64,000 bases of DNA from PVC group bacterium (GTDB lineage Bacteria > Auribacterota > Erginobacteria > Erginobacterales > Erginobacteraceae). Where the stretch lies: positions 9,027 through 73,026 of the forward strand of contig JAZDIV010000043.1 in assembly GCA_043804695.1 (NCBI GenBank). The letters run 5' to 3'. The notes under the pieces were generated by a model. That model searched no databases and was not told the DNA's origin. It worked only from the letters and a program-made list of their open reading frames with translations. Both the position numbers and the translations under genes were made by a program. This document shows, piece after piece, positions 1-64,000 of the stretch (its first letter is position 1; each line of letters starts with the position of its first letter).

Positions 1-719
1 ATTAAAAATGCCGCCAGGCTTCCCGCCAGGGGAGCGCAGGTAAAGACGATAAAAATATTCCCGGTCGTCGCCCCCAGCGCCACCAGGGTCAGGCAGGCGA
101 TCAGGGCGACGCCGGTGGCCAGGCCGTCCAGTCCGTCGATAATATTGAAAGCGTTGATCAGGCCGACAATCCAGAGAATGCTGATGATCACACCGAGGTT
201 GGGGTTGAGTTCAACCTGGCCGACCAGCGGTATATAGAAGGACTCAATCACGCAGCCGGTGGCGCAGATGAAAATGGCGATGGCGAACTGGCCCAGAAGC
301 TTGACCCGGGCCCGCATCCCCCTCAGGTCGTCGAGGAGGCCCAGCGCCAGGATGGCGATCCCCCCTGCCGCCAGGATGATAAAACTGCGGCTGAAGGAAG
401 CCCGGCCGAAGGCAAAACTCATCAGAGGATCAAGCCAGGACGGGTTCAGTCGGTAAATCAGTTCCCAGTTACGGACGATCAGCGAGCCGGCCAGGCCGGA
501 GCAGACATAAAAGACAAGCACCGGGACCGAGATCCCCAGGCCGCCCAGGAGAGGTACCTCGGACCACGAGACCCGGCGGTACCCGCCCCGGTCGATCGCC
601 CCGGTTTTCCGGGCCAGCAGCTTGATCAAAGGGGTCATGGCCGCGGTCAGCGAGCCGAACAATAAAAAGAGTACGACCAGGACCAGGGGATTTTCCAGAT
701 ATTGCGGTAACTCAATCAC
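1..719 (-). CDS. Polyprenyl-phosphate HexNAc-1-phosphate transferase (MraY/WecA/WbpL family initiating transferase); C-terminal part cut by window edge
   Basis: The minus-strand frame is open from the window edge to GTG at 719..717. This is my own translation; the ORF is absent from the track because it runs off the window. Sequence: VIELPQYLENPLVLVVLFLLFGSLTAAMTPLIKLLARKTGAIDRGG...SILWIVGLINAFNIIDGLDGLATGVALIACL. The NxxNxxDGxDGL motif plus repeated TM segments are diagnostic of the MraY/WecA family. The GTG overlaps the stop of the upstream gene by 8 nt. Confidence 0.8.
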   Translation of the reverse strand, partial: MIELPQYLENPLVLVVLFLLFGSLTAAMTPLIKLLARKTGAIDRGGYRRVSWSEVPLLGGLGISVPVLVFYVCSGLAGSLIVRNWELIYRLNPSWLDPLMSFAFGRASFSRSFIILAAGGIAILALGLLDDLRGMRARVKLLGQFAIAIFICATGCVIESFYIPLVGQVELNPNLGVIISILWIVGLINAFNIIDGLDGLATGVALIACLTLVALGATTGNIFIVFTCAPLAGSLAAFL

Positions 720-2406
720 GTTCGGACGCCTCGAAACTCACGCTCCCTCCACAGGGAGCCCGGCCATACGTCACGACAATCTGCTTGGCGGAAAACCGGA
801 CACCGAAATCAGGCATGTACCACGCATCCTGAATGTCGATTTCGGCCACGGTCTCCATTTTCACCTTCACTGCACCGGCCACTATATAGCACACATTATC
901 CCGGAGAAAAACGTCATTATCGGGATGGCAGAGGAACCTTCCCTTCACGATCTGTCCCCGGCCGCCCTCCACCCGGTCCTCGATTTTCAGCCGGCCTCCC
1001 GCGCTTTCTATCCTCCGCCGGTGAACGGGGCGTCCGGCCAGATGCCGGAAGCCATTATGTGAGCCTTCAAAGACAAACCGGCCGCCGGCTTGGGAGCAGT
1101 GGTGCAGCCGGGGCCGGGCCCGCCGCCCCGCCCGGAACGATTTCCAGAACTCACACTGGTCTCTATCATCCACGCTGACCGTGTTGTGGGATCGGGTGCT
1201 CCGGGAGTATTCCCTCATCTCCCCCCCCCGGTACTCGCACACCCCGGCATCCACGAAGATGCGCCTGCCGCCGACATCCCATTCAAACGCCAGCAGGTCG
1301 CCGTGCCCGTGAGCGGGAAGATAATCGGGACCGATATCGCCGCAGTCCACCAGAAGGTACTCGTCTCCCTCCCGGAACCCATAATAACCGGCGGCCTTCA
1401 GCTCGATCCGCTGCTCCGGCACCGGGGGGGGACCGATCAGTTCGCGGTAGACATCCAGGCATTCCCGGGGCTGGTAGGTCATGTGCAATCCGCCGTCGTT
1501 GAAGAGGCTGATCAGGCCGTCGGGATGTGTCAGCTGCCCGGTAACCCGGGCCATGCGGCGAAGCACCCCGGCCAGCTCTCTCTTCTCTCCGGGAGAGCCG
1601 TCGATTACCCGGTAGCACTCCAATAGATCCGCGAAGACCTGGAGATGATAAGCCGGGCTGCGCTCGTAGTGCATCCCATCGGGAAGAATCTGCTCCTGAA
1701 GCTCGCGGTATAAGATCTTCTTTCCCGCCGCCGGCCAGCGTTCACTCTCGGCCCCTCTGAAAAATCGCCCTGCCCAGATGAGGGTCTTACAATTCTTAAG
1801 CAGATGGTTCCCCTTCAGGTCCTTTTCCAGGTTATGACGCAAAAACCTGATCTGACGGCATAGTGACGAGAGAAGACCCTTCCGGGTTTCTTCATCCAGC
1901 CTTTTCCATCTGAGAGCGTACTGCTGCATCCAGACGAGACAGCGAATGGAAATGCTGTAACTGTTCCAGCTGTCCATCCAGTATCCCTTCCCGTAAAGCC
2001 GGTTCTGTCGGATCCAGTCCCGGACGGCGACGACGAACATTTCGTCGTCAAAGGCTTCCAGGTATTCCATGTAGTGAAGGTTCATCAGCTCCAGCTGGTT
2101 TTCCTTCTTCCAGGCCGGCCGGTGCCAGTTCATGGGGACGGTGAAAGGAACACTGAGATTCAAAAAATGGAGAGTCTTGTCCTTACCGGCAAGGTGGTTC
2201 CTCGGAGGAAAGAGAGGCGGCGGCGGTTCCCCCGGAGAAAGAACCGGGCGCCGGCAAGTGGCAGCAACGGCTCCGGCGGCGGCGGCGACGGCGGAACAGG
2301 AAAGAAGTTTTCTTTTTAGCAACAGGCGGAAACGGGCGGCCAACTGGGAGGGGAGGCTATATCGAAGCGAATACCAGTACAACCGGATTTTTTTCAGCCT
2401 GTTCAT
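712..2406 (-). CDS. Heparinase II/III-like family protein (polysaccharide-locus type)
   Basis: 564-aa ORF with ATG start checked. DGMHYERSPAYHLQVFADLLE, PAHGHGDLLAFEW and RSHNTVSVDD resemble the heparinase II/III-like C-terminal domain that recurs in O-antigen/EPS clusters. Confidence 0.7.
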   Translation of the reverse strand: MNRLKKIRLYWYSLRYSLPSQLAARFRLLLKRKLLSCSAVAAAAGAVAATCRRPVLSPGEPPPPLFPPRNHLAGKDKTLHFLNLSVPFTVPMNWHRPAWKKENQLELMNLHYMEYLEAFDDEMFVVAVRDWIRQNRLYGKGYWMDSWNSYSISIRCLVWMQQYALRWKRLDEETRKGLLSSLCRQIRFLRHNLEKDLKGNHLLKNCKTLIWAGRFFRGAESERWPAAGKKILYRELQEQILPDGMHYERSPAYHLQVFADLLECYRVIDGSPGEKRELAGVLRRMARVTGQLTHPDGLISLFNDGGLHMTYQPRECLDVYRELIGPPPVPEQRIELKAAGYYGFREGDEYLLVDCGDIGPDYLPAHGHGDLLAFEWDVGGRRIFVDAGVCEYRGGEMREYSRSTRSHNTVSVDDRDQCEFWKSFRAGRRARPRLHHCSQAGGRFVFEGSHNGFRHLAGRPVHRRRIESAGGRLKIEDRVEGGRGQIVKGRFLCHPDNDVFLRDNVCYIVAGAVKVKMETVAEIDIQDAWYMPDFGVRFSAKQIVVTYGRAPCGGSVSFEASERD

Positions 2407-2458
2407 AAATCATCCGGATTATCAGTTAGTGTTCAACACGTTATAAATAACAACACCG

Positions 2459-2690
2459 TTTAGGAGCCTGCAATACTATGTTTTTTCCTTCCCGCTAGGC
2501 CGACACTTTAATTCTACGGGCAATAATGCACATAATACCAGATTAAAATTAACAAGTCCCTGGAGTATAATACGATCAATAAATGATTACACCACTATCC
2601 ACGCCATCTCTGGCATTGTTCAAAAATAACCCGATTTATGCCTGCCTGCCGCAGGCAGGCATAAATCGGGTTAGAGTCTGAAATATCCCT
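2459..2690 (+). repeat. Copy 1 of a ~215-bp dispersed repeat with an internal TATAAT and a terminal long hairpin (partner at 42415..42625, inverted)
   Basis: By-eye alignment to the reverse complement of 42415..42625 gives long identical blocks (aggagcctgca, ctttaattctacgggcaat, aaattaacaagt, gtataatacgatcaataaat, atctctggcattgttcaaaa, aacccgatttat...ataaatcgggtta). It ends in a near-perfect 45-nt palindrome at 2628..2672. Confidence 0.85.
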
Positions 2691-2776
2691 TGCTGAAGAA
2701 TATCCGGGTGGATACGATACGTCCGAGCCGGGAGCCTCGGTGAACGGTTTCCGGGCAGGCTTTTGGAGAACGCCTG

Positions 2777-3544
2777 ATGGGGAATGCCCTGACGACAACC
2801 GAGAAGTGGGAGAAGGAATGGAAAGATTTCCCCCTCCCGGCTATTGAGAAGCCTCCGCATGATCTGCGATCCCTCCTGGAGACCCACCTGCCCGCTGGAT
2901 CAGATTACCGCCTGATCGAGATCGGCTGCGCGCCGGGGCGGTGGATGGCTTACTTCAGCAGGAGCCACGGGTATTCGGTTGCGGGGATTGAATACGGGAA
3001 AGAGGCGGCGGACCTTACCCGCCGCAATATGAAGATGCAGGGCATTCCGGCCGAGGTGCTGGCCGAAGATTTTTTCCGGGCTGACATCGATCCCGGCAGC
3101 TACGATGTCGTCTTCTCCGGAGGTTTCATCGAGCATTTCCGGGACCTGCCGGCGGTGGTGGAGAGAATCTGCGCCCTCTCCCGCCGGTACGTGGTTACCC
3201 TGGTCCCGAACCTCTACGGGGTGAACGGGCTGATCAGCAAAGCAGTCAGGCCGGCGGTGTACGCGGAGCACACGCCCATCGATAGACGACTCCTGGAGCG
3301 TTTGCATGCCGGCTGCGGCGTGGAGACGTTGTTCTGTAACTACGTCGGCGGGGCGCGGCTGATTATGCCTGGCGCCAAGAACGCTTTCTTCGAGAAACAC
3401 CGCTGGTGCGGACGTGCTCTCAACGCCCCGGTCCGGGTATTCAACCGTCTCTCCGAGGCGGCGAGCCGGGCCCTGGGCACGATCCCGAGAAGCCGCCTCC
3501 TCTCCGACAGTCTGCTCTATATCGGGAAAAAGACCGGCCCGTAA
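2777..3544 (+). CDS. Class I SAM-dependent methyltransferase
   Basis: 255 aa. Motif I is LIEIGCAPGRW, with later VVFSGGFIEHF. GGAGA lies about 8 nt upstream of the ATG. Confidence 0.85.
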   Translation: MGNALTTTEKWEKEWKDFPLPAIEKPPHDLRSLLETHLPAGSDYRLIEIGCAPGRWMAYFSRSHGYSVAGIEYGKEAADLTRRNMKMQGIPAEVLAEDFFRADIDPGSYDVVFSGGFIEHFRDLPAVVERICALSRRYVVTLVPNLYGVNGLISKAVRPAVYAEHTPIDRRLLERLHAGCGVETLFCNYVGGARLIMPGAKNAFFEKHRWCGRALNAPVRVFNRLSEAASRALGTIPRSRLLSDSLLYIGKKTGP

Positions 3545-3733
3545 ACGTATAATGATATAGTGGCTGCAGCCATGATTCACTCTGGCAATCGAATGGAGTG
3601 GTGGAGTGATGGAATGTTGGAGTGTTGGAATACCGGGGCGCCGGGGCCGGCGCTCCATCACTCCAGTATTCCCTGATCTGAAGCAGTACATCACTCGTCA
3701 TCATACGATACCCGGGAATTAAAACTAAAGACC

Positions 3734-5038
3734 ATGAACAAGGGCATCAAGGACCTCTTCTTCAGTTTCGGGGCCAAGACCATTACCATCATCTCCGCCC
3801 TCGGTGTTCAGGTCTGCCTGGCCTGGTTTCTGGGGACAAGCGGTCGGGGCTCCTACGCCGTCTGCATCCTCTTCTCCGGACTCCTCGGTATTATCTTTTT
3901 CATGGGGTGCGAGCTGGCCGGCGTGTACTTCGTCTCCTCGAGACGATTCAGCCTCTCCGAGGGGGTTATCTATACCCTCATCTACGGCGTGGTCGGCTCG
4001 GTCCTGGCGGTCGCGGCCGGGCTGATTCTGATGCAGTTCCCCCTCACCATCTTTGAGAAGGCGGACCGGCCCGAGCTCTACCTGGCACTGGCCTCCATCC
4101 CGGGTTTCCTTTTTTTTACCGTCTTCAGCCAGCTCTTTACCGCGATCCGCCAGTTCGGCTGGTTCTCCGCCGTTACCCTTCTCCGGGGTCTCTGCCTCCT
4201 CGTCTTCACCCCCCTCTTCCTCTGGGTACTGGACGCCGGGACGCCGGGGGCGATCATGGCGATCATCGCCAGCGATCTGGTGGTCGTGGTTGTCTGTCTG
4301 CTTGTCTTCCGGCGGAAGTTCGGTCTCCTGAACGTCCACCCCCGGCTGAAAAACCTTCTGGCAATGCTTCACTACGGCGCCCGCTACTGCGTCGGGGTCA
4401 TCAGTAACCAGTTCAACTTCCGGATCGGCACCCTGATCCTGGCCTTCTTCGCCACCAAGGAAGAGATCGGGATCTACGCCTTGGCCGTCGGCCTGACCAT
4501 CCAGATACAAATCCTCCCCGACGCGGTCAAGACCGCCCTCATCCCCCGGTCAGCCAGTGACGAAGCAGGGAGGAAGGAATTGGTGGCCCAGTGCGCTCGC
4601 CTGACCGCCCTGATCTCTTTCCTCATGCTTCTGGGGTTTATCCTGCTGGCAAAACTCTTTCTCACCATCATCTTCCCGGAATCGTTCGCGTCGGCCGCTC
4701 CCCTGATCCGGATCCTGGCCTTCGGCTTCTTCATCCGCACGCTGGGGAAGTCGCTGGAGCCGTACCTGATCGGGAGCAACCGGCCGGGGCTGATTTCGAT
4801 CAGCGTGGCCGGGGGGATGGCCGTCAACATCGCCTGCCTCTTCCTCCTCCTGCCCCGGCTCGGACTCCCCGGAGCCGCCTGGAGTGTTGTCTGTAATTAC
4901 CTAGTCAGTTCTGCTATACTGATCTTCAGTTTCAGCCGCCTCTCGGAGATGGACTGGCGGTCGATCTGGCGGCTGCGGGCAAGCGATTTCGCCTTCCTGG
5001 ACGGACTGAAAACCCGTTTTTTCCCGGGGAAGACCTGA
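3734..5038 (+). CDS. Wzx-type oligosaccharide/polysaccharide flippase (MOP superfamily)
   Basis: 434 aa with about 12 hydrophobic segments. It has the typical two-halves polysaccharide-biosynthesis-protein layout and sits in a glycan locus. Confidence 0.75.
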   Translation: MNKGIKDLFFSFGAKTITIISALGVQVCLAWFLGTSGRGSYAVCILFSGLLGIIFFMGCELAGVYFVSSRRFSLSEGVIYTLIYGVVGSVLAVAAGLILMQFPLTIFEKADRPELYLALASIPGFLFFTVFSQLFTAIRQFGWFSAVTLLRGLCLLVFTPLFLWVLDAGTPGAIMAIIASDLVVVVVCLLVFRRKFGLLNVHPRLKNLLAMLHYGARYCVGVISNQFNFRIGTLILAFFATKEEIGIYALAVGLTIQIQILPDAVKTALIPRSASDEAGRKELVAQCARLTALISFLMLLGFILLAKLFLTIIFPESFASAAPLIRILAFGFFIRTLGKSLEPYLIGSNRPGLISISVAGGMAVNIACLFLLLPRLGLPGAAWSVVCNYLVSSAILIFSFSRLSEMDWRSIWRLRASDFAFLDGLKTRFFPGKT

Positions 5039-5092
5039 TATATCATACTATAAGTTCTATTCCGAATCGTTGTGTGGGTTATAAGAATAATC

Positions 5093-5294
5093 AACCACGA
5101 AGATCACGAAGGAGATGTATATAAAACCAACCTCATTACCTCGGCATAAGCCTATACATTCACCACCAATTTAAACATGGGGACTGGTGCTATAATACCG
5201 TGCATCAACCTCAACCTCGCAAAGGCATTAAACCGTGATTGATGTGCCTCATCACTTCTAATCTTCTTGGTTTTTCTTCGTGTTCTTCGTGTCC
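5093..5294. repeat. MITE-like unit bounded by inverted, 9-bp-phased CACGAAG tandem units
   Basis: The left end is aaccacgaagatcacgaagga (5093..5113). The right end at 5268..5294 reverse-complements to ggacacgaagaacacgaagaaaaaccaa. The same phased motif occurs at 12771..12817 and 21585..21614 and flanks the IS at 28782 and 30296. Confidence 0.6.
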
Positions 5295-5367
5295 TGCTGG
5301 TGAATAATAGATGTGGGCTTCCATGCCAAATAGGAAGAGAACCAAACAAAGGTAGACTGAAGACAGA

Positions 5368-6513
5368 ATGATCTCCGTGCTGATAGCGGGAGACCTCTGC
5401 CCCATCGGGAGGAACCTCCCTCTGTTCAAGGAAGGCGACGCCCAGGCGCTTTTCAACGATCTCCTCCCCGAATTCGAGCAGGCGGATCTCTCGATCGTCA
5501 ACCTGGAGTGCCCTTTGATCGGGGAGGAAAGACCGATCAAGAAGGTGGGTCCGGTCCTCGGCGCTCCCCGGGAGTCCGTCAACGGCCTCGAGGCGGCGGG
5601 GATAGACGTCGTCAACCTCGCCAACAATCACATCCTCGACCACGGAGCGGAGGGCCTTGCCAGCACGCTGGAAGCGTGCCGGCAGAGCGGAATCGACTGT
5701 GTCGGGGCGGGCGCTGATATCCGGGAGGCGCGGAAGATCCTGGTCCGGGAAGCGAAGGGGATCCAGGTCGGCATCCTGGCGCTGGCCGAGCATGAGTTCG
5801 GCACCGCCGGCACGAACAGCCCCGGCTCCAATCCGCTCGATCTCATCGACTTCGTCCGCAATGTCGACACCCACCGCCAGGAGTTCGATTGTCTGATCGT
5901 GCTCCTCCACGGCGGGAACGAGCACTACCCCTACCCCCGCCCCCGGTTGATGAATATCTGCCGCTTCTTTGTCGAGCGCGGCGCCGACGCCGTCATCTGC
6001 CAGCAGTCGCACGTTGCCGGGTGCGGAGAGACCTACCGGGGAGGGCACATCGTGTACGGGCAGGGGAACTTCATCTTCGACCTTCCTTCACCCCACCCGG
6101 CCTGGAACCGGGGGGTGTTGCTCGTCCTCGAGATCGACGGGCCGGGCAGATCACGGATGAGAATGGTTCCCTACCGGCAGTCCGACGGCGGTCCGGGCGC
6201 CCGCCGGTTGGGAGCGGAGGAGGAAAAACGTTTCCGGGAGGAATTCACCGCCCGGTCAGAGGAGATCCGGGACCCGGCCGAAGTTGAAAAACGGTGGCGG
6301 GAGTTCTGCCGCGGACAGGAGCGAGCTCTCCTCCATCTGCTCCATGGGAGGAATTCCCTTCTCCGGCGACTGGCGGTAAGAGCAGGCCTTTCCGGCCTGC
6401 TCGATTCAAAAAAGCGCTGTCTGACCCGCCTCCATCTGTTCCGCTGCGAGTCCCTTCGGGAAGCCCTGATCGCCGTCCTGGAGGAGAGATCGAAAATGAT
6501 TCCCGGGGAATAA
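5368..6513 (+). CDS. CapA family (PGA_cap, metallophosphatase-like) protein
   Basis: 381 aa. VVNLANNHILDHG, LIVLLHGGNEHYPYP and CQQSHVAG...GQGNFIF match the CapA/poly-gamma-glutamate capsule protein family pattern. Confidence 0.8.
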   Translation: MISVLIAGDLCPIGRNLPLFKEGDAQALFNDLLPEFEQADLSIVNLECPLIGEERPIKKVGPVLGAPRESVNGLEAAGIDVVNLANNHILDHGAEGLASTLEACRQSGIDCVGAGADIREARKILVREAKGIQVGILALAEHEFGTAGTNSPGSNPLDLIDFVRNVDTHRQEFDCLIVLLHGGNEHYPYPRPRLMNICRFFVERGADAVICQQSHVAGCGETYRGGHIVYGQGNFIFDLPSPHPAWNRGVLLVLEIDGPGRSRMRMVPYRQSDGGPGARRLGAEEEKRFREEFTARSEEIRDPAEVEKRWREFCRGQERALLHLLHGRNSLLRRLAVRAGLSGLLDSKKRCLTRLHLFRCESLREALIAVLEERSKMIPGE

Positions 6514-6520
6514 ACACATT

Positions 6521-6558
6521 AGTAGACAATTTATTTCGATCGAAATAAATTGTCTACT
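6521..6558. terminator. Perfect 38-nt palindrome between convergent genes (candidate bidirectional terminator)
   Basis: The sequence agtagacaatttatttcga|tcgaaataaattgtctact is exactly self-complementary. It lies between the CapA stop (6513) and the family-A gene stop (6564). Confidence 0.6.
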
Positions 6559-6563
6559 GTAAG

Positions 6564-8621
6564 CTACTCGAAGGGCAGCGGCTTCTCCGGCTCGAAGGTG
6601 AAGACGTGCCAAAGCTTCTTCCCCACCCCGTAATCCTGCCGGACAGAATCATTCACCAGTACCGGGGTAAGAGGGAGCGTGCTGTCCCAGATTACATAAC
6701 GGATGTCATTTTCGCGAATCAAGCGAGGTAGATATCCAGGATCATTTTCGGCCTGGAGATGGTCTATAAAAACGATCTTCCTTCTTCCCAGTGCCTTTCC
6801 CTGGGACAGGTGCCCGAAGATGAGATGGCGCTGGTTCTTCTCCCCGATCGCCACCCCGACCGAGTCATCCCCCGCCATGATCATTTCCATGATGGTCCCG
6901 TTCAGGTCGTCCCAGTAGTAGCCGGACGGATACGGCGAGCGGGCGGCCCGAAGCACCCGGAGGGGGCAGATACCGCCAACCTCCTTCCCCCGGAACGTGT
7001 CGAGGAAAGAGACGTGAAGGCGGAGACTGGCGATCGCTTCCCTCCCCGCCAGGAGGCAAACCGCAGCGAACCAGGCATACCCGGCAAACCGCTTCCAGCT
7101 GTTCTTCCCCGCCGATGCGGCCATCCGTCCCGTCACCACGGCCAGGCACGGTAATCCGAGGCCGGCCAGCCAGATGGTGTAGCGGGCCATGTGGTTATGA
7201 TGGCGGGGCATGGCGAAGAACATCACCAGGCAGAGAAAGAAAAGGTCGGGGAGGTAGGCGATCCCCCGGGTCTCCGGCCTTTTCCGGTGCACCACGCATA
7301 TATAGAGAAGCCAGAGGACAGCCGGGATGCTCAACAGCCAGGCAAATCCCAGACCTCCCCATCGGGAGTCGTAGACCAGGACCTCGGGATCGTTGAACCG
7401 GAAGCAGCCGAGCCAGTTGGAGAGCACCCGTTCCGCCTGGGACCAGCCTTCGGTCCCCTCCCGGTATGGGGGCCGGAATTGGGTCGCGGCATTGACGCCG
7501 GGGAAGAGTTGCCGACCCGCAAACGTTACCTCTACCGGATAGAACGGGTTCCCGGTGCGTATCCAGTTCCGCCCCGCCCAGCCGCCGCCCAACCCAAGGC
7601 CGATCAGAATCACGATAACGATAAAGAGCAGGCCGCGGCGAAGGCCGGGGGGGATACCGGACCGGTTCCCGGTTTCTTTCCGGGCCTGATGCCGCGCCAG
7701 AAAAAACCGGACGAGAAGAACCGCTCCCCCGGCCGGGACCAGAAATAGACCGGGGCCCTTGGAGCCGGCCGCCAGACCAAGGGCGAGGCCGAGGCCGGCC
7801 GCTAATCTCCAGGGGATTTTTCCCCTGTCGATCCGTTTCACCGTCCCCAGGAGCAGCGCGAAGAATGCCAGGTAACAGGCCGCGGAACCGGTATCGACCA
7901 TCGCGGTCAGGGACTGGGCGATATTGATGGGAAGATATAAAAACAAGCACCCGGCTGCCAGGGCGAAACCGGACCGGGCGCCCAGGGTCAGGGAGATACC
8001 GGTTATCGCCAGAGCGCCCAGGGGGAGGAAGAGCAGGTTGACACCGTTGAGGAGCCGGCTGCACCCGGTCGCCAGCAGGAAAACAAACTGCACTACCTCC
8101 ACTCCTTTGGGATAACCGTTCCAGGCGAAGGCGCCGACCGGCCCCCAGTGGGGGGAGCCGCCGGTCTCTATCCAGTGAACGCCGCCTTTTTGGAGCCAAA
8201 AGTGAAGTGTAGGGGTATGGTAGTAATTGCCGTCGTAAGAGAAGTCGGGAAGCGCGTAGGCGAGAACCCAGAGCAGAAGATAGAGGGCCAGCGTGACATA
8301 GAAAAACCCGGTCGCGAAAGGACCCGGCGGATCGGGTTTTACGTTATTCCGGCCGCGGCGGACGCTTCTCCGGTACAGCCACCCGGCCAGTGCCGCGAAA
8401 ATAATGAAGACAAAAGCTAACGGTCGAGAGACGGTGATCGAGAAAAGGCTCGCGGCCAGGAGAAGAGCCGTCAACAGGCCGTAGAAGAGGGAAAGACCGG
8501 CCAGCAGGTCAAGAGTCCCCCGCTCACTCCCCGCCAGCAGGCGGGGAGGAGAAAAATTGAATTCGGTGTATTCTATACCCCTCCGCTTCATCATATTTCT
8601 CTTCAGTCTCTTCCCTCCCAT
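6564..8621 (-). CDS. Polytopic membrane protein, putative GT-C-fold glycosyltransferase (family A, copy 1)
   Basis: 685 aa with more than 10 hydrophobic segments. It is a paralog of 16350..18362, sharing PDxxxDG...YHxPTLHFW, WNGYxKGVE, SRLLNGxNL and AMPxxHNHxARYxIWL. The layout (acidic first-loop motif, soluble C-terminal domain) is ArnT/PMT-like. Confidence 0.55.
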   Translation of the reverse strand: MGGKRLKRNMMKRRGIEYTEFNFSPPRLLAGSERGTLDLLAGLSLFYGLLTALLLAASLFSITVSRPLAFVFIIFAALAGWLYRRSVRRGRNNVKPDPPGPFATGFFYVTLALYLLLWVLAYALPDFSYDGNYYHTPTLHFWLQKGGVHWIETGGSPHWGPVGAFAWNGYPKGVEVVQFVFLLATGCSRLLNGVNLLFLPLGALAITGISLTLGARSGFALAAGCLFLYLPINIAQSLTAMVDTGSAACYLAFFALLLGTVKRIDRGKIPWRLAAGLGLALGLAAGSKGPGLFLVPAGGAVLLVRFFLARHQARKETGNRSGIPPGLRRGLLFIVIVILIGLGLGGGWAGRNWIRTGNPFYPVEVTFAGRQLFPGVNAATQFRPPYREGTEGWSQAERVLSNWLGCFRFNDPEVLVYDSRWGGLGFAWLLSIPAVLWLLYICVVHRKRPETRGIAYLPDLFFLCLVMFFAMPRHHNHMARYTIWLAGLGLPCLAVVTGRMAASAGKNSWKRFAGYAWFAAVCLLAGREAIASLRLHVSFLDTFRGKEVGGICPLRVLRAARSPYPSGYYWDDLNGTIMEMIMAGDDSVGVAIGEKNQRHLIFGHLSQGKALGRRKIVFIDHLQAENDPGYLPRLIRENDIRYVIWDSTLPLTPVLVNDSVRQDYGVGKKLWHVFTFEPEKPLPFE

Positions 8622-9178
8622 GGCTAATATAATCCGGCATGGTACAAAATGACCGAAATCACGAATCCAAAACAGCGACCGCGAAGCCTTACTATTGAGA
8701 ACATTTGGAAACTGCCATTCTTGATTTATTGAGGTTTAAGGATTTCTCTCTTGAAAACCTTAAGGCCATGATATAGTTCATAACTCTCGCAAATCGGGAT
8801 AATGAGCATTGAATCGAAGATGCCAATATCTAAGCTCTTCTTGCAAGATGAGATAGATTCCATAATTGAGATTTCGAAACGGTATCAAGTGCAAGTAGTA
8901 ATGTCAAGCCGGCACGGGTGGACTGATAGGGTCCTCACCCTTCCTGGTCGGCATCGGAATGTCTGCGTTTTATCACGGGAAAGATGCGAAGACGGAATCT
9001 CACTGGACAGGATACATCACGAAAAATCGCGGGACTTTAAATCTTCATGCAATATCCCATCATTATCATTACCAGGGCATGCAGTTGATTCCTTATTGAT
9101 TACAATTAGTCGGGAAATATCCGTAAACCAACGCGGGTTCATTTTCCAGATCAGTTAACACGATTATACTCCGCAAAG

Positions 9179-10117
9179 ATGAAAACGCCATCCAGGGGCC
9201 TGAACGGTGACGAACGCTGCCCGGTCTGCGATTCTAAAATGGTGCGGCTTCTCTACATGGGCATTGACAAGGTGGCATCGAGATACGGCTCGGACACCCG
9301 GTTTAGAGTTCGCTTGAACAAATGCAAATCGTGCGGAATGCTCTTTCTCGGGAAAGCCGATTATGACCCGGAACGGATCCATAAAGCGTACTGGAAAATG
9401 CTCACGGAAAATTTATCCGATGATTATTCAGTCCCCACGCAACACCGGAAGTTATTACCGAAGCTGGTAAACGACTACCGGAAAACAAATCGGCTTTTCG
9501 AGATCGGCTGCGGAGACGCTACTCTTTTACGCACATTCCAGGCATCCGGGTGGGAGGTGGAAGGGATCGATATTTCGGAGCAGGCAAGCGCTCTCGCCTG
9601 GGATAAATATGGACTGAAGGTACTGTGCGGACAGCTTGATGAAAAAACAGCCCGGCAACTGGGAGACCATTCATTCGATGTCGTGGTTATGTGGGGCCTG
9701 ATTGAACATCTCCCTGACCCGCGGAAGATGCTGCAGCTATCGCGGTTGCTATTGAGGAAGGGGGGCGCTCTTATTATCTACACCACGAATGCCAAAAGCA
9801 TATTCTATCGCCTGGCCCGTATCTCTTATTATTTGTCACTGAAACAATTTTCTTTTCTCATGGAGCGGGTTATTATCGCGATGCATTATCTGTATTTTTC
9901 GAGAGAAACGATGCGCTATTTCCTTCAGAGCGGTGATCTCAAAGTAAGAGAGATCATTATGACGGACATCGATCTGGATTTCATCTTTAAGGCACACGGT
10001 CATCTCTGGTGGTCTAACCGGTTCTTTCTGGTCCTGACCCATATTGTTCAACAAATCGGGACTCTGGGCAACATGAGCAGTCATATGATAGCCCTGGCGG
10101 AGGCAAGTTCAACCTGA
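9179..10117 (+). CDS. SAM-dependent methyltransferase with N-terminal Cx2C...Cx2C zinc ribbon
   Basis: 312 aa. Motifs are CPVCDS...CKSCG, then LFEIGCGDATLL and VVVMWGLIEHLPDP. Confidence 0.85.
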   Translation: MKTPSRGLNGDERCPVCDSKMVRLLYMGIDKVASRYGSDTRFRVRLNKCKSCGMLFLGKADYDPERIHKAYWKMLTENLSDDYSVPTQHRKLLPKLVNDYRKTNRLFEIGCGDATLLRTFQASGWEVEGIDISEQASALAWDKYGLKVLCGQLDEKTARQLGDHSFDVVVMWGLIEHLPDPRKMLQLSRLLLRKGGALIIYTTNAKSIFYRLARISYYLSLKQFSFLMERVIIAMHYLYFSRETMRYFLQSGDLKVREIIMTDIDLDFIFKAHGHLWWSNRFFLVLTHIVQQIGTLGNMSSHMIALAEASST

Positions 10118-10152
10118 TCGGCAACTGCCTATTCTACAATCATCGCTTCTTT

Positions 10153-11046
10153 ATGACGGCACCAAATGCAATCTGTCCGATCTGCAGTTCCCAGATCGTC
10201 TCTCCCTATTACCGGAGGAACCGGGAATTCCCGGTAAAAAGCTTCACTCCTTCGGTCAGTGACTTCGGGATTTTTTACAACCTCCACCGTTGTGACGGCT
10301 GTCACACGGTTTTCGCCTCTGAGATGCCATCCGCACAGGAACTGGCAAACGTTTACCAATCCTCCCACCCTGATGGATATCTTCTGGAAAAAAAGAACCG
10401 GCAGCGGAATTTCCAGCGCCTGATCAAGACGTTAGCCAAATACGTAGACCATAATAAGCAGGTAAAGTTGCTGGATGTGGGGGCTTCCATCGGGCTGTTT
10501 CTGGAGACGGTCCATGTCATATTCCCCCACTGGGAACTCCTCGGAGTCGAGGCAAGCTCAACGGCCACTGAAATGGCCGCGCGGCGGTACGGGATCAAAC
10601 TCATCCAGGGGATGTTCGAAACCATCGACCTCTTGCCGGATAATCAGGACATCATCACCATGCTGGATCTGATCGAACACGTCCGCTCGCCGCTCGAAGT
10701 AATCTGCCAGGCAAACCGGCTCCTAAAATCCGGGGGGATTCTAGTGATCAGCACCCCCAACATCGAAAGTTGGACGTCACGTCTCTTCCGGAGCCACTGG
10801 TGGGGCTTCCGGTGCATGCACACGCTTTATTTTTCGCCCTTGAGCATGAAACAGATGCTTGCCAAAGGGGGATTCCGGGTAATTACGATGCGAGGCCTGA
10901 TCCGTTTATTCACTCTCCGGTACTGTCTCCGCCACCTGGGATGGCCCATCCAGGGGCCGTCCATCAGCATCCCTTTTCCTCTTTCCCTGGGAGACATGCT
11001 GGTGATCGCCCGCAAGGAGAGCTCGGTCTTCCCTCAAACAGTCTGA
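10153..11046 (+). CDS. SAM-dependent methyltransferase with N-terminal Cx2C...Cx2C zinc ribbon (paralog of 9179..10117)
   Basis: 297 aa. Motifs are CPICSS...CDGCH, then LLDVGASIGLFLE and ITMLDLIEHVRSP. Its stop lies 4 nt before the next start. Confidence 0.85.
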   Translation: MTAPNAICPICSSQIVSPYYRRNREFPVKSFTPSVSDFGIFYNLHRCDGCHTVFASEMPSAQELANVYQSSHPDGYLLEKKNRQRNFQRLIKTLAKYVDHNKQVKLLDVGASIGLFLETVHVIFPHWELLGVEASSTATEMAARRYGIKLIQGMFETIDLLPDNQDIITMLDLIEHVRSPLEVICQANRLLKSGGILVISTPNIESWTSRLFRSHWWGFRCMHTLYFSPLSMKQMLAKGGFRVITMRGLIRLFTLRYCLRHLGWPIQGPSISIPFPLSLGDMLVIARKESSVFPQTV

Positions 11047-11049
11047 TCC

Positions 11050-12549
11050 ATGAATACGATCCGTTTTCAACGATTCACCGCCAGGATAGATAATTATTTC
11101 TACCAGGTAGTGTTTGCTATCTCCTTCCTCTATGTCCTGACCCTAATCTCAAATTATGATATCAACTGGACCCATCCGGAAGTGGCAAAAATCCAGATCC
11201 CCGGGGTGGTAAAAAATGGGACAGCAATTGTCCCGGGGGATTTATTGAGGGGGTTTGACGTTTTAAGTTTCGAATACGGTGGACGGTCCCGCTTCGTTTC
11301 CTATTTCTTCCAGACGTTCAACATCAAGATCCGTCTCCTGCTGCTCCGGTTCATCCCCCCACACCCCAGTTTTTCACTCACCTGGATATTAACCCTGATT
11401 CTCTGCCCGATCCTCTTCTTCAAACTCATCCATGACCTGAGCGGCGACCGCACTACCGCGTGGGCCGGCGCATCCCTGTTCCTGCTTTCCACGGGAACGT
11501 TATCCGGAATAACCATGTTTTTTCACCCGGCGAAACCACTGGCCCTTTTTTTCACTCTTTTATGCTGCTACCTGGGTTCCAGACTCAGCCAGTATGCGCA
11601 ACGCGAGGAGTATTTCTCGAAAAGATATATCCTGCTTCTGATCATCCTGCTCGGCACTATGTTCGCAGCCTGTTTTACAGACGAGGCGGCCTGGTACATC
11701 TTCATCTGCGTACCGATCCTGGCTCCCGGGATGTTCCGGAACAAGCGGTGGGGACTGTTGACAATCGGGCTCTGCTTTTCGATGTTTATCATATTTTTTC
11801 TCTTCGTTACCTACCTGGTACCGATCATTACGAAACAGCTTTTCGGACAGAATTCTTTCAACTTCTGGCGGATGGCTTTGATCAAGGGAGACAGGTCGGT
11901 GTGGGATAATTACAGGTTAACAAACACATTTATCAACGCCTGGTATATTATTATAAGCCAGCTGGTGCCGCCCGGGAAATTTTTCAGCCACAACATACCC
12001 ATCAGAACTCTCTATTTATTCGTGCTCTCGACATACCTGGTTTGCGCCTTCATTGGATTATCCTCCGATAGAAAGAAAACAGTGCTGCGAGGGTTGGTCG
12101 CCCTGGTGCTCTTTTTCATCTTTCAATCGCTGATCCTGGCGAAAAGGGGGAAAGGGCTCATTGATAGTTCTTTTTACTACGGGAACTTGACCTCCATCTT
12201 CTTAATCCTGCCGCTGGCAATACTGCTTTCGGCGGGAAAAGAGCCTTTAAAAACTCTCAATAAAATTGTCCTCATAACCCTCCTCTTAATCTATTCTTAT
12301 AACTTCACGGGTATCAATTATCGCTGGATGCGGAATCATGAAGGACAACGGGGCTATGGTTATCGAAAATACTTTCCCGAAGAAGCGAAAAAGATGGGAA
12401 GGAATAAATTAACTTATCCCCTGGTAAAAATGGCCTGGGAGAAACGCCATGACCGGGAAGCTCTGGAGGAGATGAAGCCCCTCTTCCCTCTGAAAGCCCA
12501 CTGGCTCTTCCTCGAACTGAACTGTGTCTATAATCCCGGAGATGATTAA
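11050..12549 (+). CDS. Polytopic membrane protein of unknown function, possibly GT-C-like (family B, copy 1)
   Basis: 499 aa. It is a paralog of the N-terminal 480 aa of 56965..59022, sharing WxHPE, DLLRGFD, R[ST]RF[VL]SY, SL[ST]W[IV] and MFFHPxKPL. It is visibly AT-richer than the neighbouring family A and C genes. Confidence 0.5.
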   Translation: MNTIRFQRFTARIDNYFYQVVFAISFLYVLTLISNYDINWTHPEVAKIQIPGVVKNGTAIVPGDLLRGFDVLSFEYGGRSRFVSYFFQTFNIKIRLLLLRFIPPHPSFSLTWILTLILCPILFFKLIHDLSGDRTTAWAGASLFLLSTGTLSGITMFFHPAKPLALFFTLLCCYLGSRLSQYAQREEYFSKRYILLLIILLGTMFAACFTDEAAWYIFICVPILAPGMFRNKRWGLLTIGLCFSMFIIFFLFVTYLVPIITKQLFGQNSFNFWRMALIKGDRSVWDNYRLTNTFINAWYIIISQLVPPGKFFSHNIPIRTLYLFVLSTYLVCAFIGLSSDRKKTVLRGLVALVLFFIFQSLILAKRGKGLIDSSFYYGNLTSIFLILPLAILLSAGKEPLKTLNKIVLITLLLIYSYNFTGINYRWMRNHEGQRGYGYRKYFPEEAKKMGRNKLTYPLVKMAWEKRHDREALEEMKPLFPLKAHWLFLELNCVYNPGDD

Positions 12550-12770
12550 TCAAGGGAGATGCGGAGGGCGAAGGGAGAACACCAGCCAGGATTCAGTAGC
12601 CGGGCCATTACCCTGCCTGCCTGATCGAACGGATCACCGGTTCCCGGAAGAGATAAAAAAATTCTCTTCGCCAGCAGGTGGGGCATGGGCTCTAAAAAGC
12701 AACCGATTGTTTTTACGAATACATGTCTTATTCGCAAAATGTGTCACAACGAAATAACAATACTTACAAT

Positions 12771-12817
12771 CACGAAGAACACCCCCGTAGGGCAACCGTA
12801 CGGGGGTGATCTTCGTG
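12771..12817. terminator. 19-bp-stem hairpin built from inverted CACGAAG units between convergent genes
   Basis: The arm cacgaagaacacccccgta (12771..12789) pairs with tacgggggtgatcttcgtg (12799..12817) with one mismatch and a 9-nt loop. Outer gaaataac/gttatttc arms extend the palindrome. Confidence 0.6.
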
Positions 12818-12871
12818 GTGAATAATTTCGTTATTTCTAATAAAGTTTTTAAAAAATTTTTAGAGTAAGGT

Positions 12872-14464
12872 CTAATTATCCGAACTAAGACTTCCCGCGC
12901 GGTCCCAGTATCGAGATGGGATATTCCTTTGCGGAAGAACGGACGGATCCATCTGATTTTTAAGCCGGTAATTAAGCGTCTCCCCGTCCGCCACCCAGGC
13001 GGCATCCCCGATAAAGGGCGTGAAGCTGAATATCTCTTCCCGGGAGAAAATCCACTGGTAGGTTCCCCGGAAGAACCGGCCCATATCTTCGTTCCAGCAG
13101 AGAGACGGAAGATAGGACGGGATCCCGTCCGGCATCGCCAGCGGTTGCTGCGGGGAAATCTCTCCCCGCTTGATCCCCCCCTGGATCCGCCCCAGGAGCG
13201 TCTTCAGGGGGGTCATCTCAGTATCAATCAGGTTCACTGCCCCCCGGACCGCGATGACATTGAAGACAACGGCCAGGATCAGCAATAAACTGATCCCCCT
13301 TCTCACCGGACCGGACCGGACCAGTCGATCGACGGCCAACGCGCCCATCAGGACCAGGAAGGCGTTGGCGATATACTGGTAACGGAACTGGAGGAAGAGA
13401 TCAGTGAAGTTTTCGGTGGTGGAACGGCCGAGCGCGAGGACGAAGAAACCGGCCGCGTACAGGAAGAAAAGCAATCCCAGGCCGGCGGGGATCTTCCGGC
13501 GCGGTCTCCGGAAGGAAGCAATCAGGACGAATAGGACAAGCGAGACCGACCCGGTCGCGGTGACGACCGTCCGCAGGAGGCCCGGGCTCCAGGCGGCGGC
13601 CGGGCCGCCCATCTCGATGTTATGGGTCACCCGCAGAGGCAAGGCCAAGAAAGGAAGCAGGTTGATCAAAATCCCGTTATAGAGGAGGTTGAAGAAGACC
13701 GAGCAGAGGCTGAGGAAGACGTCCCCGGCGCCGGGAGCGGAGAGGGAGCCTGATGTGTGGGGAGCGGTCCGGGTGACGAGAAAGACCAGCAGATACATCC
13801 AGTAAACCGCTGCGGTCATCAGCACCGCCGGGCGGCGGCGACCGGCAATCCGTCTCATTGAAATCAGGAGGAGACCGAGCGGCCAGAGAAGAAAGAGTTC
13901 CAGACAGAGGAGAGAGAAGAGAAACAGGAAGCCGATGGGAACGAGGAGCAGCTTGTTTCCGCCGTCACTGTACCGGAGATAAATGATGATCCCGAAAAGA
14001 AAGGCAGAGAAACTGAGCGGCATCGTGACATGAAAGGTCCAGGTGACAATATCGGCATGAGTGAAGAGAACGGCGAAGAGGGAGAGAAAGAGAGCCAGGG
14101 TACCCGTTCCGATGCCAAGCCGCTTTCCCAGCAGATAAAGAAGAACAATGCTCAGGAAATAACCGGCGAAGTTCACCAGGTGATAGGGGAGAAAATCCGC
14201 TCCGAAAAGGCGGTGTTCCAGGTAGAGGACCGGGTGGGCGACGGGGCGGAAGGTGCCGTCCCGCCAGGGATCGTGGTTAACGACAAATGAGAAACCAGGG
14301 GGACCGGGAGAGGCGTCAACCAGGTGGAAGGCAAAGAGCGCCGACCACCAGTCGCTCCGGGGAGGGTTCGTAAAGGAGGGGGCGAAGATGATGATGAGAA
14401 CGGCCAGAAGAAGCGCGAAGTACCCCGCGATCTTCTCTCGGGCCATATATTCATCAGCTCTCAT
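12872..14464 (-). CDS. Polytopic membrane protein, putative GT-C-fold glycosyltransferase (family C, copy 1)
   Basis: 530 aa. Motifs are FTNPPRSDWW, NHDPWRDGTFRPV...LYLEHRLFG (PMT/TMTC-like yRPL..l...FG pattern) and C-terminal LCWNEDM...GTYQWIFS. It is a paralog of 14836..16353 and 45147..46895. Confidence 0.55.
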   Translation of the reverse strand: MRADEYMAREKIAGYFALLLAVLIIIFAPSFTNPPRSDWWSALFAFHLVDASPGPPGFSFVVNHDPWRDGTFRPVAHPVLYLEHRLFGADFLPYHLVNFAGYFLSIVLLYLLGKRLGIGTGTLALFLSLFAVLFTHADIVTWTFHVTMPLSFSAFLFGIIIYLRYSDGGNKLLLVPIGFLFLFSLLCLELFLLWPLGLLLISMRRIAGRRRPAVLMTAAVYWMYLLVFLVTRTAPHTSGSLSAPGAGDVFLSLCSVFFNLLYNGILINLLPFLALPLRVTHNIEMGGPAAAWSPGLLRTVVTATGSVSLVLFVLIASFRRPRRKIPAGLGLLFFLYAAGFFVLALGRSTTENFTDLFLQFRYQYIANAFLVLMGALAVDRLVRSGPVRRGISLLLILAVVFNVIAVRGAVNLIDTEMTPLKTLLGRIQGGIKRGEISPQQPLAMPDGIPSYLPSLCWNEDMGRFFRGTYQWIFSREEIFSFTPFIGDAAWVADGETLNYRLKNQMDPSVLPQRNIPSRYWDRAGSLSSDN

Positions 14465-14538
14465 ATCCTGCTCCCATCCTTTTTCATAAACATATGCTCC
14501 TCGCTTAAGTGAGAAATTAGCGTTTCGCGCTGTCTTCC

Positions 14539-14602
14539 GTGGGAGGGGTTTTCAACCCCGATTCTGCCCACCCCAGGAATCGGGCTTAAAAAGCCCTCCC
14601 AC
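14539..14602. repeat. Palindromic GTGGGAGGG-type REP-like element
   Basis: The arm gtgggaggggttttcaaccccgattc (14539..14564) pairs with gaatcgggcttaaaaagccctcccac (14577..14602). The arms are near reverse complements and each carries its own small hairpin. Confidence 0.7.
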
Positions 14603-14835
14603 AGAAACTCATTGTCCCGATTCCTTATTCAAAATGTTCATTACCGTGCTCCCGATATATAAAGAGGAAATCCCCCAGCAGTGAGATATTCATTAAAACA
14701 GGTTTTTCCCAGCACTCCATCATTCCAATACCCCAGTTCCGCCGTCGTAGTCATGGGCTACTATGGCGAAGGCGGCTAGTCCATATTACATCAGCCCATA
14801 ATTATGCATACCCCTGATTCTACTGATCCACCCCC

Positions 14836-16353
14836 TCATCGTTTTACATACACACCCTCATTCAGGTCCATTGTCCAGTAAGCATCTCCCTGGCGCCGGC
14901 TGAAACAGGCCAGTTCCGCCGGCGAGAAGAGCCACTGGTAGGTGCCCCAGATCCTACTCCCCATCCCCCGGTTCCAGCAAAGACGGGGGAACGAGGTGGC
15001 AAATCCGTCAGGGAGATAGAGACGACGTTCGGGGGTGATCTCGCCGCGGTCCATCCCGGTCCGGATGTTCTGTAAAAGCTCCTTCAGCGGGGCGAGACAT
15101 TTGGTGACATTCTCGACGTGGCGGTGGGTATAGTAGCCGTTGACGAAAAAAACGGCCAGCAGGATGGCGAACAGGACCGCCCTCCCCTTCCGGGCGGGCC
15201 GGAGGAGAGCGGAGACGACAATCGCCGCCAGGAGTACGAGGAGGGCGTTGGGGATGAGCTGGTAGCGGAACTGGCGGAGGATGTGGCTGAAGTCACTGGT
15301 GATCGAACGGGCGGCCACCAGCAGTGAGAAGTTGCTGAGATAGAGAAAACCGAGAAAGGCGGCGGCCGCCAGGGCCCTCCATTCTTTCCTCCGGACGAGG
15401 AGGAAGACCAGCAGTCCGGCCAGGAGCAGGACAACGGCAGCGGCAGCGTACGCCAGCGGAACCAGCCAGGGCGGCTTTCCGAGGGGGATCACTCCCAACA
15501 TTTCACTGTATCCCCGGTAGCGGCCGGGATAAGCGAGAGCGGGAATGGCATTGACCCCGATACCCGTATAGAGAAGGTTGAAGAGGGAGAAGACCGCCCC
15601 GGTCAGGAAGGATATCATTGAGGGTGATGACAGCTCGCCGGGGAGGTGAGAGGCGGACCGCGTGAGCAGGAAAACCGTTCCGTAAAGAAGATACAGGACT
15701 CCGAGCAGGAAAACGGTGGAACGGATGGGCCGCCGGGGCCGGCCAGCCGGCCGGCGGGTAAAGAGCAGGATCAGGACCGCCAGGGGCCAGCAGCAGAACG
15801 TCTCGTAGCAGAGCAGGGAAAGAAAAAAAAGCAGGCCAGCGGGGAAGAGAAGGAGCGTCTTCCCTCCCTCCAGGTAACGGATGTAGAGCAGGAAGGCCCC
15901 GATGAAACCGGCGAAGCCGGCCACGAGGAAAATGTGAAAGGTCAACGACAGGACGTCGCAGTGGGAGTAGAGCACGGCCCAGACGGCCAGGAATCCCCCC
16001 AGTTCCAGCCCCCGGGCGCCCAGCCGCCGTCCCAGGCGGAAGAGGAGGATCAGGAGGAGACAGTAACAGGCAAAATCGGCGAGATGATTGAAGATGAACC
16101 GGCCCCCGAAGGCCAGGTGCTCGAGATAGAGGAGGGTGTAGGAGAGAGGCCGGAACGTGCCGTGCTGCCAGGGGTCGTGGTTGACGACGTAGGGCCAGAC
16201 CGGGAGGTCCGGGTCGGCCCGGACCTGGTGAAAGGTGAAGAACGCCTCCCAGTAGTCCACGTGAGGCGGGTTGGAGAACGTGGGCAGGATGAGGATCCCG
16301 AGGAAGAGAAAAAGGAGAGCGAAGCCGGTTACTGACGCGAGGCGCTTTCTCAT
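14836..16353 (-). CDS. Polytopic membrane protein, putative GT-C-fold glycosyltransferase (family C, copy 2)
   Basis: The track ORF starts at GTG 16362. ATG 16353 (MRKRLASV...) makes a classical ATGA overlap with the stop of 16350..18362. Motifs are FSNPPHVDYW, NHDPWQHGTFRPL and LCWNRGM...GTYQWLFS. Confidence 0.55.
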   Translation of the reverse strand: MRKRLASVTGFALLFLFLGILILPTFSNPPHVDYWEAFFTFHQVRADPDLPVWPYVVNHDPWQHGTFRPLSYTLLYLEHLAFGGRFIFNHLADFACYCLLLILLFRLGRRLGARGLELGGFLAVWAVLYSHCDVLSLTFHIFLVAGFAGFIGAFLLYIRYLEGGKTLLLFPAGLLFFLSLLCYETFCCWPLAVLILLFTRRPAGRPRRPIRSTVFLLGVLYLLYGTVFLLTRSASHLPGELSSPSMISFLTGAVFSLFNLLYTGIGVNAIPALAYPGRYRGYSEMLGVIPLGKPPWLVPLAYAAAAVVLLLAGLLVFLLVRRKEWRALAAAAFLGFLYLSNFSLLVAARSITSDFSHILRQFRYQLIPNALLVLLAAIVVSALLRPARKGRAVLFAILLAVFFVNGYYTHRHVENVTKCLAPLKELLQNIRTGMDRGEITPERRLYLPDGFATSFPRLCWNRGMGSRIWGTYQWLFSPAELACFSRRQGDAYWTMDLNEGVYVKR

Positions 16354-18362
16354 GGCGACCACCCTCCTCCCCCCCTGTCCGGAGGAGCGGCATCAGGAGA
16401 GACTGCCAGCAGATAATACCAGTAAGGCATCCGGTCCCAAAGATGGGCGAGTCGCCCCAGCGCCGGGGGAACCGGGATATCCGGGTTCCAGACCACGTAC
16501 CTGATCCCGCGCTCGCGGATAAACCGGGAGAGTTTCCCGGGATCGGCCGCCGTCGCCCGGCTCAGAAAATAGATCGGCCGGACGCCGAAGGCGGCCCCCT
16601 GGGTGAGGTGGCCCACAATCTGCTTCTGCTCCGGGAAGCTGTCCAGTTCCCCCAGGGCGACCGGCTCCCGGTTGTCAAAAACCACCCGGAAGAGGCTTCC
16701 CTTCAGCTCCGGGAGATAGTACCCCGGGGGATAGGGCTCACGGGCCGCCCGGAGGAGATGAGACGCGTGAAAAGAACCCTCCCTGGCCCCCTGGCGGGCG
16801 AGGGATATCCTCTTCACGTTGTATGAGAAACTGTACAGCCCCTCGGCCAGGAAGACGATGAGCACAGCCAGAACCCATAATCGTCCCAGCCGCCGACGCG
16901 CGGTCGAGGGTGCCCGCCAGACCTTTTCCGCGGCCAGGGCAAAAGCGGGGAGGCCGATCCCGTAAAGCCAGATGACATACCGCGCCTTGTGATTGTGCCG
17001 GGGGGGCATGGCGAAAAAAATAATCACCCCCATGACCAGGATGCCGACCCAGGCGGCGCCGGTCCCCGGTGAGAGTCCGGCCGGCCGACGGCGGATGATT
17101 ACCGCCAGGAGCCAGACCAGGGCAGGGACGCAGCCGAAGAGCCAGAGGAGGCCGAGTCCGCCCGAGTTATGCGAGACCTCCGTCATCGCCAGGTGCCACT
17201 CTCCCGGGCAATCCAACCAGCTGTAGAACAACCGGAAAAGCTGGGGCCAGTGCTTGGTGAGGGGGGTGTCGGGCGGAGGGAACTGGGAGGGGATCGCCAC
17301 CCCCGGGAAGACCTCTTTGTCCGCCAGCCGCAGGCCGATCGGGTAGAGGGGGCTGCCGGTGTGGATATAGTTCCGCAGGTACCAGTACCCTCCCACCAGG
17401 AGCGCGATCAACACCATCAGGACGATAAAGACCACTCCCCGTCGGGCACCCGCCCGGAAGGATCGCACTGCCCGGTACCAGTACACCACGAGAAGAACCG
17501 GCAGCAGCGGAAGAAGAACGACCGCGGTCCCCTTGGCGCTGAGGGAAAGACCGATAGCGCAGCCCAGGGCCGGCAAGAATTTCAGCGGATCGTGCCCGGT
17601 TTCGAGGGAGCGGATGGTGAAGGCCGCGGCCGCGAAGAGGGCGATGTAGAAAGAGGCCACCGAGGCGTCGATGTAGAGGTTGAACGCGTGCCCGATGACG
17701 GTGGGGATGAAGAGAAAGAGGATGCCGCCCAGGATGGCGGAGAGCCGGCCGGCGCCGAGAAAGCGGGTCAGGGCACTGATCCCCAGGCACCCGAGGGGAA
17801 CAATCGTGAGATTGAGGCCGTTGAGAAGGCGGCTGACCGGGACCGCCCGGAGGAAGAGAAAACCGATGCACTCAACCCCTTTCATGTACCCGTTCCATGA
17901 GTACCTGATGAGATCGTTCCAGAACGGCTCCGAGTCGGCGGTGATCCAGTGGATCCGGCCTTTCAGCGCCCAGAAATGGAGTGTGGGATTATGATACCAG
18001 AGCCCGTCGTTCTCGGCGTCCGGGAGGATATAGGCGACCGCCCAGAGAAGAAGATAAAAAAAAAGCCCCGCCCCCAGCAACCAGCCCTCCCCGGTGGTTA
18101 ACCTGACTCCGGATTGGCGACCGCCCGGCGGCTGCAGCCGCCGGCGGTAAAAAATACCGGCCACGGCCGAGGCGGCGATAATGGTCCAGGCGATTGGTAC
18201 GGACACGGGTATCCCCACCTGGCTGAAAGCGAGGGTGAGAATCGCGGCGCTCCCATAGGCAAGCAGGGCCCCCGAGAGGATGGAGAATACCTCTCCCCCG
18301 GCTTCCGGCGTGAGCCGAAAGCCGGGAGCGGGCCAAGCGTGTACTTGCCGATCGGTTGCCAT
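16350..18362 (-). CDS. Polytopic membrane protein, putative GT-C-fold glycosyltransferase (family A, copy 2)
   Basis: 670 aa with ATG checked. It shares PDAENDGLWYHNPTLHFW, WNGYMKGVE, SRLLNGLNL and AMPPRHNHKARYVIWL with 6564..8621. Confidence 0.55.
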   Translation of the reverse strand: MATDRQVHAWPAPGFRLTPEAGGEVFSILSGALLAYGSAAILTLAFSQVGIPVSVPIAWTIIAASAVAGIFYRRRLQPPGGRQSGVRLTTGEGWLLGAGLFFYLLLWAVAYILPDAENDGLWYHNPTLHFWALKGRIHWITADSEPFWNDLIRYSWNGYMKGVECIGFLFLRAVPVSRLLNGLNLTIVPLGCLGISALTRFLGAGRLSAILGGILFLFIPTVIGHAFNLYIDASVASFYIALFAAAAFTIRSLETGHDPLKFLPALGCAIGLSLSAKGTAVVLLPLLPVLLVVYWYRAVRSFRAGARRGVVFIVLMVLIALLVGGYWYLRNYIHTGSPLYPIGLRLADKEVFPGVAIPSQFPPPDTPLTKHWPQLFRLFYSWLDCPGEWHLAMTEVSHNSGGLGLLWLFGCVPALVWLLAVIIRRRPAGLSPGTGAAWVGILVMGVIIFFAMPPRHNHKARYVIWLYGIGLPAFALAAEKVWRAPSTARRRLGRLWVLAVLIVFLAEGLYSFSYNVKRISLARQGAREGSFHASHLLRAAREPYPPGYYLPELKGSLFRVVFDNREPVALGELDSFPEQKQIVGHLTQGAAFGVRPIYFLSRATAADPGKLSRFIRERGIRYVVWNPDIPVPPALGRLAHLWDRMPYWYYLLAVSPDAAPPDRGGGGWSP

Positions 18363-18367
18363 CGGAC

Positions 18368-19555
18368 CTATGGCCGCGACGGGGCGGACGCCAACACCCC
18401 GACTTCGAACAGGGGCCCGGCCTTTTTCCCCTCCCGGTCATAAAAGAGAGCGGAAAAGGTATAGGGGACCGGCGCCACGAATAAATCCCGGGTAACCATA
18501 ACGAACTCCCCCGCTGCCCAGTTCGAGGTCTCGGGATAAATGGGGAAAAACCACTCCTCGCTCCTTTTCCCGGCTTTTCTCCTGGCCTCGGACAGGTGGC
18601 CGATATCCTCCGGGGAAACCTTCCCGTAGAGGTTCATCCAATAATCGCGCTCAAGCGGCCGGTCGGTTCGGAAAAGAAGCCGGAGACGGCCGGTCTTCGG
18701 TCCGGTCCGCTCCAGTTTCGCTCCGAAGTATTCGATCCCGTCTTCGACGACGGCTTCCGGCAAAAGCGCGCCGACAACCTCCCGGTACCGGTACTGGACT
18801 AAGTCCGCCGTGGAGCCGGAACGGGCGTGGCAAAACGAGAGCCATTCAGCCAGCCGGAAGGGATCGTCTTCAGCCCGGATCTCATCCGCCCTGACCGGTA
18901 TCTCTTCGATCTTCCGCAGTGTCCCCAGCAGGATCTGGTTTCCGTGTCGGCCCTGGGAACTGTCCATATTTATCCGTAGCTCGTAGGGGAGATCGGGGGC
19001 GGTGATATCCTCCCGGACGACGATAAATCCCCCCTCTTTCCAGAATGTCGTCGGCGGAAGGGGGTTGAAGTGCCACCACCGGTATCCTTTCTCCCGGTAC
19101 GGTTCGGAGAGCAGGGATGGATCGGCAAGACGCCCTTCGATGGTAATACCGTAATCATCTTCCAGTTTTTCCATAACGCGGAAAAGGAGATAGATGCGGT
19201 ACCGCTCCTTTCCTATCTTCTCGAAGTCAAACGCCCACAGATCCAGCTCGTTGGATAACTTGCCGATCCTGCTCCCCTTTCCCTCGATCTTCCCGGCCAG
19301 AAGTTCCCACTTCCGGTTGAGCGCCTCTTCCACCACCGCTGATTTTTTCAGGGCGACGGCATAGTTGGCCCGGGTTTCGTTGAGTGTAATCAAATCATCG
19401 GCCGCCTCGATCTCCCGCAGATACGCCTGTTCATCGTAAATCATGGGAGGGAAGGAATATTCATCCCGCTCCGGCGAACACCCCCCGGCCGATAGAAGAA
19501 GCATGATCGTGCCGGATATATAAGCAAATTTCCTGAAAATTTTTACCTCTGTCAC
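18368..19555 (-). CDS. Lipoprotein of unknown function with an internal two-module duplication (family L, copy 1)
   Basis: 395 aa. GTG start is preceded by AAGGAGAAG. The signal peptide ends in a LSAGGC lipobox-like site. There are two ~120-aa modules (FDFEKIG..RYRIYLLFRV...NPLPPTTFWKEGG...PYELRINM and a second with PIYPETSNWAAGE...PYTFSALFY). It is a paralog of 34040..35275. Confidence 0.7.
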   Translation of the reverse strand: MTEVKIFRKFAYISGTIMLLLSAGGCSPERDEYSFPPMIYDEQAYLREIEAADDLITLNETRANYAVALKKSAVVEEALNRKWELLAGKIEGKGSRIGKLSNELDLWAFDFEKIGKERYRIYLLFRVMEKLEDDYGITIEGRLADPSLLSEPYREKGYRWWHFNPLPPTTFWKEGGFIVVREDITAPDLPYELRINMDSSQGRHGNQILLGTLRKIEEIPVRADEIRAEDDPFRLAEWLSFCHARSGSTADLVQYRYREVVGALLPEAVVEDGIEYFGAKLERTGPKTGRLRLLFRTDRPLERDYWMNLYGKVSPEDIGHLSEARRKAGKRSEEWFFPIYPETSNWAAGEFVMVTRDLFVAPVPYTFSALFYDREGKKAGPLFEVGVLASAPSRP

Positions 19556-19639
19556 AGCCTTCTCCTTGATGGATTTTCTATTTTCTCACTGTAATGATAA
19601 TAGTCTTTGTTCAAAACATAAATTAGCGACCGAAGGGAG

Positions 19640-20497
19640 CTAACTTATATCCGGATTCTCAGTCAGAAGCGCCTCCGCCAGCTTTTCCATCGTCTGAAAA
19701 AGCTGCGTCCGGCAGAGCCAAGCGAGCTTCCCGGAGGTAGTCTTTAGGTTGCAGTAACTCTTAAAACGGCGGAACCTGCTCAGCGGGAGACGGGGCTGAT
19801 CCACGTCGATGTCCCGCGGGTGGACGTATACGATCAGCGGACGCCCCTGTTGATACAGGCGCTCCACCCCCCAGCGGAGAAGCCATCCCGGCGCCAGGCG
19901 GAGATAACCGCCGCCGAAAAGATGTATCCGCTTACCGATGACTGTTATGATGGATTGAGGGAACTCAACGAGCGGACCGAAGGTTGTCTCGATCAGATGT
20001 GGAGCGAGTTCCGCCCCGCCGATCCCCCCATGACTGCGATGGCAGGGAAAGATACTCGAATCATAGACGAAGCCCGCTTCCCGGATCTCCTCGAACGCCC
20101 ACTGGGTCTCTTTCTTGATGCCGAACCCGGCCGCCCGGAACCCTGTGATCTCCTGTCCCGTGATGTCCTCCAGCACCGCCTTGCTCTTGCGGATGTCGCG
20201 GCGGAACGCCTCTCTCCCCGCCGAATACGCCAGGAGATGGGCATAGCCGTGACAGGCGATCTCGTGGCCGGCGTCCCGGCAGCGCCGGACTAGCCCCGGA
20301 TGCTGCTCCGCCGCCCAGCCCAGCCAGAAGATGGTGGCGGGGGTCCGGTGCCTGCCCAGAATCCCCAGCAGCTGCTCGAGATTATCCTCTAACCGGATCT
20401 CCAGCTGCGACCACTCGGAGAACACAGGGGTGGCGGGGGTGTCCAGGATGTGGAACCAGTCCTCGGCGTCAATGGTAAAAACGGCGCTTCTTTTCAC
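19640..20497 (-). CDS. Polysaccharide deacetylase (CE4) with DUF3473-like C-terminus, EPS-locus type
   Basis: 285 aa with a GTG start. FTIDAEDWFHI, TIFWLGWAAEQHPGLV, GHEIACHGYAH and C-terminal LFGGGYLRLAP match the PEP-CTERM/EPS-locus deacetylase pattern. Confidence 0.8.
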   Translation of the reverse strand: MKRSAVFTIDAEDWFHILDTPATPVFSEWSQLEIRLEDNLEQLLGILGRHRTPATIFWLGWAAEQHPGLVRRCRDAGHEIACHGYAHLLAYSAGREAFRRDIRKSKAVLEDITGQEITGFRAAGFGIKKETQWAFEEIREAGFVYDSSIFPCHRSHGGIGGAELAPHLIETTFGPLVEFPQSIITVIGKRIHLFGGGYLRLAPGWLLRWGVERLYQQGRPLIVYVHPRDIDVDQPRLPLSRFRRFKSYCNLKTTSGKLAWLCRTQLFQTMEKLAEALLTENPDIS

Positions 20498-20500
20498 CGG

Positions 20501-21283
20501 TTAAAAGAACCTCCGGCCGGCCTTTCTGAAAATTTTCCGGTCCTTCGCGGTCGGGAAAGAGAAGTAGGTGGAATCCTCCTCCCGGTTCGGCCTCCGTTCC
20601 GCTTTCCCCTCCTTGATGAGACGGATGGCGTCCACCAGAACCTCTGCTCCGGCGGCTTTTGTCTTCCGGACGAGTGAATCCCAGGTGTCTTCCGGGGAGA
20701 TCTCGACCTCCCGCTGCAAGATAATGTCCCCGTCGTCCAGTTTGGCCGCCAGGTCATGAACGGTGACGGCGGTCCTGCTCTCGCCGTTCCGGAGAACCCA
20801 GAAAGCCGGCATCAGGCCCCGGTAGCGGGGGAGCGGAGCCCCGTGCACGTTGATGCAGCCCCGGGGGAGCCGTTCCCGGATGGCTTTCCCGATGATCTGC
20901 GGGCAGCTGATGGAGATCAGGAGCTCGGGCCGGTACCGGGTCAAAAGATTCTGGAATTCCCGGCTCTTTACCCGGTCGATTTCGTAATAGGGCATCCGGA
21001 AGACCCGGGCTACCTGCCGGATGGAATGAAAGGAACCACCGATCCCGGGCCGGGTCAGCCGGGACAAAACCGCGGCTTTGATCACCCTCCCCCCCATGAT
21101 GGCCGTCCCCCGCCATCCGAAGAGGCGGAGGTGCCTGACCAGCCCTTTAACGGCCCCCCCGTGGGTGCTCATGGCCGGCGCGGAGACGATACAAACGATC
21201 TCTCCCGGGAATTCGCGGCAGATCCGGGCAAATGACTTTGGCAGGTAGAGCCCTTCATTCTGGGTCAGGATAATAATTTTCAT
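20501..21283 (-). CDS. Formyltransferase (Fmt/ArnA-N/sugar N-formyltransferase family)
   Basis: 260 aa. The sequence runs MKIIILTQ...INVHGAPLPRYRGLMPAFWVLRNGE...VTVHDLAAKLDDGDII, giving the HxxxLPxxRG and D active-site pattern of formyl transferases. Confidence 0.8.
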   Translation of the reverse strand: MKIIILTQNEGLYLPKSFARICREFPGEIVCIVSAPAMSTHGGAVKGLVRHLRLFGWRGTAIMGGRVIKAAVLSRLTRPGIGGSFHSIRQVARVFRMPYYEIDRVKSREFQNLLTRYRPELLISISCPQIIGKAIRERLPRGCINVHGAPLPRYRGLMPAFWVLRNGESRTAVTVHDLAAKLDDGDIILQREVEISPEDTWDSLVRKTKAAGAEVLVDAIRLIKEGKAERRPNREEDSTYFSFPTAKDRKIFRKAGRRFF

Positions 21284-21284
21284 G

Positions 21285-21313
21285 TAAATTAGCTCGCTGC
21301 GCTCGCTAATTTA
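21285..21313. promoter_or_regulatory. AAATTAGC...GCTAATTT hairpin abutting the formyltransferase start codon (degenerate copy)
   Basis: In taaattagctcgctgcgctcgctaattta, the 9-bp outer stem TAAATTAGC/GCTAATTTA lies 1 nt upstream of ATG 21283 in minus sense. A perfect relative is at 54391..54419. Confidence 0.5.
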
Positions 21314-21584
21314 TGCTGGATCGTTCTTCACTCCGTTCAGGACTATCAGTAGATGTAGTAAATGTAGTATCGCCTTGCCGGAGGCCCGGCTTGCTGAATT
21401 GCAAGCGAAGCGATCCTACAATTACGGCAAAGAATGCCGAAGGTATTCTGATCCTACAAGTCCTGTCGTAGATCCTGAGCGTGCCGAAGGAAGCGAAGCG
21501 AAAAGACGATACTACACTACCGGATTTCTTTTTAAAAATTCCGAAGCAATAAATTACCTCACTCCCTTACTCTATATCTTTTTA

Positions 21585-21614
21585 TCCTTCGTGTCCTTCG
21601 TGACCTTCGTGGTT
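21585..21614. repeat. Three 9-bp-phased CACGAAG units
   Basis: The sequence tccttcgtgtccttcgtgaccttcgtggtt reverse-complements to aaccacgaaggtcacgaaggacacgaagga. It lies just downstream of the GT4 gene stop (21631). Confidence 0.75.
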
Positions 21615-21630
21615 TATTGATCTCTATTCC

Positions 21631-22869
21631 TCAAGGAATGGTTTTATTCCCGACTTCTTCGATCAGACGGAGATACTTTCCGGCCAGCTCGTCCGGGTCA
21701 TGATGACGGGCGACATAGTCACGGCCGGAGTGGCCGAAGTGTACCGCTTCTTCCGGATGATCGGCAAGGTATATCAGGCTCCGGGCCAGTTCATGATGGT
21801 TTTCCGGCTCGATGCAGATGCCGGCGCCGGCCCGTTCGGTCAACGCGGCTGCCTGGCCGGCTACTCCCATGATGACCGGTTTCCCCATCGCCGCCGCCTC
21901 GAAAAATTTCGAGGGCAACACCGTTGTGAAGAGTTCGCTGTTTTTCAGATGCGCGAGACAGGCGTCCGAGGCGGCGAAAAAGCCGGGGATCTCCTCTTTC
22001 GGCCGCCGCCCCGCGAAGATGACGTTGTCCAGACCCTCCTGCCGGCAGATCTCTTCCAGCTTCTCCCGGATCGCCCCGTCCCCGACCAGCATGATGACGA
22101 TGTCTTCCCTCCCCATCTCCTTGAGGAGACGGGCCGCCCGGGGCACCACCTCCAGGCCGGAACAGAGACCCAGCGTCCCGATGTAGGAGCAGACATATTT
22201 CCCTTCCACTCTGTACTGCTGCCGGATCGTCCGATCGGGGGGCCGCGGGGAAAAAAATGCCAGGTCGGCCCCGGTGTGGATGACATTAACCTTACCCGGG
22301 GGGACCCCCAGCCGGATCAGGTTCTCCCGGTACCCCTCGCCGACGGCCACGATCCGGTCCGCCCCGGCATACATCCGCCGGGCCAGCCAATCGAGAAACC
22401 GGAGAATTCGCTGATTCCTCATCGCCCCGATCGCGACGATGGTCTCCGGCCAGAGATCGCGGATTTCGAGGATGAAAGGCGCCCGCCGCAGCCGGGCGGC
22501 GATCAGGCCGGCCCAGCCGCAGAAAAACTGGGGGGAGGTAGCGATAATGACCCGCGGCTTTTTCAGAGGCAGGCTGAAGCAGATGGCCGAGATCATGTAC
22601 GATAGAAAGTTGAGGATCCTCTTCCCGGTCCCCCGGTTCGGCGCCAGGTAGGTCCAGACCCGGATCACCTCGATCCCGTCCACGATCTCCCGGCTCCGCG
22701 GCCGGTTGCGGTACCCGGGATAGACCTTCCCGTCGGGGACATTGGGAGCGCAGGTGATCACGGTGACCCGGTGCCCAGACCGGACCCAGCGGCGGCAGTT
22801 TTCATACGTCCGGGAGGCGGGAGCGTTTCCTTCGGGGGGAAAATAATGGCTGAAGAAGAGTATCTGCAT
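21631..22869 (-). CDS. Glycosyltransferase family 4 (WbuB/WcaI-like)
   Basis: 412 aa. MQILFFSHYFPPEGNAPASRTYENCRRWVRSGHRVTVITCAPN is the characteristic WbuB-like N-terminus, and the C-terminal half is GT-B with an E..A.G.PV pattern. Confidence 0.85.
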   Translation of the reverse strand: MQILFFSHYFPPEGNAPASRTYENCRRWVRSGHRVTVITCAPNVPDGKVYPGYRNRPRSREIVDGIEVIRVWTYLAPNRGTGKRILNFLSYMISAICFSLPLKKPRVIIATSPQFFCGWAGLIAARLRRAPFILEIRDLWPETIVAIGAMRNQRILRFLDWLARRMYAGADRIVAVGEGYRENLIRLGVPPGKVNVIHTGADLAFFSPRPPDRTIRQQYRVEGKYVCSYIGTLGLCSGLEVVPRAARLLKEMGREDIVIMLVGDGAIREKLEEICRQEGLDNVIFAGRRPKEEIPGFFAASDACLAHLKNSELFTTVLPSKFFEAAAMGKPVIMGVAGQAAALTERAGAGICIEPENHHELARSLIYLADHPEEAVHFGHSGRDYVARHHDPDELAGKYLRLIEEVGNKTIP

Positions 22870-22871
22870 GG

Positions 22872-25010
22872 TCAGGATAGCTCGATAAGCCGGCCGGTGG
22901 ATGCCGCCTCGACCGCGGCCAGGGTGGCACGGGTCACGTTGACCAGATCGGCAAAAGGTATCAGAGGCAGCCCCCCTTCCCTGATCCGATTGATGAACAG
23001 TTTGATTTCGGCCTGATGCCCCTTGTCCTGACGCCGGGTCTTGAAAAGGCGAAATCCCTTGAAACCATAACCGCGGGTCACCCGGAAATTCTCCATCCGG
23101 ATTACCCGTCCGCCTGAAAAAACTTCAAGCGTCTCCTTGGGATACCTTTTCGGACCGTTGGCGAAGTAGTTGATGGTTCCGATCGAGCCGTCTTCAAGCC
23201 CGATGATAACGGCCATCTTGTCCTCCCGGACCGCCGGGCCGGGGCCCACCATCAAGGCGGCAACAGTTCTGACGGGGCTCTGAGCGAGGCAGGAGAAAAG
23301 ATCGATAAAGTGGCAACCCTCCCCGATTATCCTCCCCCCCCCACGTTCGGGATCCTGGGTCCAGTGATCGGGCGGGATCTCACCGGCGTTCACGGTCATG
23401 TTCATGCAAAGAGGGCCGGTTCTCCCCCGGAGGAGTTCGATGATTTTCTTGGTGTGCGGACTGAAACGACGGTTGAAGCCAACCATTAGGGATTGGGGAT
23501 TAGGGAGTAGGGATTGGTATATGGAGATACTCTCGTCCAATTCCGATTCGTTGATGGCGAGGGGTTTTTCAACGAAGGTGTGCTTTCCCGCCTGGAGGGA
23601 CTCGCAGACGAAGCGGGCGTGGAGATGATGTCCGACGGCGATAAATACGGTGTTGACCTCCGGATCGTCGAGAATTACCCGGTAATCGGTTGCCGCCTGC
23701 TCACCGCCATATTTCCGGGCCGCCTCGCGGGCAGCCGCACCATCCAGATCGGCTATATACTTTATCCGGGCGTCTGTCTTTGCCAGTGCCGGAAGGAGGA
23801 TCGCTCTGGAAAAATTCCCGGCGCCGATCAGACCCACCGTTACCGGGCCGGCGGGACCTGATGGAACCGTTTTCACCGTTATAATCCCGGATCGCTCAAC
23901 CTGAACCGGATACTGGAGTATGATTCCCAGGGAAGCGGTGCTATCCCCGACCTTCTGATAGGCCTTACCGGCGTCACTGATCGAAAAACGATCCGTAATA
24001 AGATCTTTGACCCGAAGCCGGTTTTCCTTGATCGCCGCCAGGACAGCTTCAAAATTCCGCTGCTCGGTCCAGCGGACAAAACCATAGGGGTAATCCCGTC
24101 CTTCCTGTTCGTAGTTCTCGTCATAACGCCCCGGGCCGTAGGAACAGGAGACCTGGAAAGTGAGTTCTTTCTCGTAAAAATCGCTCCGGCGCAGGTTAAG
24201 TCCAACCACTCCCACCAGCACAATCCGGCCCCGCTTCCGGCAGGCCCGGGCCGACTGGTGGACGATCTCGTCGGTCTTGGCCGAAGCGGTGATCAAAACC
24301 CCGTCTACGCCCCTTCCCCCGGTCTCGGATAGCGCCGCCGCTATCGGATCACCTCCGGTCGACAGATCAACGGTCCGGGCGCTGAATCCTTCGGCCAGGT
24401 TTAAACGTCCCGAATCCAGATCCACCGCCAGAACTTCGCAGCCGCTGGACCGGAGAAGCTGAACCGTTATCAAACCGATCAACCCCATCCCGAAGATCAT
24501 GAATTTCTCGCCCAGCTCAGGTTTAACCAATCGAATCCCCTGGAGAGCGATACTGCCCAGCACGGCGAAAGCCGCTTCTTCATCGGTGACCCCCTCGGGA
24601 ATCCGGGCGCAGAGGTTGCGGGGCACCGAAACAATCTCGGCGTGGGGGCCGTTGCTTGCCACCCGGTCGCCGGGCTGAAGATCACGGACCCGCGCGCCGA
24701 CCTCCAGGACCACCCCGCTGTTGCAGTAGCCCAGCGGCAGCGGCTGGTCGAGCTTGCGGAAGACCGCCTCCAGAGTCGGGATCAGGCCGTCGGTTTTTAT
24801 CTTGTCCAGAACCTGCCTTACCTTTTCCGGCTGCTGCCGCGCCTTCCGGACCAGGTTGGCCCGGCTGAACTCGACCAGCATCCGCTCGGTTCCCGGGGAA
24901 ATCAGGGAAGCCCTGGTCGAAATCAATACCTCCCCCGGACCGGGACGGGGAGCCGGGACCTCCGCCACCTCGATCTGGCCTGTGCGAAGGAGTTGGAGAA
25001 TCTGTTTCAT
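22872..25010 (-). CDS. Bi-domain oxidoreductase (N-terminal zinc-type MDR dehydrogenase fused to Gfo/Idh/MocA domain)
   Basis: 712 aa. The N-terminus is MKQILQLLRTGQIEVAEVPAPRPGPGEVLI...SPGTE (MDR). It is followed by GMGLIGL Rossmann and GLIGAGNFSRAILLPAL (Gfo/Idh/MocA) segments. Its start shares one nucleotide with the upstream stop (TAATG). Confidence 0.8.
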   Translation of the reverse strand: MKQILQLLRTGQIEVAEVPAPRPGPGEVLISTRASLISPGTERMLVEFSRANLVRKARQQPEKVRQVLDKIKTDGLIPTLEAVFRKLDQPLPLGYCNSGVVLEVGARVRDLQPGDRVASNGPHAEIVSVPRNLCARIPEGVTDEEAAFAVLGSIALQGIRLVKPELGEKFMIFGMGLIGLITVQLLRSSGCEVLAVDLDSGRLNLAEGFSARTVDLSTGGDPIAAALSETGGRGVDGVLITASAKTDEIVHQSARACRKRGRIVLVGVVGLNLRRSDFYEKELTFQVSCSYGPGRYDENYEQEGRDYPYGFVRWTEQRNFEAVLAAIKENRLRVKDLITDRFSISDAGKAYQKVGDSTASLGIILQYPVQVERSGIITVKTVPSGPAGPVTVGLIGAGNFSRAILLPALAKTDARIKYIADLDGAAAREAARKYGGEQAATDYRVILDDPEVNTVFIAVGHHLHARFVCESLQAGKHTFVEKPLAINESELDESISIYQSLLPNPQSLMVGFNRRFSPHTKKIIELLRGRTGPLCMNMTVNAGEIPPDHWTQDPERGGGRIIGEGCHFIDLFSCLAQSPVRTVAALMVGPGPAVREDKMAVIIGLEDGSIGTINYFANGPKRYPKETLEVFSGGRVIRMENFRVTRGYGFKGFRLFKTRRQDKGHQAEIKLFINRIREGGLPLIPFADLVNVTRATLAAVEAASTGRLIELS

Positions 25011-25756
25011 TACAAATCGTCTTTCCCCAAATTGATTAACTCTTTGCGCCGAAAAACGCCGATAATATTGATCCGAAAATCTTCAAGAAAAGCAAAGAAT
25101 GAAACCATCCGCTCATAAGCGATCCCGGCCAAAAAGCTGGGGGTCGAGAACATCAGATAATTCGGGTTGCACTCAAGCAGATAGAGTTTCTCCTCTAAAA
25201 AACCGGCCTGGGAAAACAGGCTGCGGATTGTTCTGCGGGTGTTCATCCGATAAACCGTCGGGAAGGTGTCTTCCCCTAATCGGCCTCGTAGACGATTATA
25301 GAACGCATGAAAGCGATGTGGGGTCAGGCGTGAAAATAGAGACATATAATGCCATTTATTGGGTGTCAAAAAAACAAACTGCCCGTCAGGACGCAGCACG
25401 CGACGAAGTTCGGTCAGAAAGATCTTGGGGTGCTGAATGTGTTCGAGTACGTACCGCGAGAAGACTAAATCAAAGTACCCGTCGGGGAAAGGCAGCTGGC
25501 TCAAATCGGTCACCACGCCAAAATCGAGGCAGGGGTTGTCGACCACTTTAGGGTCGAGATCTGCTCCGACCATCTTGGCTACACAACCTTTCAGGTTGTA
25601 TGAAAACTTTTCTCCCCTTCCTGCCCCAGCGTCTAAGATGCGGGTCTGCGTCGTACTACGCTTTTTAATCTCAGCAAGAAATGGGGCATCATTATTGAAC
25701 CGTTCGGGGGAATAAAACCGTCCCCTTAGTTCCTTAGCGCTCCAGAAACGTTTCAT
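25010..25756 (-). CDS. Class I SAM-dependent methyltransferase
   Basis: Motifs are ILDAGAGRGEKF and FDLVFSRYVLEHIQHP. The track start at 25840 reads through a GTCATTGCGAG repeat, so I prefer ATG 25756 (MKRFWSAKEL). Confidence 0.8.
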   Translation of the reverse strand: MKRFWSAKELRGRFYSPERFNNDAPFLAEIKKRSTTQTRILDAGAGRGEKFSYNLKGCVAKMVGADLDPKVVDNPCLDFGVVTDLSQLPFPDGYFDLVFSRYVLEHIQHPKIFLTELRRVLRPDGQFVFLTPNKWHYMSLFSRLTPHRFHAFYNRLRGRLGEDTFPTVYRMNTRRTIRSLFSQAGFLEEKLYLLECNPNYLMFSTPSFLAGIAYERMVSFFAFLEDFRINIIGVFRRKELINLGKDDL

Positions 25757-25810
25757 AAAGAATACCTGAAATAGGGTATTTTGACAAATGCCCATTTCCC
25801 AAATTTTTGC

Positions 25811-25915
25811 GTCATTGCGAGAAACGGAGCGACGAAGCAATCTTAACCAATTGGGATATAGCTTATTCCGATCACCTTTCAGATCGCTTCTCCGCCTGAG
25901 GCGGATCGCGATGAC
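25811..25915. repeat. GTCATTGCGAG...CGCGATGAC palindromic element (copy 1)
   Basis: The arm gtcattgcgagaaacggagcgacgaagcaatct (25811..25843) pairs with agatcgcttctccgcctgaggcggatcgcgatgac (25881..25915). A relative is at 63001..63102. Confidence 0.7.
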
Positions 25916-26017
25916 ATTTTAGGGAGTTGTCGGACAGTCTCCTAAGGATATCAGCAGCGTGAAGACATGTCAACACGGTCACGGTCATATTGAATCGCGC
26001 AGGTGGAATTGCCGATT

Positions 26018-27589
26018 TTATGATCGTAGCTGCCGTTGAAGTTCCTCCTCCAGGTCGAGCATCAGGGTATTGGTGGTTTCGATGGACTCTAGGGAGTCTC
26101 CCTTTTCCCCGGCGATTATTTTCCGGGAGATCTCCCGGTACATCCGGCGGTAAACTTCAATCTTGTTGATGCCTGTCTTCCGGATGATCCGGAAACGGTC
26201 CTCGGCTCGGTAGGAAGAACTGTTGACGATCGTCACCGTGCGGTCTTCCCTCCGCATCGCCATGTATTCCTGGACCCCGATCCTCTGGCTCCCCAGGTGG
26301 GTGAGATGGAGGACCAGGCAGGCCCCGTTGTCAAGCTCGACCGTCGCCACCGTGTCCCCGTTCGAGATCCGGCTTACCGCCTGGCGGACCGGCCGGGCGA
26401 AATCGTTCATAAACAGGAAGTGGTCAAGCCAGTGGCACCCGTTGCTGACCAGGTGGCTCCCGGAGTTTGGCCAACAGTACCAGTGGTGCGGAGGCAGGGG
26501 GATTTCATAGACGTCGGCGGTGATATGGATAGGGTCGCCGGGGCCCTGCCGCAGGTCGAGGCGGGCCAAGGCGAAGAGGGGGTTATAGCGCATCTGGAAG
26601 CAGCTGTAGAGCCGACCGCCGGTCCGGGTCAGGGACGCGGTGAGCCCGGCCAGCTGCTCCCGAGTGGTGACGACCGGTTTTTCCACCACGGCCGCCGCCC
26701 CCCGGTCCAGGGCCCGGACCGCCAATCCGGCGTGGGTATGGTGGTAACCGGCGATCAGGTGAACGTCGTACTCCACCTCGTCTTCCCCGGCCGGGTCGGT
26801 GGAAACGGCAAAATCATTCCGGAAATTCCGGGTGATCTGGGTGGGGTCCACTTCGTGGACGGAGGCGATCCGGATCGCCGGGTGCAGCCCGGGGATAATC
26901 TGGGTCTTGGCGTAGTTGCCCAGGCCGTAAAGAACGGCGGTGAAACGGGGGCGGGTGGCGTCCCGGGGGAACATGGGCGACGACGTCTCCACCCCGGAAG
27001 GAACGGGAAGGGGGAGAAGCCGGAAGGCGCCGACCGGCCGCGACCAATAGTCCGCCGCCGCCGCTAGGATGTCGTTTTGGAGGCCAAACGGGATCGGGCG
27101 CCCCGATTCCGGCTGCCACCCGATGATCTCCGCCAGGCGGGGGATAACGGGGCCAGCCGCGTAAAAACGAATCCATTCCCGGGTGCGGTGAAGTTCGGCG
27201 ACCTCCGGGGAGATCGGACGAACCAGGTCGGGAGGTAGGACAATCCTCTCCACGCAGCTGGGGTGGGCCGGGGCGATGAAGACCACCGGGTTTCCCTCCT
27301 CCCTGCCGCCTCTGTCATCCGATGAGATTATCTTGCCCAGTCCGGTGGAGAAATATTTCTCGTTCCTTCTCCTCTCGGCGAGGCGGGAACGGACCTTGCG
27401 GATAACGGCCCGGAGTCCGAACTCTCCCAGGTACTCCCGGAGCATACCCCACTTCCGGGGGCGGGCCAGGTACATCCCCGTGATCGGCCGGACAACCGCC
27501 CAGGCGGTGACCGCAATGCGCAGATGACCCTCCGGCCGGTGGTAATCCAGAACCCGGTCTTCCCAGCTATCGCCGCTCAGAAGGTACAT
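26018..27589 (-). CDS. Gfo/Idh/MocA-like oxidoreductase with ~200-aa N-terminal extension of unknown function
   Basis: 523 aa. Central FTAVLYGLGNYAKTQIIPGL...AGYHHTHAGLAVRALDRGAAAVVEKP matches the Gfo/Idh/MocA NAD-binding pattern. Confidence 0.6.
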   Translation of the reverse strand: MYLLSGDSWEDRVLDYHRPEGHLRIAVTAWAVVRPITGMYLARPRKWGMLREYLGEFGLRAVIRKVRSRLAERRRNEKYFSTGLGKIISSDDRGGREEGNPVVFIAPAHPSCVERIVLPPDLVRPISPEVAELHRTREWIRFYAAGPVIPRLAEIIGWQPESGRPIPFGLQNDILAAAADYWSRPVGAFRLLPLPVPSGVETSSPMFPRDATRPRFTAVLYGLGNYAKTQIIPGLHPAIRIASVHEVDPTQITRNFRNDFAVSTDPAGEDEVEYDVHLIAGYHHTHAGLAVRALDRGAAAVVEKPVVTTREQLAGLTASLTRTGGRLYSCFQMRYNPLFALARLDLRQGPGDPIHITADVYEIPLPPHHWYCWPNSGSHLVSNGCHWLDHFLFMNDFARPVRQAVSRISNGDTVATVELDNGACLVLHLTHLGSQRIGVQEYMAMRREDRTVTIVNSSSYRAEDRFRIIRKTGINKIEVYRRMYREISRKIIAGEKGDSLESIETTNTLMLDLEEELQRQLRS

Positions 27590-27593
27590 GAGC

Positions 27594-35373: not shown

Positions 35374-37542
35374 TCATGACGGCGAAGGATCCGGGTCCCG
35401 AGGGGCCGACCTCGTCCGGAAAACCCAGATATCGCCGTTCACCTCTCCGTACCGGCCCAACGCCCGCACCCGCCAGAGATAGGTGGTCCCCGGGGAGAGC
35501 CTCTTTACCGGCCGGGCGCGACTTTTCTCCAGCCCGGCCAGTGTCGGATAGTCGGGCTCTTCTTCCCCGACTTTCCAGAGGAAGAAATCATACGAGGTGG
35601 CGGCGTTGCAGTCAGCCCAGTCGAAAAGATGGTCATCCGGGGGGACTCCGGATTCCCGGTTCCCCGGTGATGGTGAAGACGGCTTCGTCACCAGGTTCCG
35701 GTTCATCCCTTCCCAGATCACATTGCCTTCCGGTCCCCGGCCTTCATACTGGTAGAGGCGGATCAGTGTCTGACAGAAGTAGGGGGCATGGGGATTGTAG
35801 CCGAATGTTTTTACGCCCCGTTCCAGGAGGGCCCGGGCCCGGTCCAGGTCCTGCCGATGGAGGGCGATCTCGGCCAGGTAGGTCAGGCTGGTCCGGTCGC
35901 CGGGATGAAGATCCAGTGCCCGGCGGGCAAATTTCTCCGCGATGTCGTAATCTTTCAAGCTCATGGCCAGCTCCGCGAACTGGTAACAGGAGATGTGCCT
36001 CATGTTGGCGTCGAAGAGCATCGTCGGGAGCACCCGGTCGGCCAACCAGTTAAACCGGTTCTGGACCCGGAGCCGGTCGTACAGTCCCTCTTTCCGGACG
36101 TATTCCCGGGTCGGGGCGGCGTAGCGATCCGGGTTATCGAGTACTTCCTGATACGCGAGAACTTTCATTATCTCTTCGCGTTCCTTCCGCAGCTCCCGGT
36201 CCCCCCGGATCGTATATCCGACCGCCGCCGCGAAGAGAAAAAGCCACAGGGCGGCCAGGTAATTGAGCCCCCGCGCCGCCGGAGCCGGGAACCGGATCCG
36301 CAGTACCGGCCTCGCCGTCGGAAGACTGTTGAGGAGGGCAGCCACGCCGGCCAGCCAGATCTGGGTACTGACCTTTTCCGATGTGAACGTGGTGAACTGC
36401 ATGACGGTAATACCGACCACGGACGCCCCGGCCGCCAGGATCACCCCCCTCCCCCTTCCTTTCCAGGCCAGCCGGAGAAGGAGGAAGAAGGTCAGCGCAA
36501 AGAGCAGTGCTCCCGGAATCCCGAGGTCGACATACGCCTGCAGATAATCATTGTGAACCTCCCAGTTCAGAGTATTGACTTTATCCTGGAGGAGACGGGG
36601 GGTGGAGACGATGGGGAAGTTGCCGAAACCGGCGCCGAGTAGGGGATCGGTAATCCCGAGACAGGGGCGCCAGTAAAAGAACCGCTGCTGGGGGTTGAGA
36701 AGAGTCCCGGCCGCCTGGGCAAAGCTGAGTTTGCCCTTGAAGGTACTCTCCCCTCCGATCGGAAGACCGACCGAATAAGCGATCAGGAGGGAGGCGAAAA
36801 CCGGCACGACCAGGACGGCCAGCTTTTTTTTATGGACAAGCATCATGCGGTATCCGCCGGCGGCAAGATAGATCAGCCCGGCCAGCAGACCGACCCAGGC
36901 TCCCCGGGTCTTGGCCAGAAGGAGAAAAGTAACGCTGAAGATAATGGCGAGGAAAGGGATGGCGGCGCCCGGTCCCTTCCGCCGGAGAAAATACCCGAGA
37001 AGAAAGGGAAACGTCACCATCAGGTACATGCAGGCGTAATTCCGCGACCCCAGCGTGGCCCGGGGAACCGCCGTTCCGGGCAGTCCGTTGATAACGGGGA
37101 AAGCGGGGAAAAAATACTGCAGGATCCCGATCGCCGACACCAGGCCGGCCAGAATGCAGAAAGCCGTCCAGAATATTTCAGAATTCCAGAAGCGCGTCCT
37201 GCGTGCCAGCAGGTACGCCAGGGTGGGTAGCAGGAGCGCCAGCCAGCGTTCAAACCCGACCCGGGGAGAGGGGGCCCAAATGAGTGAGAGAAGCGCCCAT
37301 CCCAGATACGCCAGCCAGACCGCCCCCAGGAGGGTGAGGTTGAAGATGTTAGGCATCCGCGGCGGCAGCAGGGCCAGGCCGATTCCGACCGTCACCGCCG
37401 CCCAGAAAGCTTTGGGCAGGTAATTCCCCGACATCATGTCCGGAAGACAGGCCAGAACGACGAGCGAAACCAACAGCCAGATTACCGCGCCCGGGAGAGA
37501 TGAGGAAGATGCCGATGATGGCTTTCTATCCAGCATTGACAT
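35374..37542 (-). CDS. Wzy_C-type (O-antigen ligase/polymerase-like) membrane protein fused to TPR repeats and a C-terminal Fn3-like domain
   Basis: 722 aa. The pattern is LAKTRGAWVGLLAG...GAGFGNF...WEVHNDYLQAYVDLGIPGALLF (Wzy_C), followed by TPR-like ALDLHPGDRTSLTYLAEIALHRQDLDRARALLERGV. The C-terminus SYDFFLWKV...LSPGTTYLWRVRALGRYGEV...WVFRT is Fn3-like. Confidence 0.7.
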   Translation of the reverse strand: MSMLDRKPSSASSSSLPGAVIWLLVSLVVLACLPDMMSGNYLPKAFWAAVTVGIGLALLPPRMPNIFNLTLLGAVWLAYLGWALLSLIWAPSPRVGFERWLALLLPTLAYLLARRTRFWNSEIFWTAFCILAGLVSAIGILQYFFPAFPVINGLPGTAVPRATLGSRNYACMYLMVTFPFLLGYFLRRKGPGAAIPFLAIIFSVTFLLLAKTRGAWVGLLAGLIYLAAGGYRMMLVHKKKLAVLVVPVFASLLIAYSVGLPIGGESTFKGKLSFAQAAGTLLNPQQRFFYWRPCLGITDPLLGAGFGNFPIVSTPRLLQDKVNTLNWEVHNDYLQAYVDLGIPGALLFALTFFLLLRLAWKGRGRGVILAAGASVVGITVMQFTTFTSEKVSTQIWLAGVAALLNSLPTARPVLRIRFPAPAARGLNYLAALWLFLFAAAVGYTIRGDRELRKEREEIMKVLAYQEVLDNPDRYAAPTREYVRKEGLYDRLRVQNRFNWLADRVLPTMLFDANMRHISCYQFAELAMSLKDYDIAEKFARRALDLHPGDRTSLTYLAEIALHRQDLDRARALLERGVKTFGYNPHAPYFCQTLIRLYQYEGRGPEGNVIWEGMNRNLVTKPSSPSPGNRESGVPPDDHLFDWADCNAATSYDFFLWKVGEEEPDYPTLAGLEKSRARPVKRLSPGTTYLWRVRALGRYGEVNGDIWVFRTRSAPRDPDPSPS

Positions 37543-37568
37543 TTAGAGAGCTTTGTGCTCCACGCCAT

Positions 37569-37658
37569 CTTTAGGCACTTTAGGCACTTTAGGCACTTTA
37601 GGCACTTTAGGCACTTTAGGCACTTTAGGCACTTTAGGCACTTTAGGCACTTTAGGCA
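37569..37658. repeat. Perfect tandem repeat, 10 x 9 bp (CTTTAGGCA; minus sense TGCCTAAAG)
   Basis: Counted directly from the sequence. It fills about 75 percent of the 124-nt spacer between the wzz-like stop (37667) and the wzy-like ATG (37542). Confidence 0.95.
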
Positions 37659-37666
37659 CTTTCCAC

Positions 37667-39409
37667 CTATTCTTCCCTCACGAGTACGTTGAGAACCACC
37701 AACAGGCAGGCCAGGACAAAAGCCATCAACATGGCGATCAGGATTATCCGTGTCCGGGGCGGGCCAACCTTGACCGGATCGGTCTGCGCAGTATAGAGAA
37801 GAACCGTTCCGCTCCGGGAGACGTTCTCCATCGATACCCGGAGGAGCGCCACTTCTTCCGCTTTGGCGGCCAGGGAGGAATGGACCTGGGTCAGGTTCTC
37901 GATGTCACGCTTCTGCCGGGCCAGCTGGCTTTCGCTGGTGAAGACGATCTTCTCCAGCCCGGCGATTTCCCGCCCCACCTCGTCGAGCTTGGCTTTTTTC
38001 GCCGCCAGCTTGACCTCCATCCTGGCCAGTTCTTTTTCACTGGCTTCAAGCTCCTGACGATCCGTGTTGTAGGATTGTTCGTAATATGCCTGCAATGCCT
38101 GGTCCTTATTGACGGCGTTCTGGAGGTTTTTCCTTTGCGACTCCAGGGGGGCGATCTCCCGGGTCAGCTTGCTGACCTCGACCCGCAGGGTCTCCAGTTC
38201 CTGCTCCCCTTTGGAGATCTTGTTCTTCAGCCCGGTTATCTCGCCCGAGAGCCGGATCATTTCTTTCTGTGTCTCTTCATAAATCGGGTTGCTGCTCTCA
38301 GTCTTCATCAGCGGCAGCTGGCCGGTGTCCTTCAAGCCTCCCTGCAGGTAGGTTTCCCAGAGCTTGTCGTCCCCGATCGCCTTGCTGAGGACGATCTTAT
38401 CACTGATCTTTGACAGCTCCTCCTGGAGCTTGGCGTAGGTCGGCTCCAGGCTGAAAAGGCTGGTCCGGGCCTGGAGGGTCTCCCCGGAAATGTCCTCGAT
38501 CTGTTTCTTCTTGATCTTGACCATTATGTACTTGTGATTGAGCTGGCTTGTCTCGTCAAATTCAGCCAGCGTTTGTTCGTTGCTCCTCAAGCTCCGGATG
38601 GTCCGGGCTATCCGTCCGGCCAGGGCGGCTGAGTCCGGCAAGGTGTACCCGGGGTCCTCCGCGAGCTTCCGGGCGAACACCTCGCCGGACCAGGACCCCT
38701 CGATCTCCTGCCCGGTCACGTTTTCCCTCAGTTGCTTCAGAAGCGCCTTCCTGGTGACAACCTGTTCCTCCAGGGAAAGAACCTCCAGGGACAGTTCGGA
38801 ATACAGCTCCTCATTCTGTTCCAGCAACAGTTGTTTTACGGTCAGATCTGCTTTCAGCCTGGCCTCGGTGTACTGATCCTCGTTCTCGATCAGTGACTTG
38901 CTGACCTTCTCGAAGATGTTGGTGGTGAAAGTACCCAGATCATCGACACCGGCCTGATAAATGCCTTTCGTCTTCTGCAGCACAACTTGCGCCCAGCGGT
39001 TGGCCACGGCCATGGAGAGTTCCGGGTCGGAGGTAGTAGCATTCAACGTGACTATCGGCAGGAGCAGTCGGTCCCGGCTCTGGTCGTGCTTCACCGAGGT
39101 CGAGAGCATCTCCTGGAAACGGCGGAAGTCCATATCTTCCCTGATGATGCCATCCTTGACCAGGTCCTGGTATAGATCCCACTTCACCCGGGTGGACTCG
39201 ACCAGGGAGCGGAGGGTCTCGACGGTGAGCGGGGGGATCTCTCCCGTCAGCGTAACTTCAGGCCGCTGAACGCTGATCGCCGCGCTGGCGCTGTACTTGT
39301 TCGAAATCAGCAGCGTAATCGCCGCCGTCAACGCCCCGACCGCCAGGGTGATGATCAGAAGGCGTATCCTGTATTTGTGGAGTATCTTGATAATCCCGAT
39401 CTCATTCAT
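37667..39409 (-). CDS. Polysaccharide chain-length determinant (Wzz/PCP, GumC-like) with long coiled-coil periplasmic domain
   Basis: 580 aa. The N-terminus IRLLIITLAVGALTAAITLLISNKYSASAAISVQRPE is Wzz-domain-like. A long heptad-like middle is followed by a C-terminal TM segment, ILIAMLMAFVLACLLVVLNVLV. GGAGG lies 6 nt upstream of the ATG, and the start makes an ATGA overlap with the upstream stop. Confidence 0.8.
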   Translation of the reverse strand: MNEIGIIKILHKYRIRLLIITLAVGALTAAITLLISNKYSASAAISVQRPEVTLTGEIPPLTVETLRSLVESTRVKWDLYQDLVKDGIIREDMDFRRFQEMLSTSVKHDQSRDRLLLPIVTLNATTSDPELSMAVANRWAQVVLQKTKGIYQAGVDDLGTFTTNIFEKVSKSLIENEDQYTEARLKADLTVKQLLLEQNEELYSELSLEVLSLEEQVVTRKALLKQLRENVTGQEIEGSWSGEVFARKLAEDPGYTLPDSAALAGRIARTIRSLRSNEQTLAEFDETSQLNHKYIMVKIKKKQIEDISGETLQARTSLFSLEPTYAKLQEELSKISDKIVLSKAIGDDKLWETYLQGGLKDTGQLPLMKTESSNPIYEETQKEMIRLSGEITGLKNKISKGEQELETLRVEVSKLTREIAPLESQRKNLQNAVNKDQALQAYYEQSYNTDRQELEASEKELARMEVKLAAKKAKLDEVGREIAGLEKIVFTSESQLARQKRDIENLTQVHSSLAAKAEEVALLRVSMENVSRSGTVLLYTAQTDPVKVGPPRTRIILIAMLMAFVLACLLVVLNVLVREE

Positions 39410-40398
39410 TTTAACCTCCGGTGTCGCGTCTTGACATTGGACATAATTTTAATTAAATCACTGACCTCTTGATCGAGCTTCTTGTCAGATTCTCTTTCTT
39501 CTTCGAAACGTTTAATCGCTTTTCCACAGGCGGTATATGTTATACCTCCCAAAACCTGCCCTAATTCATGTAAATTGCAGTCGGAATAGGTATACCCTAA
39601 ATAGAGAGCGACCTTTTTAGGGATGTTATTTCTTGTTCTTTGCAGGATCGTTTCTCTATCGATCCCGAAATAGTCCGCAACGGCTTCAATAATATCATCC
39701 AGCGTCGGCACCTTCAACAACTGACGATATGAGGGAATTTCAGAACTGATCTTCTTTCCATCCAAACCAGCGAGGGCTTCTTCGACAAATTCTTCACTAC
39801 CTAAAATAGTTCCGGCTTTTATTCCCTCAAATGGATTGTTGACAGAATTATCCCCCTCCACAAAATTCTTGTATAGTACAATAGCCACATTTCTGTCCCG
39901 GGAAAATGTATTTAGAATATCATCTCTCGAAATCCAGGTATCTCTATGAGTCAGGAAATCCCGGTAACTGCTCCAGGGGAACAACTGTGGTTTGCTGACC
40001 ATCCCCGCTCGAACGGGATTGAGATGGATATAGCGACTGACCACGAGAAGATATTGTTCCTTTTCGATCAGAATTCCTTTATACCGTCCCTGCAAAACAT
40101 GACCGATCCGTTTATGCCGGATATTGAAGTAATTCGTATAAGCCACATTGATAAAGTGCATGGACCTGGATAAATTTCCTAACGGGGTCTCCAGGAGCAG
40201 GTGGTAATGATTGGTCATAAAGATATAGCCATGGATCCGAATTCGGAATTTTAAAATTGCATTTTGTAAAATGGTTATAAGTCGACGTCGATCAGCATCT
40301 GCAAGGAAAATCGGTTGCGCCCCGTTTCCACGGGCCGTCACATGATAAAACGCTCCCGGAAATTCTATTCTTAGAGCTCTTCCCATGGCCTGTTTCAT
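39406..40398 (-). CDS. HUH/Y1 transposase of the IS200-like/REP-associated (RAYT-like) type with C-terminal DnaA-domain-IV-like HTH
   Basis: 330 aa. Motifs are GAFYHVTARGN, the HUH motif MTNHYHLLLE, the catalytic-Tyr region SRYIHLNPVRAGMV and C-terminal KKVALYLGYTYSDCNLHELGQVLGGITYTACGKAIKRFEE (Bac_DnaA_C-like). The gene is AT-rich relative to its neighbours and is flanked by inverted 25-nt repeats. Confidence 0.8.
   Translation of the reverse strand: MKQAMGRALRIEFPGAFYHVTARGNGAQPIFLADADRRRLITILQNAILKFRIRIHGYIFMTNHYHLLLETPLGNLSRSMHFINVAYTNYFNIRHKRIGHVLQGRYKGILIEKEQYLLVVSRYIHLNPVRAGMVSKPQLFPWSSYRDFLTHRDTWISRDDILNTFSRDRNVAIVLYKNFVEGDNSVNNPFEGIKAGTILGSEEFVEEALAGLDGKKISSEIPSYRQLLKVPTLDDIIEAVADYFGIDRETILQRTRNNIPKKVALYLGYTYSDCNLHELGQVLGGITYTACGKAIKRFEEERESDKKLDQEVSDLIKIMSNVKTRHRRLK
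39420..39444 (+). repeat. REP-like 25-mer GGTGTCGCGTCTTGACATTGGACAT (copy A, flanks RAYT-like gene)
   Basis: The match to copies at 40440, 44123, 44209, 45085 and 45162 is exact. It overlaps the last codons of the transposase ORF (MSNVKTRH). Confidence 0.9.
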
Positions 40399-40439
40399 TC
40401 TTTGATTAATTATTTATTAAGGCCATGGTATTAAATATT

Positions 40440-40464
40440 ATGTCCAATGTCAAGACGCGACACC
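40440..40464 (-). repeat. REP-like 25-mer (copy B, inverted, other flank of RAYT-like gene)
   Basis: atgtccaatgtcaagacgcgacacc is the exact reverse complement of copy A. It lies 42 nt upstream of the transposase ATG. Confidence 0.9.
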
Positions 40465-40473
40465 TATTTTAAA

Positions 40474-40501
40474 TTGACAAGGGAAGCGCCGGGGTTATAG
40501 T
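40474..40501 (+). promoter_or_regulatory. Sigma70-like promoter candidate for the GT2-aminotransferase-radical SAM operon
   Basis: TTGACA (40474..40479), a 16-nt spacer, then TATAGT (40496..40501). The ATG at 40513 implies a very short leader. Confidence 0.4.
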
Positions 40502-40512
40502 CTTCCGGCATT

Positions 40513-41229
40513 ATGCCGAAGCCGATTTCCATAGTGCTCCCTACCTATAACGAGAAGGATACTATCGAACTGCTGGTCAGGGAAATCGCCGCCAGAATCT
40601 CCGACGAATCGGAGATCATTGTGGTGGATGACAACTCGCCCGACGGGACCGGCGATATCGTCGCCGCACTCGGCCGGGACGATCCCCGGATCACGCTTCT
40701 CCGGAGAAAAGAACGGGGTCTGACTTCCGCCCTCCGGGCCGGGATCGAGAAGGCCCGGCACCAAACCGTCATCTGGCTGGACGCCGACTTCGCCCATCCC
40801 CCCGAGACCATCCCCGACCTGATCGCCGCCGACGAAAGCTATGACATCGTGGTCGCCTCCCGTTATGTTCCGGGCGGGCACGACGGGAGAAAAGCCCCCC
40901 TCCGGCGCTGGGCCAGTCTGGCTCTGAACCGGGTCGGAGGCTTCTGGGTCGGCTCCAAGGTCCGAGACTTAAGCAGCGGCTTTGTCCGGGCCCGCAAAAC
41001 CGTCCTCGCCGCCCTCCCCTTCCAGGGGACCTACGGCGACTACTGCATCACTTTTTTGGTTCGGGCGGAGCGGAAGGGTTGCCGGATCGCCGAGATCCCC
41101 TATATCAACTCGGAACGGGAGCGGGGCTACTCGAAGACCGGCTCAAACCCCTTGATCTTCCTCCGTTATGTACTATTATATCTGAAGACCATCTTCAAAC
41201 TAAGGAATGACCGCGGTGAAAAGATTTGA
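40513..41229 (+). CDS. GT2 polyprenyl-phosphate glycosyltransferase (DPM1/Ppm1/ArnC-like)
   Basis: 238 aa. The sequence is ISIVLPTYNEKDTIELLVREI...IIVVDDNSPDGTGDIVAAL...RKERGLTSALRAGIEKARHQTVIWLDADFAHPPE. Confidence 0.85.
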   Translation: MPKPISIVLPTYNEKDTIELLVREIAARISDESEIIVVDDNSPDGTGDIVAALGRDDPRITLLRRKERGLTSALRAGIEKARHQTVIWLDADFAHPPETIPDLIAADESYDIVVASRYVPGGHDGRKAPLRRWASLALNRVGGFWVGSKVRDLSSGFVRARKTVLAALPFQGTYGDYCITFLVRAERKGCRIAEIPYINSERERGYSKTGSNPLIFLRYVLLYLKTIFKLRNDRGEKI

Positions 41230-42406
41230 CGAAGCGCAAAGCCGGGAAGCCCTCCGCCGGGCGTCCCAGATGGCCGGCCCCGAGCCGGTCACCCCGGACG
41301 GGGTGGAGATCATCCCCGTCTGCCAGCCGACCCTGGAGGGGAATGAAAGAAAGTACGTCATCCAGTGCATGGACACGAACTGGATTTCCTCCCGGGGCCG
41401 GTTCGTCGACGAGTTCGAGGAAAAATTCGCCCGCTACTGCGGAGTCCGATTCGGGATCACCACCAACAGCGGCACCACCGCATTGCACCTCGCCCTGGCG
41501 ACGATGGGGATCAAGGAGGGGGACGAGGTGATCATCCCCTCCTTCACGATGATCTCGACCGCCAACGCCATCGCCTACCTCGACGCCGAGCCGGTGGTGG
41601 TCGATGTCGAGCCGCGGACCTGGAACATCGACCCCGACCAAATCGAAGAGAAGATCACCGAAAAGACCCGGGCCATCATCCCCATACATACCTACGGACA
41701 TCCGGCCGATATGGACCGCCTCCAGGAAATCGCCGACAAGCACGGGCTGGCTATTGTCGAGGACGCCGCCGAGGCTCATGGCGCCGAGTACAAGGGGCGC
41801 CGAGTCGGGAGCTTCGGCCAGATGGCGTCCTTCAGCTTTTACGCCAACAAGATCATCACCACCGGCGAGGGGGGGATGATCGTCACCGACGATCCAGAAC
41901 GGGCGGCCCTTCTTCAGACCATGCGCAACTACGGGTTCACCCAGGAGAGGCATTTCTGGCACAAGGTGATGGGTTTCAGCTACCGGATGACCAACCTCCA
42001 GGCGGCGATCGGGCTCGGCCAGTTCGAGCGGATCGACCAGCTCCTGGGAGCGCGCCGGGAGAACGCCCGGCTCTATAACGAGCTGCTGAAAAACGTCCCC
42101 GGGATAACCACCCCCCCGGAGTCCGAAGACGTCAAGTCAGTTTACTGGATGTACGGGGTGCTGGTGGAAGACAATTTCGGCATCTCCAAGGATCAGCTCC
42201 GTCAGAAGCTGGCCGACCACGGCATCGAGACCCGTTCCTTCTTCATCCCCATCCACCTCCAGCCGATCTACTCCTACCTCATCAGCGATGACTACCCGGT
42301 CTCGGAAGAACTGGGGCGGAAAGGATTCTACCTCCCTTCCGCCAGCAGCCTTCAGCCCCACCAGATCGAGTTTATCGTCAACATCATCCGCAACGCGCGG
42401 CCGTAA
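41207..42406 (+). CDS. DegT/DnrJ/EryC1/StrS-family sugar aminotransferase (PLP-dependent)
   Basis: Motifs are QPTLEGNERKYVIQCMDTNWISSRGRFVDEFEEKF, NSGTTALHLAL and SFYANKIITTGEGGMIVTDD (PLP lysine region). The start is either ATG 41207 (23-nt overlap with the GT2 gene) or ATG 41270. Confidence 0.85.
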   Translation: MTAVKRFDEAQSREALRRASQMAGPEPVTPDGVEIIPVCQPTLEGNERKYVIQCMDTNWISSRGRFVDEFEEKFARYCGVRFGITTNSGTTALHLALATMGIKEGDEVIIPSFTMISTANAIAYLDAEPVVVDVEPRTWNIDPDQIEEKITEKTRAIIPIHTYGHPADMDRLQEIADKHGLAIVEDAAEAHGAEYKGRRVGSFGQMASFSFYANKIITTGEGGMIVTDDPERAALLQTMRNYGFTQERHFWHKVMGFSYRMTNLQAAIGLGQFERIDQLLGARRENARLYNELLKNVPGITTPPESEDVKSVYWMYGVLVEDNFGISKDQLRQKLADHGIETRSFFIPIHLQPIYSYLISDDYPVSEELGRKGFYLPSASSLQPHQIEFIVNIIRNARP

Positions 42407-42414
42407 CCCCCTCC

Positions 42415-42625
42415 GGATTCAGACAGGATTAACCCGATTTATTCATAAATCGGGTTAGTTTTGAACAATGCCAGAGATAGCGTGGATAGTAATTATTTAT
42501 TGATCGTATTATACTCTGGTCCAGGCACTTGTTAATTTCAATCTGATATTATTTGCATCATTGCCCGTAGAATTAAAGCGTCGGCTGATCGGGGAGGGAA
42601 AAACAGAGTGCTGCAGGCTCCTGAA
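42415..42625 (-). repeat. Copy 2 of the ~215-bp dispersed repeat (inverted relative to 2459..2690)
   Basis: See copy 1. The hairpin here is the shorter aacccgatttat-tc-ataaatcgggtt (42431..42456). TATAAT is on the minus strand at 42513..42508. Confidence 0.85.
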
Positions 42626-42652
42626 TTCTGGCTCCTGAGTAATTACTATTAT

Positions 42653-42703
42653 TGTAGTTGTGTAGTTGTAGTTGTAAAATCCTGCAAATCCTGTAATCCT
42701 GTC
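42653..42703. repeat. Two adjacent micro-tandem arrays (TGTAGT-type x~3.5, then (A)AATCCTGY x3) forming the 5' leader of the radical SAM gene
   Basis: The sequence is ttgtagttgtgtagttgtagttgta followed by aaatcctgc aaatcctgt aatcctgtc, ending 4 nt before ATG 42708. No Shine-Dalgarno-like purine run is present. Confidence 0.8.
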
Positions 42704-42707
42704 TGAT

Positions 42708-44123
42708 ATGAACGTCCTGTTGATCAATCCTCCCTTCGATCCGGAGGAATCGGTCGGGGAGAGCAGATCGGTCCGTTTTGTCCTCAACATCACGCCCCCT
42801 TTAGGGCTGGCTTACCTGGGAGCGGTTTTGGAGCGGGCGGGACACCAGGTCCGGATCGTCGATTACACCGCCCGCTCCCCCTATCCTCCCCTCCCCAAGA
42901 TTATTCAGGAGTTCGAGCCGAACTTAATCGGCCTGACCGCTACCACCCCCTCATTTGAGAGCGCCTGCCGTCTGACCCGGGAACTCCGTAAACTCCGCCC
43001 CGGCACCCCTCTTATGCTGGGGGGCGCCCACGTCACCTGCGCCCCAGAATCGGCAATGAAGAGCGGACTTTTCCAGGCTGGTGTGCTCGGCGAGGGGGAG
43101 GAGACGGTGGTCGAGCTGGCGAAGCATCTGGAAGATGGACGTTTCGTCAATCTTCATCGCGTGTCGGGCATCATTTTCTCCGAGGACGGGGATTGGCGCC
43201 GGACTCCCCCCCGTCCTTTTATCCTGGACCTCGACTCCCTCCCCTTCCCCGCCTATCACCTCCTCCCACCTTTGAGATACTACCACCCGACACCGGCATC
43301 CTACCGGCAGCTCCCGGTCGGGATCCTGATGACCAGCCGGGGCTGTCCTTTCAAGTGTACTTTCTGCGACCGGGCTATCTTCGGCAACACCACTCGCTTT
43401 CACAACACGCAAAGAGTGCTGGACGAGGTTGAGTGGATGCTCAATGAAGTGGGGGCGAGAGAGATTCGCTTCTTCGACGACACTTTTACACTAAAACGGG
43501 AACGGGCGGCCGGGATCTGCGACGGAATCCTGGAACGGGGACTGAAGTTCCCCTGGACCTGCCTGACCGCCGTCAGGGCGGTCACCCCGGAACTGCTCCG
43601 TAAAATGAAAGCGGCCGGCTGCTGGCAGGTCCTCTATGGGTTGGAGTCCGGCGACGACCGGATGCTTAAGCTATTGGGAAAGGGGAACACCGTCGAAGAG
43701 AACCTCAACGCCATCCGGTGGGCCAGGGAAGCAGGGCTGGAGGTGCGGGGGGACTTCATCGTGGGAACACCGGGGGAGACGATGGAGAGCCTGGAGCGAA
43801 CGCTCCGCTTTACCTTGGAGACGGGCCTTGATTACGCCCATTTCAACAAGTTCACGCCCTTCCCCGGGACCGAACTCTACCACCGGCTGGTGGCGGATGG
43901 GTACTCCTTCGACTTCACTCGGGGATGCAGCATCCTCGATCACGGGGCGCTCCTCTTTGTTCCGAAGTCACTCGACCGGGAGGAGTACCGCCGCTGGCTC
44001 GACCGGGCCTTCAAGAAATTCTACCTGCGCCCTTCCCACATCCTAAAGCGGCTGATGGCGATCCGGACCTGGACCCAGCTTCGGGGGCAGGCCCGGGGCG
44101 CCTTCGCCATCGCCAGTCTATAG
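42708..44123 (+). CDS. B12-binding-domain (class B) radical SAM enzyme
   Basis: 471 aa. The N-terminus MNVLLINPPFD...PPLGLAYLGAVLERAGHQVRIVDY is cobalamin-binding-domain-like, and TSRGCPFKCTFCD provides the CxxxCxxC motif. Confidence 0.85.
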   Translation: MNVLLINPPFDPEESVGESRSVRFVLNITPPLGLAYLGAVLERAGHQVRIVDYTARSPYPPLPKIIQEFEPNLIGLTATTPSFESACRLTRELRKLRPGTPLMLGGAHVTCAPESAMKSGLFQAGVLGEGEETVVELAKHLEDGRFVNLHRVSGIIFSEDGDWRRTPPRPFILDLDSLPFPAYHLLPPLRYYHPTPASYRQLPVGILMTSRGCPFKCTFCDRAIFGNTTRFHNTQRVLDEVEWMLNEVGAREIRFFDDTFTLKRERAAGICDGILERGLKFPWTCLTAVRAVTPELLRKMKAAGCWQVLYGLESGDDRMLKLLGKGNTVEENLNAIRWAREAGLEVRGDFIVGTPGETMESLERTLRFTLETGLDYAHFNKFTPFPGTELYHRLVADGYSFDFTRGCSILDHGALLFVPKSLDREEYRRWLDRAFKKFYLRPSHILKRLMAIRTWTQLRGQARGAFAIASL

Positions 44124-44233
44124 GTGTCGCGTCTTGACATTGGACATTACTTTCCACCTTCAATTTTATCCGATAGAATATGAATCAAAACCTGGAAAAT
44201 ATCTTGTAATGTCCAATGTCAAGACGCGACACC
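44123..44233. repeat. Inverted doublet of the REP-like 25/28-mer (copies C and D) filling a convergent intergenic gap
   Basis: Copy C at 44123..44150 and copy D at 44206..44233 are exact inverted copies (ggtgtcgcgtcttgacattggacattac) with a 55-nt spacer. The doublet starts at the last base of the radical SAM TAG and ends 4 nt before the murB stop. Confidence 0.9.
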
Positions 44234-44237
44234 TATA

Positions 44238-45074
44238 TTATCGCCAGATTATTAACTCCAATTCCAGATCAATTCCGGATCTGTCTTTGACCTTTCTCCG
44301 GGCCAGTTGAATCAATTCTTCTACTTCAGCGAACCGGGCGGAACCCCGGTTGACGATAATGTTGGCGTGCTTATCCGATATCTGGGCGTCCCCGATCCTT
44401 TTCCCTTTCAATCCCGCCGCCTCAATCAACCGTCCGGCGTAATCACCGGCAGGATTCTTGAAGACCGACCCGGCGCTGGGGTACTCGAGCGGGAGGAACT
44501 TTTTTCTTTGGCTGAGAACGTCCTTCATCTCTGATTGAATCGCGACCGGATCCCCGGGACAAAGGCTGAACTCCACCTCCAGGATCACTCCCCCCTCCTT
44601 TTGAAAACGGCTGGAACGGTAACCAAACCGGCATTGATCGGCTTTCATCTCTCTCTCCCCGACGCAGGGCTGATGGACCCGGACCCTGCGGACAACCCCG
44701 GAGACCTCCTCCCCTCTCCAGCCGGCGTTCATCACCGCCGCCCCCCCGACCGTCCCCGGAATGCCGGCCGCGAACTCCAGCCCCGATAACCCCCTCTCCG
44801 CCGCCGCCTGGGCGAGCCGGGTTAACGCCATCCCGGCCGGTGCCGTCACCCGGGTCCCCTGAAAGGCCAGATCTTCGGGCCGCCATTTCGGTTTAATGAC
44901 AACGCCTTCCACTCCCCGATCGTCCGCCAGCAGGTTGGTTCCTCCTCCCAGGATCCGGAAAGAGAGGTTTCTTTCGCTCAGCAGATCGAGGCACCTGATG
45001 AGATTGTCTCTGTCGGCGGGGATGATGAAGATCTCCACCGGCCCGCCGATGGCGAGGGATGTATGCTTCCGCAT
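44238..45074 (-). CDS. murB: UDP-N-acetylenolpyruvoylglucosamine reductase (MurB)
   Basis: Motifs are HTSLAIGGPVEIF, ILGGGTNLL, GLEFAAGIPGTVGGAAVMNAG and SAGSVFKNP...AGLKGKRIGDAQISDKHANIIVN. The track start at 45140 reads through a REP copy (SNVQCQDATPG), so I prefer ATG 45074 (MRKHTSLAIGG). Confidence 0.85.
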   Translation of the reverse strand: MRKHTSLAIGGPVEIFIIPADRDNLIRCLDLLSERNLSFRILGGGTNLLADDRGVEGVVIKPKWRPEDLAFQGTRVTAPAGMALTRLAQAAAERGLSGLEFAAGIPGTVGGAAVMNAGWRGEEVSGVVRRVRVHQPCVGEREMKADQCRFGYRSSRFQKEGGVILEVEFSLCPGDPVAIQSEMKDVLSQRKKFLPLEYPSAGSVFKNPAGDYAGRLIEAAGLKGKRIGDAQISDKHANIIVNRGSARFAEVEELIQLARRKVKDRSGIDLELELIIWR

Positions 45075-45084
45075 CTCCTCGCCC

Positions 45085-45186
45085 GGTGTCGCGTCTTGAC
45101 ATTGGACATTACTTAAGATGCTTTGTATATCTTTGCTCATGAGTACCTATTTGAAGCGGTAATGTCCAATGTCAAGACGCGACACC
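45085..45186. repeat. Inverted doublet of the REP-like 25/28-mer (copies E and F) at the junction of two co-directional genes
   Basis: Copy E at 45085..45112 and copy F at 45159..45186 are exact inverted copies with a 46-nt spacer. Copy F encodes the last residues (VSRLDIGHY) of 45147..46895, and copy E lies in the apparent 5' extension of murB. Confidence 0.9.
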
Positions 45187-46895
45187 GTTTCCAGGTCGAT
45201 TATCCATTCCGCTTGATCAGGATCAAAAGAGAAGGCCCTCAGCTCGGATGGTGAAAATACCCACTGATACGTTCCCTTCATGAACCGGGCCATGTCATGG
45301 TTCCAGCAGAGAGGAGGAAGGCTCCGGGCGATGGCGTCATCAATATAGATCGGCCGCTCCGGGCTGATCCGGCCGTCCCCGATCCCGGCTTTGATATTCG
45401 AAAGCATCCGGTCCAGAGGAGCCAGCTGTTGATTGACCACCGAGAGATGGGCGGTCAGGAAAAGAAGGTTGAGCGCCGCTACCAGAGCTAACAAGAGATA
45501 GAGGAGATTCCGCATCCGGGGAAGGGCTCTTACCAGCCGGTCGGCGGCCAGGAGCGCGATCAGGATCACCAGGGCATTGGAAATATATTGATATCTGAAC
45601 TGCCGGAGAACGTAGATCGGCAGGTTGGTGGCCATCCGCCCATGATACAAGGCGAAGGTCGAGCTCAACAGCAGATAGAGCGAGAACACGAAAGGGCCGG
45701 GGTTGCGCGGGCGACGCTTTTTCCAGAGGAGAAAGAGCCCTCCGATGGCAAAGAGGATGATCAGACCGCCGGCGACCGCCAGAAACCGGTTGATCTCCGG
45801 GACGGCGTCCCGCCAGAGGCTGTCCAGATCGACCGCCTTGGAGATGATCAGCGGCGGCGCGACCAGGAGATTGACCGGCCCGTCCGAGCGGCTGGCGAGC
45901 AGGTCCCGCAGGACCGGGCTGGCTTTCAAAAAAACCCCTCCCTTTCCGATATTGTCCTGAATGAGCGCCGGGCAGGTGAGAAAGGGAGCGATGTTGGCAA
46001 TAACCCCGTTGAAGACGAGGCTGACCGCCGTCACGGCGAGGCTGAACCCGATCGCAGAAAGGGAGAAGAAGGCCGCCGGTTCGGCGGCCGGAACGGTCAC
46101 CGCGCTTCGGGAGCGGGCAAAGGCCATGATCAAACCGTAAAAAAGATAGAGTCCGCCGACCGCCATCATAGAAGCCCGGAGCATCGCCCGGAACCGTTCT
46201 GGTCCCCCCTCCGGTCTCCGGCGGGCAAAGAAAAGAATAAAGACCGCCGCCGGCCAGGGGATGAATACCTCGTAGCAGAGGAGGCCCGGGAGAAACAGAA
46301 GAACGGCGATCAGCAGGTCTTCCAACCGTCCGGAGCGAAGGTATCTCCGGTAAGCGAGAAACCCCAGCAAGAAAAGGCAGAAACCGACGATCACGGCAAG
46401 GTGGAACGTCCAGGCAACAATATCGAAGTGAGAGAAGAGAAAGGCGAAAACAGCCAGGAAGGACATGGTTATCGCTCTCCCGCATCCGAAACGGCGGGCG
46501 ACACAATACATCAGGACTATGCTGAAACAGTAAAAACCGAAGGTCACGGCATGGAACCAGAAATAGCGGGCCCCGAAGAAGAGGTGGAGGGAGTACAGAA
46601 CCAGATGAAAGAGAGGCCGATAGGTCCCGTGCCCCCAGACATCATAGTTCGCGATGTTAACAATCCGTTCGAGAGCGGTTAGATTCTGATAGCCGTGAAA
46701 ATGGTAGAAAAGACACCAGTAATCGCTTCGGGGGGGGTTGGAGAATGTCGGAAGGAAAATGATCAGCAAGGCCCCGAAGAGGAAGAGAAAATAGACCGCA
46801 ACAACCAACTGATTCCGGGATGCTGTTTTCTTCACCCTGTAACCTCTTTTGTCTTTCGCGCTTCCGATGACGGACACGGTGGGGCACAACAGCAC
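45147..46895 (-). CDS. Polytopic membrane protein, putative GT-C-fold glycosyltransferase (family C, copy 3)
   Basis: Motifs are FSNPPRSDYW, YDVWGHGTYRPLFHLVLYSLHLFFG and LCWNHDM...GTYQWVFS. The C-terminal 12 aa are REP-derived. The start is either GTG 46895 or GTG 46835, which is preceded by AGAGG. Confidence 0.55.
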   Translation of the reverse strand: MLLCPTVSVIGSAKDKRGYRVKKTASRNQLVVAVYFLFLFGALLIIFLPTFSNPPRSDYWCLFYHFHGYQNLTALERIVNIANYDVWGHGTYRPLFHLVLYSLHLFFGARYFWFHAVTFGFYCFSIVLMYCVARRFGCGRAITMSFLAVFAFLFSHFDIVAWTFHLAVIVGFCLFLLGFLAYRRYLRSGRLEDLLIAVLLFLPGLLCYEVFIPWPAAVFILFFARRRPEGGPERFRAMLRASMMAVGGLYLFYGLIMAFARSRSAVTVPAAEPAAFFSLSAIGFSLAVTAVSLVFNGVIANIAPFLTCPALIQDNIGKGGVFLKASPVLRDLLASRSDGPVNLLVAPPLIISKAVDLDSLWRDAVPEINRFLAVAGGLIILFAIGGLFLLWKKRRPRNPGPFVFSLYLLLSSTFALYHGRMATNLPIYVLRQFRYQYISNALVILIALLAADRLVRALPRMRNLLYLLLALVAALNLLFLTAHLSVVNQQLAPLDRMLSNIKAGIGDGRISPERPIYIDDAIARSLPPLCWNHDMARFMKGTYQWVFSPSELRAFSFDPDQAEWIIDLETVSRLDIGHYRFK

Positions 46896-46903
46896 CGGGG
46901 ACG

Positions 46904-48310
46904 CTACAGGTACCCGAGCGCCTTCAGCTGCTTCTTCAATTCTTCACTGGGCGGGGGAGGCTCGACAACTTTCTCAAGCCCCCGGGTAAATTTGTATTTT
47001 TCCGCCTTCGCTTCCTCCGCGGCCTTTCGCATCTTCTTTAACACTTCCGGTTTTTCGCCGGCCAGGTTTTTCTGTTCATGGGGGTCCTTTTCCGGATCAA
47101 AGAGCCATTCCGGTACACCTTGATATTTTTTGTCAGCATAAACATACCCGTCCTTATAGAACCTGAGTTCGTACCCCTTCCCCGCATGGTTGCTGACGAT
47201 CAGAGGATGATAGAAACCTTCGCCGGCAAGAAGCGGCAAAAAGGAAATTCCCTGTTTTCCGGGGGGGAGTGGGCTATCTGCCATCTGGCAGATCAGGGGC
47301 ATCAGGTCCACCAGACGAACATATGAGTCTATCCTCTTCCCGGCATATTTGCCTCCGGGAAACTTTATCACCAACGGTACGTGGAGGTGCTCGATAAAAA
47401 GGGTCCCATGCCCCTTCGAGCCATGCTCGTAAAACTCCTCCCCGTGGTCCGATGTCAGGATAATCATCGAGTCCTTGTATATTCCTTTCTGTTTAAGCAA
47501 CTCCACGGTCTTACGGAAGAGATGATCCGCTATTAATATCCCCCCGTCGTAGAGCGCGACCAAGTGGGCCCGCTGCCGGGGATCCGATATGTCCACCATT
47601 TTCCAGAACTCGGAATTATCTTTCAGCTGCTCTCTGGTGAGGTCCCCGGGTCCGGTCGGTAGCCCCTCAACCGGTTCCTTGAGGACTGCGCACCGTAGTG
47701 CTCGCGGACCGTGGAGGTACGGGACATGGCAGAAATAATGGTGGAGAAAGAGAAAGAGCGGCTTACCGGCCTCCCGACTTCGGTCTATCCAGTAGTTGAT
47801 CTCGGGAGGGATTTCACCCGGCCGAGTTGAGTCCAGATTGAAGTCCTTTTCGTAGTAATCGAATCCTGTATCGAAGCCGTGACCGGCATCAACATTCCCG
47901 CCCCCATGAATACCGACGGTCATATAGCCGTGATCGCGGAGAACCTCCGCCAAGGTGGGGTTTAAAGGCGCTAACCGTTGATTTTTTCCTCCCGTGTAAT
48001 TGCTTACTCCGTGCACGTCAGGCAACAGGGCGGTGAAGATAGACATATGGGAGGGGGCGGTATGCGCGGACTGGCTGATCACATGCTCAAATAAAACCCC
48101 GTCATTCACGAAACTGTCAATGAACGGTGAAGTTTCTCTTTCATATCCGTAACAGCCCAGGTGATCGGCCCGCAGCGTGTCGATGGAGAACAAAATAATA
48201 TCAGGTGGAGGCGGGGGGTGGTCTTCCGAATAGGAAGACAATGGGGACAGGGACAGGAGGCAGGATGCCAGTGACAACACGATGACCTTACCATTTCGCC
48301 AAGTGAACAT
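46904..48310 (-). CDS. Secreted sulfatase-like alkaline-phosphatase-superfamily enzyme lacking the C/S-x-P-x-R formylglycine motif
   Basis: 468 aa with a signal peptide. The N-terminal region is ILFSIDTLRADHLGCYGY. The nucleophile position reads AHTAPSHMSIFTALLPDVHGV (T-x-P-x-H instead of C/S-x-P-x-R). Confidence 0.7.
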   Translation of the reverse strand: MFTWRNGKVIVLSLASCLLSLSPLSSYSEDHPPPPPDIILFSIDTLRADHLGCYGYERETSPFIDSFVNDGVLFEHVISQSAHTAPSHMSIFTALLPDVHGVSNYTGGKNQRLAPLNPTLAEVLRDHGYMTVGIHGGGNVDAGHGFDTGFDYYEKDFNLDSTRPGEIPPEINYWIDRSREAGKPLFLFLHHYFCHVPYLHGPRALRCAVLKEPVEGLPTGPGDLTREQLKDNSEFWKMVDISDPRQRAHLVALYDGGILIADHLFRKTVELLKQKGIYKDSMIILTSDHGEEFYEHGSKGHGTLFIEHLHVPLVIKFPGGKYAGKRIDSYVRLVDLMPLICQMADSPLPPGKQGISFLPLLAGEGFYHPLIVSNHAGKGYELRFYKDGYVYADKKYQGVPEWLFDPEKDPHEQKNLAGEKPEVLKKMRKAAEEAKAEKYKFTRGLEKVVEPPPPSEELKKQLKALGYL

Positions 48311-48695
48311 GGTTAATACATGAGCGCCTGAGGCTCAACCTCGTAGCGCAGCCCTTCATGGCTGCCCATATCAGGCAGGGCTCCCTTCAGCAAGCTCAGG
48401 GTTTTCGGAATGCCCTCCACTGTGTCAATTATTGAAATCCCGAAGCGGCACATTATCGCAGACGGCATAATGAATTATAGCATACGAGGGGCAGCCATTT
48501 TTATGCCGGCCCCGTTTAATATCGGCAATCCACTGAACATCCCTGATCACGGCTGATGGCCTCATGAACAGAAGTTTTGCTTTACCTCCCACCGGGAATG
48601 ATGGTATAAAAATAATACTTTTTAAAAGCATTGATTTCAATCATTCGTCCACCGGACCTGGTAGAAGAACATACCAGATATCGGTATGACGTGAA

Positions 48696-49943
48696 ATGCT
48701 AAAGATCATAAAGGATAGCACTATGCCGTCAGCATTTACATTCGTCACGACCGCCGGAATGATCCTCCTCTTCTGGACGGGGGCGAACACGCCGATCAAC
48801 GCGAAGTCCGGTCCGGCTCCCGCGTCGAATACGAGCCAGGAGATCATACGGACTCAGATCGGCACGCTCCCTTATCTGCACGGCTACAAGCCTTCTCCCC
48901 TCAAGACCGGAGTAATACTGTACGACCGGAGCCGGGCATACCAGGGACTGAACCTTTACGTATCCGGGGGCAAACCCCCGGTCATCTTGACGGACATGGA
49001 GGGGAACGTACTCCATCATTGGGAGAATCGGCTGCCGGCGCCGGATTTAAAAGACGCCATTTTCAGGCATGGCCGCCTCTTCGCCAACGGGGATCTGCTG
49101 GTGATATTGGAGGACAGGGGCTTGCTGAAGATGGATAAGGATTCTAACACCGTCTGGTTCCTGCCCGGCCGATACCATCATGATTTTTCCATCGCCGAAG
49201 ATGGGGACATCTATGTACTGAAGCGGCGGGAGGCCGAGATCGACCTGGGATGGATGGATCTGAAGGGTCCTTTTACAGAGGATTATGTCGTCATCATCAG
49301 CCCGGAAGGGGTGGAGAAAAAGAGTATTTCGCTTTTGGAATGCTTCCTGCACTCGGATTACAGCCCGGTGCTCCTTAACATTCGATTAGAGGAACACCAG
49401 GGGGATAACTTTCACACCAACACCCTGGAGCTTATCCCCGGGTCGGCTGGTGAACGCTTTCTCCCATTCCAAAAAGGGCATGCTCTGATTTCATTGCGTA
49501 ACCTTCACACCATTGCCGTGGTCGATCTTCCCGGGGAAAAAGTCACCTGGGCGCTCTCCGGGATGTGGGCCCACCAGCATCACCCGACACTGCTCCCCAA
49601 CGGGAATATATTGCTTTTCGACAATCTGGGGTTGAAAGGGACATCGCAGGTCCTCGAGTTTGATCCTTCCACGCAGAAGGTTGCCTGGGCGTATCGGGGA
49701 AACACGGACAACGGGTTCCGGACCGAGGACATGGGCTTTCAGCAGCGTCTGCCGAACGGGAACACGTTGATCACGGAGTCCCGCGACGGTCGGGTTTTCG
49801 AGGTCACGCCCGATAATGTGATCGTCTGGGAGTTCATCAACCCCCAGCGGGCCGCAGCCGACGACAGCCTGATTGCAGCTGTTTACGAGATGGAGCGCCT
49901 CCATCCCGATGAACTTGCCTTCCTTGGTGAAAACAACCGTTAA
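48696..49943 (+). CDS. Arylsulfotransferase (ASST)-like beta-propeller protein, secreted
   Basis: 415 aa with an N-terminal hydrophobic signal. HHDFSIAEDGDIYVL, FHTNTLELIPG, HQHHPTLLPNGNILLFDN and PNGNTLITESRDGRVFEV resemble the ASST family. ATG 48723 is an alternative start. Confidence 0.55.
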   Translation: MLKIIKDSTMPSAFTFVTTAGMILLFWTGANTPINAKSGPAPASNTSQEIIRTQIGTLPYLHGYKPSPLKTGVILYDRSRAYQGLNLYVSGGKPPVILTDMEGNVLHHWENRLPAPDLKDAIFRHGRLFANGDLLVILEDRGLLKMDKDSNTVWFLPGRYHHDFSIAEDGDIYVLKRREAEIDLGWMDLKGPFTEDYVVIISPEGVEKKSISLLECFLHSDYSPVLLNIRLEEHQGDNFHTNTLELIPGSAGERFLPFQKGHALISLRNLHTIAVVDLPGEKVTWALSGMWAHQHHPTLLPNGNILLFDNLGLKGTSQVLEFDPSTQKVAWAYRGNTDNGFRTEDMGFQQRLPNGNTLITESRDGRVFEVTPDNVIVWEFINPQRAAADDSLIAAVYEMERLHPDELAFLGENNR

Positions 49944-51798
49944 GCAAAAAGCAGCCTTATTACTTTTTGGACTGCTGTTGGGGCTCATACTCCTGGAAAT
50001 AGGTCTGCGGGGCGCCGGATTTGTTCTCCTTTACCTCCAGGAACGAGATAACCGACAATCCCTGCAAGATAAGAGCGAATATGTCATCCTCTGTCTAGGG
50101 GAATCAACAACGGCAGTTGGAGGAAAAGACTCTTACCCGAAACAGCTCGATAACATCCTGAATGATAGAGGCGTGGGGAAAAAGGTTACCGTAGTAAATA
50201 AAGGGGTTATCGGTACCAATACCACTGCAATCGTTTCCCGATTGGCGGATTGTCTTAATACATACCAACCCGACATGGTGATTACCATGATGGGTATCAA
50301 TGAAGGGTTGGGAACAACCAACATTGAAAATCGCGCAGATGCGGACACTGGCTTCTTTCTCAGGAATTTTCGCGTGTATAAGCTGCTTCGACTCCTCTGG
50401 GACCGTGTTTTTTTCAACATTAAGCTGGCAGAAACGGCCCGGCAAAGAAAAAAGGAAGTGGAAGAAATCCTTACGCTCGCTGAAACGGCGATCATCGGAA
50501 ATGAATTGAGCCAGACTCGAACAAACTTTGACATTTTTTCAGAAGAAGTCGCGGCGATTATTGAAAAAGGGGACCGGTATTTTGACCAGGATAAATGGGA
50601 GGAAGCAGTCCCCTTCTACCGGAAAGCGCTCGAGTCAAACCCGGAAAATACTGCAATCCTCAGCAGGCTGGCAGCCTGCCTTCGAGAGCTGCAGCGGTTT
50701 AGAGAAGACAGGGAAATACTCCGGCAAGTGCTGTTGGTCGATCCTCAAAATCCGGACGTTTATATAGAACTGGGAAACTCATTTCGGAACCAGCAAGGAT
50801 GGGAAGCAGCCGAGGTGTTTTATCGGAAAGCCCTCGCATTATCCCCGGACTTTGCCCAGGCTTATCTGGAATGGGGTCGATCATACAAGATGCAGGGAGA
50901 TAGGAATAGAGCGGTGGAAATGTTCACAGAAGCAATGGAGCGCGACCCGGAAGATCTTTCCATCTATATGCAGTTAGCACACTATCATGATACGCTTGGC
51001 AACTATGACGAAGCCGAAAAAACGTTTAAAAAGGCCCTGGAACGCGATCCAAATTTTGCTGGTTGCTACGCTCAATTGGGACGTTTTTACGCTTGGCGGG
51101 GAAGAAATAAAGAAGCCGAAATAATGTGCAAAAAAGCGATCGAGCTCCACCCGGAGAATGAACTGGCCTATGCTGAATTAGGAGATATATACACAGCCCG
51201 AGGATGGCTTGAGAAGGCCGAAGAAATGTATCAAAAAGCGCTGGACATTAATCCTCTGAACAACATTGCCTTCCGTATTCTGGTCTTATGGTGCATCCGG
51301 GACGGGAGGTTTGAAAAGGCGGGAAAGTTGTGCAAAAAAATCCTTGAGATTAATCCTCAAGATGATAGGGCTCTCGGTATGCTGGCTATCTGTTATCAGT
51401 CACAGGGGAAAACAGAGCTGGCTGAACAATATTTCAAGAAAGCACATGGCTTGAGAGCACAATGTGTTAATTCAACCATCGCCGGAAATTATCAAAAAGC
51501 AAGAAAGCTGGTCACGGAAAGAGGAGTACAACTGGTCTGCGTGCAGTATCCGATGCGCAATGTGGAGAATCTAAAACGGATCTTCCCGGAACCGGAAGGG
51601 ATCATTTTCGTTGACAATGAAGATGTTTTCAAAAGTGCGCTGCAGGAGGGGAGTTACGGAGATTATTTTACCGATTGCTTCGCCGGCGATTTCGGGCACT
51701 GTACACCCGCCGGCAACCATCTTTTAGCCGAAAATATTGCCGATACCATCCTTCCCGCCATTGAACAAAAGAAGGAGCCGGGCCCCGGGAGAAATTAA
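49909..51798 (+). CDS. Membrane-anchored SGNH/GDSL-type hydrolase interrupted by a ~330-aa TPR array
   Basis: Block I is ILCLGESTT, block II VVNKGVIGTNT and block III ITMMGINEG, all near the N-terminus. Block V DFGHCTPAGNHLLAENI lies at the extreme C-terminus. Multiple TPRs fall between (e.g. AVPFYRKALESNPEN, AEVFYRKALALSPDF). The track start is TTG 49873; ATG 49909 and GTG 49927 are alternatives. Confidence 0.6.
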   Translation: MNLPSLVKTTVKQKAALLLFGLLLGLILLEIGLRGAGFVLLYLQERDNRQSLQDKSEYVILCLGESTTAVGGKDSYPKQLDNILNDRGVGKKVTVVNKGVIGTNTTAIVSRLADCLNTYQPDMVITMMGINEGLGTTNIENRADADTGFFLRNFRVYKLLRLLWDRVFFNIKLAETARQRKKEVEEILTLAETAIIGNELSQTRTNFDIFSEEVAAIIEKGDRYFDQDKWEEAVPFYRKALESNPENTAILSRLAACLRELQRFREDREILRQVLLVDPQNPDVYIELGNSFRNQQGWEAAEVFYRKALALSPDFAQAYLEWGRSYKMQGDRNRAVEMFTEAMERDPEDLSIYMQLAHYHDTLGNYDEAEKTFKKALERDPNFAGCYAQLGRFYAWRGRNKEAEIMCKKAIELHPENELAYAELGDIYTARGWLEKAEEMYQKALDINPLNNIAFRILVLWCIRDGRFEKAGKLCKKILEINPQDDRALGMLAICYQSQGKTELAEQYFKKAHGLRAQCVNSTIAGNYQKARKLVTERGVQLVCVQYPMRNVENLKRIFPEPEGIIFVDNEDVFKSALQEGSYGDYFTDCFAGDFGHCTPAGNHLLAENIADTILPAIEQKKEPGPGRN

Positions 51799-51820
51799 TT
51801 GCAGACCGTCCGGTGTGTAT

Positions 51821-54388
51821 CTACGGGCGTTGCTTTCCGATACCCCGCTGCCTGTCCCGGAAACCCTTCCTGGCCCCCCACCCCAGTAAACCCAGGATTA
51901 CCATGCCCCAGGAGATCGCGGAGATTACCGCTCCGATCTTCCAGGAAGGTGGACTGAAAACCAGATTAATATGGTGCGTTCCTTCTTCAAGCCAGACCCC
52001 TCTCTGGAGATAGTTTACCCGATAGAGGGGGACCGGCTCTCCATCTACCCGCGCTTCCCACCCGGGATACCAGACTTCGGTTAGGACCAGCATGGCCGGC
52101 CGGGTTATCTCCACATCGATTTCCATCCGGTTCGGGTTGCTGAAATTCAGGCGGGTGATGGGGTTCGCGGCCTGGAGTTCGTTGAAGTGCTTGATGGATG
52201 CGGGATCCCGATTAAAAGAAGGGTAATCAGTAATCAGTGACTGGTAATCAGTTTGCCCCCCCCGATCACTGATTACTGATAACCGATTACTGCCCTCTGA
52301 TAACTGATTACTCTCATCAATAAATACTCCCTTCCTCAAGTCCCCCTTCACCAGTTCCTCCATCGCCTCATCTTCCGAACATCTGACAACCCGGTCCAGG
52401 GTAAAGGCCCGGGGAAGAACTCCGGGATTGCGATGGAGATAAAAATCCGGTCTTGTTTCGATCTTTTCGGTCCTGCCGCCCGGAAAGGGGGTAGCGGGCC
52501 GGGAATCGAGAAGGCAGCCCACGGACATATTGCTTAAGAAATCCGGATGGATCGGGCGGGGAAACTCCCAGTAAAGCGGCCAGTCAACCGGGCGCCCATA
52601 CGTTTCTTCGAACGCCTTCCTGAACCGCCTTTCCAGCGGCTTCATATCGTAGCCCATAAAAGCGAAGCTGCCTTCCAGGTAGGCAAAGTTATCGTGGAAA
52701 GGCTGGTCGGTCGCCCAGCGGAGCGAAGAGTCGTCTCGGAGCGCGGCCAGCGTCCCCAGCACTCTTTGCACCATCGGGTGAGACCGGGGGCCAAGACTCC
52801 GGCGGTGCTCGGGCCGGGGATCATGAAAGCGAAAGGTGCAGAAGTAAAATGCCGCGAACGTGAAGATCGATGCCTCCAAAATAACCAGCGCGGCCACCAC
52901 AATTGCCCGGGGCATTCCCCGCAAACCCCGCCAAGTTAAAACAAGAATACAACCGGCCGCGACAAAGTAGAGGACCGGGCCTTTGATAAACCATTCCAGG
53001 TTGTCCCGGCGGATGATTTCATTCAAGCCGGGCAAAGAAAAACTCCCGCTCAACCAGCCCCGGACCCCGTCGTAACCGAAGAGCGCCAGAAGGCTGGAGA
53101 TAAAAGCCAGAGCGAGGTACCCGCAAATAAGTTTTCGGGGCCAGCCCGTTGAAGCCCATTTGCCCGAGATCAGGTATTCCATCCCCAGACCAGCCAGCCA
53201 AGAGGTGGCGATCACCTGCAACAGCCGGTAGCGGATGGGGAAGGGAAACAGCGAGAGGATCGGAACCCCTTTATAGAAAAGATAATAAAACGGGGCATGC
53301 CTTCCCAGCATCAACAGCACGGAAAATATCCAGAGCAAACATGCAAATATTGCCCAGAATCGCAGTCTCCGGTGTCGGGCGCGTTTTACGACCAGGAGAA
53401 CGCCGGCCAGGGCGAGAAAGGTGAGCAGCAGCCCCCCACCCAGGTTGGCGTCCCAGAACCGGACCCCCTGGGTAATCGAGTCCACCCAGTTGCGGTTATT
53501 GAGACCGCTTACGGTCCCGAAGAGATCGGGGATGAAGATGGTCGCCAAGTAGATCGGGGGCATCGAGCCGTCTCCGCCGGTCATCGCCTCATAGGTCTCC
53601 TCCAGATGCAGCTCGGTATGAGCCGACCCGTCGAGGGCCGAAACCCAGAAGACAGCGGAGAGGGCCAACCCGAGCAATACCGCTCCTCCCAGCTGGAGTG
53701 GAGCCCGGAAGAAACGAAGTTTTTTCTTCCCCCTGAGCCAGCGAAGCCCCAGCCCCAGGGCAAGCAACCCGCCCAGGAGGAGACCGTAGCCGACGTGGGG
53801 CGGCTGGGCAGCCAGCAGCATCAGGGCGAAGATACAGCCGCCGGCGGCGACCCTGCCGAAGCCGGCCCCTCGGTCCATCAGGACCACCGCCAGCAGGAAC
53901 CAGGGGAGCCAGGCCTGGACGTTCACCACCGGGGGCCAGACATAAGAGTAGGAGAAGGCGGGGCTGAAAAGATACACCCAGGCGGCGATGAAAGCGGGGA
54001 AAGGACGCAGCCGAATCCCGAGGCGGGCCAGGGCATACATCCCGATGGCGGCCAGGGCGTAATGAAGAAGCAGCGGGATCAGACTGATTACGAGATAGGC
54101 CTGGTCGAGATCATCAAGGCGGCTGAGGAGGAGAAAGGGCCAGAGCGGCAGGTAGTAAGTATCGGCATAGAAGCGGGCATAAAATGGCTTGGCCCCGCAC
54201 CAGGTTTCACTATCCCAGAGCGGGATCACACCGCTCTTCATATGGCGGGCCAGGTAATACTGCCAGGGGAAGACGTCCATCGCCACGTCATCGTGAAATA
54301 TCCCCCGCCAGCCGATCAGGGCGGGCAGAAAGAGCGCCCATACGGCCAGGAAGAGGAAAATTACGGCTATGAGATCAGCTTTCTTCAT
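51821..54388 (-). CDS. YfhO-like GT-C membrane glycosyltransferase (family Y, intact copy)
   Basis: 855 aa and polytopic. The N-terminal region GIFHDDVAMDVFPWQYYLARHMKSGVIPLWDSETWCGAKPFYA is YfhO-like. The C-terminal domain ends with a TM anchor, and the RVNYLQRGVW motif is shared with 54495..56972. Confidence 0.65.
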   Translation of the reverse strand: MKKADLIAVIFLFLAVWALFLPALIGWRGIFHDDVAMDVFPWQYYLARHMKSGVIPLWDSETWCGAKPFYARFYADTYYLPLWPFLLLSRLDDLDQAYLVISLIPLLLHYALAAIGMYALARLGIRLRPFPAFIAAWVYLFSPAFSYSYVWPPVVNVQAWLPWFLLAVVLMDRGAGFGRVAAGGCIFALMLLAAQPPHVGYGLLLGGLLALGLGLRWLRGKKKLRFFRAPLQLGGAVLLGLALSAVFWVSALDGSAHTELHLEETYEAMTGGDGSMPPIYLATIFIPDLFGTVSGLNNRNWVDSITQGVRFWDANLGGGLLLTFLALAGVLLVVKRARHRRLRFWAIFACLLWIFSVLLMLGRHAPFYYLFYKGVPILSLFPFPIRYRLLQVIATSWLAGLGMEYLISGKWASTGWPRKLICGYLALAFISSLLALFGYDGVRGWLSGSFSLPGLNEIIRRDNLEWFIKGPVLYFVAAGCILVLTWRGLRGMPRAIVVAALVILEASIFTFAAFYFCTFRFHDPRPEHRRSLGPRSHPMVQRVLGTLAALRDDSSLRWATDQPFHDNFAYLEGSFAFMGYDMKPLERRFRKAFEETYGRPVDWPLYWEFPRPIHPDFLSNMSVGCLLDSRPATPFPGGRTEKIETRPDFYLHRNPGVLPRAFTLDRVVRCSEDEAMEELVKGDLRKGVFIDESNQLSEGSNRLSVISDRGGQTDYQSLITDYPSFNRDPASIKHFNELQAANPITRLNFSNPNRMEIDVEITRPAMLVLTEVWYPGWEARVDGEPVPLYRVNYLQRGVWLEEGTHHINLVFSPPSWKIGAVISAISWGMVILGLLGWGARKGFRDRQRGIGKQRP

Positions 54389-54390
54389 TA

Positions 54391-54419
54391 TAAATTAGCG
54401 AGCTTCGCTCGCTAATTTA
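54391..54419. promoter_or_regulatory. Perfect 13-bp-stem hairpin TAAATTAGCGAGC-ttc-GCTCGCTAATTTA abutting the YfhO-like start codon
   Basis: It lies 2 nt upstream (minus sense) of ATG 54388 and 75 nt downstream of the preceding stop. A degenerate relative is at 21285..21313 in the same position relative to another ATG. Confidence 0.6.
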
Positions 54420-54494
54420 GGTTAAATTTTTTCGTTTTGTTCACTATTGGTGATATCTATATCAATCACCGCATCGCTTGGTTTTCAGCTCGGA

Positions 54495-56972
54495 TCATTG
54501 CCGGCGGCGAGAACGGAACGACAGCCGGATCAGCCCGAGCAGGGCCAGGAGTCCCGCGCCGGTCATCGCCAGCCCCGGTCCGATTGAAGACGGCCGGAAC
54601 GCCATCTCGATCCGGCACTCCCCGGGCGGGCACCAGATCCCCCTCTGGAGGTAATTTACCCGGTGAACAGGGACCGGTTCCCCGTTCAAGGTCGCCCGCC
54701 AATCCGGATGGTAAACATCGGTCATCACCAGCATAGCCGGAGTCGAACTTTCCGCGTCGATCACTACCCGGTTGGGGTTGGAGAGATCGAGAGCGGTCAC
54801 CCTGTTCTTTTCCTGCAGGCGTAAAAAATTCTCTTCCCCATCTGCTTCGTTCCCATCCCTTGGCACCGGATAGCTATCCGGCGAGGGGCGGGCGGCCCAG
54901 GTTTCCGGGTCGCACCAACCGATACTCCGAAGATCGGAATTGAGGAGGGCTTCTCTCTGTTCCTCTTCGGCGGCGGGGCGCCAGCGATCCTGGAAATAAA
55001 TCCGGGGCAACGCACCGATTGCTTCGCAACCGAAATCGCCGTTGATCATTTTTCTATATTCCAAATGGGGATAATTCAATCGGGCGGACGACAGGAAATA
55101 ACGCGCGCTCATATTCAGCCAGAACCGCGAACCCCATTTTCTGACCTTGAGTTCGTAAGGAAACCCCTCCGTCAACTCCTCGACGATCTCCTGGAAACGA
55201 GGGTCAAGAGGCTTGATATCAAACCCCAGCATCGAGAGCGAGTCGTCCCGCCAGGCCAGGTTATCGAAGTAGGACCGGTAGTAGAGCCTCCGGTAGAGGC
55301 CGCCTTCCCCTTCCCCCTCCGGTTGCCAGTTGAGAATTTTTTGGTAAATCGGGTCTTCGTCCGGTCCGATATATCGCTCGGCGTACATATCCCGGTAGCG
55401 GTGGTTGAGGACCCGGTTGTGATAAAACGCCCGGTAGGAGAAGAAGATCAGTTCCCCCGCCGCCGTTACGATGAGAAGGGTTCGCAGGTACTTTCCGCCC
55501 CTGACCCCGGCGATCAGAAGCAGCTAGCACGCCCCCAGAATCAGGTATAAGACCGGCCCGCGGATAAACCAGGGCCAATCCCCGAGCGCCGTCAATTGCC
55601 GGAATCCGGGCGAGAATAAATTACCCCTGATATCGGAATAAGGGGATACGAGAGCCAGACCGGCCAGCAGGAGAACGAAAAGCAGATAGATAACCGCCGG
55701 GCGGATCAACCGCGGCGGGCGATAGCGAGCCATAAGTTCGACCGAGACCCCGAGCAGGCCGGCCAGGGCGAAACACTCGATGCTCCGGAAGCGAACCGGA
55801 TAAGGCATCCGGAGAACCGGGATCAGAACCCGGAAAAAGCCGTAAGCCGGGGTGTATCTTCCCAGGATCACCAGAACCCCGAAGATGAAGATGGCGAAAA
55901 AGCCCCACCAGTACTGCCGGAGAGAGCGGCCCCTTTCGTCGCCTCCCTTTCGCCCCGGGAAGCTGAGAAAGCCGGCGAAAACCAGGAATAAAAGGAACAG
56001 ACCTCCCAGCAGATTAGCGTCGTTCAGGGTGAGGTTCATCCGGTGAGCCGCCCCCCAGGTATGGTGGCTGGTCACCCCCCCGAAGTAATCGGGGAGGAAG
56101 AGGGTGACCAGGTAAAGGGGGGGCATACTCTGGGCCAGCCTCGACAGCTCCTCGACCGCCTCTCCCGTCTCCACCCCCAGCATCCGAAGCCCGGAGATCA
56201 TATTCCCCCAGTAAACCCCGGCCAGGAGAAAACCGATCCCGAAGAAGGCGATCCCTCCCCCGGCGACGCGCCAGACTACCTTCCAATCCTTCCTCTTCAG
56301 GCCCGGGATAACCAGAGTCAGACCGAAGAGAGCGGTAATGAAGAGCAGGTGCGCCAATACCGGGACATCGCCGGACGGGGAGACCAGGGCGAAGGCCCCC
56401 GCACCCAGGATCAGCCATCGGTACCGGCCGCTTTTCGCGAACCGGATCAGGCAGAGACAGAAGAGCGGGAGCCAGGCCTGGATCAGGACTTCCGGGGGGC
56501 AGAGCGAGAAATAGATCATCGCCGGGCTGAGTGTGTAAGCGAGGGAGAAGAGGAACGATCCCGGCCGGCCGAGTTCGAGTCCGCGCCGGCAGAAGAGATA
56601 GGAAAACCAGGCGGAGAGGAGATACGAAACCGTCAGGGGGAGCTTTATCAGCCAGAGATAATCGCGGACCGGATCGAGACCTCCCAGAATAAGAAAAATC
56701 CAGTTAATGGGAGCGAGCGCACTCTGGAAAGGATGGGCGTAAAAAGGGCTCGCCCCCGCCGTCAGGTGCGGGTTCCACCAGGGGATAATCCCCCGGACCA
56801 GGGCCCGGGAGAGAAACGACTGCTGGGGGTAGAAAAAAAACGCTATATCATCGAAGAAAAACTTCTCCCAGCCGGCCAGCAGGGGCAGGAAAAAGAGAGT
56901 TAGCAGCATCGTTAGGACAACAAAAGGAGGCCAGCGGCAAGAGATCTTTTGTTGTCCTTGGTCATTATTCAT
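54495..56972 (-). pseudogene. YfhO-like GT-C gene (family Y, second copy) interrupted by a single in-frame TAG at 55526..55524
   Basis: ORFs 55524..56972 and 54495..55388 are in the same frame (2478 nt = 826 codons). My translation across the gap is open except for that one TAG: ...GPVLYLILGAC*LLLIAGVRGGKYLRTLLIVTAAGELIFF... This aligns to GPVLYFVAAGCILVLTWRGLRG... of the 855-aa paralog. Confidence 0.7.
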
Positions 56973-59022
56973 AAAAACCTAATTCGGAGAGCGCCAGGAA
57001 GTAATCCCGACTGTTGTCCGGATTGTTTACCAGGTAAAGCTTATAGAATCGATACGATCGATCCGGAGTAATGTTCCAATAAATCCACTCGTTGAGATTC
57101 GGATTGCGCGGACCTTCCAGGAGAGATACCGGCTCCCAATTGAGTCGATCCCGGCTTCCCAGTAGCAGTCCTCTTTTTAGAAATGCCTGAGGATTGTGGG
57201 GGGCGGGCAAGGCCGCCACGGTACGAACTCGGACAGCCCCTTCCCGCCCCAGATCGACTTCCAGCCAGGACGGGCGGGTAACAAAATCCTCCAAGACCAG
57301 GATATGCCAGATTGTGTCATAATTATCATCGATCAGATTCTCGGCTCCCAGACCCGGCCCGTTCTGATCGGAGACTCTCAGACAAACATCGCGAGCCGAC
57401 AGAAGATTACCGGGTTTTTGGTCAGGAATTATTTGATCAGCTGCCTGAATCGGTTGGGCTGTCCCGACCTCCTTTTCCAGCCGATCAATGGTCCGGAACA
57501 GCCAGGAATATTCCATTTCCGCAAAGAACCAGTAGGAGCGGCGGGGATAATTTTTCCTTAATTCCTCCAATACCCCCGGCTGATCCCGATTCTTCCAGAT
57601 GTCCATAACCATCTGTCGGGTCAGGTCGATCCCATCATTCTCCATCCTGGCGGTATGTGGATATAGCACTCCGATAGGGCGTCCGTGATCAAGATACCAG
57701 GAACGGCCGAGCACGATAAAATTATACCCGCTGAGCAGAAGAAGGAATATAAAAATAACCAGGCCGATCGGCTGATACCGTTTTTTCCGGGAAGGAAGAA
57801 TCAAGGCGACCAATATTACCCAGAATACCGGGAAAAGCGTTCCGTAATAATAGCTTGATCGAACTGTTTTCCCTTTCTTGGTGAGAAGCATCGTTTCAAA
57901 GATAAAGAATAAAATGATCACCAGAAATACCCGGACAATTATTTTTTTCCTGGCTGAAGAAGCCCGGGAAAACATCAGCAGGAAATACCCCCCAAAAAAG
58001 GTGGGAATCAAAACGCTCAACGCGGATATTTCCAGATCCCCCGATGAGATTCTGATACTGATATAGTCAAAAAGAATGTTCCGGGCGTTAATCAGAATAT
58101 TTAGCGGGACAAACTTTGCCCACACTCCGTATTCAGGATCGCCAAACGGATGGAGCTCGCACTGCCAGAAATTGAAATTTCCGAAACCCAAATTTTCGAT
58201 TATTCGGGGAGCAGGCCAGGTCACAAAAAGAACAAAAATTACCGGTATCAAGCAGTAAGAGAAAATCCTCAACCATCTCGGCGGCCGGGAAAACAATAGA
58301 GCGGGGAATAAAACCGGTACCGCGATAAAAATGAACCAGAAGGATTCATCAAGAAAGAATGACATGAAAATACTTGATACCAGCAATAAGAACCACCCGG
58401 TATTTTTTCCCTCCCGATCATTCCCCCGGCAGGAAACGATAACAGAAGCGCAATAAAGGCAAAAAATAGCGGCAAAACGGGAGAGAGGTTTCCCGGGATG
58501 AAAAAACATCACGATCCCGGAAAGAAAACCGGTGGATAAATAATAAAGTGATATCCCCATCCAGGCGGAAATCCTGTTCCGGCTGAGATTATAGATGAGT
58601 TTCCAGAGGAAAATAGGGCTAAGCAATAGGCTGAAAACCCAGGTTAGAGACAAACTAAGGAGCGGCGGAAAATTCTGAAAAAAACAGTTTCTGAATTTCA
58701 GATCCACAACCGTCCATACATAAGATAGGAAACGGGTACGCATGGCCCCGTCAAAACTCCAGAAATCAAAGCCCCGCAAAAGATCTTCGGCAACCAGGTC
58801 GTGCCGGTTACCGAGCGCGATGGGGAGGTGGCGGCTGACCGTCTCCGGGTGAACCCAGGTCAGATTTGGCTCAGAGAGACAATAAACCACAAACAGCACC
58901 GAGAGGATAAAGATGAGAATATAAATTCCGGGGTGGGCGACGCCAGGATATTTTTTATCGAATATGTCTTTACCGCCGGTACCGGCGATATTGGTATGAG
59001 ATAGATTTGATTTCACGACCAA
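56965..59022 (-). CDS. Polytopic membrane protein (family B, copy 2) fused to a C-terminal F5/8 type C (discoidin/CBM32-like) domain
   Basis: 685 aa with a TTG or GTG start. The N-terminal 480 aa are paralogous to 11050..12549. The C-terminus AENLIDDNYDTIWH...PSWLEVDLGREGAVRVRTV...LLLGSRDRLNWEPV...YRFYKLYL...LSELGFYE fits the discoidin-domain pattern. Confidence 0.65.
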   Translation of the reverse strand: MVVKSNLSHTNIAGTGGKDIFDKKYPGVAHPGIYILIFILSVLFVVYCLSEPNLTWVHPETVSRHLPIALGNRHDLVAEDLLRGFDFWSFDGAMRTRFLSYVWTVVDLKFRNCFFQNFPPLLSLSLTWVFSLLLSPIFLWKLIYNLSRNRISAWMGISLYYLSTGFLSGIVMFFHPGKPLSRFAAIFCLYCASVIVSCRGNDREGKNTGWFLLLVSSIFMSFFLDESFWFIFIAVPVLFPALLFSRPPRWLRIFSYCLIPVIFVLFVTWPAPRIIENLGFGNFNFWQCELHPFGDPEYGVWAKFVPLNILINARNILFDYISIRISSGDLEISALSVLIPTFFGGYFLLMFSRASSARKKIIVRVFLVIILFFIFETMLLTKKGKTVRSSYYYGTLFPVFWVILVALILPSRKKRYQPIGLVIFIFLLLLSGYNFIVLGRSWYLDHGRPIGVLYPHTARMENDGIDLTRQMVMDIWKNRDQPGVLEELRKNYPRRSYWFFAEMEYSWLFRTIDRLEKEVGTAQPIQAADQIIPDQKPGNLLSARDVCLRVSDQNGPGLGAENLIDDNYDTIWHILVLEDFVTRPSWLEVDLGREGAVRVRTVAALPAPHNPQAFLKRGLLLGSRDRLNWEPVSLLEGPRNPNLNEWIYWNITPDRSYRFYKLYLVNNPDNSRDYFLALSELGFYE

Positions 59023-59038
59023 AAATCAGGTGAAATAG

Positions 59039-64000: not shown

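Follow-up and report, generated by a model that had tools for sequence, protein, structure and literature searches.

Gene content of the window

The window, a stretch of 64,000 nucleotides of an uncultured PVC-group bacterium, shows a surface-glycan gene cluster of 55 kb (Table 1). The closest relatives that bear a name are in Ca. Auribacterota. It contains a Wzx/Wzy-type pathway with a WecA-like initiating enzyme, three GT4 glycosyltransferases, a Wzx, two Wzy_C proteins and a Wzz-like protein, and nine genes encoding GT-C-type membrane glycosyltransferases, which belong to four sequence families (A, B, C and Y). Three of these families are without a Pfam or NCBIfam model, and one of the nine genes is broken. 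The two Wzy_C genes, the Wzx and the Wzz-like gene counted in the sequence-only reading were recovered by Pfam, the last one weakly, and its single initiating transferase was seen as an MraY/WecA-type gene, but only in truncated form. Its two small polyprenyl-phosphate GT2 genes are both present; a further synthase of polyprenyl-phosphate sugars was looked for in the window and not found, and neither was a lipid-sugar flippase of the GtrA, SMR or MATE type.

Table 1. Genes of the window, with position, strand and assignment.
Gene	Position	Strand	Assignment and evidence
Initiating transferase	1..705	-	MraY/WecA-type polyprenyl-P HexNAc-1-P transferase, cut at window edge; NAFNxxDGxDGL motif and multiple hydrophobic segments in translation; weak tblastn match to L004 PF00953 protein
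Wzx-type flippase	3734..5038	+	MOP superfamily; Pfam Polysacc_synt, E=5.6e-17; 11 hydropathy peaks
A1	6564..8621	-	Family A, GT-C-like, possibly distant PMT-like; last gene of U-A-C-C-A cassette
Two SAM methyltransferases	9179-10117, 10153-11046	+	Pfam Methyltransf_23/11/12
B1	11050..12549	+	Family B, predicted GT-C; no Pfam/NCBIfam model; GC 47%
C1	12872..14464	-	Family C, predicted GT-C; no Pfam/NCBIfam model
C2	14836..16362	-	Family C, predicted GT-C
A2	16350..18362	-	Family A, GT-C-like
U1	18368..19555	-	Conserved lipoprotein; first cassette gene
Polysaccharide deacetylase	19640-20497	-	Pfam PF01522 and DUF3473
Sugar-type formyltransferase	20501-21283	-	Pfam
Cytoplasmic GT4	21631..22869	-	Pfam Glycos_transf_1 / Glyco_trans_4_4
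Two further GT4	27594-28754, 30325-31449		Pfam Glycos_transf_1 / Glyco_trans_4_4
Wzy_C membrane protein	31442..32806	-	Polymerase/ligase type; Pfam Wzy_C, E=3.9e-16; L001 ortholog 64%
U2	34040..35275	-	U1 paralog, 31% identical; lipobox and repeat in common
Wzy_C and TPR membrane protein	35374..37542	-	Pfam Wzy_C, E=7e-14, and TPR; L028 ortholog 74%
Wzz/PCP-like	37667..39409	-	Pfam Wzz, E=1e-4, under gathering score; TM segments 17-35 and 548-566, coiled-coil middle; L028 ortholog 65%
GT2-1	40513..41229	+	Small soluble polyprenyl-phosphate glycosyltransferase, DPMS/ArnC-like
DegT aminotransferase	41207-42406	+	Pfam; overlaps GT2-1
B12-binding radical SAM	42708-44123	+	Pfam
murB	44238..45140	-	NCBIfam MurB equivalog, 311 bits (cut-off 259); directly downstream of C3
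C3	45147..46895	-	Family C, predicted GT-C
Sulfatase	46904-48310	-	Pfam; periplasmic tailoring candidate
Arylsulfotransferase (ASST)	48696-49943	+	Pfam; periplasmic tailoring candidate
GDSL/SGNH and TPR protein	49873-51798	+	Pfam; periplasmic tailoring candidate
Y1	51821..54388	-	YfhO-like, probable GT-C
Y2	54495..56972	-	YfhO-like paralog with in-frame TAG at 55524-55526
B2	56965..59022	-	Family B, predicted GT-C, with C-terminal F5/8 type C (discoidin) domain
B12-binding radical SAM	59039..60457	-	Pfam; 33% identical to paralog 42708-44123
GT2-2	61059..61826	+	Small polyprenyl-phosphate glycosyltransferase, AglJ/DPMS-like
Radical SAM/SPASM	61850..62920	+	Pfam; adjoins GT2-2

The deacetylase and the formyltransferase could act as Arn-like deformylase and N-formyltransferase partners, and the DegT and the adjacent B12-binding radical SAM genes, which are 81-89% identical and syntenic in the related loci L028 and L046, are putative donor-sugar tailoring genes. 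The ASST and TPR/GDSL genes are also syntenic in these two loci, which keep the adjacency of murB and C3, and in L006 a sulfatase gene adjoins family B. U1 has no match to a known domain in Pfam or NCBIfam, and shows an invariant lipobox cysteine (Cys26, GCS) and an internal two-fold repeat. GC is heterogeneous across the window. The two methyltransferase genes, located between C1 and A1, are part of a low-GC insert (49-54% vs 59-64%) and are absent in L001, L004, L010 and L011.

Families of GT-C-type proteins

The four paralogous families are real by blastp: identity is 37% between A1 and A2 (E=8e-105), 36% between B1 and B2 (2e-79), 34-41% among the three family C members (about 1e-90; 41% for C1/C2 and 34-36% for C3 against C1 or C2) and 30-32% between Y1 and Y2. 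Each motif listed in the sequence-only reading was found verbatim in the window sequences, and its coordinates of the nine ORFs hold except for Y2, which consists of two ORFs of 482 and 297 aa in the same frame, split by the TAG codon; C2, which it began at 16353, may start with a GTG at 16362. TAG is an ordinary stop in the window, where it terminates 14 of 43 genes, and the Y2 ortholog of L028, 83% identical, has a Trp at the position of this codon. The tally is eight intact genes and one nonsense-disrupted gene, or else Y2 contains an assembly error.

All nine proteins are polytopic, with 7-11 hydropathy peaks each, those of Y2 (9+1) being divided between its two ORFs. In families B, C and Y a loop of 60-100 residues comes after an N-terminal TM segment, and in family A the long loop is placed after the third TM segment. 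The sequence-only reading had placed an acidic motif in the first predicted outside loop of all members; conserved acidic residues lie in the long loop of A (D126, D130, E175), B (D64, D70, E44) and C (D38, D65). Y1 has an FHDD motif after TM1. In B and C the predicted secondary structure runs from TM1 through two loop helices to TM2, with near-invariant Asp residues of the loop in all paralogs.

The AF2 models of B1 (pLDDT 88.4, pTM 0.90) and C1 (pLDDT 89.9, pTM 0.90) support a GT-C fold for families B and C. In Foldseek searches of the PDB, the top matches of B1 are all GT-C enzymes with probability 1.0, and C1 matches STT3, ArnT, PglB, AglB, Pmt4, DPY19 and AftD, also with probability 1.0. 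Nearly all of the top ~25-30 matches of both families are GT-C enzymes (probability about 1.0), including STT3/PglB/AglB, ArnT, PMT, DPY19, Aft and PimE, at E values of 4e-5 to 1e-2 and TM-scores of only 0.38-0.45. Such TM-scores of about 0.4, and profile searches against PDB sequences that gave no significant match to any solved GT-C, would suit transporters or non-catalytic scaffolds resembling GT-Cs in topology only. This is very improbable, since transporters in the same lists reach a probability of at most about 0.5 and a TM-score of about 0.1, acidic and basic residues of the first periplasmic loop are invariant or nearly so across all paralogs, linkage to polyprenyl-phosphate GT2 genes is conserved, and lectin-domain fusions are typical of GT-Cs (PMC11127046). 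B2 carries a Pfam F5_F8_type_C domain at residues 551-666, and distant relatives of family C bear Laminin_G_3 and F5/8C domains.

For family A, Pfam PMT or PMT_2 matches below the gathering score recur in 8 of 15 members (A1: PMT, E=6e-4), and A2 shows a weak NCBIfam ArnT match (E=0.003), which gives weak support to a distant PMT-like family and so to the proposed GT-C assignment; profile searches gave no match for it among PDB sequences. The GT-C assignment of family Y is supported by a Pfam YfhO match of Y1 above the gathering score (31.9 bits vs 28.5), covering the C-terminal 80 aa only.

Conserved modules and linkage to the small GT2 genes

Two conserved modules are joined in the window. 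The operon-like cassette lipoprotein U-A2-C2-C1-A1 makes up module 1; it is present in at least four other MAGs and kept as 1:1 orthologs in L001/L012, L004/L005, L010 and L011, with 4-nt overlaps between the L004 genes. U1 orthologs (56-57% identity) lie directly upstream of A2 in L001, L004, L010 and L011, and orthologs of A2 (63-71%), C2 (63-67%), C1 (68-69%) and A1 (59-66%; in L001/L004) are syntenic. Module 2, B2-Y2-Y1...C3-murB...B12-rSAM-DegT-GT2-1, is syntenic in two MAGs and flanked by GT2-2 and further radical SAM genes; between 35 and 59 kb the window shares its gene order with L028 and L046, with identities of 60-93%. Its orthologs are 68-80% identical for Y1, 60-61% for C3 (L028 and L046), 80% for GT2-1 (syntenic in both) and 86% for a B2 fragment in L028.

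On contig k141_52326 the two modules are about 70-90 kb apart, on contig_58223 a third module, C-C-B, lies about 100 kb off, and in the window IS110 and IS200-like genes are located at the module borders, so the modules may serve different glycans. The region could accordingly be two or three independent envelope pathways side by side, such as an EPS/O-antigen pathway, one for protein O-glycosylation and one linked to the cell wall around murB, all of them with an ordinary GT-C:donor ratio, and the expansion would be apparent, one box drawn round neighbours. The heterogeneous GC (47-50% vs 59-64%) and the embedded murB also fit this explanation, which is nevertheless unlikely, as a second MAG keeps the entire stretch from B2 to A1 in collinear order (contig_58223, where L028 and L012 are about 6 kb apart) and the many-to-few ratio remains even within single modules.

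Both GT2 proteins are of the polyprenyl-phosphate type, as had been proposed, and over the whole catalytic domain their best PDB match is the P. furiosus Dol-P-Man synthase, followed by ArnC. GT2-1 matches 5mlz DPMS (E=1.4e-27, residues 4-224) and, in NCBIfam, ArnC (3.4e-22); GT2-2 matches NCBIfam AglJ (E=5e-46) and Dol-P-hexose transferase (1.7e-24), and 5mlz over the full domain (E=4.7e-20). Linkage of the GT-C genes to such GT2 genes is conserved in relatives. Of 38 family C loci, 18 have a full-length small GT2 within 10 kb; among the non-cassette loci of at least 12 kb, the count is 13 of 17. In L006/L007, which encode a DegT~GT2 fusion protein, a GT2 gene overlaps the family B gene by 4 nt, and in L008 another lies 50 bp from a family B gene; in the window, GT2-2 is the closest relative of the GT2 that L006 couples translationally to family B, and the neighbourhood of GT2 and radical SAM genes recurs in L002, L008 and L009. 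In four relatives, by contrast, no small GT2 was found within 10 kb of the A-C-C-A cassette, so the donor of the cassette could be something else.

The best Foldseek matches of B and C are oligosaccharyltransferases (STT3, PglB and AglB), enzymes which use PP-linked oligosaccharides. Some or all of A, B and C might then use undecaprenyl-PP-linked oligosaccharides from the cytoplasmic WecA/GT4 pathway, as polymerases, ligases or oligosaccharyltransferases that transfer them en bloc to glycan, lipid or protein; the two GT2s would not serve these families, and the 9:2 ratio would be meaningless. The position of the cassette, which has Wzy_C and GT4 genes for neighbours and in no case a small GT2 within 10 kb, and the resemblance of family A to the protein-modifying PMT family agree with this. 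It is judged rather unlikely, however: the WWD(Y/W)G motif is found in none of the nine proteins, a C-terminal periplasmic domain is small or missing in B1, C1 and C2, and enzymes using P-linked monosaccharides (ArnT, PMT, DPY19, PimE, Aft) obtain comparable Foldseek scores. Moreover, polyprenyl-phosphate GT2 genes of other genomes show tight linkage with B and C3-type genes, up to translational coupling, and the cassette genomes that could be checked all carry a GT2 module (L013/L028, L032, L016, L008).

Many GT-C genes and few donors

In the eukaryotic ER, DPM1 and ALG5 supply many GT-Cs of the ALG, PIG and PMT types. Many GT-Cs fed from one donor have a mycobacterial precedent (PMC11127046), so the sequence-only reading overstated the case in presenting nine GT-Cs to two donor synthases as an undescribed architecture. 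The 9:2 figure is also partly due to the locus boundaries, because the region joins at least two conserved modules. The many-to-few ratio persists after splitting, since the cassette and module 2 (B2, Y2, Y1, C3) show four GT-Cs each with at most one GT2.

The reading preferred here, with a probability of about 0.6, is an extracytoplasmic elaboration of a glycan by GT-C paralogs from few polyprenyl-phosphate-sugar donors. It would be similar to the mycobacterial Emb/Aft/Mpt enzymes, which have a common decaprenyl-P-Araf or polyprenyl-P-Man donor, and different from Gtr-type seroconversion units, where the ratio is 1:1. On the cytoplasmic side, one or two tailored sugars, probably amino sugars and possibly C-methylated or N-formylated, would be loaded onto polyprenyl phosphate by the two GT2s, which are small and soluble. 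Lectin-type domains (F5/8 type C), fused or neighbouring, would share one periplasmic substrate with the GT-Cs, and so would lipoprotein U, the SGNH protein and the arylsulfotransferase. Once the few lipid-linked donors had been flipped, every GT-C paralog would draw on them at the periplasmic face, and the paralogs would differ in the linkage formed and in the position of the acceptor on the exported glycan.

Families A, B, C and Y and their predicted fold

The locus is a Wzx/Wzy-type glycan locus containing eight intact genes and one disrupted gene for GT-C-type membrane proteins, which belong to four families (A, B, C and Y), two small polyprenyl-phosphate-type GT2 genes (GT2-1 and GT2-2), conserved gene modules, and a conserved linkage of B, C3 and Y to small GT2s. 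The ORFs named in the sequence-only reading are all found where it placed them, each motif quoted there is recovered verbatim, and the four paralogous families are borne out by all-against-all blastp of the window proteins. Each of the nine shows 7-11 hydropathy peaks and is therefore polytopic, the peaks of Y2 being divided between two ORFs. By hydropathy, a loop of 60-100 residues follows the N-terminal TM segment in families B, C and Y, and in family A the long loop comes after the third TM segment. Acidic residues are conserved within the long loop of all paralogs.

Positions of genes and other features of the locus, with identities among paralogs (blastp) and of module 2 counterparts to the window proteins
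Feature	Position	Strand	Identity among paralogs	Identity of module 2 counterpart
A1	6564-8621		37%, E=8e-105 (A1, A2)	
A2	16350-18362			
B1	11050-12549		36%, E=2e-79 (B1, B2)	
B2	56965-59022			86%
C1	12872-14464		34-41%, E about 1e-90 (C1, C2, C3)	
C2	14836-16362			
C3	45147-46895	-		60%
Y1	51821-54388		30-32% (Y1, Y2)	80%
Y2	54495-56972	-		83-93%
TAG within Y2	55524-55526			
GT2-1	40513-41229			80%
GT2-1/DegT overlapping pair	40513-42406			87% (DegT)
GT2-2	61059-61826			
B12-rSAM, near GT2-1	42708-44123			81%
B12-rSAM	59039-60457			
B12-rSAM	63180-64000			
murB	44238-45140	-		62%
Sulfatase/ASST region (identity given for ASST)	46904-49943			60%
TPR/GDSL protein				63%
Wzz-like				65%
Wzy_C/TPR				74%
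Lipoprotein U1	18368-19555	-		
Lipoprotein U2	34040-35275	-		
Insert (two methyltransferases and B1)	9179-12549	+		
MraY/WecA-type transferase	1-705	-		
Heparinase II/III-like	712-2406			
PGA_cap (CapA-like)	5368-6513			
Fused ADH/GFO oxidoreductase	22872-25010			
IS110-family transposase	28839-30011	+		
IS200-like Y1 transposase fused to DnaA_C HTH	39406-40398	-		

The nine genes claimed are present, and one of them, Y2, consists of two same-frame ORFs split by a single TAG. TAG is the stop of 14 of the 43 window genes, which rules out stop-codon reassignment, and the Y2 ortholog of a compared locus (L028:936-3461, 83% identical) shows Trp (TGG) at this position. Since TAG is an ordinary stop here and the ortholog has Trp, the codon reflects either one G>A substitution, which would be a very recent nonsense mutation, or a mistake in the MAG's assembly or consensus. 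A second disrupted GT-C gene, a family C paralog, is found within this lineage in a related MAG (L002:11568-13140, the same locus as L013), with ORFs of 270 and 264 aa.

Families B and C show no match to Pfam or NCBIfam except the C-terminal F5/8 type C domain of B2. AlphaFold2 models built from the family alignments have a pLDDT of 89.9 and a pTM of 0.90 for C1, and of 88.4 and 0.90 for B1. In Foldseek searches of these models against the PDB, GT-C enzymes occupy nearly all of the top 25-30 places (STT3, PglB, AglB, ArnT, Pmt4, Pmt1/2, DPY19, AftB/AftD, EmbB, PimE, ALG3 and GPI-MT-I; probability about 1.0, E 4e-5 to 1e-2, TM-score 0.38-0.45), versus a probability of at most about 0.5 and a TM-score of about 0.1 for MFS and other transporters; on these probabilities a transporter fold is rejected for B and C. 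Both models show TM1, two loop helices, TM2 and a near-invariant loop Asp: the C loop contains helices 37-51 and 76-87, with D38 in 32 of 34 members and D65 in 33 of 34, and the B loop contains helices 43-56 and 82-98, with D64 in 13 of 14. In the A loop, D126, D130 and E175 are invariant or nearly so. Since these candidate catalytic residues are kept, all paralogs are probably active.

The best matches of the B and C models are the GT66 enzymes STT3, PglB and AglB, which have in common with them a GT-C(A)-type TM core and the first-loop Asp, and an alternative reading gives some of the families polymerase, ligase or oligosaccharyltransferase-like roles with a PP-oligosaccharide. Unlike GT66, these proteins show neither the WWDYG motif nor sequence similarity, and B1, C1 and C2 are without a large C-terminal periplasmic domain. 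The WWD(Y/W)G motif was sought in all nine and none has WWD, so oligosaccharyltransferase (GT66) identity is rejected. Searches of PDB sequences with the A, B and C profiles, P0057 and Y1 found nothing relevant, so that no sequence-level link to solved GT-Cs can be shown.

The GT-C fold proposed for all four families is supported by predicted structure for B and C, and by sequence matches for Y and, more weakly, for A. A1 matches Pfam PMT with 19.9 bits (cut-off 22.7); A2 shows no Pfam match and a very weak NCBIfam ArnT match (16 bits, cut-off 567). PMT matches at E<=0.01 are found in eight of the 15 family A members (best 6e-6) and a PMT_2 match in one, and hhalign of family A with four PMT_2 proteins gives a probability of 52% and a poor alignment. 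Family A is best treated as a separate family, apparently a distant relative of PMT/PMT_2, whose window members do not reach the gathering threshold. Y1 matches YfhO (PF09586) with 31.9 bits (gathering score 28.5), in an alignment limited to the C-terminal 80 residues; the C-terminal fragment of Y2 stays under the threshold (22.3 bits), and a Y-like neighbour in the compared locus L006 bears PF09586. In Y, F[HF]DD stands immediately behind TM1 and one last TM segment closes the C-terminus, an architecture that fits GT-C; weak PgfM1/M2 matches are also found. An hhalign comparison of C with B gives E=3.7e-4 and a probability of 36% over 321 columns, so a remote relationship between B and C is possible; A gives nothing with B or C. 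HMM-versus-sequence searches show no cross-detection, and for this reason they are treated as four families.

A word-indexed search among 5.8 billion proteins shows tiny families without names: C has 34 matches, B has 13 and A has 15. The matches at 100% identity, a protein identical to C1 among them, come from an NCBI MAG labelled 'PVC group bacterium'. An exhaustive family C profile search recovers 117 cluster representatives when the limit is E<=1e-30, and 4,879 when it is relaxed to E<=1e-3. Ten more distant family C matches among those listed (E 1e-40 to 4e-19) show a TM part without a Pfam model, and several of them bear Laminin_G_3 or F5/8C lectin-type domains.

Small GT2 genes and conserved modules

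GT2-1 and GT2-2 encode proteins of about 240-255 aa without C-terminal TM helices, GT2-2 showing one weak internal hydropathy peak. Over the full catalytic domain, the solved structure that both match best is 5mlz, a Dol-P-Man synthase from Pyrococcus (E=1.4e-27 for GT2-1 and 4.7e-20 for GT2-2), and ArnC comes next. In NCBIfam, GT2-1 best matches ArnC (79 bits, cut-off 529) and GT2-2 best matches AglJ, Dol-P-hexose transferase and PpgS, neither protein reaching an equivalog cut-off; the match of the small GT2 to PpgS is full-length (E=1.7e-18). By this family resemblance (DPMS, ArnC, AglJ and PpgS), both are assigned as polyprenyl-phosphate glycosyltransferases, and the polyprenyl-P sugar synthase (GtrB/DPM1-like GT2) that a Gtr-type three-component system calls for is present.

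A DegT aminotransferase gene overlaps GT2-1, followed by a B12-binding radical SAM gene, and L006/L007:6334-8223 encodes a 629-aa fusion of DegT and a small polyprenyl-P-type GT2 which matches this overlapping pair. The overlap and the fusion point to an amino-sugar donor. On either side of GT2-2 are genes of the B12-rSAM and rSAM/SPASM types. The window contains three paralogous B12-binding radical SAM genes, each near a small GT2, and the corresponding GT2 of L002, L008 and L009 likewise has rSAM/SPASM neighbours; these enzymes may C-methylate or rearrange the donor sugar.

Loci of other genomes were gathered by exact homolog look-ups and one family C profile scan of species-representative genomes (38 loci), and were scanned with custom HMMs covering families A, B, C and Y, lipoprotein U and the small GT2. 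Module 1 shows the order lipoprotein U (395 aa, no known domain), A2, C2, C1 and A1. This cassette has 1:1 orthologs (56-71% identity) in L001/L012, L004/L005, L010 and L011, and is partial in L029 and L031; in L004 its genes overlap by 4 nt, operon-like. In the window, C1 and A1 are parted by a segment encoding two methyltransferases and B1, with a GC content of 47-54% versus 59-64% in its flanks, and they are contiguous in L001, L004, L010 and L011; the segment looks like an acquired insert into a conserved cassette. U1 and U2 are paralogous lipoproteins without Pfam or NCBIfam match; in both, the lipobox Cys is invariant and the sequence contains a two-fold internal repeat (FDxxKIGxDRYR...PPTxxWxxGE...PY...LG), and U1 orthologs head the A-C-C-A cassette in every case. 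Heparinase II/III-like, CapA-like and fused ADH/GFO oxidoreductase genes of the window also adjoin the cassette in L004/L005 and probably belong to the same pathway.

Module 2 (B2-Y2-Y1...C3-murB...B12-rSAM-DegT-GT2-1) lies in the window region at 35-59 kb, which is syntenic with L028 and L046. The murB gene is genuine (311 bits, cut-off 259) and starts 7 nt downstream of C3; it comes directly after C3 in L028:9881-12562 and just downstream, with a B-like ORF between, in L046:9872-14328. This adjacency may hint at a tie between C3 and cell-wall synthesis, or murB may be no more than an operon neighbour. Arylsulfate sulfotransferase (ASST) genes accompany the GT-C modules in the window, in L008 (3891-5162) and in L028, which has two (6376-7638 and 12652-14022), and a sulfatase adjoins C3 in the window and is near family B in L006 and L008; the same glycan may thus be sulfated or desulfated in the periplasm.

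Another reading is that the modules are independent neighbouring pathways. A third genome has about 70-90 kb between them. In a second MAG, one contig of 375 kb carries both L028 and the cassette locus, with a spacing of only about 6 kb, so the whole super-locus is collinear there. A small GT2 within 10 kb is absent from every cassette locus scanned. The linkage of GT-C families to small GT2s in other genomes, proposed as a check, is conserved for B, C3 and Y: a full-length small GT2 is located inside 18 of the 38 family-C loci and in 13 of the 17 non-cassette family-C loci of at least 12 kb. In L006/L007 translational coupling joins the GT2 to family B, in L008 the two are 50 bp apart, and only for family B, in these loci, is a GT-C/synthase pairing seen. 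This conserved linkage to polyprenyl-P GT2 genes is indirect evidence that the GT-Cs may use a lipid-phosphate-linked donor extracytoplasmically.

The accessory set is confirmed as one Wzx, the sole MOP-family protein of the window, two Wzy_C proteins (one with TPR repeats), one weak Wzz-like protein and the two small GT2s, and the window also contains three GT4s. The initiating transferase is present as a MraY/WecA-type gene, truncated at the far left edge. One transposase gene lies between two GT4 genes (IS110 family) and another, with 42% GC, between the Wzz-like gene and GT2-1 (IS200-like); both are absent from the corresponding positions of L012/L028. The compared loci carry the taxon labels PVC group, Ca. 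Omnitrophota, Ca. Auribacterota (Euphemobacter, Erginobacter) and Planctomycetia. A paper on Auribacterota makes no mention of glycosyltransferases or glycosylation, and its polysaccharide and sulfatase passages concern degradation (PMC9324843).

Comparison with known systems

The nine-to-two ratio of GT-C genes to donor synthases had been presented as an undescribed architecture. In the eukaryotic ER lumen, many GT-C paralogs (ALG3/9/12/6/8/10, PIG-M/V/B/Z, PMTs, DPY19) are served by two donor synthases, DPM1 and ALG5. ALG3, GPI-MT-I, Pmt4 and DPY19 are among the Foldseek matches of the B and C models; unlike those of the window, the ER genes are not clustered, and their sequence families are different ones.

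The assembly of mycobacterial and corynebacterial arabinan and mannan involves EmbA/B/C, AftA-D, MptA-C and PimE, with decaprenyl-P-Araf and Ppm1-made polyprenyl-P-Man as donors, and, for GalN, PpgS with Rv3779. Many paralogous extracytoplasmic GT-Cs, one or two polyprenyl-P-monosaccharide donors and carbohydrate-binding modules on some GT-Cs are common to both; the small soluble GT2 of the window resembles PpgS, and AftD, AftB, PimE and EmbB are among the matches of the B and C models. Unlike the mycobacterial enzymes, B and C show no Pfam arabinosyltransferase or PMT_2 match, the host belongs to the PVC group, and the genes form tight conserved cassettes (U-A-C-C-A; Y-Y-B/C) in a Wzx/Wzy locus; the donor chemistry is probably an amino sugar with radical SAM tailoring, versus the PRPP-derived Araf route.

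The three-component systems compared (GtrA/GtrB/GtrC, CsbB-YfhO, GtlA/GtlB, PgfS-PgfM1/M2, ArnC-ArnT and the GT136 pentofuranose system) also combine a polyprenyl-P GT2 synthase with a GT-C transferase. The GT2/family B overlap of L006/L007 resembles their classic pair, and Y is YfhO-like, as in CsbB-YfhO. DegT, a formyltransferase and a PF01522 deacetylase of the window recall ArnB, ArnA and ArnD by functional analogy only, GT2-1 and A2 falling under the ArnC and ArnT equivalog cut-offs. Unlike the Gtr systems, the window has no GtrA/SMR/MATE flippase gene, no multi-TM ORF being found in any of its intergenic gaps, and in place of one GT-C per synthase it shows four and four (plus one) GT-Cs per module. 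A, B and C lie outside the Gtr, ArnT and YfhO families of Pfam/NCBIfam. Mycobacterial arabinan and mannan synthesis and the 'more elaborate' multi-GT-C three-component systems are precedents for many GT-Cs with few donors (PMC11127046). Since fold, donor type and many-to-few logic all have precedents, the claim of an undescribed ratio was overstated.

Proposed assembly line and its meaning

In the mechanism proposed, one or two tailored polyprenyl-P-sugars would be produced by the GT2s and then flipped. The GT-C paralogs would each draw on them in the periplasm and attach residues to the exported glycan at different positions or through different linkages. The lectin domains, lipoprotein U, the arylsulfotransferase, the sulfatase and the SGNH/TPR protein suggest a periplasmic tailoring workshop. 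A bolder reading, to which we give a probability of roughly 0.35, is that A, B and C are three previously unclassified GT-C families, restricted for the most part to phyla of the PVC group (Auribacterota, Omnitrophota, Planctomycetia), which with lipoprotein U may form a conserved periplasmic assembly line (a U-A-C-C-A operon, possibly a hetero-oligomeric complex) building or heavily branching a glycan from one or two unusual polyprenyl-P sugars (rSAM-tailored amino sugars). If true, this would be the PVC-bacterial counterpart of mycobacterial arabinan synthesis, of which, to our knowledge, none has been described.

What appears new is the three GT-C families, in the sense that they have no Pfam/NCBIfam model, their restriction, largely, to poorly known PVC-group phyla, and the conserved cassettes: U-A-C-C-A, and the tandem Y-Y with B, C and GT2-DegT-B12-rSAM. 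GT-C enzymes are difficult to recognise from sequence. Characterising a new GT-C family has tended to open a new CAZy family, as with GT136 in 2024 (PMC11127046). No principle is overturned, given the precedents. The locus supplies three candidate GT-C families, one of which stands at the head of a superfamily with several thousand clusters at 50% identity, placed in conserved multi-enzyme cassettes of candidate phyla with uncharacterised envelopes. If the many-GT-C, few-donor logic holds, it would offer defined sets (U-A-C-C-A; GT2 with family B) for heterologous reconstitution and glyco-engineering, and extracytoplasmic glycan assembly of the mycobacterial type would be commoner than thought.

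What the first reader, a model, noticed from the sequence alone, without database searches (positions are those of the whole stretch)
18368..19555. Uncharacterised lipoprotein family with an internal two-module duplication, present twice and embedded among the GT-C/Wzy genes
18368..19555 (395 aa, LSAGGC site) and 34040..35275 (411 aa, ITGC lipobox) are paralogs. Each contains two ~120-aa modules with the recurring pattern [AE]DLxAFD[FY]xxIGxxxYRxxYLFxV...[HR]PxPPTxxWxxGE...PYxxxxxxY...LGW. In copy 2 the two modules are strikingly similar to each other (ADLLAFDYRKIGPDRYRADYLFKVNQP versus ADLVAFDYRQIGENQYRVDYLFHVNRP). Copy 1 is translationally close-coupled (5-nt gap) to a family A GT-C gene. 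Copy 2 sits between the Wzy-TPR-Fn3 gene and the ATP-grasp gene. I cannot assign the module to any named domain. A periplasmic, outer- or inner-membrane-tethered tandem-module protein could be a glycan-binding, ruler or scaffold partner of the membrane enzymes.
Basis: partly seen in the sequence, partly recalled or inferred. Interest (0 to 1): 0.65.

Follow-up and report, generated by a model that had tools for sequence, protein, structure and literature searches.

The report
Unnamed periplasmic partner domain of glycan enzymes
Two paralogous lipoproteins in this polysaccharide gene island are built from an unnamed, roughly 178-residue helix-plus-beta-sandwich module that in other bacteria is fused to the end of the same kind of membrane sugar-polymer enzymes encoded next to them, so they are most likely detachable helper subunits of those enzymes.

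Summary
ORFs 18368..19555(-) and 34040..35275(-) are paralogs (31% identity, E 4e-49). Each has a signal peptide with a lipobox cysteine and two homologous modules. The module is about 178 aa, not about 120: a small helical subdomain plus an 8-strand beta-sandwich (AlphaFold pLDDT 97). No Pfam, NCBIfam or PDB sequence match exists, and fold matches are only generic Ig-like sandwiches (TM 0.3-0.46).

The family is much larger than these two genes: 285 representative clusters. Of 149 examined, 64 are one- or two-module lipoproteins. Another 37 are polytopic membrane proteins with the module at the extreme C-terminus, including PMT_2 GT-C glycosyltransferases and Wzy_C proteins.

The Wzy_C-TPR gene immediately upstream of copy 2 aligns full-length (37-40% identity) with two proteins that carry the module fused at their C-terminus, in the same syntenic slot. 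Copy 1 always precedes four polytopic membrane proteins with borderline GT-C signatures.

Best reading: a non-catalytic periplasmic accessory or binding domain of undecaprenyl-dependent glycan enzymes, supplied in trans as a lipoprotein here. Which ligand it binds is not shown. It is a new domain family filling a known kind of role, of moderate interest.

The parts
18368..19555 (-). Copy 1 (clade A), a two-module lipoprotein of 395 aa
   Evidence: ORF; translation; 18 orthologs at 48-69% identity, all unnamed; NCBI name 'hypothetical protein V1789_04150 [PVC group bacterium]'
19478..19555 (-). Copy 1 signal peptide and lipobox (residues 1-26, ...LLLSAGG|C)
   Evidence: n-region K5/R8/K9, a hydrophobic stretch, and Cys26 followed by the conserved SPERDEYSFPPMIYDE; passes the PROSITE-type rule
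18911..19438 (-). Copy 1 module 1 (residues 40-215)
   Evidence: module HMM E 1.4e-51
18386..18907 (-). Copy 1 module 2 (residues 217-390)
   Evidence: module HMM E 2.6e-48
34040..35275 (-). Copy 2 (clade B), a two-module lipoprotein of 411 aa
   Evidence: ORF; translation; 19 homologs; AF2 model pLDDT 87.2, pTM 0.77
35183..35275 (-). Copy 2 signal peptide and lipobox (residues 1-31, ...FLCITG|C)
   Evidence: classical lipobox ITGC; C31 and S32 nearly invariant in alignment A1
34592..35128 (-). Copy 2 module 1 (residues 50-228)
   Evidence: module HMM E 6.4e-78
34070..34591 (-). Copy 2 module 2 (residues 229-402)
   Evidence: module HMM E 1.6e-81; AF2 single-module model pLDDT 97.0, pTM 0.90
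35374..37542 (-). Wzy_C-TPR-(Fn3-like) polytopic membrane protein of 722 aa; inferred partner of copy 2
   Evidence: Pfam Wzy_C and TPR; Fn3-like C-terminal ~90 aa; always immediately upstream of clade B genes; full-length homologs P0062 and P0074 carry the module fused at the C-terminus
37667..39409 (-). Wzz-like / coiled-coil protein of 580 aa, first gene of the conserved triplet
   Evidence: weak Pfam Wzz hit; conserved order Wzz-like, then Wzy_C-TPR, then lipoprotein in L001-L006, L008 and L018
16350..18362 (-). 670-aa polytopic membrane protein starting 5 nt after copy 1; inferred partner of copy 1
   Evidence: always follows clade A genes; no Pfam hit; paralog of 6564..8621, which has a weak PMT hit
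14836..16362 (-). 508-aa polytopic membrane protein, GT-C-like
   Evidence: its ortholog in L010 passes the PMT_2 gathering score (27.6 vs 26.1 bits); conserved in the clade A operon
12872..14464 (-). 530-aa paralog of the 508-aa protein
   Evidence: hhalign probability 100% between A5 and A6; conserved operon position
6564..8621 (-). 685-aa paralog of the 670-aa protein. It is the fourth gene of the clade A operon elsewhere; here three plus-strand genes separate it from the operon.
   Evidence: tblastn synteny; weak PMT hit, E 6e-4, below the gathering score

Best explanation
The two genes encode lipid-anchored, extracytoplasmic, non-catalytic proteins. Each is made of two copies of a previously unnamed module of about 178 aa (a small helical subdomain packed on an Ig-like beta-sandwich). 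The module is an accessory domain of polytopic, undecaprenyl-phosphate-dependent glycan enzymes. Many bacteria have it covalently fused to the C-terminus of GT-C (PMT_2/ArnT-like) glycosyltransferases or Wzy_C (polymerase/ligase-like) proteins. This PVC-group lineage supplies it in trans as a lipoprotein encoded next to the enzyme. Copy 2 would work with the Wzy_C-TPR-Fn3 protein encoded immediately upstream. Copy 1 would work with the 670-aa membrane protein 5 nt downstream and the GT-C-like membrane proteins that follow it. Shown here: the homology, the fold class, the absence of a conserved catalytic-type residue set, the fusions, and the conserved gene order. Inferred: the lipoprotein physically docks on its enzyme at the periplasmic face. 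Also inferred: the sandwich, through its conserved aromatic and proline loop (W..P.PPT..W..GE, IPY, LGW), holds the growing or accepted glycan (or another acceptor) near the active site. This would parallel the way beta-sandwich CBMs serve the mycobacterial GT-C enzyme AftD.
For: (1) Fusion evidence (Rosetta stone). The window's Wzy_C-TPR protein aligns over its whole length with P0062 (40% identity, E 1e-154) and P0074 (37%, E 1e-131). Both end in one module. In L018 the fused gene sits between the Wzz-like gene and the flippase, the same slot as in the window. (2) Of 149 representative proteins, 37 are polytopic, with 5-13 crude TM segments, and carry the module within 45 residues of the C-terminus in all but one. 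Of 45 large members, 19 hit PMT_2 and 3 hit Wzy_C. Their N-terminal parts fall into at least 10 unrelated BLAST clusters, so the fusion arose repeatedly. Sources name some of them 'ArnT family glycosyltransferase' or 'O-antigen ligase family protein'. (3) Gene order is invariant. Wzz-like, then Wzy_C-TPR, then the clade B gene occurs in 6 independent loci, including one at 32% identity. The clade A gene followed by the 670-, 508-, 530- and 685-aa families occurs in 3 independent loci. (4) P0040 is a clade B ortholog fused to a 10-TM domain, again just upstream of the flippase. (5) Distant single-module lipoproteins (22-26% identity) head Wzx/sulfotransferase/Wzy loci. (6) A Hanks-type kinase, P0172, carries two modules outside the membrane, which fits a binding domain. 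(7) The models are confident (pLDDT 97 and 87) and show an Ig-like sandwich. The conserved positions are W, P, G and Y, with no conserved acidic/His set. (8) The AftD precedent: beta-sandwich CBMs on a GT-C bind its glycan acceptor (bioRxiv 10.1101/2019.12.22.885152).
Against: No binding, complex formation or localisation has been shown. Fold matches are generic (TM 0.3-0.46), so a carbohydrate-binding function is not supported by any specific structural relative. The residue after the lipobox Cys is Ser, which in E. coli would send a lipoprotein to the outer membrane, away from an inner-membrane enzyme; the sorting rules of this lineage are unknown. The 670-aa neighbour of copy 1 has no recognisable family of its own, and none of the listed hits is a fusion with that family. 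The gene downstream of copy 2 varies between ATP-grasp, flippase and another family member, so operon membership alone is not specific.
Confidence: 0.6

Rival explanations
1. The lipoprotein is the dedicated acceptor substrate (a glycoprotein) of the adjacent Wzy_C-type enzyme acting as an O-oligosaccharyltransferase, or of PMT_2-type protein glycosyltransferases. The conserved P-x-P-P-T-S loop would be the glycosylation site.
For: Wzy_C domains include protein O-oligosaccharyltransferases, and dedicated transferase/acceptor gene pairs are known (established knowledge, e.g. TfpO/pilin and PglL-ComP/ComP). A second, shorter Wzy_C gene (31442..32806) could be the true polymerase. The most conserved loop is Pro-rich with a Thr conserved in 79% of modules. 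PMT_2 relatives include protein O-mannosyltransferases.
Against: A substrate permanently fused to at least 10 unrelated enzyme families, and to a Ser/Thr kinase, is hard to rationalise. The PPT loop is predicted to be well ordered (pLDDT about 98) rather than a flexible low-complexity sequon. W357 (99%) and G398 (96%) are more conserved than the Thr.
Confidence: 0.1
2. It is an outer-membrane-anchored component that captures, retains or exports the finished polysaccharide at the cell surface, functionally replacing or assisting an OPX/Wza- or Wzi-like protein. It would not be an enzyme subunit.
For: The lipobox is followed by Ser, not Asp. No Poly_export/OPX gene was found among the window ORFs scanned. 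Single-module relatives sit first in Wzx/Wzy loci. The tandem Ig-like architecture resembles matrix or scaffold proteins such as V. cholerae RbmA, although that fold hit is weak.
Against: The fused forms tether the module to inner-membrane enzymes within about 150-250 residues of the last TM segment, which is incompatible with an obligatory outer-membrane location. There is no similarity to Wza, Wzi or GfcB families.
Confidence: 0.1
3. The sandwich is a lipid-binding cup, like the ML domain of NPC2 or the GM2 activator. It would hold the polyprenyl tail of the lipid-linked donor or product and hand it to or from the enzyme.
For: The top single-module fold hits are yeast NPC2 (E 1.6e-4, TM 0.38-0.46) and the GM2 activator. 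All partner enzyme classes use undecaprenyl-linked substrates (established knowledge).
Against: TM scores are below 0.5 with RMSD above 4 Å and identity of about 10%. GH2 Ig-like domains, FN3 and the Wzt CBD score equally well. No cavity analysis was possible.
Confidence: 0.07
4. The tandem modules act as a molecular ruler or spacer that sets polymer chain length or the distance between the enzyme and the outer layers.
For: The number of modules per protein varies from one to three. The genes sit next to a Wzz-like gene.
Against: Most family members have a single module (50 of 64 lipoprotein-like representatives and 32 of 37 fusions). No correlation with any polymer property is available.
Confidence: 0.05

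Closest known systems
Periplasmic beta-sandwich carbohydrate-binding modules of mycobacterial GT-C arabinosyltransferases (AftD; also the EmbC C-terminal CBM, the latter from my own knowledge)
   Same: A non-catalytic beta-sandwich domain attached on the extracytoplasmic side of a polytopic GT-C enzyme. In AftD these domains are shown to help bind the complex glycan acceptor. Here the module is at the C-terminus of PMT_2 GT-C proteins.
   Different: There is no sequence or specific fold similarity. This module has an extra N-terminal helical subdomain. It also attaches to Wzy_C proteins and a kinase, and it exists as a free lipoprotein encoded next to the enzyme.
Generic Ig-like / E-set / FN3 beta-sandwich domains (e.g. 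GH2 Ig-like domains, Ihog FN3, NPC2 ML domain, A. aeolicus Wzt O-antigen-binding CBD)
   Same: The overall beta-sandwich topology; Foldseek E 1e-4 to 3e-3.
   Different: TM is only 0.30-0.46. Pfam fn3, ML and CBM models give no hit. The W..P.PPT..W..GE / IPY / LGW signature and the helical subdomain are specific to this family.
Split versus fused accessory subunits of envelope glycan machines (general Rosetta-stone logic; for example Wzy polymerases work with separate Wzz co-polymerases)
   Same: A separately encoded periplasmic partner in the same operon as a Wzy_C enzyme, inferred to act in a complex.
   Different: It is not a PCP/Wzz: it has no flanking TM pair, no coiled-coil and no Wzz Pfam hit. 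A separate Wzz-like gene is already present.

Membership tests
Bacterial lipoprotein (Lgt/LspA substrate) | N-terminal positively charged n-region, hydrophobic h-region, and a lipobox ending in an invariant Cys at about position 15-35 | tested here: met
   Copy 1 has K5/R8/K9, a hydrophobic stretch, and SAGG|C26, and passes the PROSITE-type regex. Copy 2 has R3/R4, a hydrophobic stretch, and ITG|C31 (classical lipobox). The Cys is nearly invariant in orthologs. Pattern rules only were used, not SignalP or LipoP.
Bacterial lipoprotein (Lgt/LspA substrate) | Actual lipidation and membrane localisation | not testable with these tools
   Requires experiment (globomycin sensitivity, palmitate labelling, fractionation).
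Fibronectin type III / Ig-like (E-set) domain | Match to the family sequence profile | tested here: not met
   No fn3 or Ig Pfam hit at E <= 0.1 in 48 modules; one module gave Ig_GP210_15th at E 0.082.
Fibronectin type III / Ig-like (E-set) domain | Seven- to eight-strand two-sheet beta-sandwich fold | tested here: inconclusive
   The model has 8 strands. The best FN3 hit is 2ic2_B with TM 0.41/0.57. Other sandwiches score similarly.
Carbohydrate-binding module (CAZy CBM families) | Sequence or specific structural similarity to a CBM family and demonstrated glycan binding | tested here: not met
   No Pfam CBM hit. The only CBD-like fold hit (Wzt CBD 8dku_A, TM 0.39) is no better than generic hits. 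Binding itself is not testable here.
ML (MD-2-related lipid-recognition) domain | Sequence profile match and a beta-cup with a lipid cavity | tested here: inconclusive
   NPC2 is the top fold hit, but TM is 0.38-0.46 and identity about 10%. There is no Pfam E1_DerP2_DerF2 hit. The cavity was not analysed.
OPX / Wza outer-membrane polysaccharide export lipoprotein | Poly_export (PF02563) and SLBB domains | tested here: not met
   No Pfam or NCBIfam hit.
Polysaccharide co-polymerase (Wzz/PCP) | Wzz domain, two flanking TM helices, periplasmic coiled-coil | tested here: not met
   No Wzz hit, a single N-terminal hydrophobic segment, and a mostly beta structure.
GT-C glycosyltransferase (applies to the 670-aa neighbour of copy 1, not to the lipoprotein) | Match to a GT-C family profile (PMT, PMT_2, etc.) | tested here: inconclusive
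   The 670-aa protein has no Pfam hit at E <= 1 and no PDB sequence hit. Its paralog 6564..8621 hits PMT at E 6e-4, below the gathering score. The 508-aa neighbour's ortholog passes the PMT_2 gathering score.

The most novel reading that the evidence does not exclude
The module is a universal, transferable docking and substrate-presenting subunit. It defines a previously unrecognised class of two-component (enzyme plus lipoprotein) Wzy_C and GT-C glycan machines. Its conserved W/P/T loop either recognises a common feature of undecaprenyl-linked intermediates or is itself glycosylated. On this reading, many orphan PMT_2 and Wzy_C enzymes in uncultivated phyla need this partner to be active.
Probability: 0.2. 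Interest if true: 0.75.

Novelty: new variant of a known kind. Interest (0 to 1): 0.55.

Why it matters
GT-C glycosyltransferases and Wzy_C polymerases/ligases are hard to reconstitute, and how they hold their acceptor is poorly understood. This domain family is unnamed and sizeable: 285 clusters at 50% identity, with 215 at E <= 1e-10. It is found either fused to such enzymes or encoded beside them as a lipoprotein, which gives a concrete, testable candidate for a missing subunit. That matters when such enzymes from uncultivated bacteria are expressed for glycoengineering. It also gives annotators a new domain model and a predicted interaction pair: copy 2 with the Wzy_C-TPR protein. The biology is not revolutionary, because accessory beta-sandwich domains on GT-C enzymes are already known.

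Tried and rejected
1. Known-family assignment. Pfam, NCBIfam and PDB sequence searches with the full proteins, with 48 diverse modules and with the module profile gave nothing above noise. The TIGR04200 hit (E 7.6e-4) covers only the signal peptide and was dismissed.

2. Fold search with the two-module model gave tandem Ig/FN3 proteins (transglutaminase barrels, RbmA) at TM 0.15-0.19. I judged this to be an artefact of the two-domain geometry. The single-module search gave only generic sandwiches.

3. Classifying the 670-, 508- and 530-aa membrane proteins led nowhere by several routes. PDB profile searches found nothing. HMM searches against the fusion N-termini found nothing. Local hhalign with shallow alignments gave probabilities below 10%. 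Only relaxed Pfam scans gave borderline PMT and PMT_2 hits.

4. The third homologous-protein search, with the module profile, returned only 7 proteins because of the word index. It was useful only for making P0145 and P0153 available for context look-ups.

5. Literature searches found no description of this domain. They yielded only the AftD analogy.

6. A neighbour-joining tree of modules suggests that the clade B duplication predates the divergence of the clade B orthologs. It also suggests that the clade A modules are much more diverged. I did not draw further conclusions from a midpoint-rooted distance tree.
Full report
**Observation**

The ORF list shows 18368..19555(-), 395 aa with a GTG start, and 34040..35275(-), 411 aa with an ATG start. 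BLASTP between them gives 31% identity over 363 aa (E 4e-49), plus an off-diagonal alignment (E 1e-20) that reveals the internal repeat.

I built a 179-position module HMM from the aligned family. It hits copy 1 at residues 40-215 and 217-390 (E 1e-51 and 3e-48) and copy 2 at 50-228 and 229-402 (E 6e-78 and 2e-81). It hits nothing else in the six-frame translation of the window. The two modules of copy 2 are 41% identical (z = 24.8 against shuffles). Those of copy 1 are 25% identical (z = 10.6).

The stated gene spacing is correct: 5 nt to the 670-aa gene, and copy 2 lies between the Wzy_C-TPR gene and the ATP-grasp gene.

**Anatomy**

Each protein starts with a short basic stretch and a hydrophobic segment. 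A Cys follows (SAGG|C26 in copy 1, ITG|C31 in copy 2), then Ser. The Cys and Ser are nearly invariant in the ortholog alignment. Simple lipobox rules are met, but no dedicated predictor was available.

AlphaFold2 with a 17-sequence alignment gives a confident two-module model (pLDDT 87.2, pTM 0.77). A single module with 48 diverse homologs gives pLDDT 97.0 and pTM 0.90. Each module is three to four short helices followed by an eight-strand beta-sandwich with a short helical insert.

Across 192 full modules the conserved positions are W346 (93%), W357 (99%), G398 (96%), Y376 (88%), G392 (88%), G360 (85%) and P375 (83%), in copy 2 numbering, plus the P-x-P-P-T loop. These are aromatic, Pro and Gly residues. 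There is no conserved acidic/His constellation, so the module looks non-catalytic. That is an inference.

**No named family**

Pfam-A, NCBIfam and PDB sequence searches give nothing for the proteins, for 48 diverse modules, or for the module profile. Foldseek against the PDB with the single module returns only generic Ig-like sandwiches, with TM 0.30-0.46 and E >= 1.6e-4. These include the yeast NPC2 ML domain, GH2 Ig-like domains, Ihog FN3 and the A. aeolicus Wzt CBD. The full-length model hits tandem Ig/FN3 proteins at TM < 0.2. The fold class is therefore an Ig-like sandwich, with no specific relative.

**Family size and architectures**

Word-indexed searches find two narrow orthologous clades. 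There are 19 relatives of copy 2 and 17 of copy 1, all unnamed. The two clades co-occur on the same contigs of PVC-group MAGs.

An exhaustive profile search finds far more: 285 representative clusters (50% identity) at E <= 1e-3, and 215 at E <= 1e-10. I examined 149 representatives.

| Architecture | Count |
|---|---|
| Short proteins with an N-terminal lipobox-like motif | 64 (50 one-module, 14 two-module) |
| Polytopic membrane proteins (5-13 crude TM segments) with the module at the extreme C-terminus | 37 |
| Fragments or other | 48 |

Among 45 large members, 19 match PMT_2 (the GT-C family that includes ArnT) and 3 match Wzy_C. Sources name some of them 'ArnT family glycosyltransferase', '4-amino-4-deoxy-L-arabinose transferase-like glycosyltransferase' or 'O-antigen ligase family protein'.

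The N-terminal membrane parts fall into at least 10 BLAST-unrelated clusters, so the module has been attached to membrane enzymes many times. One member, P0172, is a Hanks-type Ser/Thr kinase followed by a TM segment, TPR repeats and two modules.

**Link to the neighbouring genes**

The gene immediately upstream of copy 2 (35374..37542) has Wzy_C, TPR repeats and an Fn3-like C-terminal ~90 aa. It aligns over its full length with P0062 (residues 35-708, 40% identity, E 1e-154) and with P0074 (37%, E 1e-131). Both of these continue into one module at their C-terminus.

In locus L018 the fused gene lies between a Wzz-like gene and a flippase. In the window's relatives that slot is occupied by the separate Wzy_C-TPR and lipoprotein genes. 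The order Wzz-like, then Wzy_C-TPR, then the clade B lipoprotein is invariant in six independent loci: L001, L002/L006 (one contig), L003, L004, L005 and L008. It holds even at 32% identity, while the downstream gene varies.

P0040 is a clade B ortholog by module phylogeny, yet it is fused to a 10-TM domain. It again lies just upstream of the flippase.

Clade A genes are always followed by the 670-, 508-, 530- and 685-aa membrane-protein families. These form two pairs of paralogs: 670/685 at 35-39% identity, and 508/530 at hhalign probability 100%. The 508-aa family passes the PMT_2 gathering score in one ortholog. The 685-aa protein hits PMT below threshold. The 670-aa protein itself hits nothing. 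Calling copy 1's partner a GT-C is therefore plausible but not demonstrated.

Remote single-module lipoproteins (22-26% identity) also head Wzx/sulfotransferase/Wzy loci.

**Mechanism**

What is shown: the homology, the fold class, repeated C-terminal fusion to Und-P-dependent polytopic glycan enzymes, and conserved adjacency to such enzymes.

What is inferred: the lipoproteins are trans-acting equivalents of the fused domain. They dock on the periplasmic face of their enzyme and bind the glycan or other acceptor through the conserved aromatic/proline surface. The analogy is with the beta-sandwich CBMs that help the GT-C enzyme AftD bind its arabinan acceptor (bioRxiv 10.1101/2019.12.22.885152).

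I put about 0.6 on 'accessory partner of the adjacent enzyme', and less, about 0.4, on glycan binding specifically.

Four rivals remain:

- The lipoprotein is the glycosylation substrate of a Wzy_C-type O-oligosaccharyltransferase, via the Pro-rich Thr loop (0.1).
- It is an outer-membrane retention or export factor, given Ser at +2 and no OPX gene found in the window (0.1).
- It is an ML-like polyprenyl-binding cup, since NPC2 is the top fold hit (0.07).
- It is a ruler (0.05).

The fusions to many unrelated inner-membrane enzymes and to a kinase argue against the first two.

**Context of the window**

The whole 64 kb is a glycan island. It holds:

- a Wzx flippase and a PGA_cap gene;
- several GT4 and GT2 genes and two Wzy_C genes;
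- a YfhO-like protein;
- an XrtA-type polysaccharide deacetylase, just below its cutoff;
- a formyltransferase and a DegT aminotransferase;
- methyltransferases and B12-radical SAM enzymes;
- a sulfatase, an arylsulfotransferase and a heparinase II/III-like protein.

**Novelty and verdict**

The domain family is undescribed in the libraries and literature I could search. The role it most likely plays, an accessory beta-sandwich on a membrane glycan enzyme, is a known kind.

Three things are new. The family itself is new, and so is its alternation between lipoprotein and fused forms across GT-C, Wzy_C and kinase scaffolds. It also yields a specific predicted enzyme-lipoprotein pair. I rate it a new variant of a known kind, with interest 0.55.

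Noticed in passing
window 39406..40398 (-): A 330-aa gene with Y1_Tnp (IS200-like) and Bac_DnaA_C domains overlaps the start of the Wzz-like gene by 4 nt. It lies between that gene and the divergent GT2 gene. In related loci (L005, L006, L008) the GT2 gene is directly adjacent to the Wzz-like gene, so this looks like an insertion into the island.
   Followed up: partly
window 16350..18362, 6564..8621, 14836..16362, 12872..14464 (all -): Four polytopic membrane proteins without Pfam assignment form two paralog pairs (670/685 aa and 508/530 aa). The 508/530 pair shares a strongly conserved N-terminal motif, NHDPWRxGTFRP. Only borderline PMT or PMT_2 hits support a GT-C identity. In other genomes the four genes are contiguous; here three plus-strand genes (two methyltransferases and a 499-aa ORF, 9179..12549) separate the fourth from the rest.
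   Followed up: partly
L008 6455..8179; L017 836..2068 and 5241..8051: Some related genomes carry extra family members in the same locus. L008 has a 574-aa protein with about three modules directly after the clade B gene. The L017 contig has a free clade B-like lipoprotein, a 10-TM fusion (P0040) and a clade A gene (P0027) together.
   Followed up: partly
P0172 (831 aa, not in window): A Hanks-type Ser/Thr kinase (HRDIKPQN at 137, DFG at 157) is followed by one TM segment, TPR repeats and two copies of the module. This suggests the module can serve as an extracytoplasmic sensor domain.
   Followed up: partly
P0162 (2884 aa, not in window): A giant protein gave nine short matches to profile positions 266-308 in the exhaustive search, but the module HMM did not hit it. 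It may be a spurious repeat match or a very diverged strand-pair repeat.
   Followed up: no
window 28836..29900 (-) and 28839..30011 (+): Two long ORFs (354 aa and 390 aa) overlap almost completely on opposite strands. The minus-strand one, co-oriented with the operon, has no Pfam or NCBIfam hit. Which strand codes was not resolved.
   Followed up: no
window 42708..44123 (+), 59039..60457 (-), 61850..62920 (+), 63180..63968 (-), 46904..48310 (-), 48696..49943 (+), 712..2406 (-): The island holds two B12-binding radical SAM genes, two further radical SAM genes (one with a SPASM domain), a sulfatase, an arylsulfotransferase and a heparinase II/III-like gene. This hints at a methylated and/or sulfated polysaccharide with its own remodelling enzymes.
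   Followed up: no
window 35377..35650 (-), C-terminus of the Wzy_C-TPR protein: The last ~90 residues have an Fn3-like sequence pattern (P.P.....V...L.W....SYD..LW...........L..GTTY.WRVRA.GRYGE...D.W.FRT) conserved in four orthologs. They are not related to the module by HMM. In the fused relatives the module follows this domain.
   Followed up: partly

Follow-up and report, generated by a model that had tools for sequence, protein, structure and literature searches.

The DNA analysed here, a window of 64,000 nt, holds a 330-aa open reading frame bracketed by an inverted pair of the 25-mer GGTGTCGCGTCTTGACATTGGACAT, and the locus raises the question of what kind of unit this is and what its enzyme does with the repeat. 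A first-pass annotation had called it REPtron-like. We conclude that positions 39420-40464 are very probably a TIRtron, in which 28-bp terminal inverted repeats (TIRs) flank a TIRYT gene whose product is a long-resident enzyme acting in trans by a mechanism that we infer below. The TIRtron/TIRYT class was described in 2013 (Di Nocera, De Gregorio & Rocco, BMC Genomics 14:522; PMC3733652).

An intact nuclease gene between inverted repeats

The 25-mer occurs six times in the window, each time exactly, against 0 expected (100 shuffles). Its copies start at 39420 (+), 40440 (-), 44123 (+), 44209 (-), 45085 (+) and 45162 (-); the first two enclose the gene and the other four make up two inverted doublets, as the first-pass annotation had reported. 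The TIR arms are longer than the 25-mer, at 28 perfect nucleotides, and those of the gene-bearing unit reach 36 nt at 92% complementarity. The unit is laid out as follows:

39420..40464, minus strand: whole TIRtron (TIR, TIRYT gene, TIR), 1,045 bp
39406..40398, minus strand: TIRYT gene, 330 aa, intact
39970..40371, minus strand: HUH/Y1 nuclease core, residues about 10-143; HUH is H64-Y-H66, and the catalytic Y123 lies in YIHLNPV
39439..39705, minus strand: DnaA-domain-IV-like helix-turn-helix (HTH) tail, residues about 232-320
39420..39447, plus strand: Wzz-proximal TIR, 28 nt perfect, 25-mer core 39420-39444
40437..40464, minus strand: GT2-proximal TIR, 28 nt perfect, 25-mer core 40440-40464

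The element occupies a divergent intergenic region, with a Wzz-like gene on one side and a GT2 glycosyltransferase gene on the other. Its Wzz-proximal TIR, a head (GGTGTCGCGTC) followed by the tandem heptamers TTGACAT TGGACAT, also encodes on the minus strand the C-terminal residues of TIRYT (MSNVKTRH), and the TGA stop of the gene shares bases with the Wzz-like gene's ATG (ATGA; tcat at 39406-39409). Both points had been read correctly before, as had the AT-richness of the gene, whose GC content is about 41-42% vs about 58-62% in the flanks. A low-GC offset is common to 11 of the 12 family members; the deficit here, 16-19 GC points, would not be expected of a gene so long in residence. The element contains no tnpB.

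A RAYT-like core joined to a DnaA-like tail

TIRYT carries the motifs GAFYHVTARG, NHYHLL and YIHLNPV, and all 11 homologs compared (34-61% identical) retain H64, H66 and Y123, a pattern of conservation that argues for retained catalysis. The core matches Pfam Y1_Tnp (E=4.2e-8), and the protein matches NCBIfam REP_Tyr_transpos (NF047646; E=2.4e-20) at 72.9 bits, under the 80-bit equivalog cut-off. The predicted structure (pLDDT 77.9) has 4ER8 and 1J1V as its top PDB matches in Foldseek: the modelled core finds its best fold match in E. coli TnpAREP 4ER8 (TMt 0.74, rmsd 2.5), and IS200/IS605-type Y1 structures, 2A6O and 2XMA among them, are also returned.

The tail scores 36.4 bits against Pfam Bac_DnaA_C (cut-off 31.5) and resembles E. 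coli DnaA domain IV (1J1V) both in sequence (phmmer E=4.5e-6) and in fold (Foldseek TMt 0.90, rmsd 1.3 over 93 columns). A whole-protein phmmer search of the PDB returned DnaA chains only, the N-terminal domain being matched solely via the fold search. The full-length DnaA model TIGR00362 gives 41.8 bits vs a cut-off of 343.9, with the match restricted to the last ~90 residues. The profile and structure searches thus support both domains named at first reading, a RAYT/IS200-like HUH-Y1 enzyme and a DnaA-domain-IV-like tail. Protein clusters similar to TIRYT at E<=1e-20 number more than 7,300, some homologs are named 'RayT' by their sources, and genomes of the lineage hold up to 21 paralogs.

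The same site in another genus

The genome holds one full copy of the element. A scan of genome contigs with the TIRYT protein returned just four distant loci (29-33% identity). A genome of another genus (G003) carries an ortholog, 59% identical, directly upstream of its wzz ortholog (62%), at the matching wzz/GT2 site and with a homologous flank (TGTCAA...AAAATA/GGTGTC). The divergence of TIRYT between the present genome (G000) and G003 is similar to that of its neighbours, in keeping with vertical inheritance, and MurB is 57% identical to its counterpart there. Despite about 40% protein divergence, the 19-nt TIR head is identical between the two. Occupancy of the same site in both genomes could alternatively reflect a hot spot.

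Repeat number follows the gene. The head is present in 14 copies in G000 and 18 in G003, both of which encode the cognate gene, and in 1, 2, 0, 0, 0, 0 and 0 copies in seven family genomes that lack it. Gene-less TIRs (solos, inverted doublets and one triplet) are numerous only in G000 and G003, at sites that differ between them; these differing sites, together with a copy number that tracks the gene, indicate recent spread. Flanking TIRs were found at all 11 of the first homolog loci and at 45 of 53 homologous genes overall (related genomes).

Gene-less copies and the possible movement of the unit

Two gene-less arrangements lie in the window:

44123..44233, no strand: gene-less TIR doublet 1, 111 bp; 61-nt spacer, 30% GC; arms 32 nt perfect including flanking TATA
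45085..45186, no strand: gene-less TIR doublet 2, 102 bp; 52-nt spacer, 35% GC; arms 29 nt

Doublet 1 lies where the radical-SAM gene and murB converge; its first G completes the TAG stop of the former, and it folds as DNA into a predicted hairpin of -35.9 kcal/mol (z -13). Doublet 2, with a hairpin z of -11.8, sits on the junction between the gene for a 582-aa membrane protein and murB; the former takes its last 12 codons and stop from the doublet, and murB its ATG and first 19 codons. At the murB junction, G001 and other relatives have sequence of their own and no TIR, and the murB contig of G003 likewise contains none. At the site of doublet 1, the downstream neighbour of murB is a different one in G001, which precludes an empty-site comparison. 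A composite element with murB as its cargo (heads-out TIRs at 44123..45186, spanning 1,064 bp) was rejected, given that murB in G001 has its ancestral upstream neighbour. An origin of the doublet 2 spacer from the ancestral start of murB was also considered (MSKDIQSILS vs MKNFKEICISS in G001), but the resemblance is too weak to decide.

Genome-wide, the 25-mer reaches 14 copies (12 exact and two with two mismatches) on contigs C27, C36, C43, C65 and C141, and is thus not confined to the window. None of the findings that the first-pass annotation had named as refuting it was therefore obtained, the tail being DnaA-like in fold and the catalytic residues conserved. C27 carries two solos and C36 carries one, doublets are found in the window as well as on C65, and C141 has a triplet. 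These copy numbers are lower bounds in an assembly that is 88% complete and divided among 155 contigs, in which orientation relative to replication is unreadable. At least four TIR families are present in the genome. Among public metagenome contigs the exact 25-mer had 0 matches, and an 18-nt head was found on 72 contigs, only four of which carry the full gene. In one 2016 biofilm-metagenome run, searched as contigs only, 9% of words were present; neither empty sites nor rare junctions would be visible in such contigs.

An active autonomous insertion sequence would explain such copies if the whole 1,045-bp unit moved and the gene-less doublets were MITE-like deletion derivatives. The anatomy has the look of one, with TIRs, a single transposase gene running 3' into one TIR and a promoter in the other, and the GC content lies below that of the host. 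For two other TIR families of the genome, doublets at different loci are copies of a single unit, and TIR family B is found at several contig ends, as multi-copy elements are. We nevertheless consider this reading quite unlikely for the present element, which has a single full copy, occupies its site in another genus with host-like divergence and shows no consistent target-site duplication (TATA flanks both sides only at doublet 1, and is self-complementary). Moreover, the doublet spacers (61, 52 and 80 nt; 30-35% GC) resemble neither one another nor the subterminal sequence of the gene-bearing unit, as had been claimed from the window, so the doublets are not its deletion derivatives and that origin was rejected. 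Doublets of the window's TIR clade, here and in G003, combine identical arms with unrelated spacers. This does not fit simple copying of doublets as units, and a single arm may be the unit.

Repeat copies as gene ends and probable promoters

Besides the murB start, TIR copies supply the stop of pgk and the start of tpiA. Read inside-out through its head, the TIR is open in all three frames and offers two ATGs; read from the head inward, it gives GVAS-stop in one frame. Hence copies survive at gene boundaries and provide starts and stops there. Genes with a TIR in their coding DNA are no longer than their relatives' versions, which is not predicted by simple insertion.

The GT2-proximal TIR contributes the TTGACA of a promoter-like TTGACA-17-TACCAT (40453..40425, minus strand) that faces the TIRYT gene, and this inward-facing consensus -35 box most likely drives TIRYT and the downstream Wzz-like gene. 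At the equivalent site in G004, a solo TIR gives TTGACA-16-TATAAT towards wzz, and in G001, G002, G005 and G006 only the -35 part is left, with its spacing to the divergent -35 unchanged.

These promoter-like sites, the TIRs at gene boundaries (pgk/tpiA and murB included) and the long residence of the gene would suit a domesticated DNA-binding system without mobilisation today, in which the HTH binds promoter or boundary modules borne on TIRs (TTGACA boxes) and the scattered TIRs form a regulon. We hold this to be very improbable: the HUH histidines and tyrosine are invariant across homologs that have diverged to 34-61% identity, TIR sites differ between G000 and G003 with copy number tracking the gene, and many copies lie inside coding regions or face away from them, where the -35 box has no obvious use.

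The repeat: a TIR rather than a REP

Folded alone, single arms (25- or 28-mer) do no better than shuffles (z -0.4 and -0.3), in keeping with the earlier description of the 25-mer as non-palindromic and TIR-like; the doublets, unlike single arms, fold strongly as DNA (z -12 to -13). A REP-like hairpin within the arm was rejected after 16 TIRs had been folded as DNA, one of which, from a homolog and not from the window, beat its shuffles; among the relatives' TIRs (n=14) a hairpin is generally lacking, with that one homolog TIR exceeding shuffles. A GTAG/REP tag is absent. Lacking a fold of their own, the single repeats are therefore terminal inverted repeats and not REP palindromes.

The head, GGTGTCGC, fits six of the eight positions of GGGGWSAS, a motif found in many but not all TIRtrons (PMC3733652). 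Here GGTGTCGCGTC replaces the usual GGGGTCA, and the TIR aligns over 14 of 19 positions with GGGGTCAGGTCTTGAAATA of a homolog; other TIR clades deviate from the motif too, for example GGTGCCGG and GGGGACGG. In most relatives the head is GGGGTCARRYC. Across 48 non-redundant sites, ATA precedes the head at 11. The tandem heptamer of the inner half, TTGACAT TGGACAT, has parallels elsewhere: subrepeats offset by 7-8 nt match at six or more of seven positions in 12 of 39 TIRs, with a mean of 5.0 matches vs 3.3 in shuffles. No TTATCCACA-like box occurs in the TIR.

A classical REPtron, in which a RAYT would act on the hairpins of REP/BIME palindromes as E. coli TnpAREP does, is barely credible: its core is the top structural match, the REP_Tyr_transpos profile responds, homologs are called 'RayT' and the repeats form BIME-like dimers and clusters, but the single repeat failed the hairpin test here and in relatives, the profile score falls short of its cut-off, no REP tag was found and the protein carries an HTH domain that REP-associated subclasses lack. 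The label REPtron-like was thus close, but wrong as to class.

A proposed mechanism

As a TIRYT, the protein would be a RAYT-like HUH/Y1 single-strand-DNA nuclease-ligase that has long been resident, as RAYTs are, and that acts in trans, copying or moving its TIR units, rather than moving as an insertion sequence. Recognition would be bipartite, with a conserved head and a clade-specific inner half. We infer that the HUH core nicks the head (GGTGTCGCGTC here; GGGGTCARRYC, often after ATA, in most relatives), with Tyr123 becoming attached to the 5' phosphate at the nicked head. The HTH tail would read the inner half, with its two tandem 7-8-nt subrepeats, as a duplex address. In a single-stranded doublet the arms could pair into a stem of 28-31 bp, which would give the HTH its duplex and, at the foot of the stem, place the two cut sites next to each other; nicking, cut site, HTH role and hairpin substrate are all put forward in this sense.

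A bolder extension, which we regard as unlikely, makes TIRYT a long-term resident 'boundary writer' and not a selfish transposase. Guided by its bipartite site, it would place single 25-28-nt modules, as opposed to fixed doublets, at or over gene boundaries, sometimes overwriting sequence without change of length, and the host would use them as -35 boxes, starts (MSNVKTRH, MSRRDT) and stops (GVAS*) for wzz, murB, pgk and tpiA. If true, it would be a natural sequence-addressed system for single-strand DNA insertion or replacement, with a programmable duplex address.

Although TIRtrons are very common, our literature search found no bench work on a member and no biochemical study of any TIRYT. 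The locus offers a clean test case, with an intact gene, perfect 28-bp arms, a natural head variant (GGTGTCGCGTC) and close relatives with and without the gene for comparison. It could show how an HUH nuclease picks its sites via an added duplex-binding domain, and how TIR repeats turn into promoters, start codons or stop codons; murB, pgk and tpiA, all essential genes, have had their ends remodelled by TIR copies.

Comparison with known systems

With E. coli TnpAREP (4ER8) and its REP/BIME sequences, and with the Pseudomonas RAYT/REPIN system, the element shares the catalytic fold, a resident gene in single copy with its own repeat on either side, inverted doublets without a gene that fold as single-stranded DNA into long hairpins, and a repeat abundance linked to the cognate gene. 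It differs from both in a repeat that is non-palindromic, in an extra duplex-DNA-binding domain and in the unrelated spacers of its doublets; REPINs are copied as units. The IS200/IS605 family (TnpA of IS608 and ISDra2) has the same HUH/Y1 fold and likewise no regular target-site duplication, but its ends are distinct subterminal hairpins on one strand where TIRs are found here, and its members are usually multi-copy and often accompanied by tnpB, in contrast to one copy and no tnpB here.

The tail shares its fold and detectable sequence similarity with DnaA domain IV (1J1V). The protein lacks domains I-III of DnaA, including the AAA+ domain III, and the DnaA recognition stretch GGRDHTTVLHA has become GGITYTACGKA.

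Judged by its domain architecture, the protein probably belongs to TnpAREP subclass 2.1.2, subclass 2.1 having been equated with TIRYTs by its authors (Quentin, Siguier, Chandler & Fichant, 2018, BMC Genomics 19:475; PMC6006769). It shares with that subclass a long Y1 protein, a C-terminal Bac_DnaA_C-like HTH and the lack of a gene-adjacent REP-like sequence, and REP-associated subclasses are without the extra HTH domain (PMC6006769). Quentin et al. noted that the TIR is unlike a DnaA box and suggested that the tail might target the replication fork (PMC6006769); the tandem subrepeats described here suggest instead that the HTH targets the TIR itself.

The published definition of TIRtrons, a non-palindromic TIR, occurrence in dimers or groups and a DnaA-type tail (PMC3733652; PMC6006769), already covers the three points that the first-pass annotation had considered unusual. 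The present element agrees with the class in its RAYT-like Y1 gene flanked by TIRs instead of REPs, in the possible overlap of a TIR with the gene's 3' end, in moderately abundant TIR families found as singles, dimers and groups, and in the possibility of several TIRYT/TIR sets per genome. It departs from it in its head, GGTGTCGC, and in its host, an uncultured lineage outside the 2013 survey. To what is known of TIRtrons the locus adds retention at the same site, a copy number that tracks the gene, tandem subrepeats within the TIR and the supply of gene ends by TIR copies.

A bracketed transposase gene and its repeats

The 25-mer GGTGTCGCGTCTTGACATTGGACAT, of which no exact copy is expected by chance in the window, occurs there six times, at 39420+, 40440-, 44123+, 44209-, 45085+ and 45162-. 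Two copies enclose a RAYT-like gene, here called TIRYT, and the other four form two gene-less inverted doublets; this is the arrangement described in the first-pass annotation, and its coordinates all check out.

Features of the window built on the 25-mer
39406-40398, minus strand: TIRYT open reading frame, 330 aa, bracketed by 25-mers at 39420+ and 40440-
39420-40464, minus strand: the complete unit (terminal inverted repeat, or TIR, then TIRYT, then TIR), between divergent wzz (Wzz-like) and GT2 glycosyltransferase genes
44123-44233: doublet 1, inverted pair, 111 bp
45085-45186: doublet 2, inverted pair, 102 bp

A repeat finder gives the arms of the gene-bearing unit as 28 nt when perfect or 36 nt at 92%, those of doublet 1 as 32 nt, perfect and with the flanking TATA counted, and those of doublet 2 as 29 nt. 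Also seen in the sequence, as claimed, are a repeat that encodes the TIRYT C-terminus, the frame reading through the left copy (..IMSNVKTRH-RRLK*), a TIRYT stop (TGA) that overlaps the ATG of wzz, and an AT-rich gene, with a GC content of ~41% for the unit versus ~60% in its surroundings. Across the genome (G000; an assembly of 2.97 Mb in 155 contigs, 88% complete) we counted 12 exact copies of the 25-mer and two with two mismatches. These lie on five contigs, which rules out the alternative that the repeat is confined to the window.

TIRYT joins an HUH/Y1 core to a DnaA-like tail

TIRYT had been read as an HUH/Y1 transposase whose C-terminus resembles DnaA domain IV. Both domains are real, because profile, alignment, residue and model-fold matches agree. 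Pfam places Y1_Tnp at residues 18-125 and Bac_DnaA_C at residues 234-296 (36.4 bits, above the cut-off of 31.5), and residues 232-320 align with domain IV of E. coli DnaA (1J1V; E=4.5e-6). The NCBIfam model REP_Tyr_transpos matches at E=2.4e-20 and 72.9 bits, under its 80-bit equivalog cut-off. Residues H64 and H66 of the HUH motif and Y123 of YIHLNP are invariant when TIRYT is aligned with ten homologs of 34-61% identity. An AlphaFold2 model built from that alignment (mean pLDDT 77.9) has as its top PDB match 4ER8, a REP-associated tyrosine transposase (TMt 0.74, rmsd 2.5 A, 153 columns) and matches 1J1V with TMt 0.90 and rmsd 1.3 A over 93 columns; the TnpA proteins of IS608 and ISDra2 follow. 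The recognition stretch GGRDHTTVLHA of DnaA reads GGITYTACGKA in TIRYT, a substitution that would predict a DNA target other than that of DnaA.

The repeats are TIRs, not REPs

When folded as single-stranded DNA, neither the 28-mer nor its complement exceeds shuffled sequences in stability (z -0.4 and -0.3), and 13 of 14 other TIRs, from homologs and from other families of this genome, likewise fold no better than shuffles. The doublets fold as single strands into stems of 28-31 bp, with z between about -12 and -13. The repeats are TIRs, not REPs, and the single arm, lacking a hairpin, is non-palindromic as first described.

The TIR of this unit has an outer 11-nt head followed, toward the gene or spacer, by the tandem heptamer TTGACAT TGGACAT (TTGACAT TTGACAT in a metagenome variant). 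Among 39 TIRs, some of them related, comparing each with itself at a shift of 7-8 nt gives a best 7-mer match of 5.0 on average, versus 3.3 in shuffles, and 12 TIRs reach at least 6/7, a count not fully independent given that kinship. At 48 non-redundant sites the head is preceded by A at -3 in 26, T at -2 in 22 and A at -1 in 22, with the full triplet ATA at 11. In the GT2-proximal TIR, TTGACA forms the -35 box of a promoter-like TTGACA-17-TACCAT facing the TIRYT gene.

By analogy with TnpAREP and IS608 TnpA, Tyr123 would be the residue that nicks the TIR head in single-stranded DNA, and the TIRYT helix-turn-helix (HTH) may read the heptamers. The HTH of DnaA is a duplex binder; for TIRYT, the duplex could be ordinary dsDNA or the stem formed by paired arms on the lagging-strand template.

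TIRYT genes and TIR families in relatives

Of 41 related genomes, 33 encode members of the TIRYT family, and a single one can hold as many as 21 paralogs. More than 7,300 protein clusters, nearly all PF08299+PF01797 and named 'RayT' or 'transposase' at source, match TIRYT at E<=1e-20. A Candidatus Auribacterota MAG encodes one homolog, 61% identical. Inverted repeats of 22-37 nt flank the gene at all 11 first-fetched loci, 10 of them with the head GGGGTCA or GGGTCA, and, with 40 more loci added, flanking TIRs are found at 45 of 53. Heads vary by clade (GGGGTCARRYC, GGGTCACACCC, GGGGACG.., GGTGCCGGTCA, GGTGTCGCGTC); beside the 59%-identical homolog of G003, a genome of another genus in the same family, the TIR begins GGTGTCGCGTCTTGACATT, like that of the window. 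G000 itself holds at least three further families with GGGGTCA heads.

Further TIR families of G000
Family B: GGGGTCAAATCTTTCCTCTTGACAAT, ~14 copies; C19, C67, C78, C81, C100, C105, C151; adjoins a paralogous TIRYT and also lies at contig ends
Family C: doublets of 53-62 bp; C20, C28, C46, C95, C100; those on C95 and C46 nearly identical
Family D: two 130-bp doublets; C29:6507-6637 and C69:2901-3029; one unit in opposite orientations

At two loci (L154, G011:C3; L156, G013:C36), doublets and not single TIRs flank the TIRYT gene, each flank being a palindrome of 53-62 nt, GGGACGGTGTCAAATTGTTAAGTT/GAACTTAACAATTTGACACCGTCCC. TIRYT GC lies 3-19 points under at least one flank in 12 of 12 loci (L015-L026, L051, L054), whatever the host GC, and under both flanks in 11; low GC appears to be a trait of the family.

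A probably resident gene at the wzz/GT2 site

G000 has one full-length copy of this TIRYT, its paralogs being at most 33% identical. The G003 homolog immediately precedes the wzz ortholog, in the corresponding divergent wzz/GT2 intergenic region, with a homologous GT2-side flank (TGTCAA..AAAATA/GGTGTC), and its 59% identity compares with 62% for the wzz ortholog and 57% for MurB. At the same site G004 carries a solo TIR, 23/25 identical (L113, G004:C26 ~13789), which forms TTGACA-16-TATAAT directed toward wzz and, on the other strand, provides the ATG of GT2 (MSRHDT..). G001 has a decayed TIR, GTCTCGCGTCTTGACA (L112, G001:C31), and in G002, G005 and G006 (L111/L115/L117) a CTTGACA -35 box alone remains. 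In four of six genomes (G000, G001, G002, G006), 19-20 nt separate the -35 box from the divergent TGTCAA. Across this bacterial family, the promoter of wzz looks TIR-derived. These loci are most simply read as an old insertion from which some lineages later lost the gene; alternatively, the site may be a hot spot.

TIR copies form the ends of genes

At two loci outside the window the copies are a triplet and two solos.

C141:29485-29649: TIR triplet, placed precisely where pgk meets tpiA
C27:21205-24448: tandem pair of membrane-protein paralogs that resemble the upstream neighbour of murB, one solo TIR in each gene

The first copy of the triplet supplies the last four codons and stop of pgk (GGT GTC GCG TCT TGA, GVAS*), an ending shared by a TPR gene on C65, and tpiA takes its ATG and first six codons from the third (ATG TCA AGA CGC GAC ACC, MSRRDT); a pabB-like gene on C65 begins with a diverged copy of the MSRRDT type. 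On C27, ATGTCCAATGTC.. (MSNVKTRH) starts one membrane-protein gene, and in its paralog the TIR lies in frame within an internal loop (..YVQCQDATP..). Doublet 2 provides the last 12 codons and stop of the upstream 582-aa membrane-protein gene, and murB (44238-45140), normally an essential gene, likewise draws its ATG and first 19 codons from this doublet; MurB proteins of relatives have their own, unrelated N-termini before the conserved EE(L/M)(K/R)KHTS. A radical-SAM gene ends in a TAG stop whose G is the first G of doublet 1. Genes containing TIRs do not exceed their relatives in length, a poor fit to simple insertion.

Taken together (44123-45186), the doublets have outer arms that make a heads-out inverted pair around murB spanning 1,064 bp, near the 1,045 bp of the gene-bearing unit. 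murB is probably not cargo of this pair, because its ancestral upstream neighbour is retained in G001. Between the aminotransferase and radical-SAM genes, 300 bp of ~41% GC (42406-42708) contain no TIR copies.

Probably mobile repeats that track the gene

With up to two mismatches allowed, G000 has 14 copies of the 19-nt head and G003 has 18, against 1, 2, 0, 0, 0, 0 and 0 in seven genomes of the family without the cognate gene. TIR sites are not the same between genomes: the G003 contig carrying murB has no TIR copies, and the murB junction is native sequence in G001 and others (five to six related genomes). In public metagenomes the exact 25-mer is absent; an 18-nt head occurs on 72 contigs (95 sites), only four of which carry the full TIRYT gene (61% identical). 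At metagenome loci including L066, L071, L078 and L089 we also observed a larger multi-copy unit, cttaaaacaatg/GGTGTCGCGTCTTGACATTTGACTTAAGGGATGGGGGATAGGGG, with both flanks conserved and direct repeats 1-8 kb apart on single contigs.

Some observations sit less easily with this picture. The doublet spacers are unrelated between identical arms, as noted for the window and again in G003, unlike the doublets of families C and D, each clearly derived from one unit. In G003 and on C141, the outermost TIR has a further copy 9-10 nt away. Single arms may be the unit that moved, or filler DNA may be captured at each event.

Comparison with known elements

The layout had been presented as unusual, and here the earlier claim does not hold. 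Di Nocera et al. 2013 (PMC3733652) defined TIRtrons as RAYT-like genes between terminal inverted repeats, with GGGGWSAS common to many TIRs, TIRs that sometimes overlap the 3' end of the gene, and families whose copies are single, dimeric or grouped. Quentin et al. 2018 (PMC6006769) equated the TIRYTs of that study with TnpAREP subclass 2.1, which lacks REPs nearby and whose subgroup 2.1.2 has a Bac_DnaA_C-like C-terminus. We found no functional work on TIRtrons or TIRYTs in the literature after these two papers. The element is genuine and was accurately observed, and it belongs to a class that was named TIRtron in 2013 and that corresponds, by domain architecture, to TnpAREP 2.1.2 of 2018; its interest lies in the natural history of this case rather than in any novel type of element. 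The window locus fits the TIRtron layout of Di Nocera et al. 2013, with a TIR head that agrees with GGGGWSAS at 6 of 8 positions, and it matches the RAYT/REPIN pattern of a stable single-copy gene with a gene-less repeat population that depends on it.
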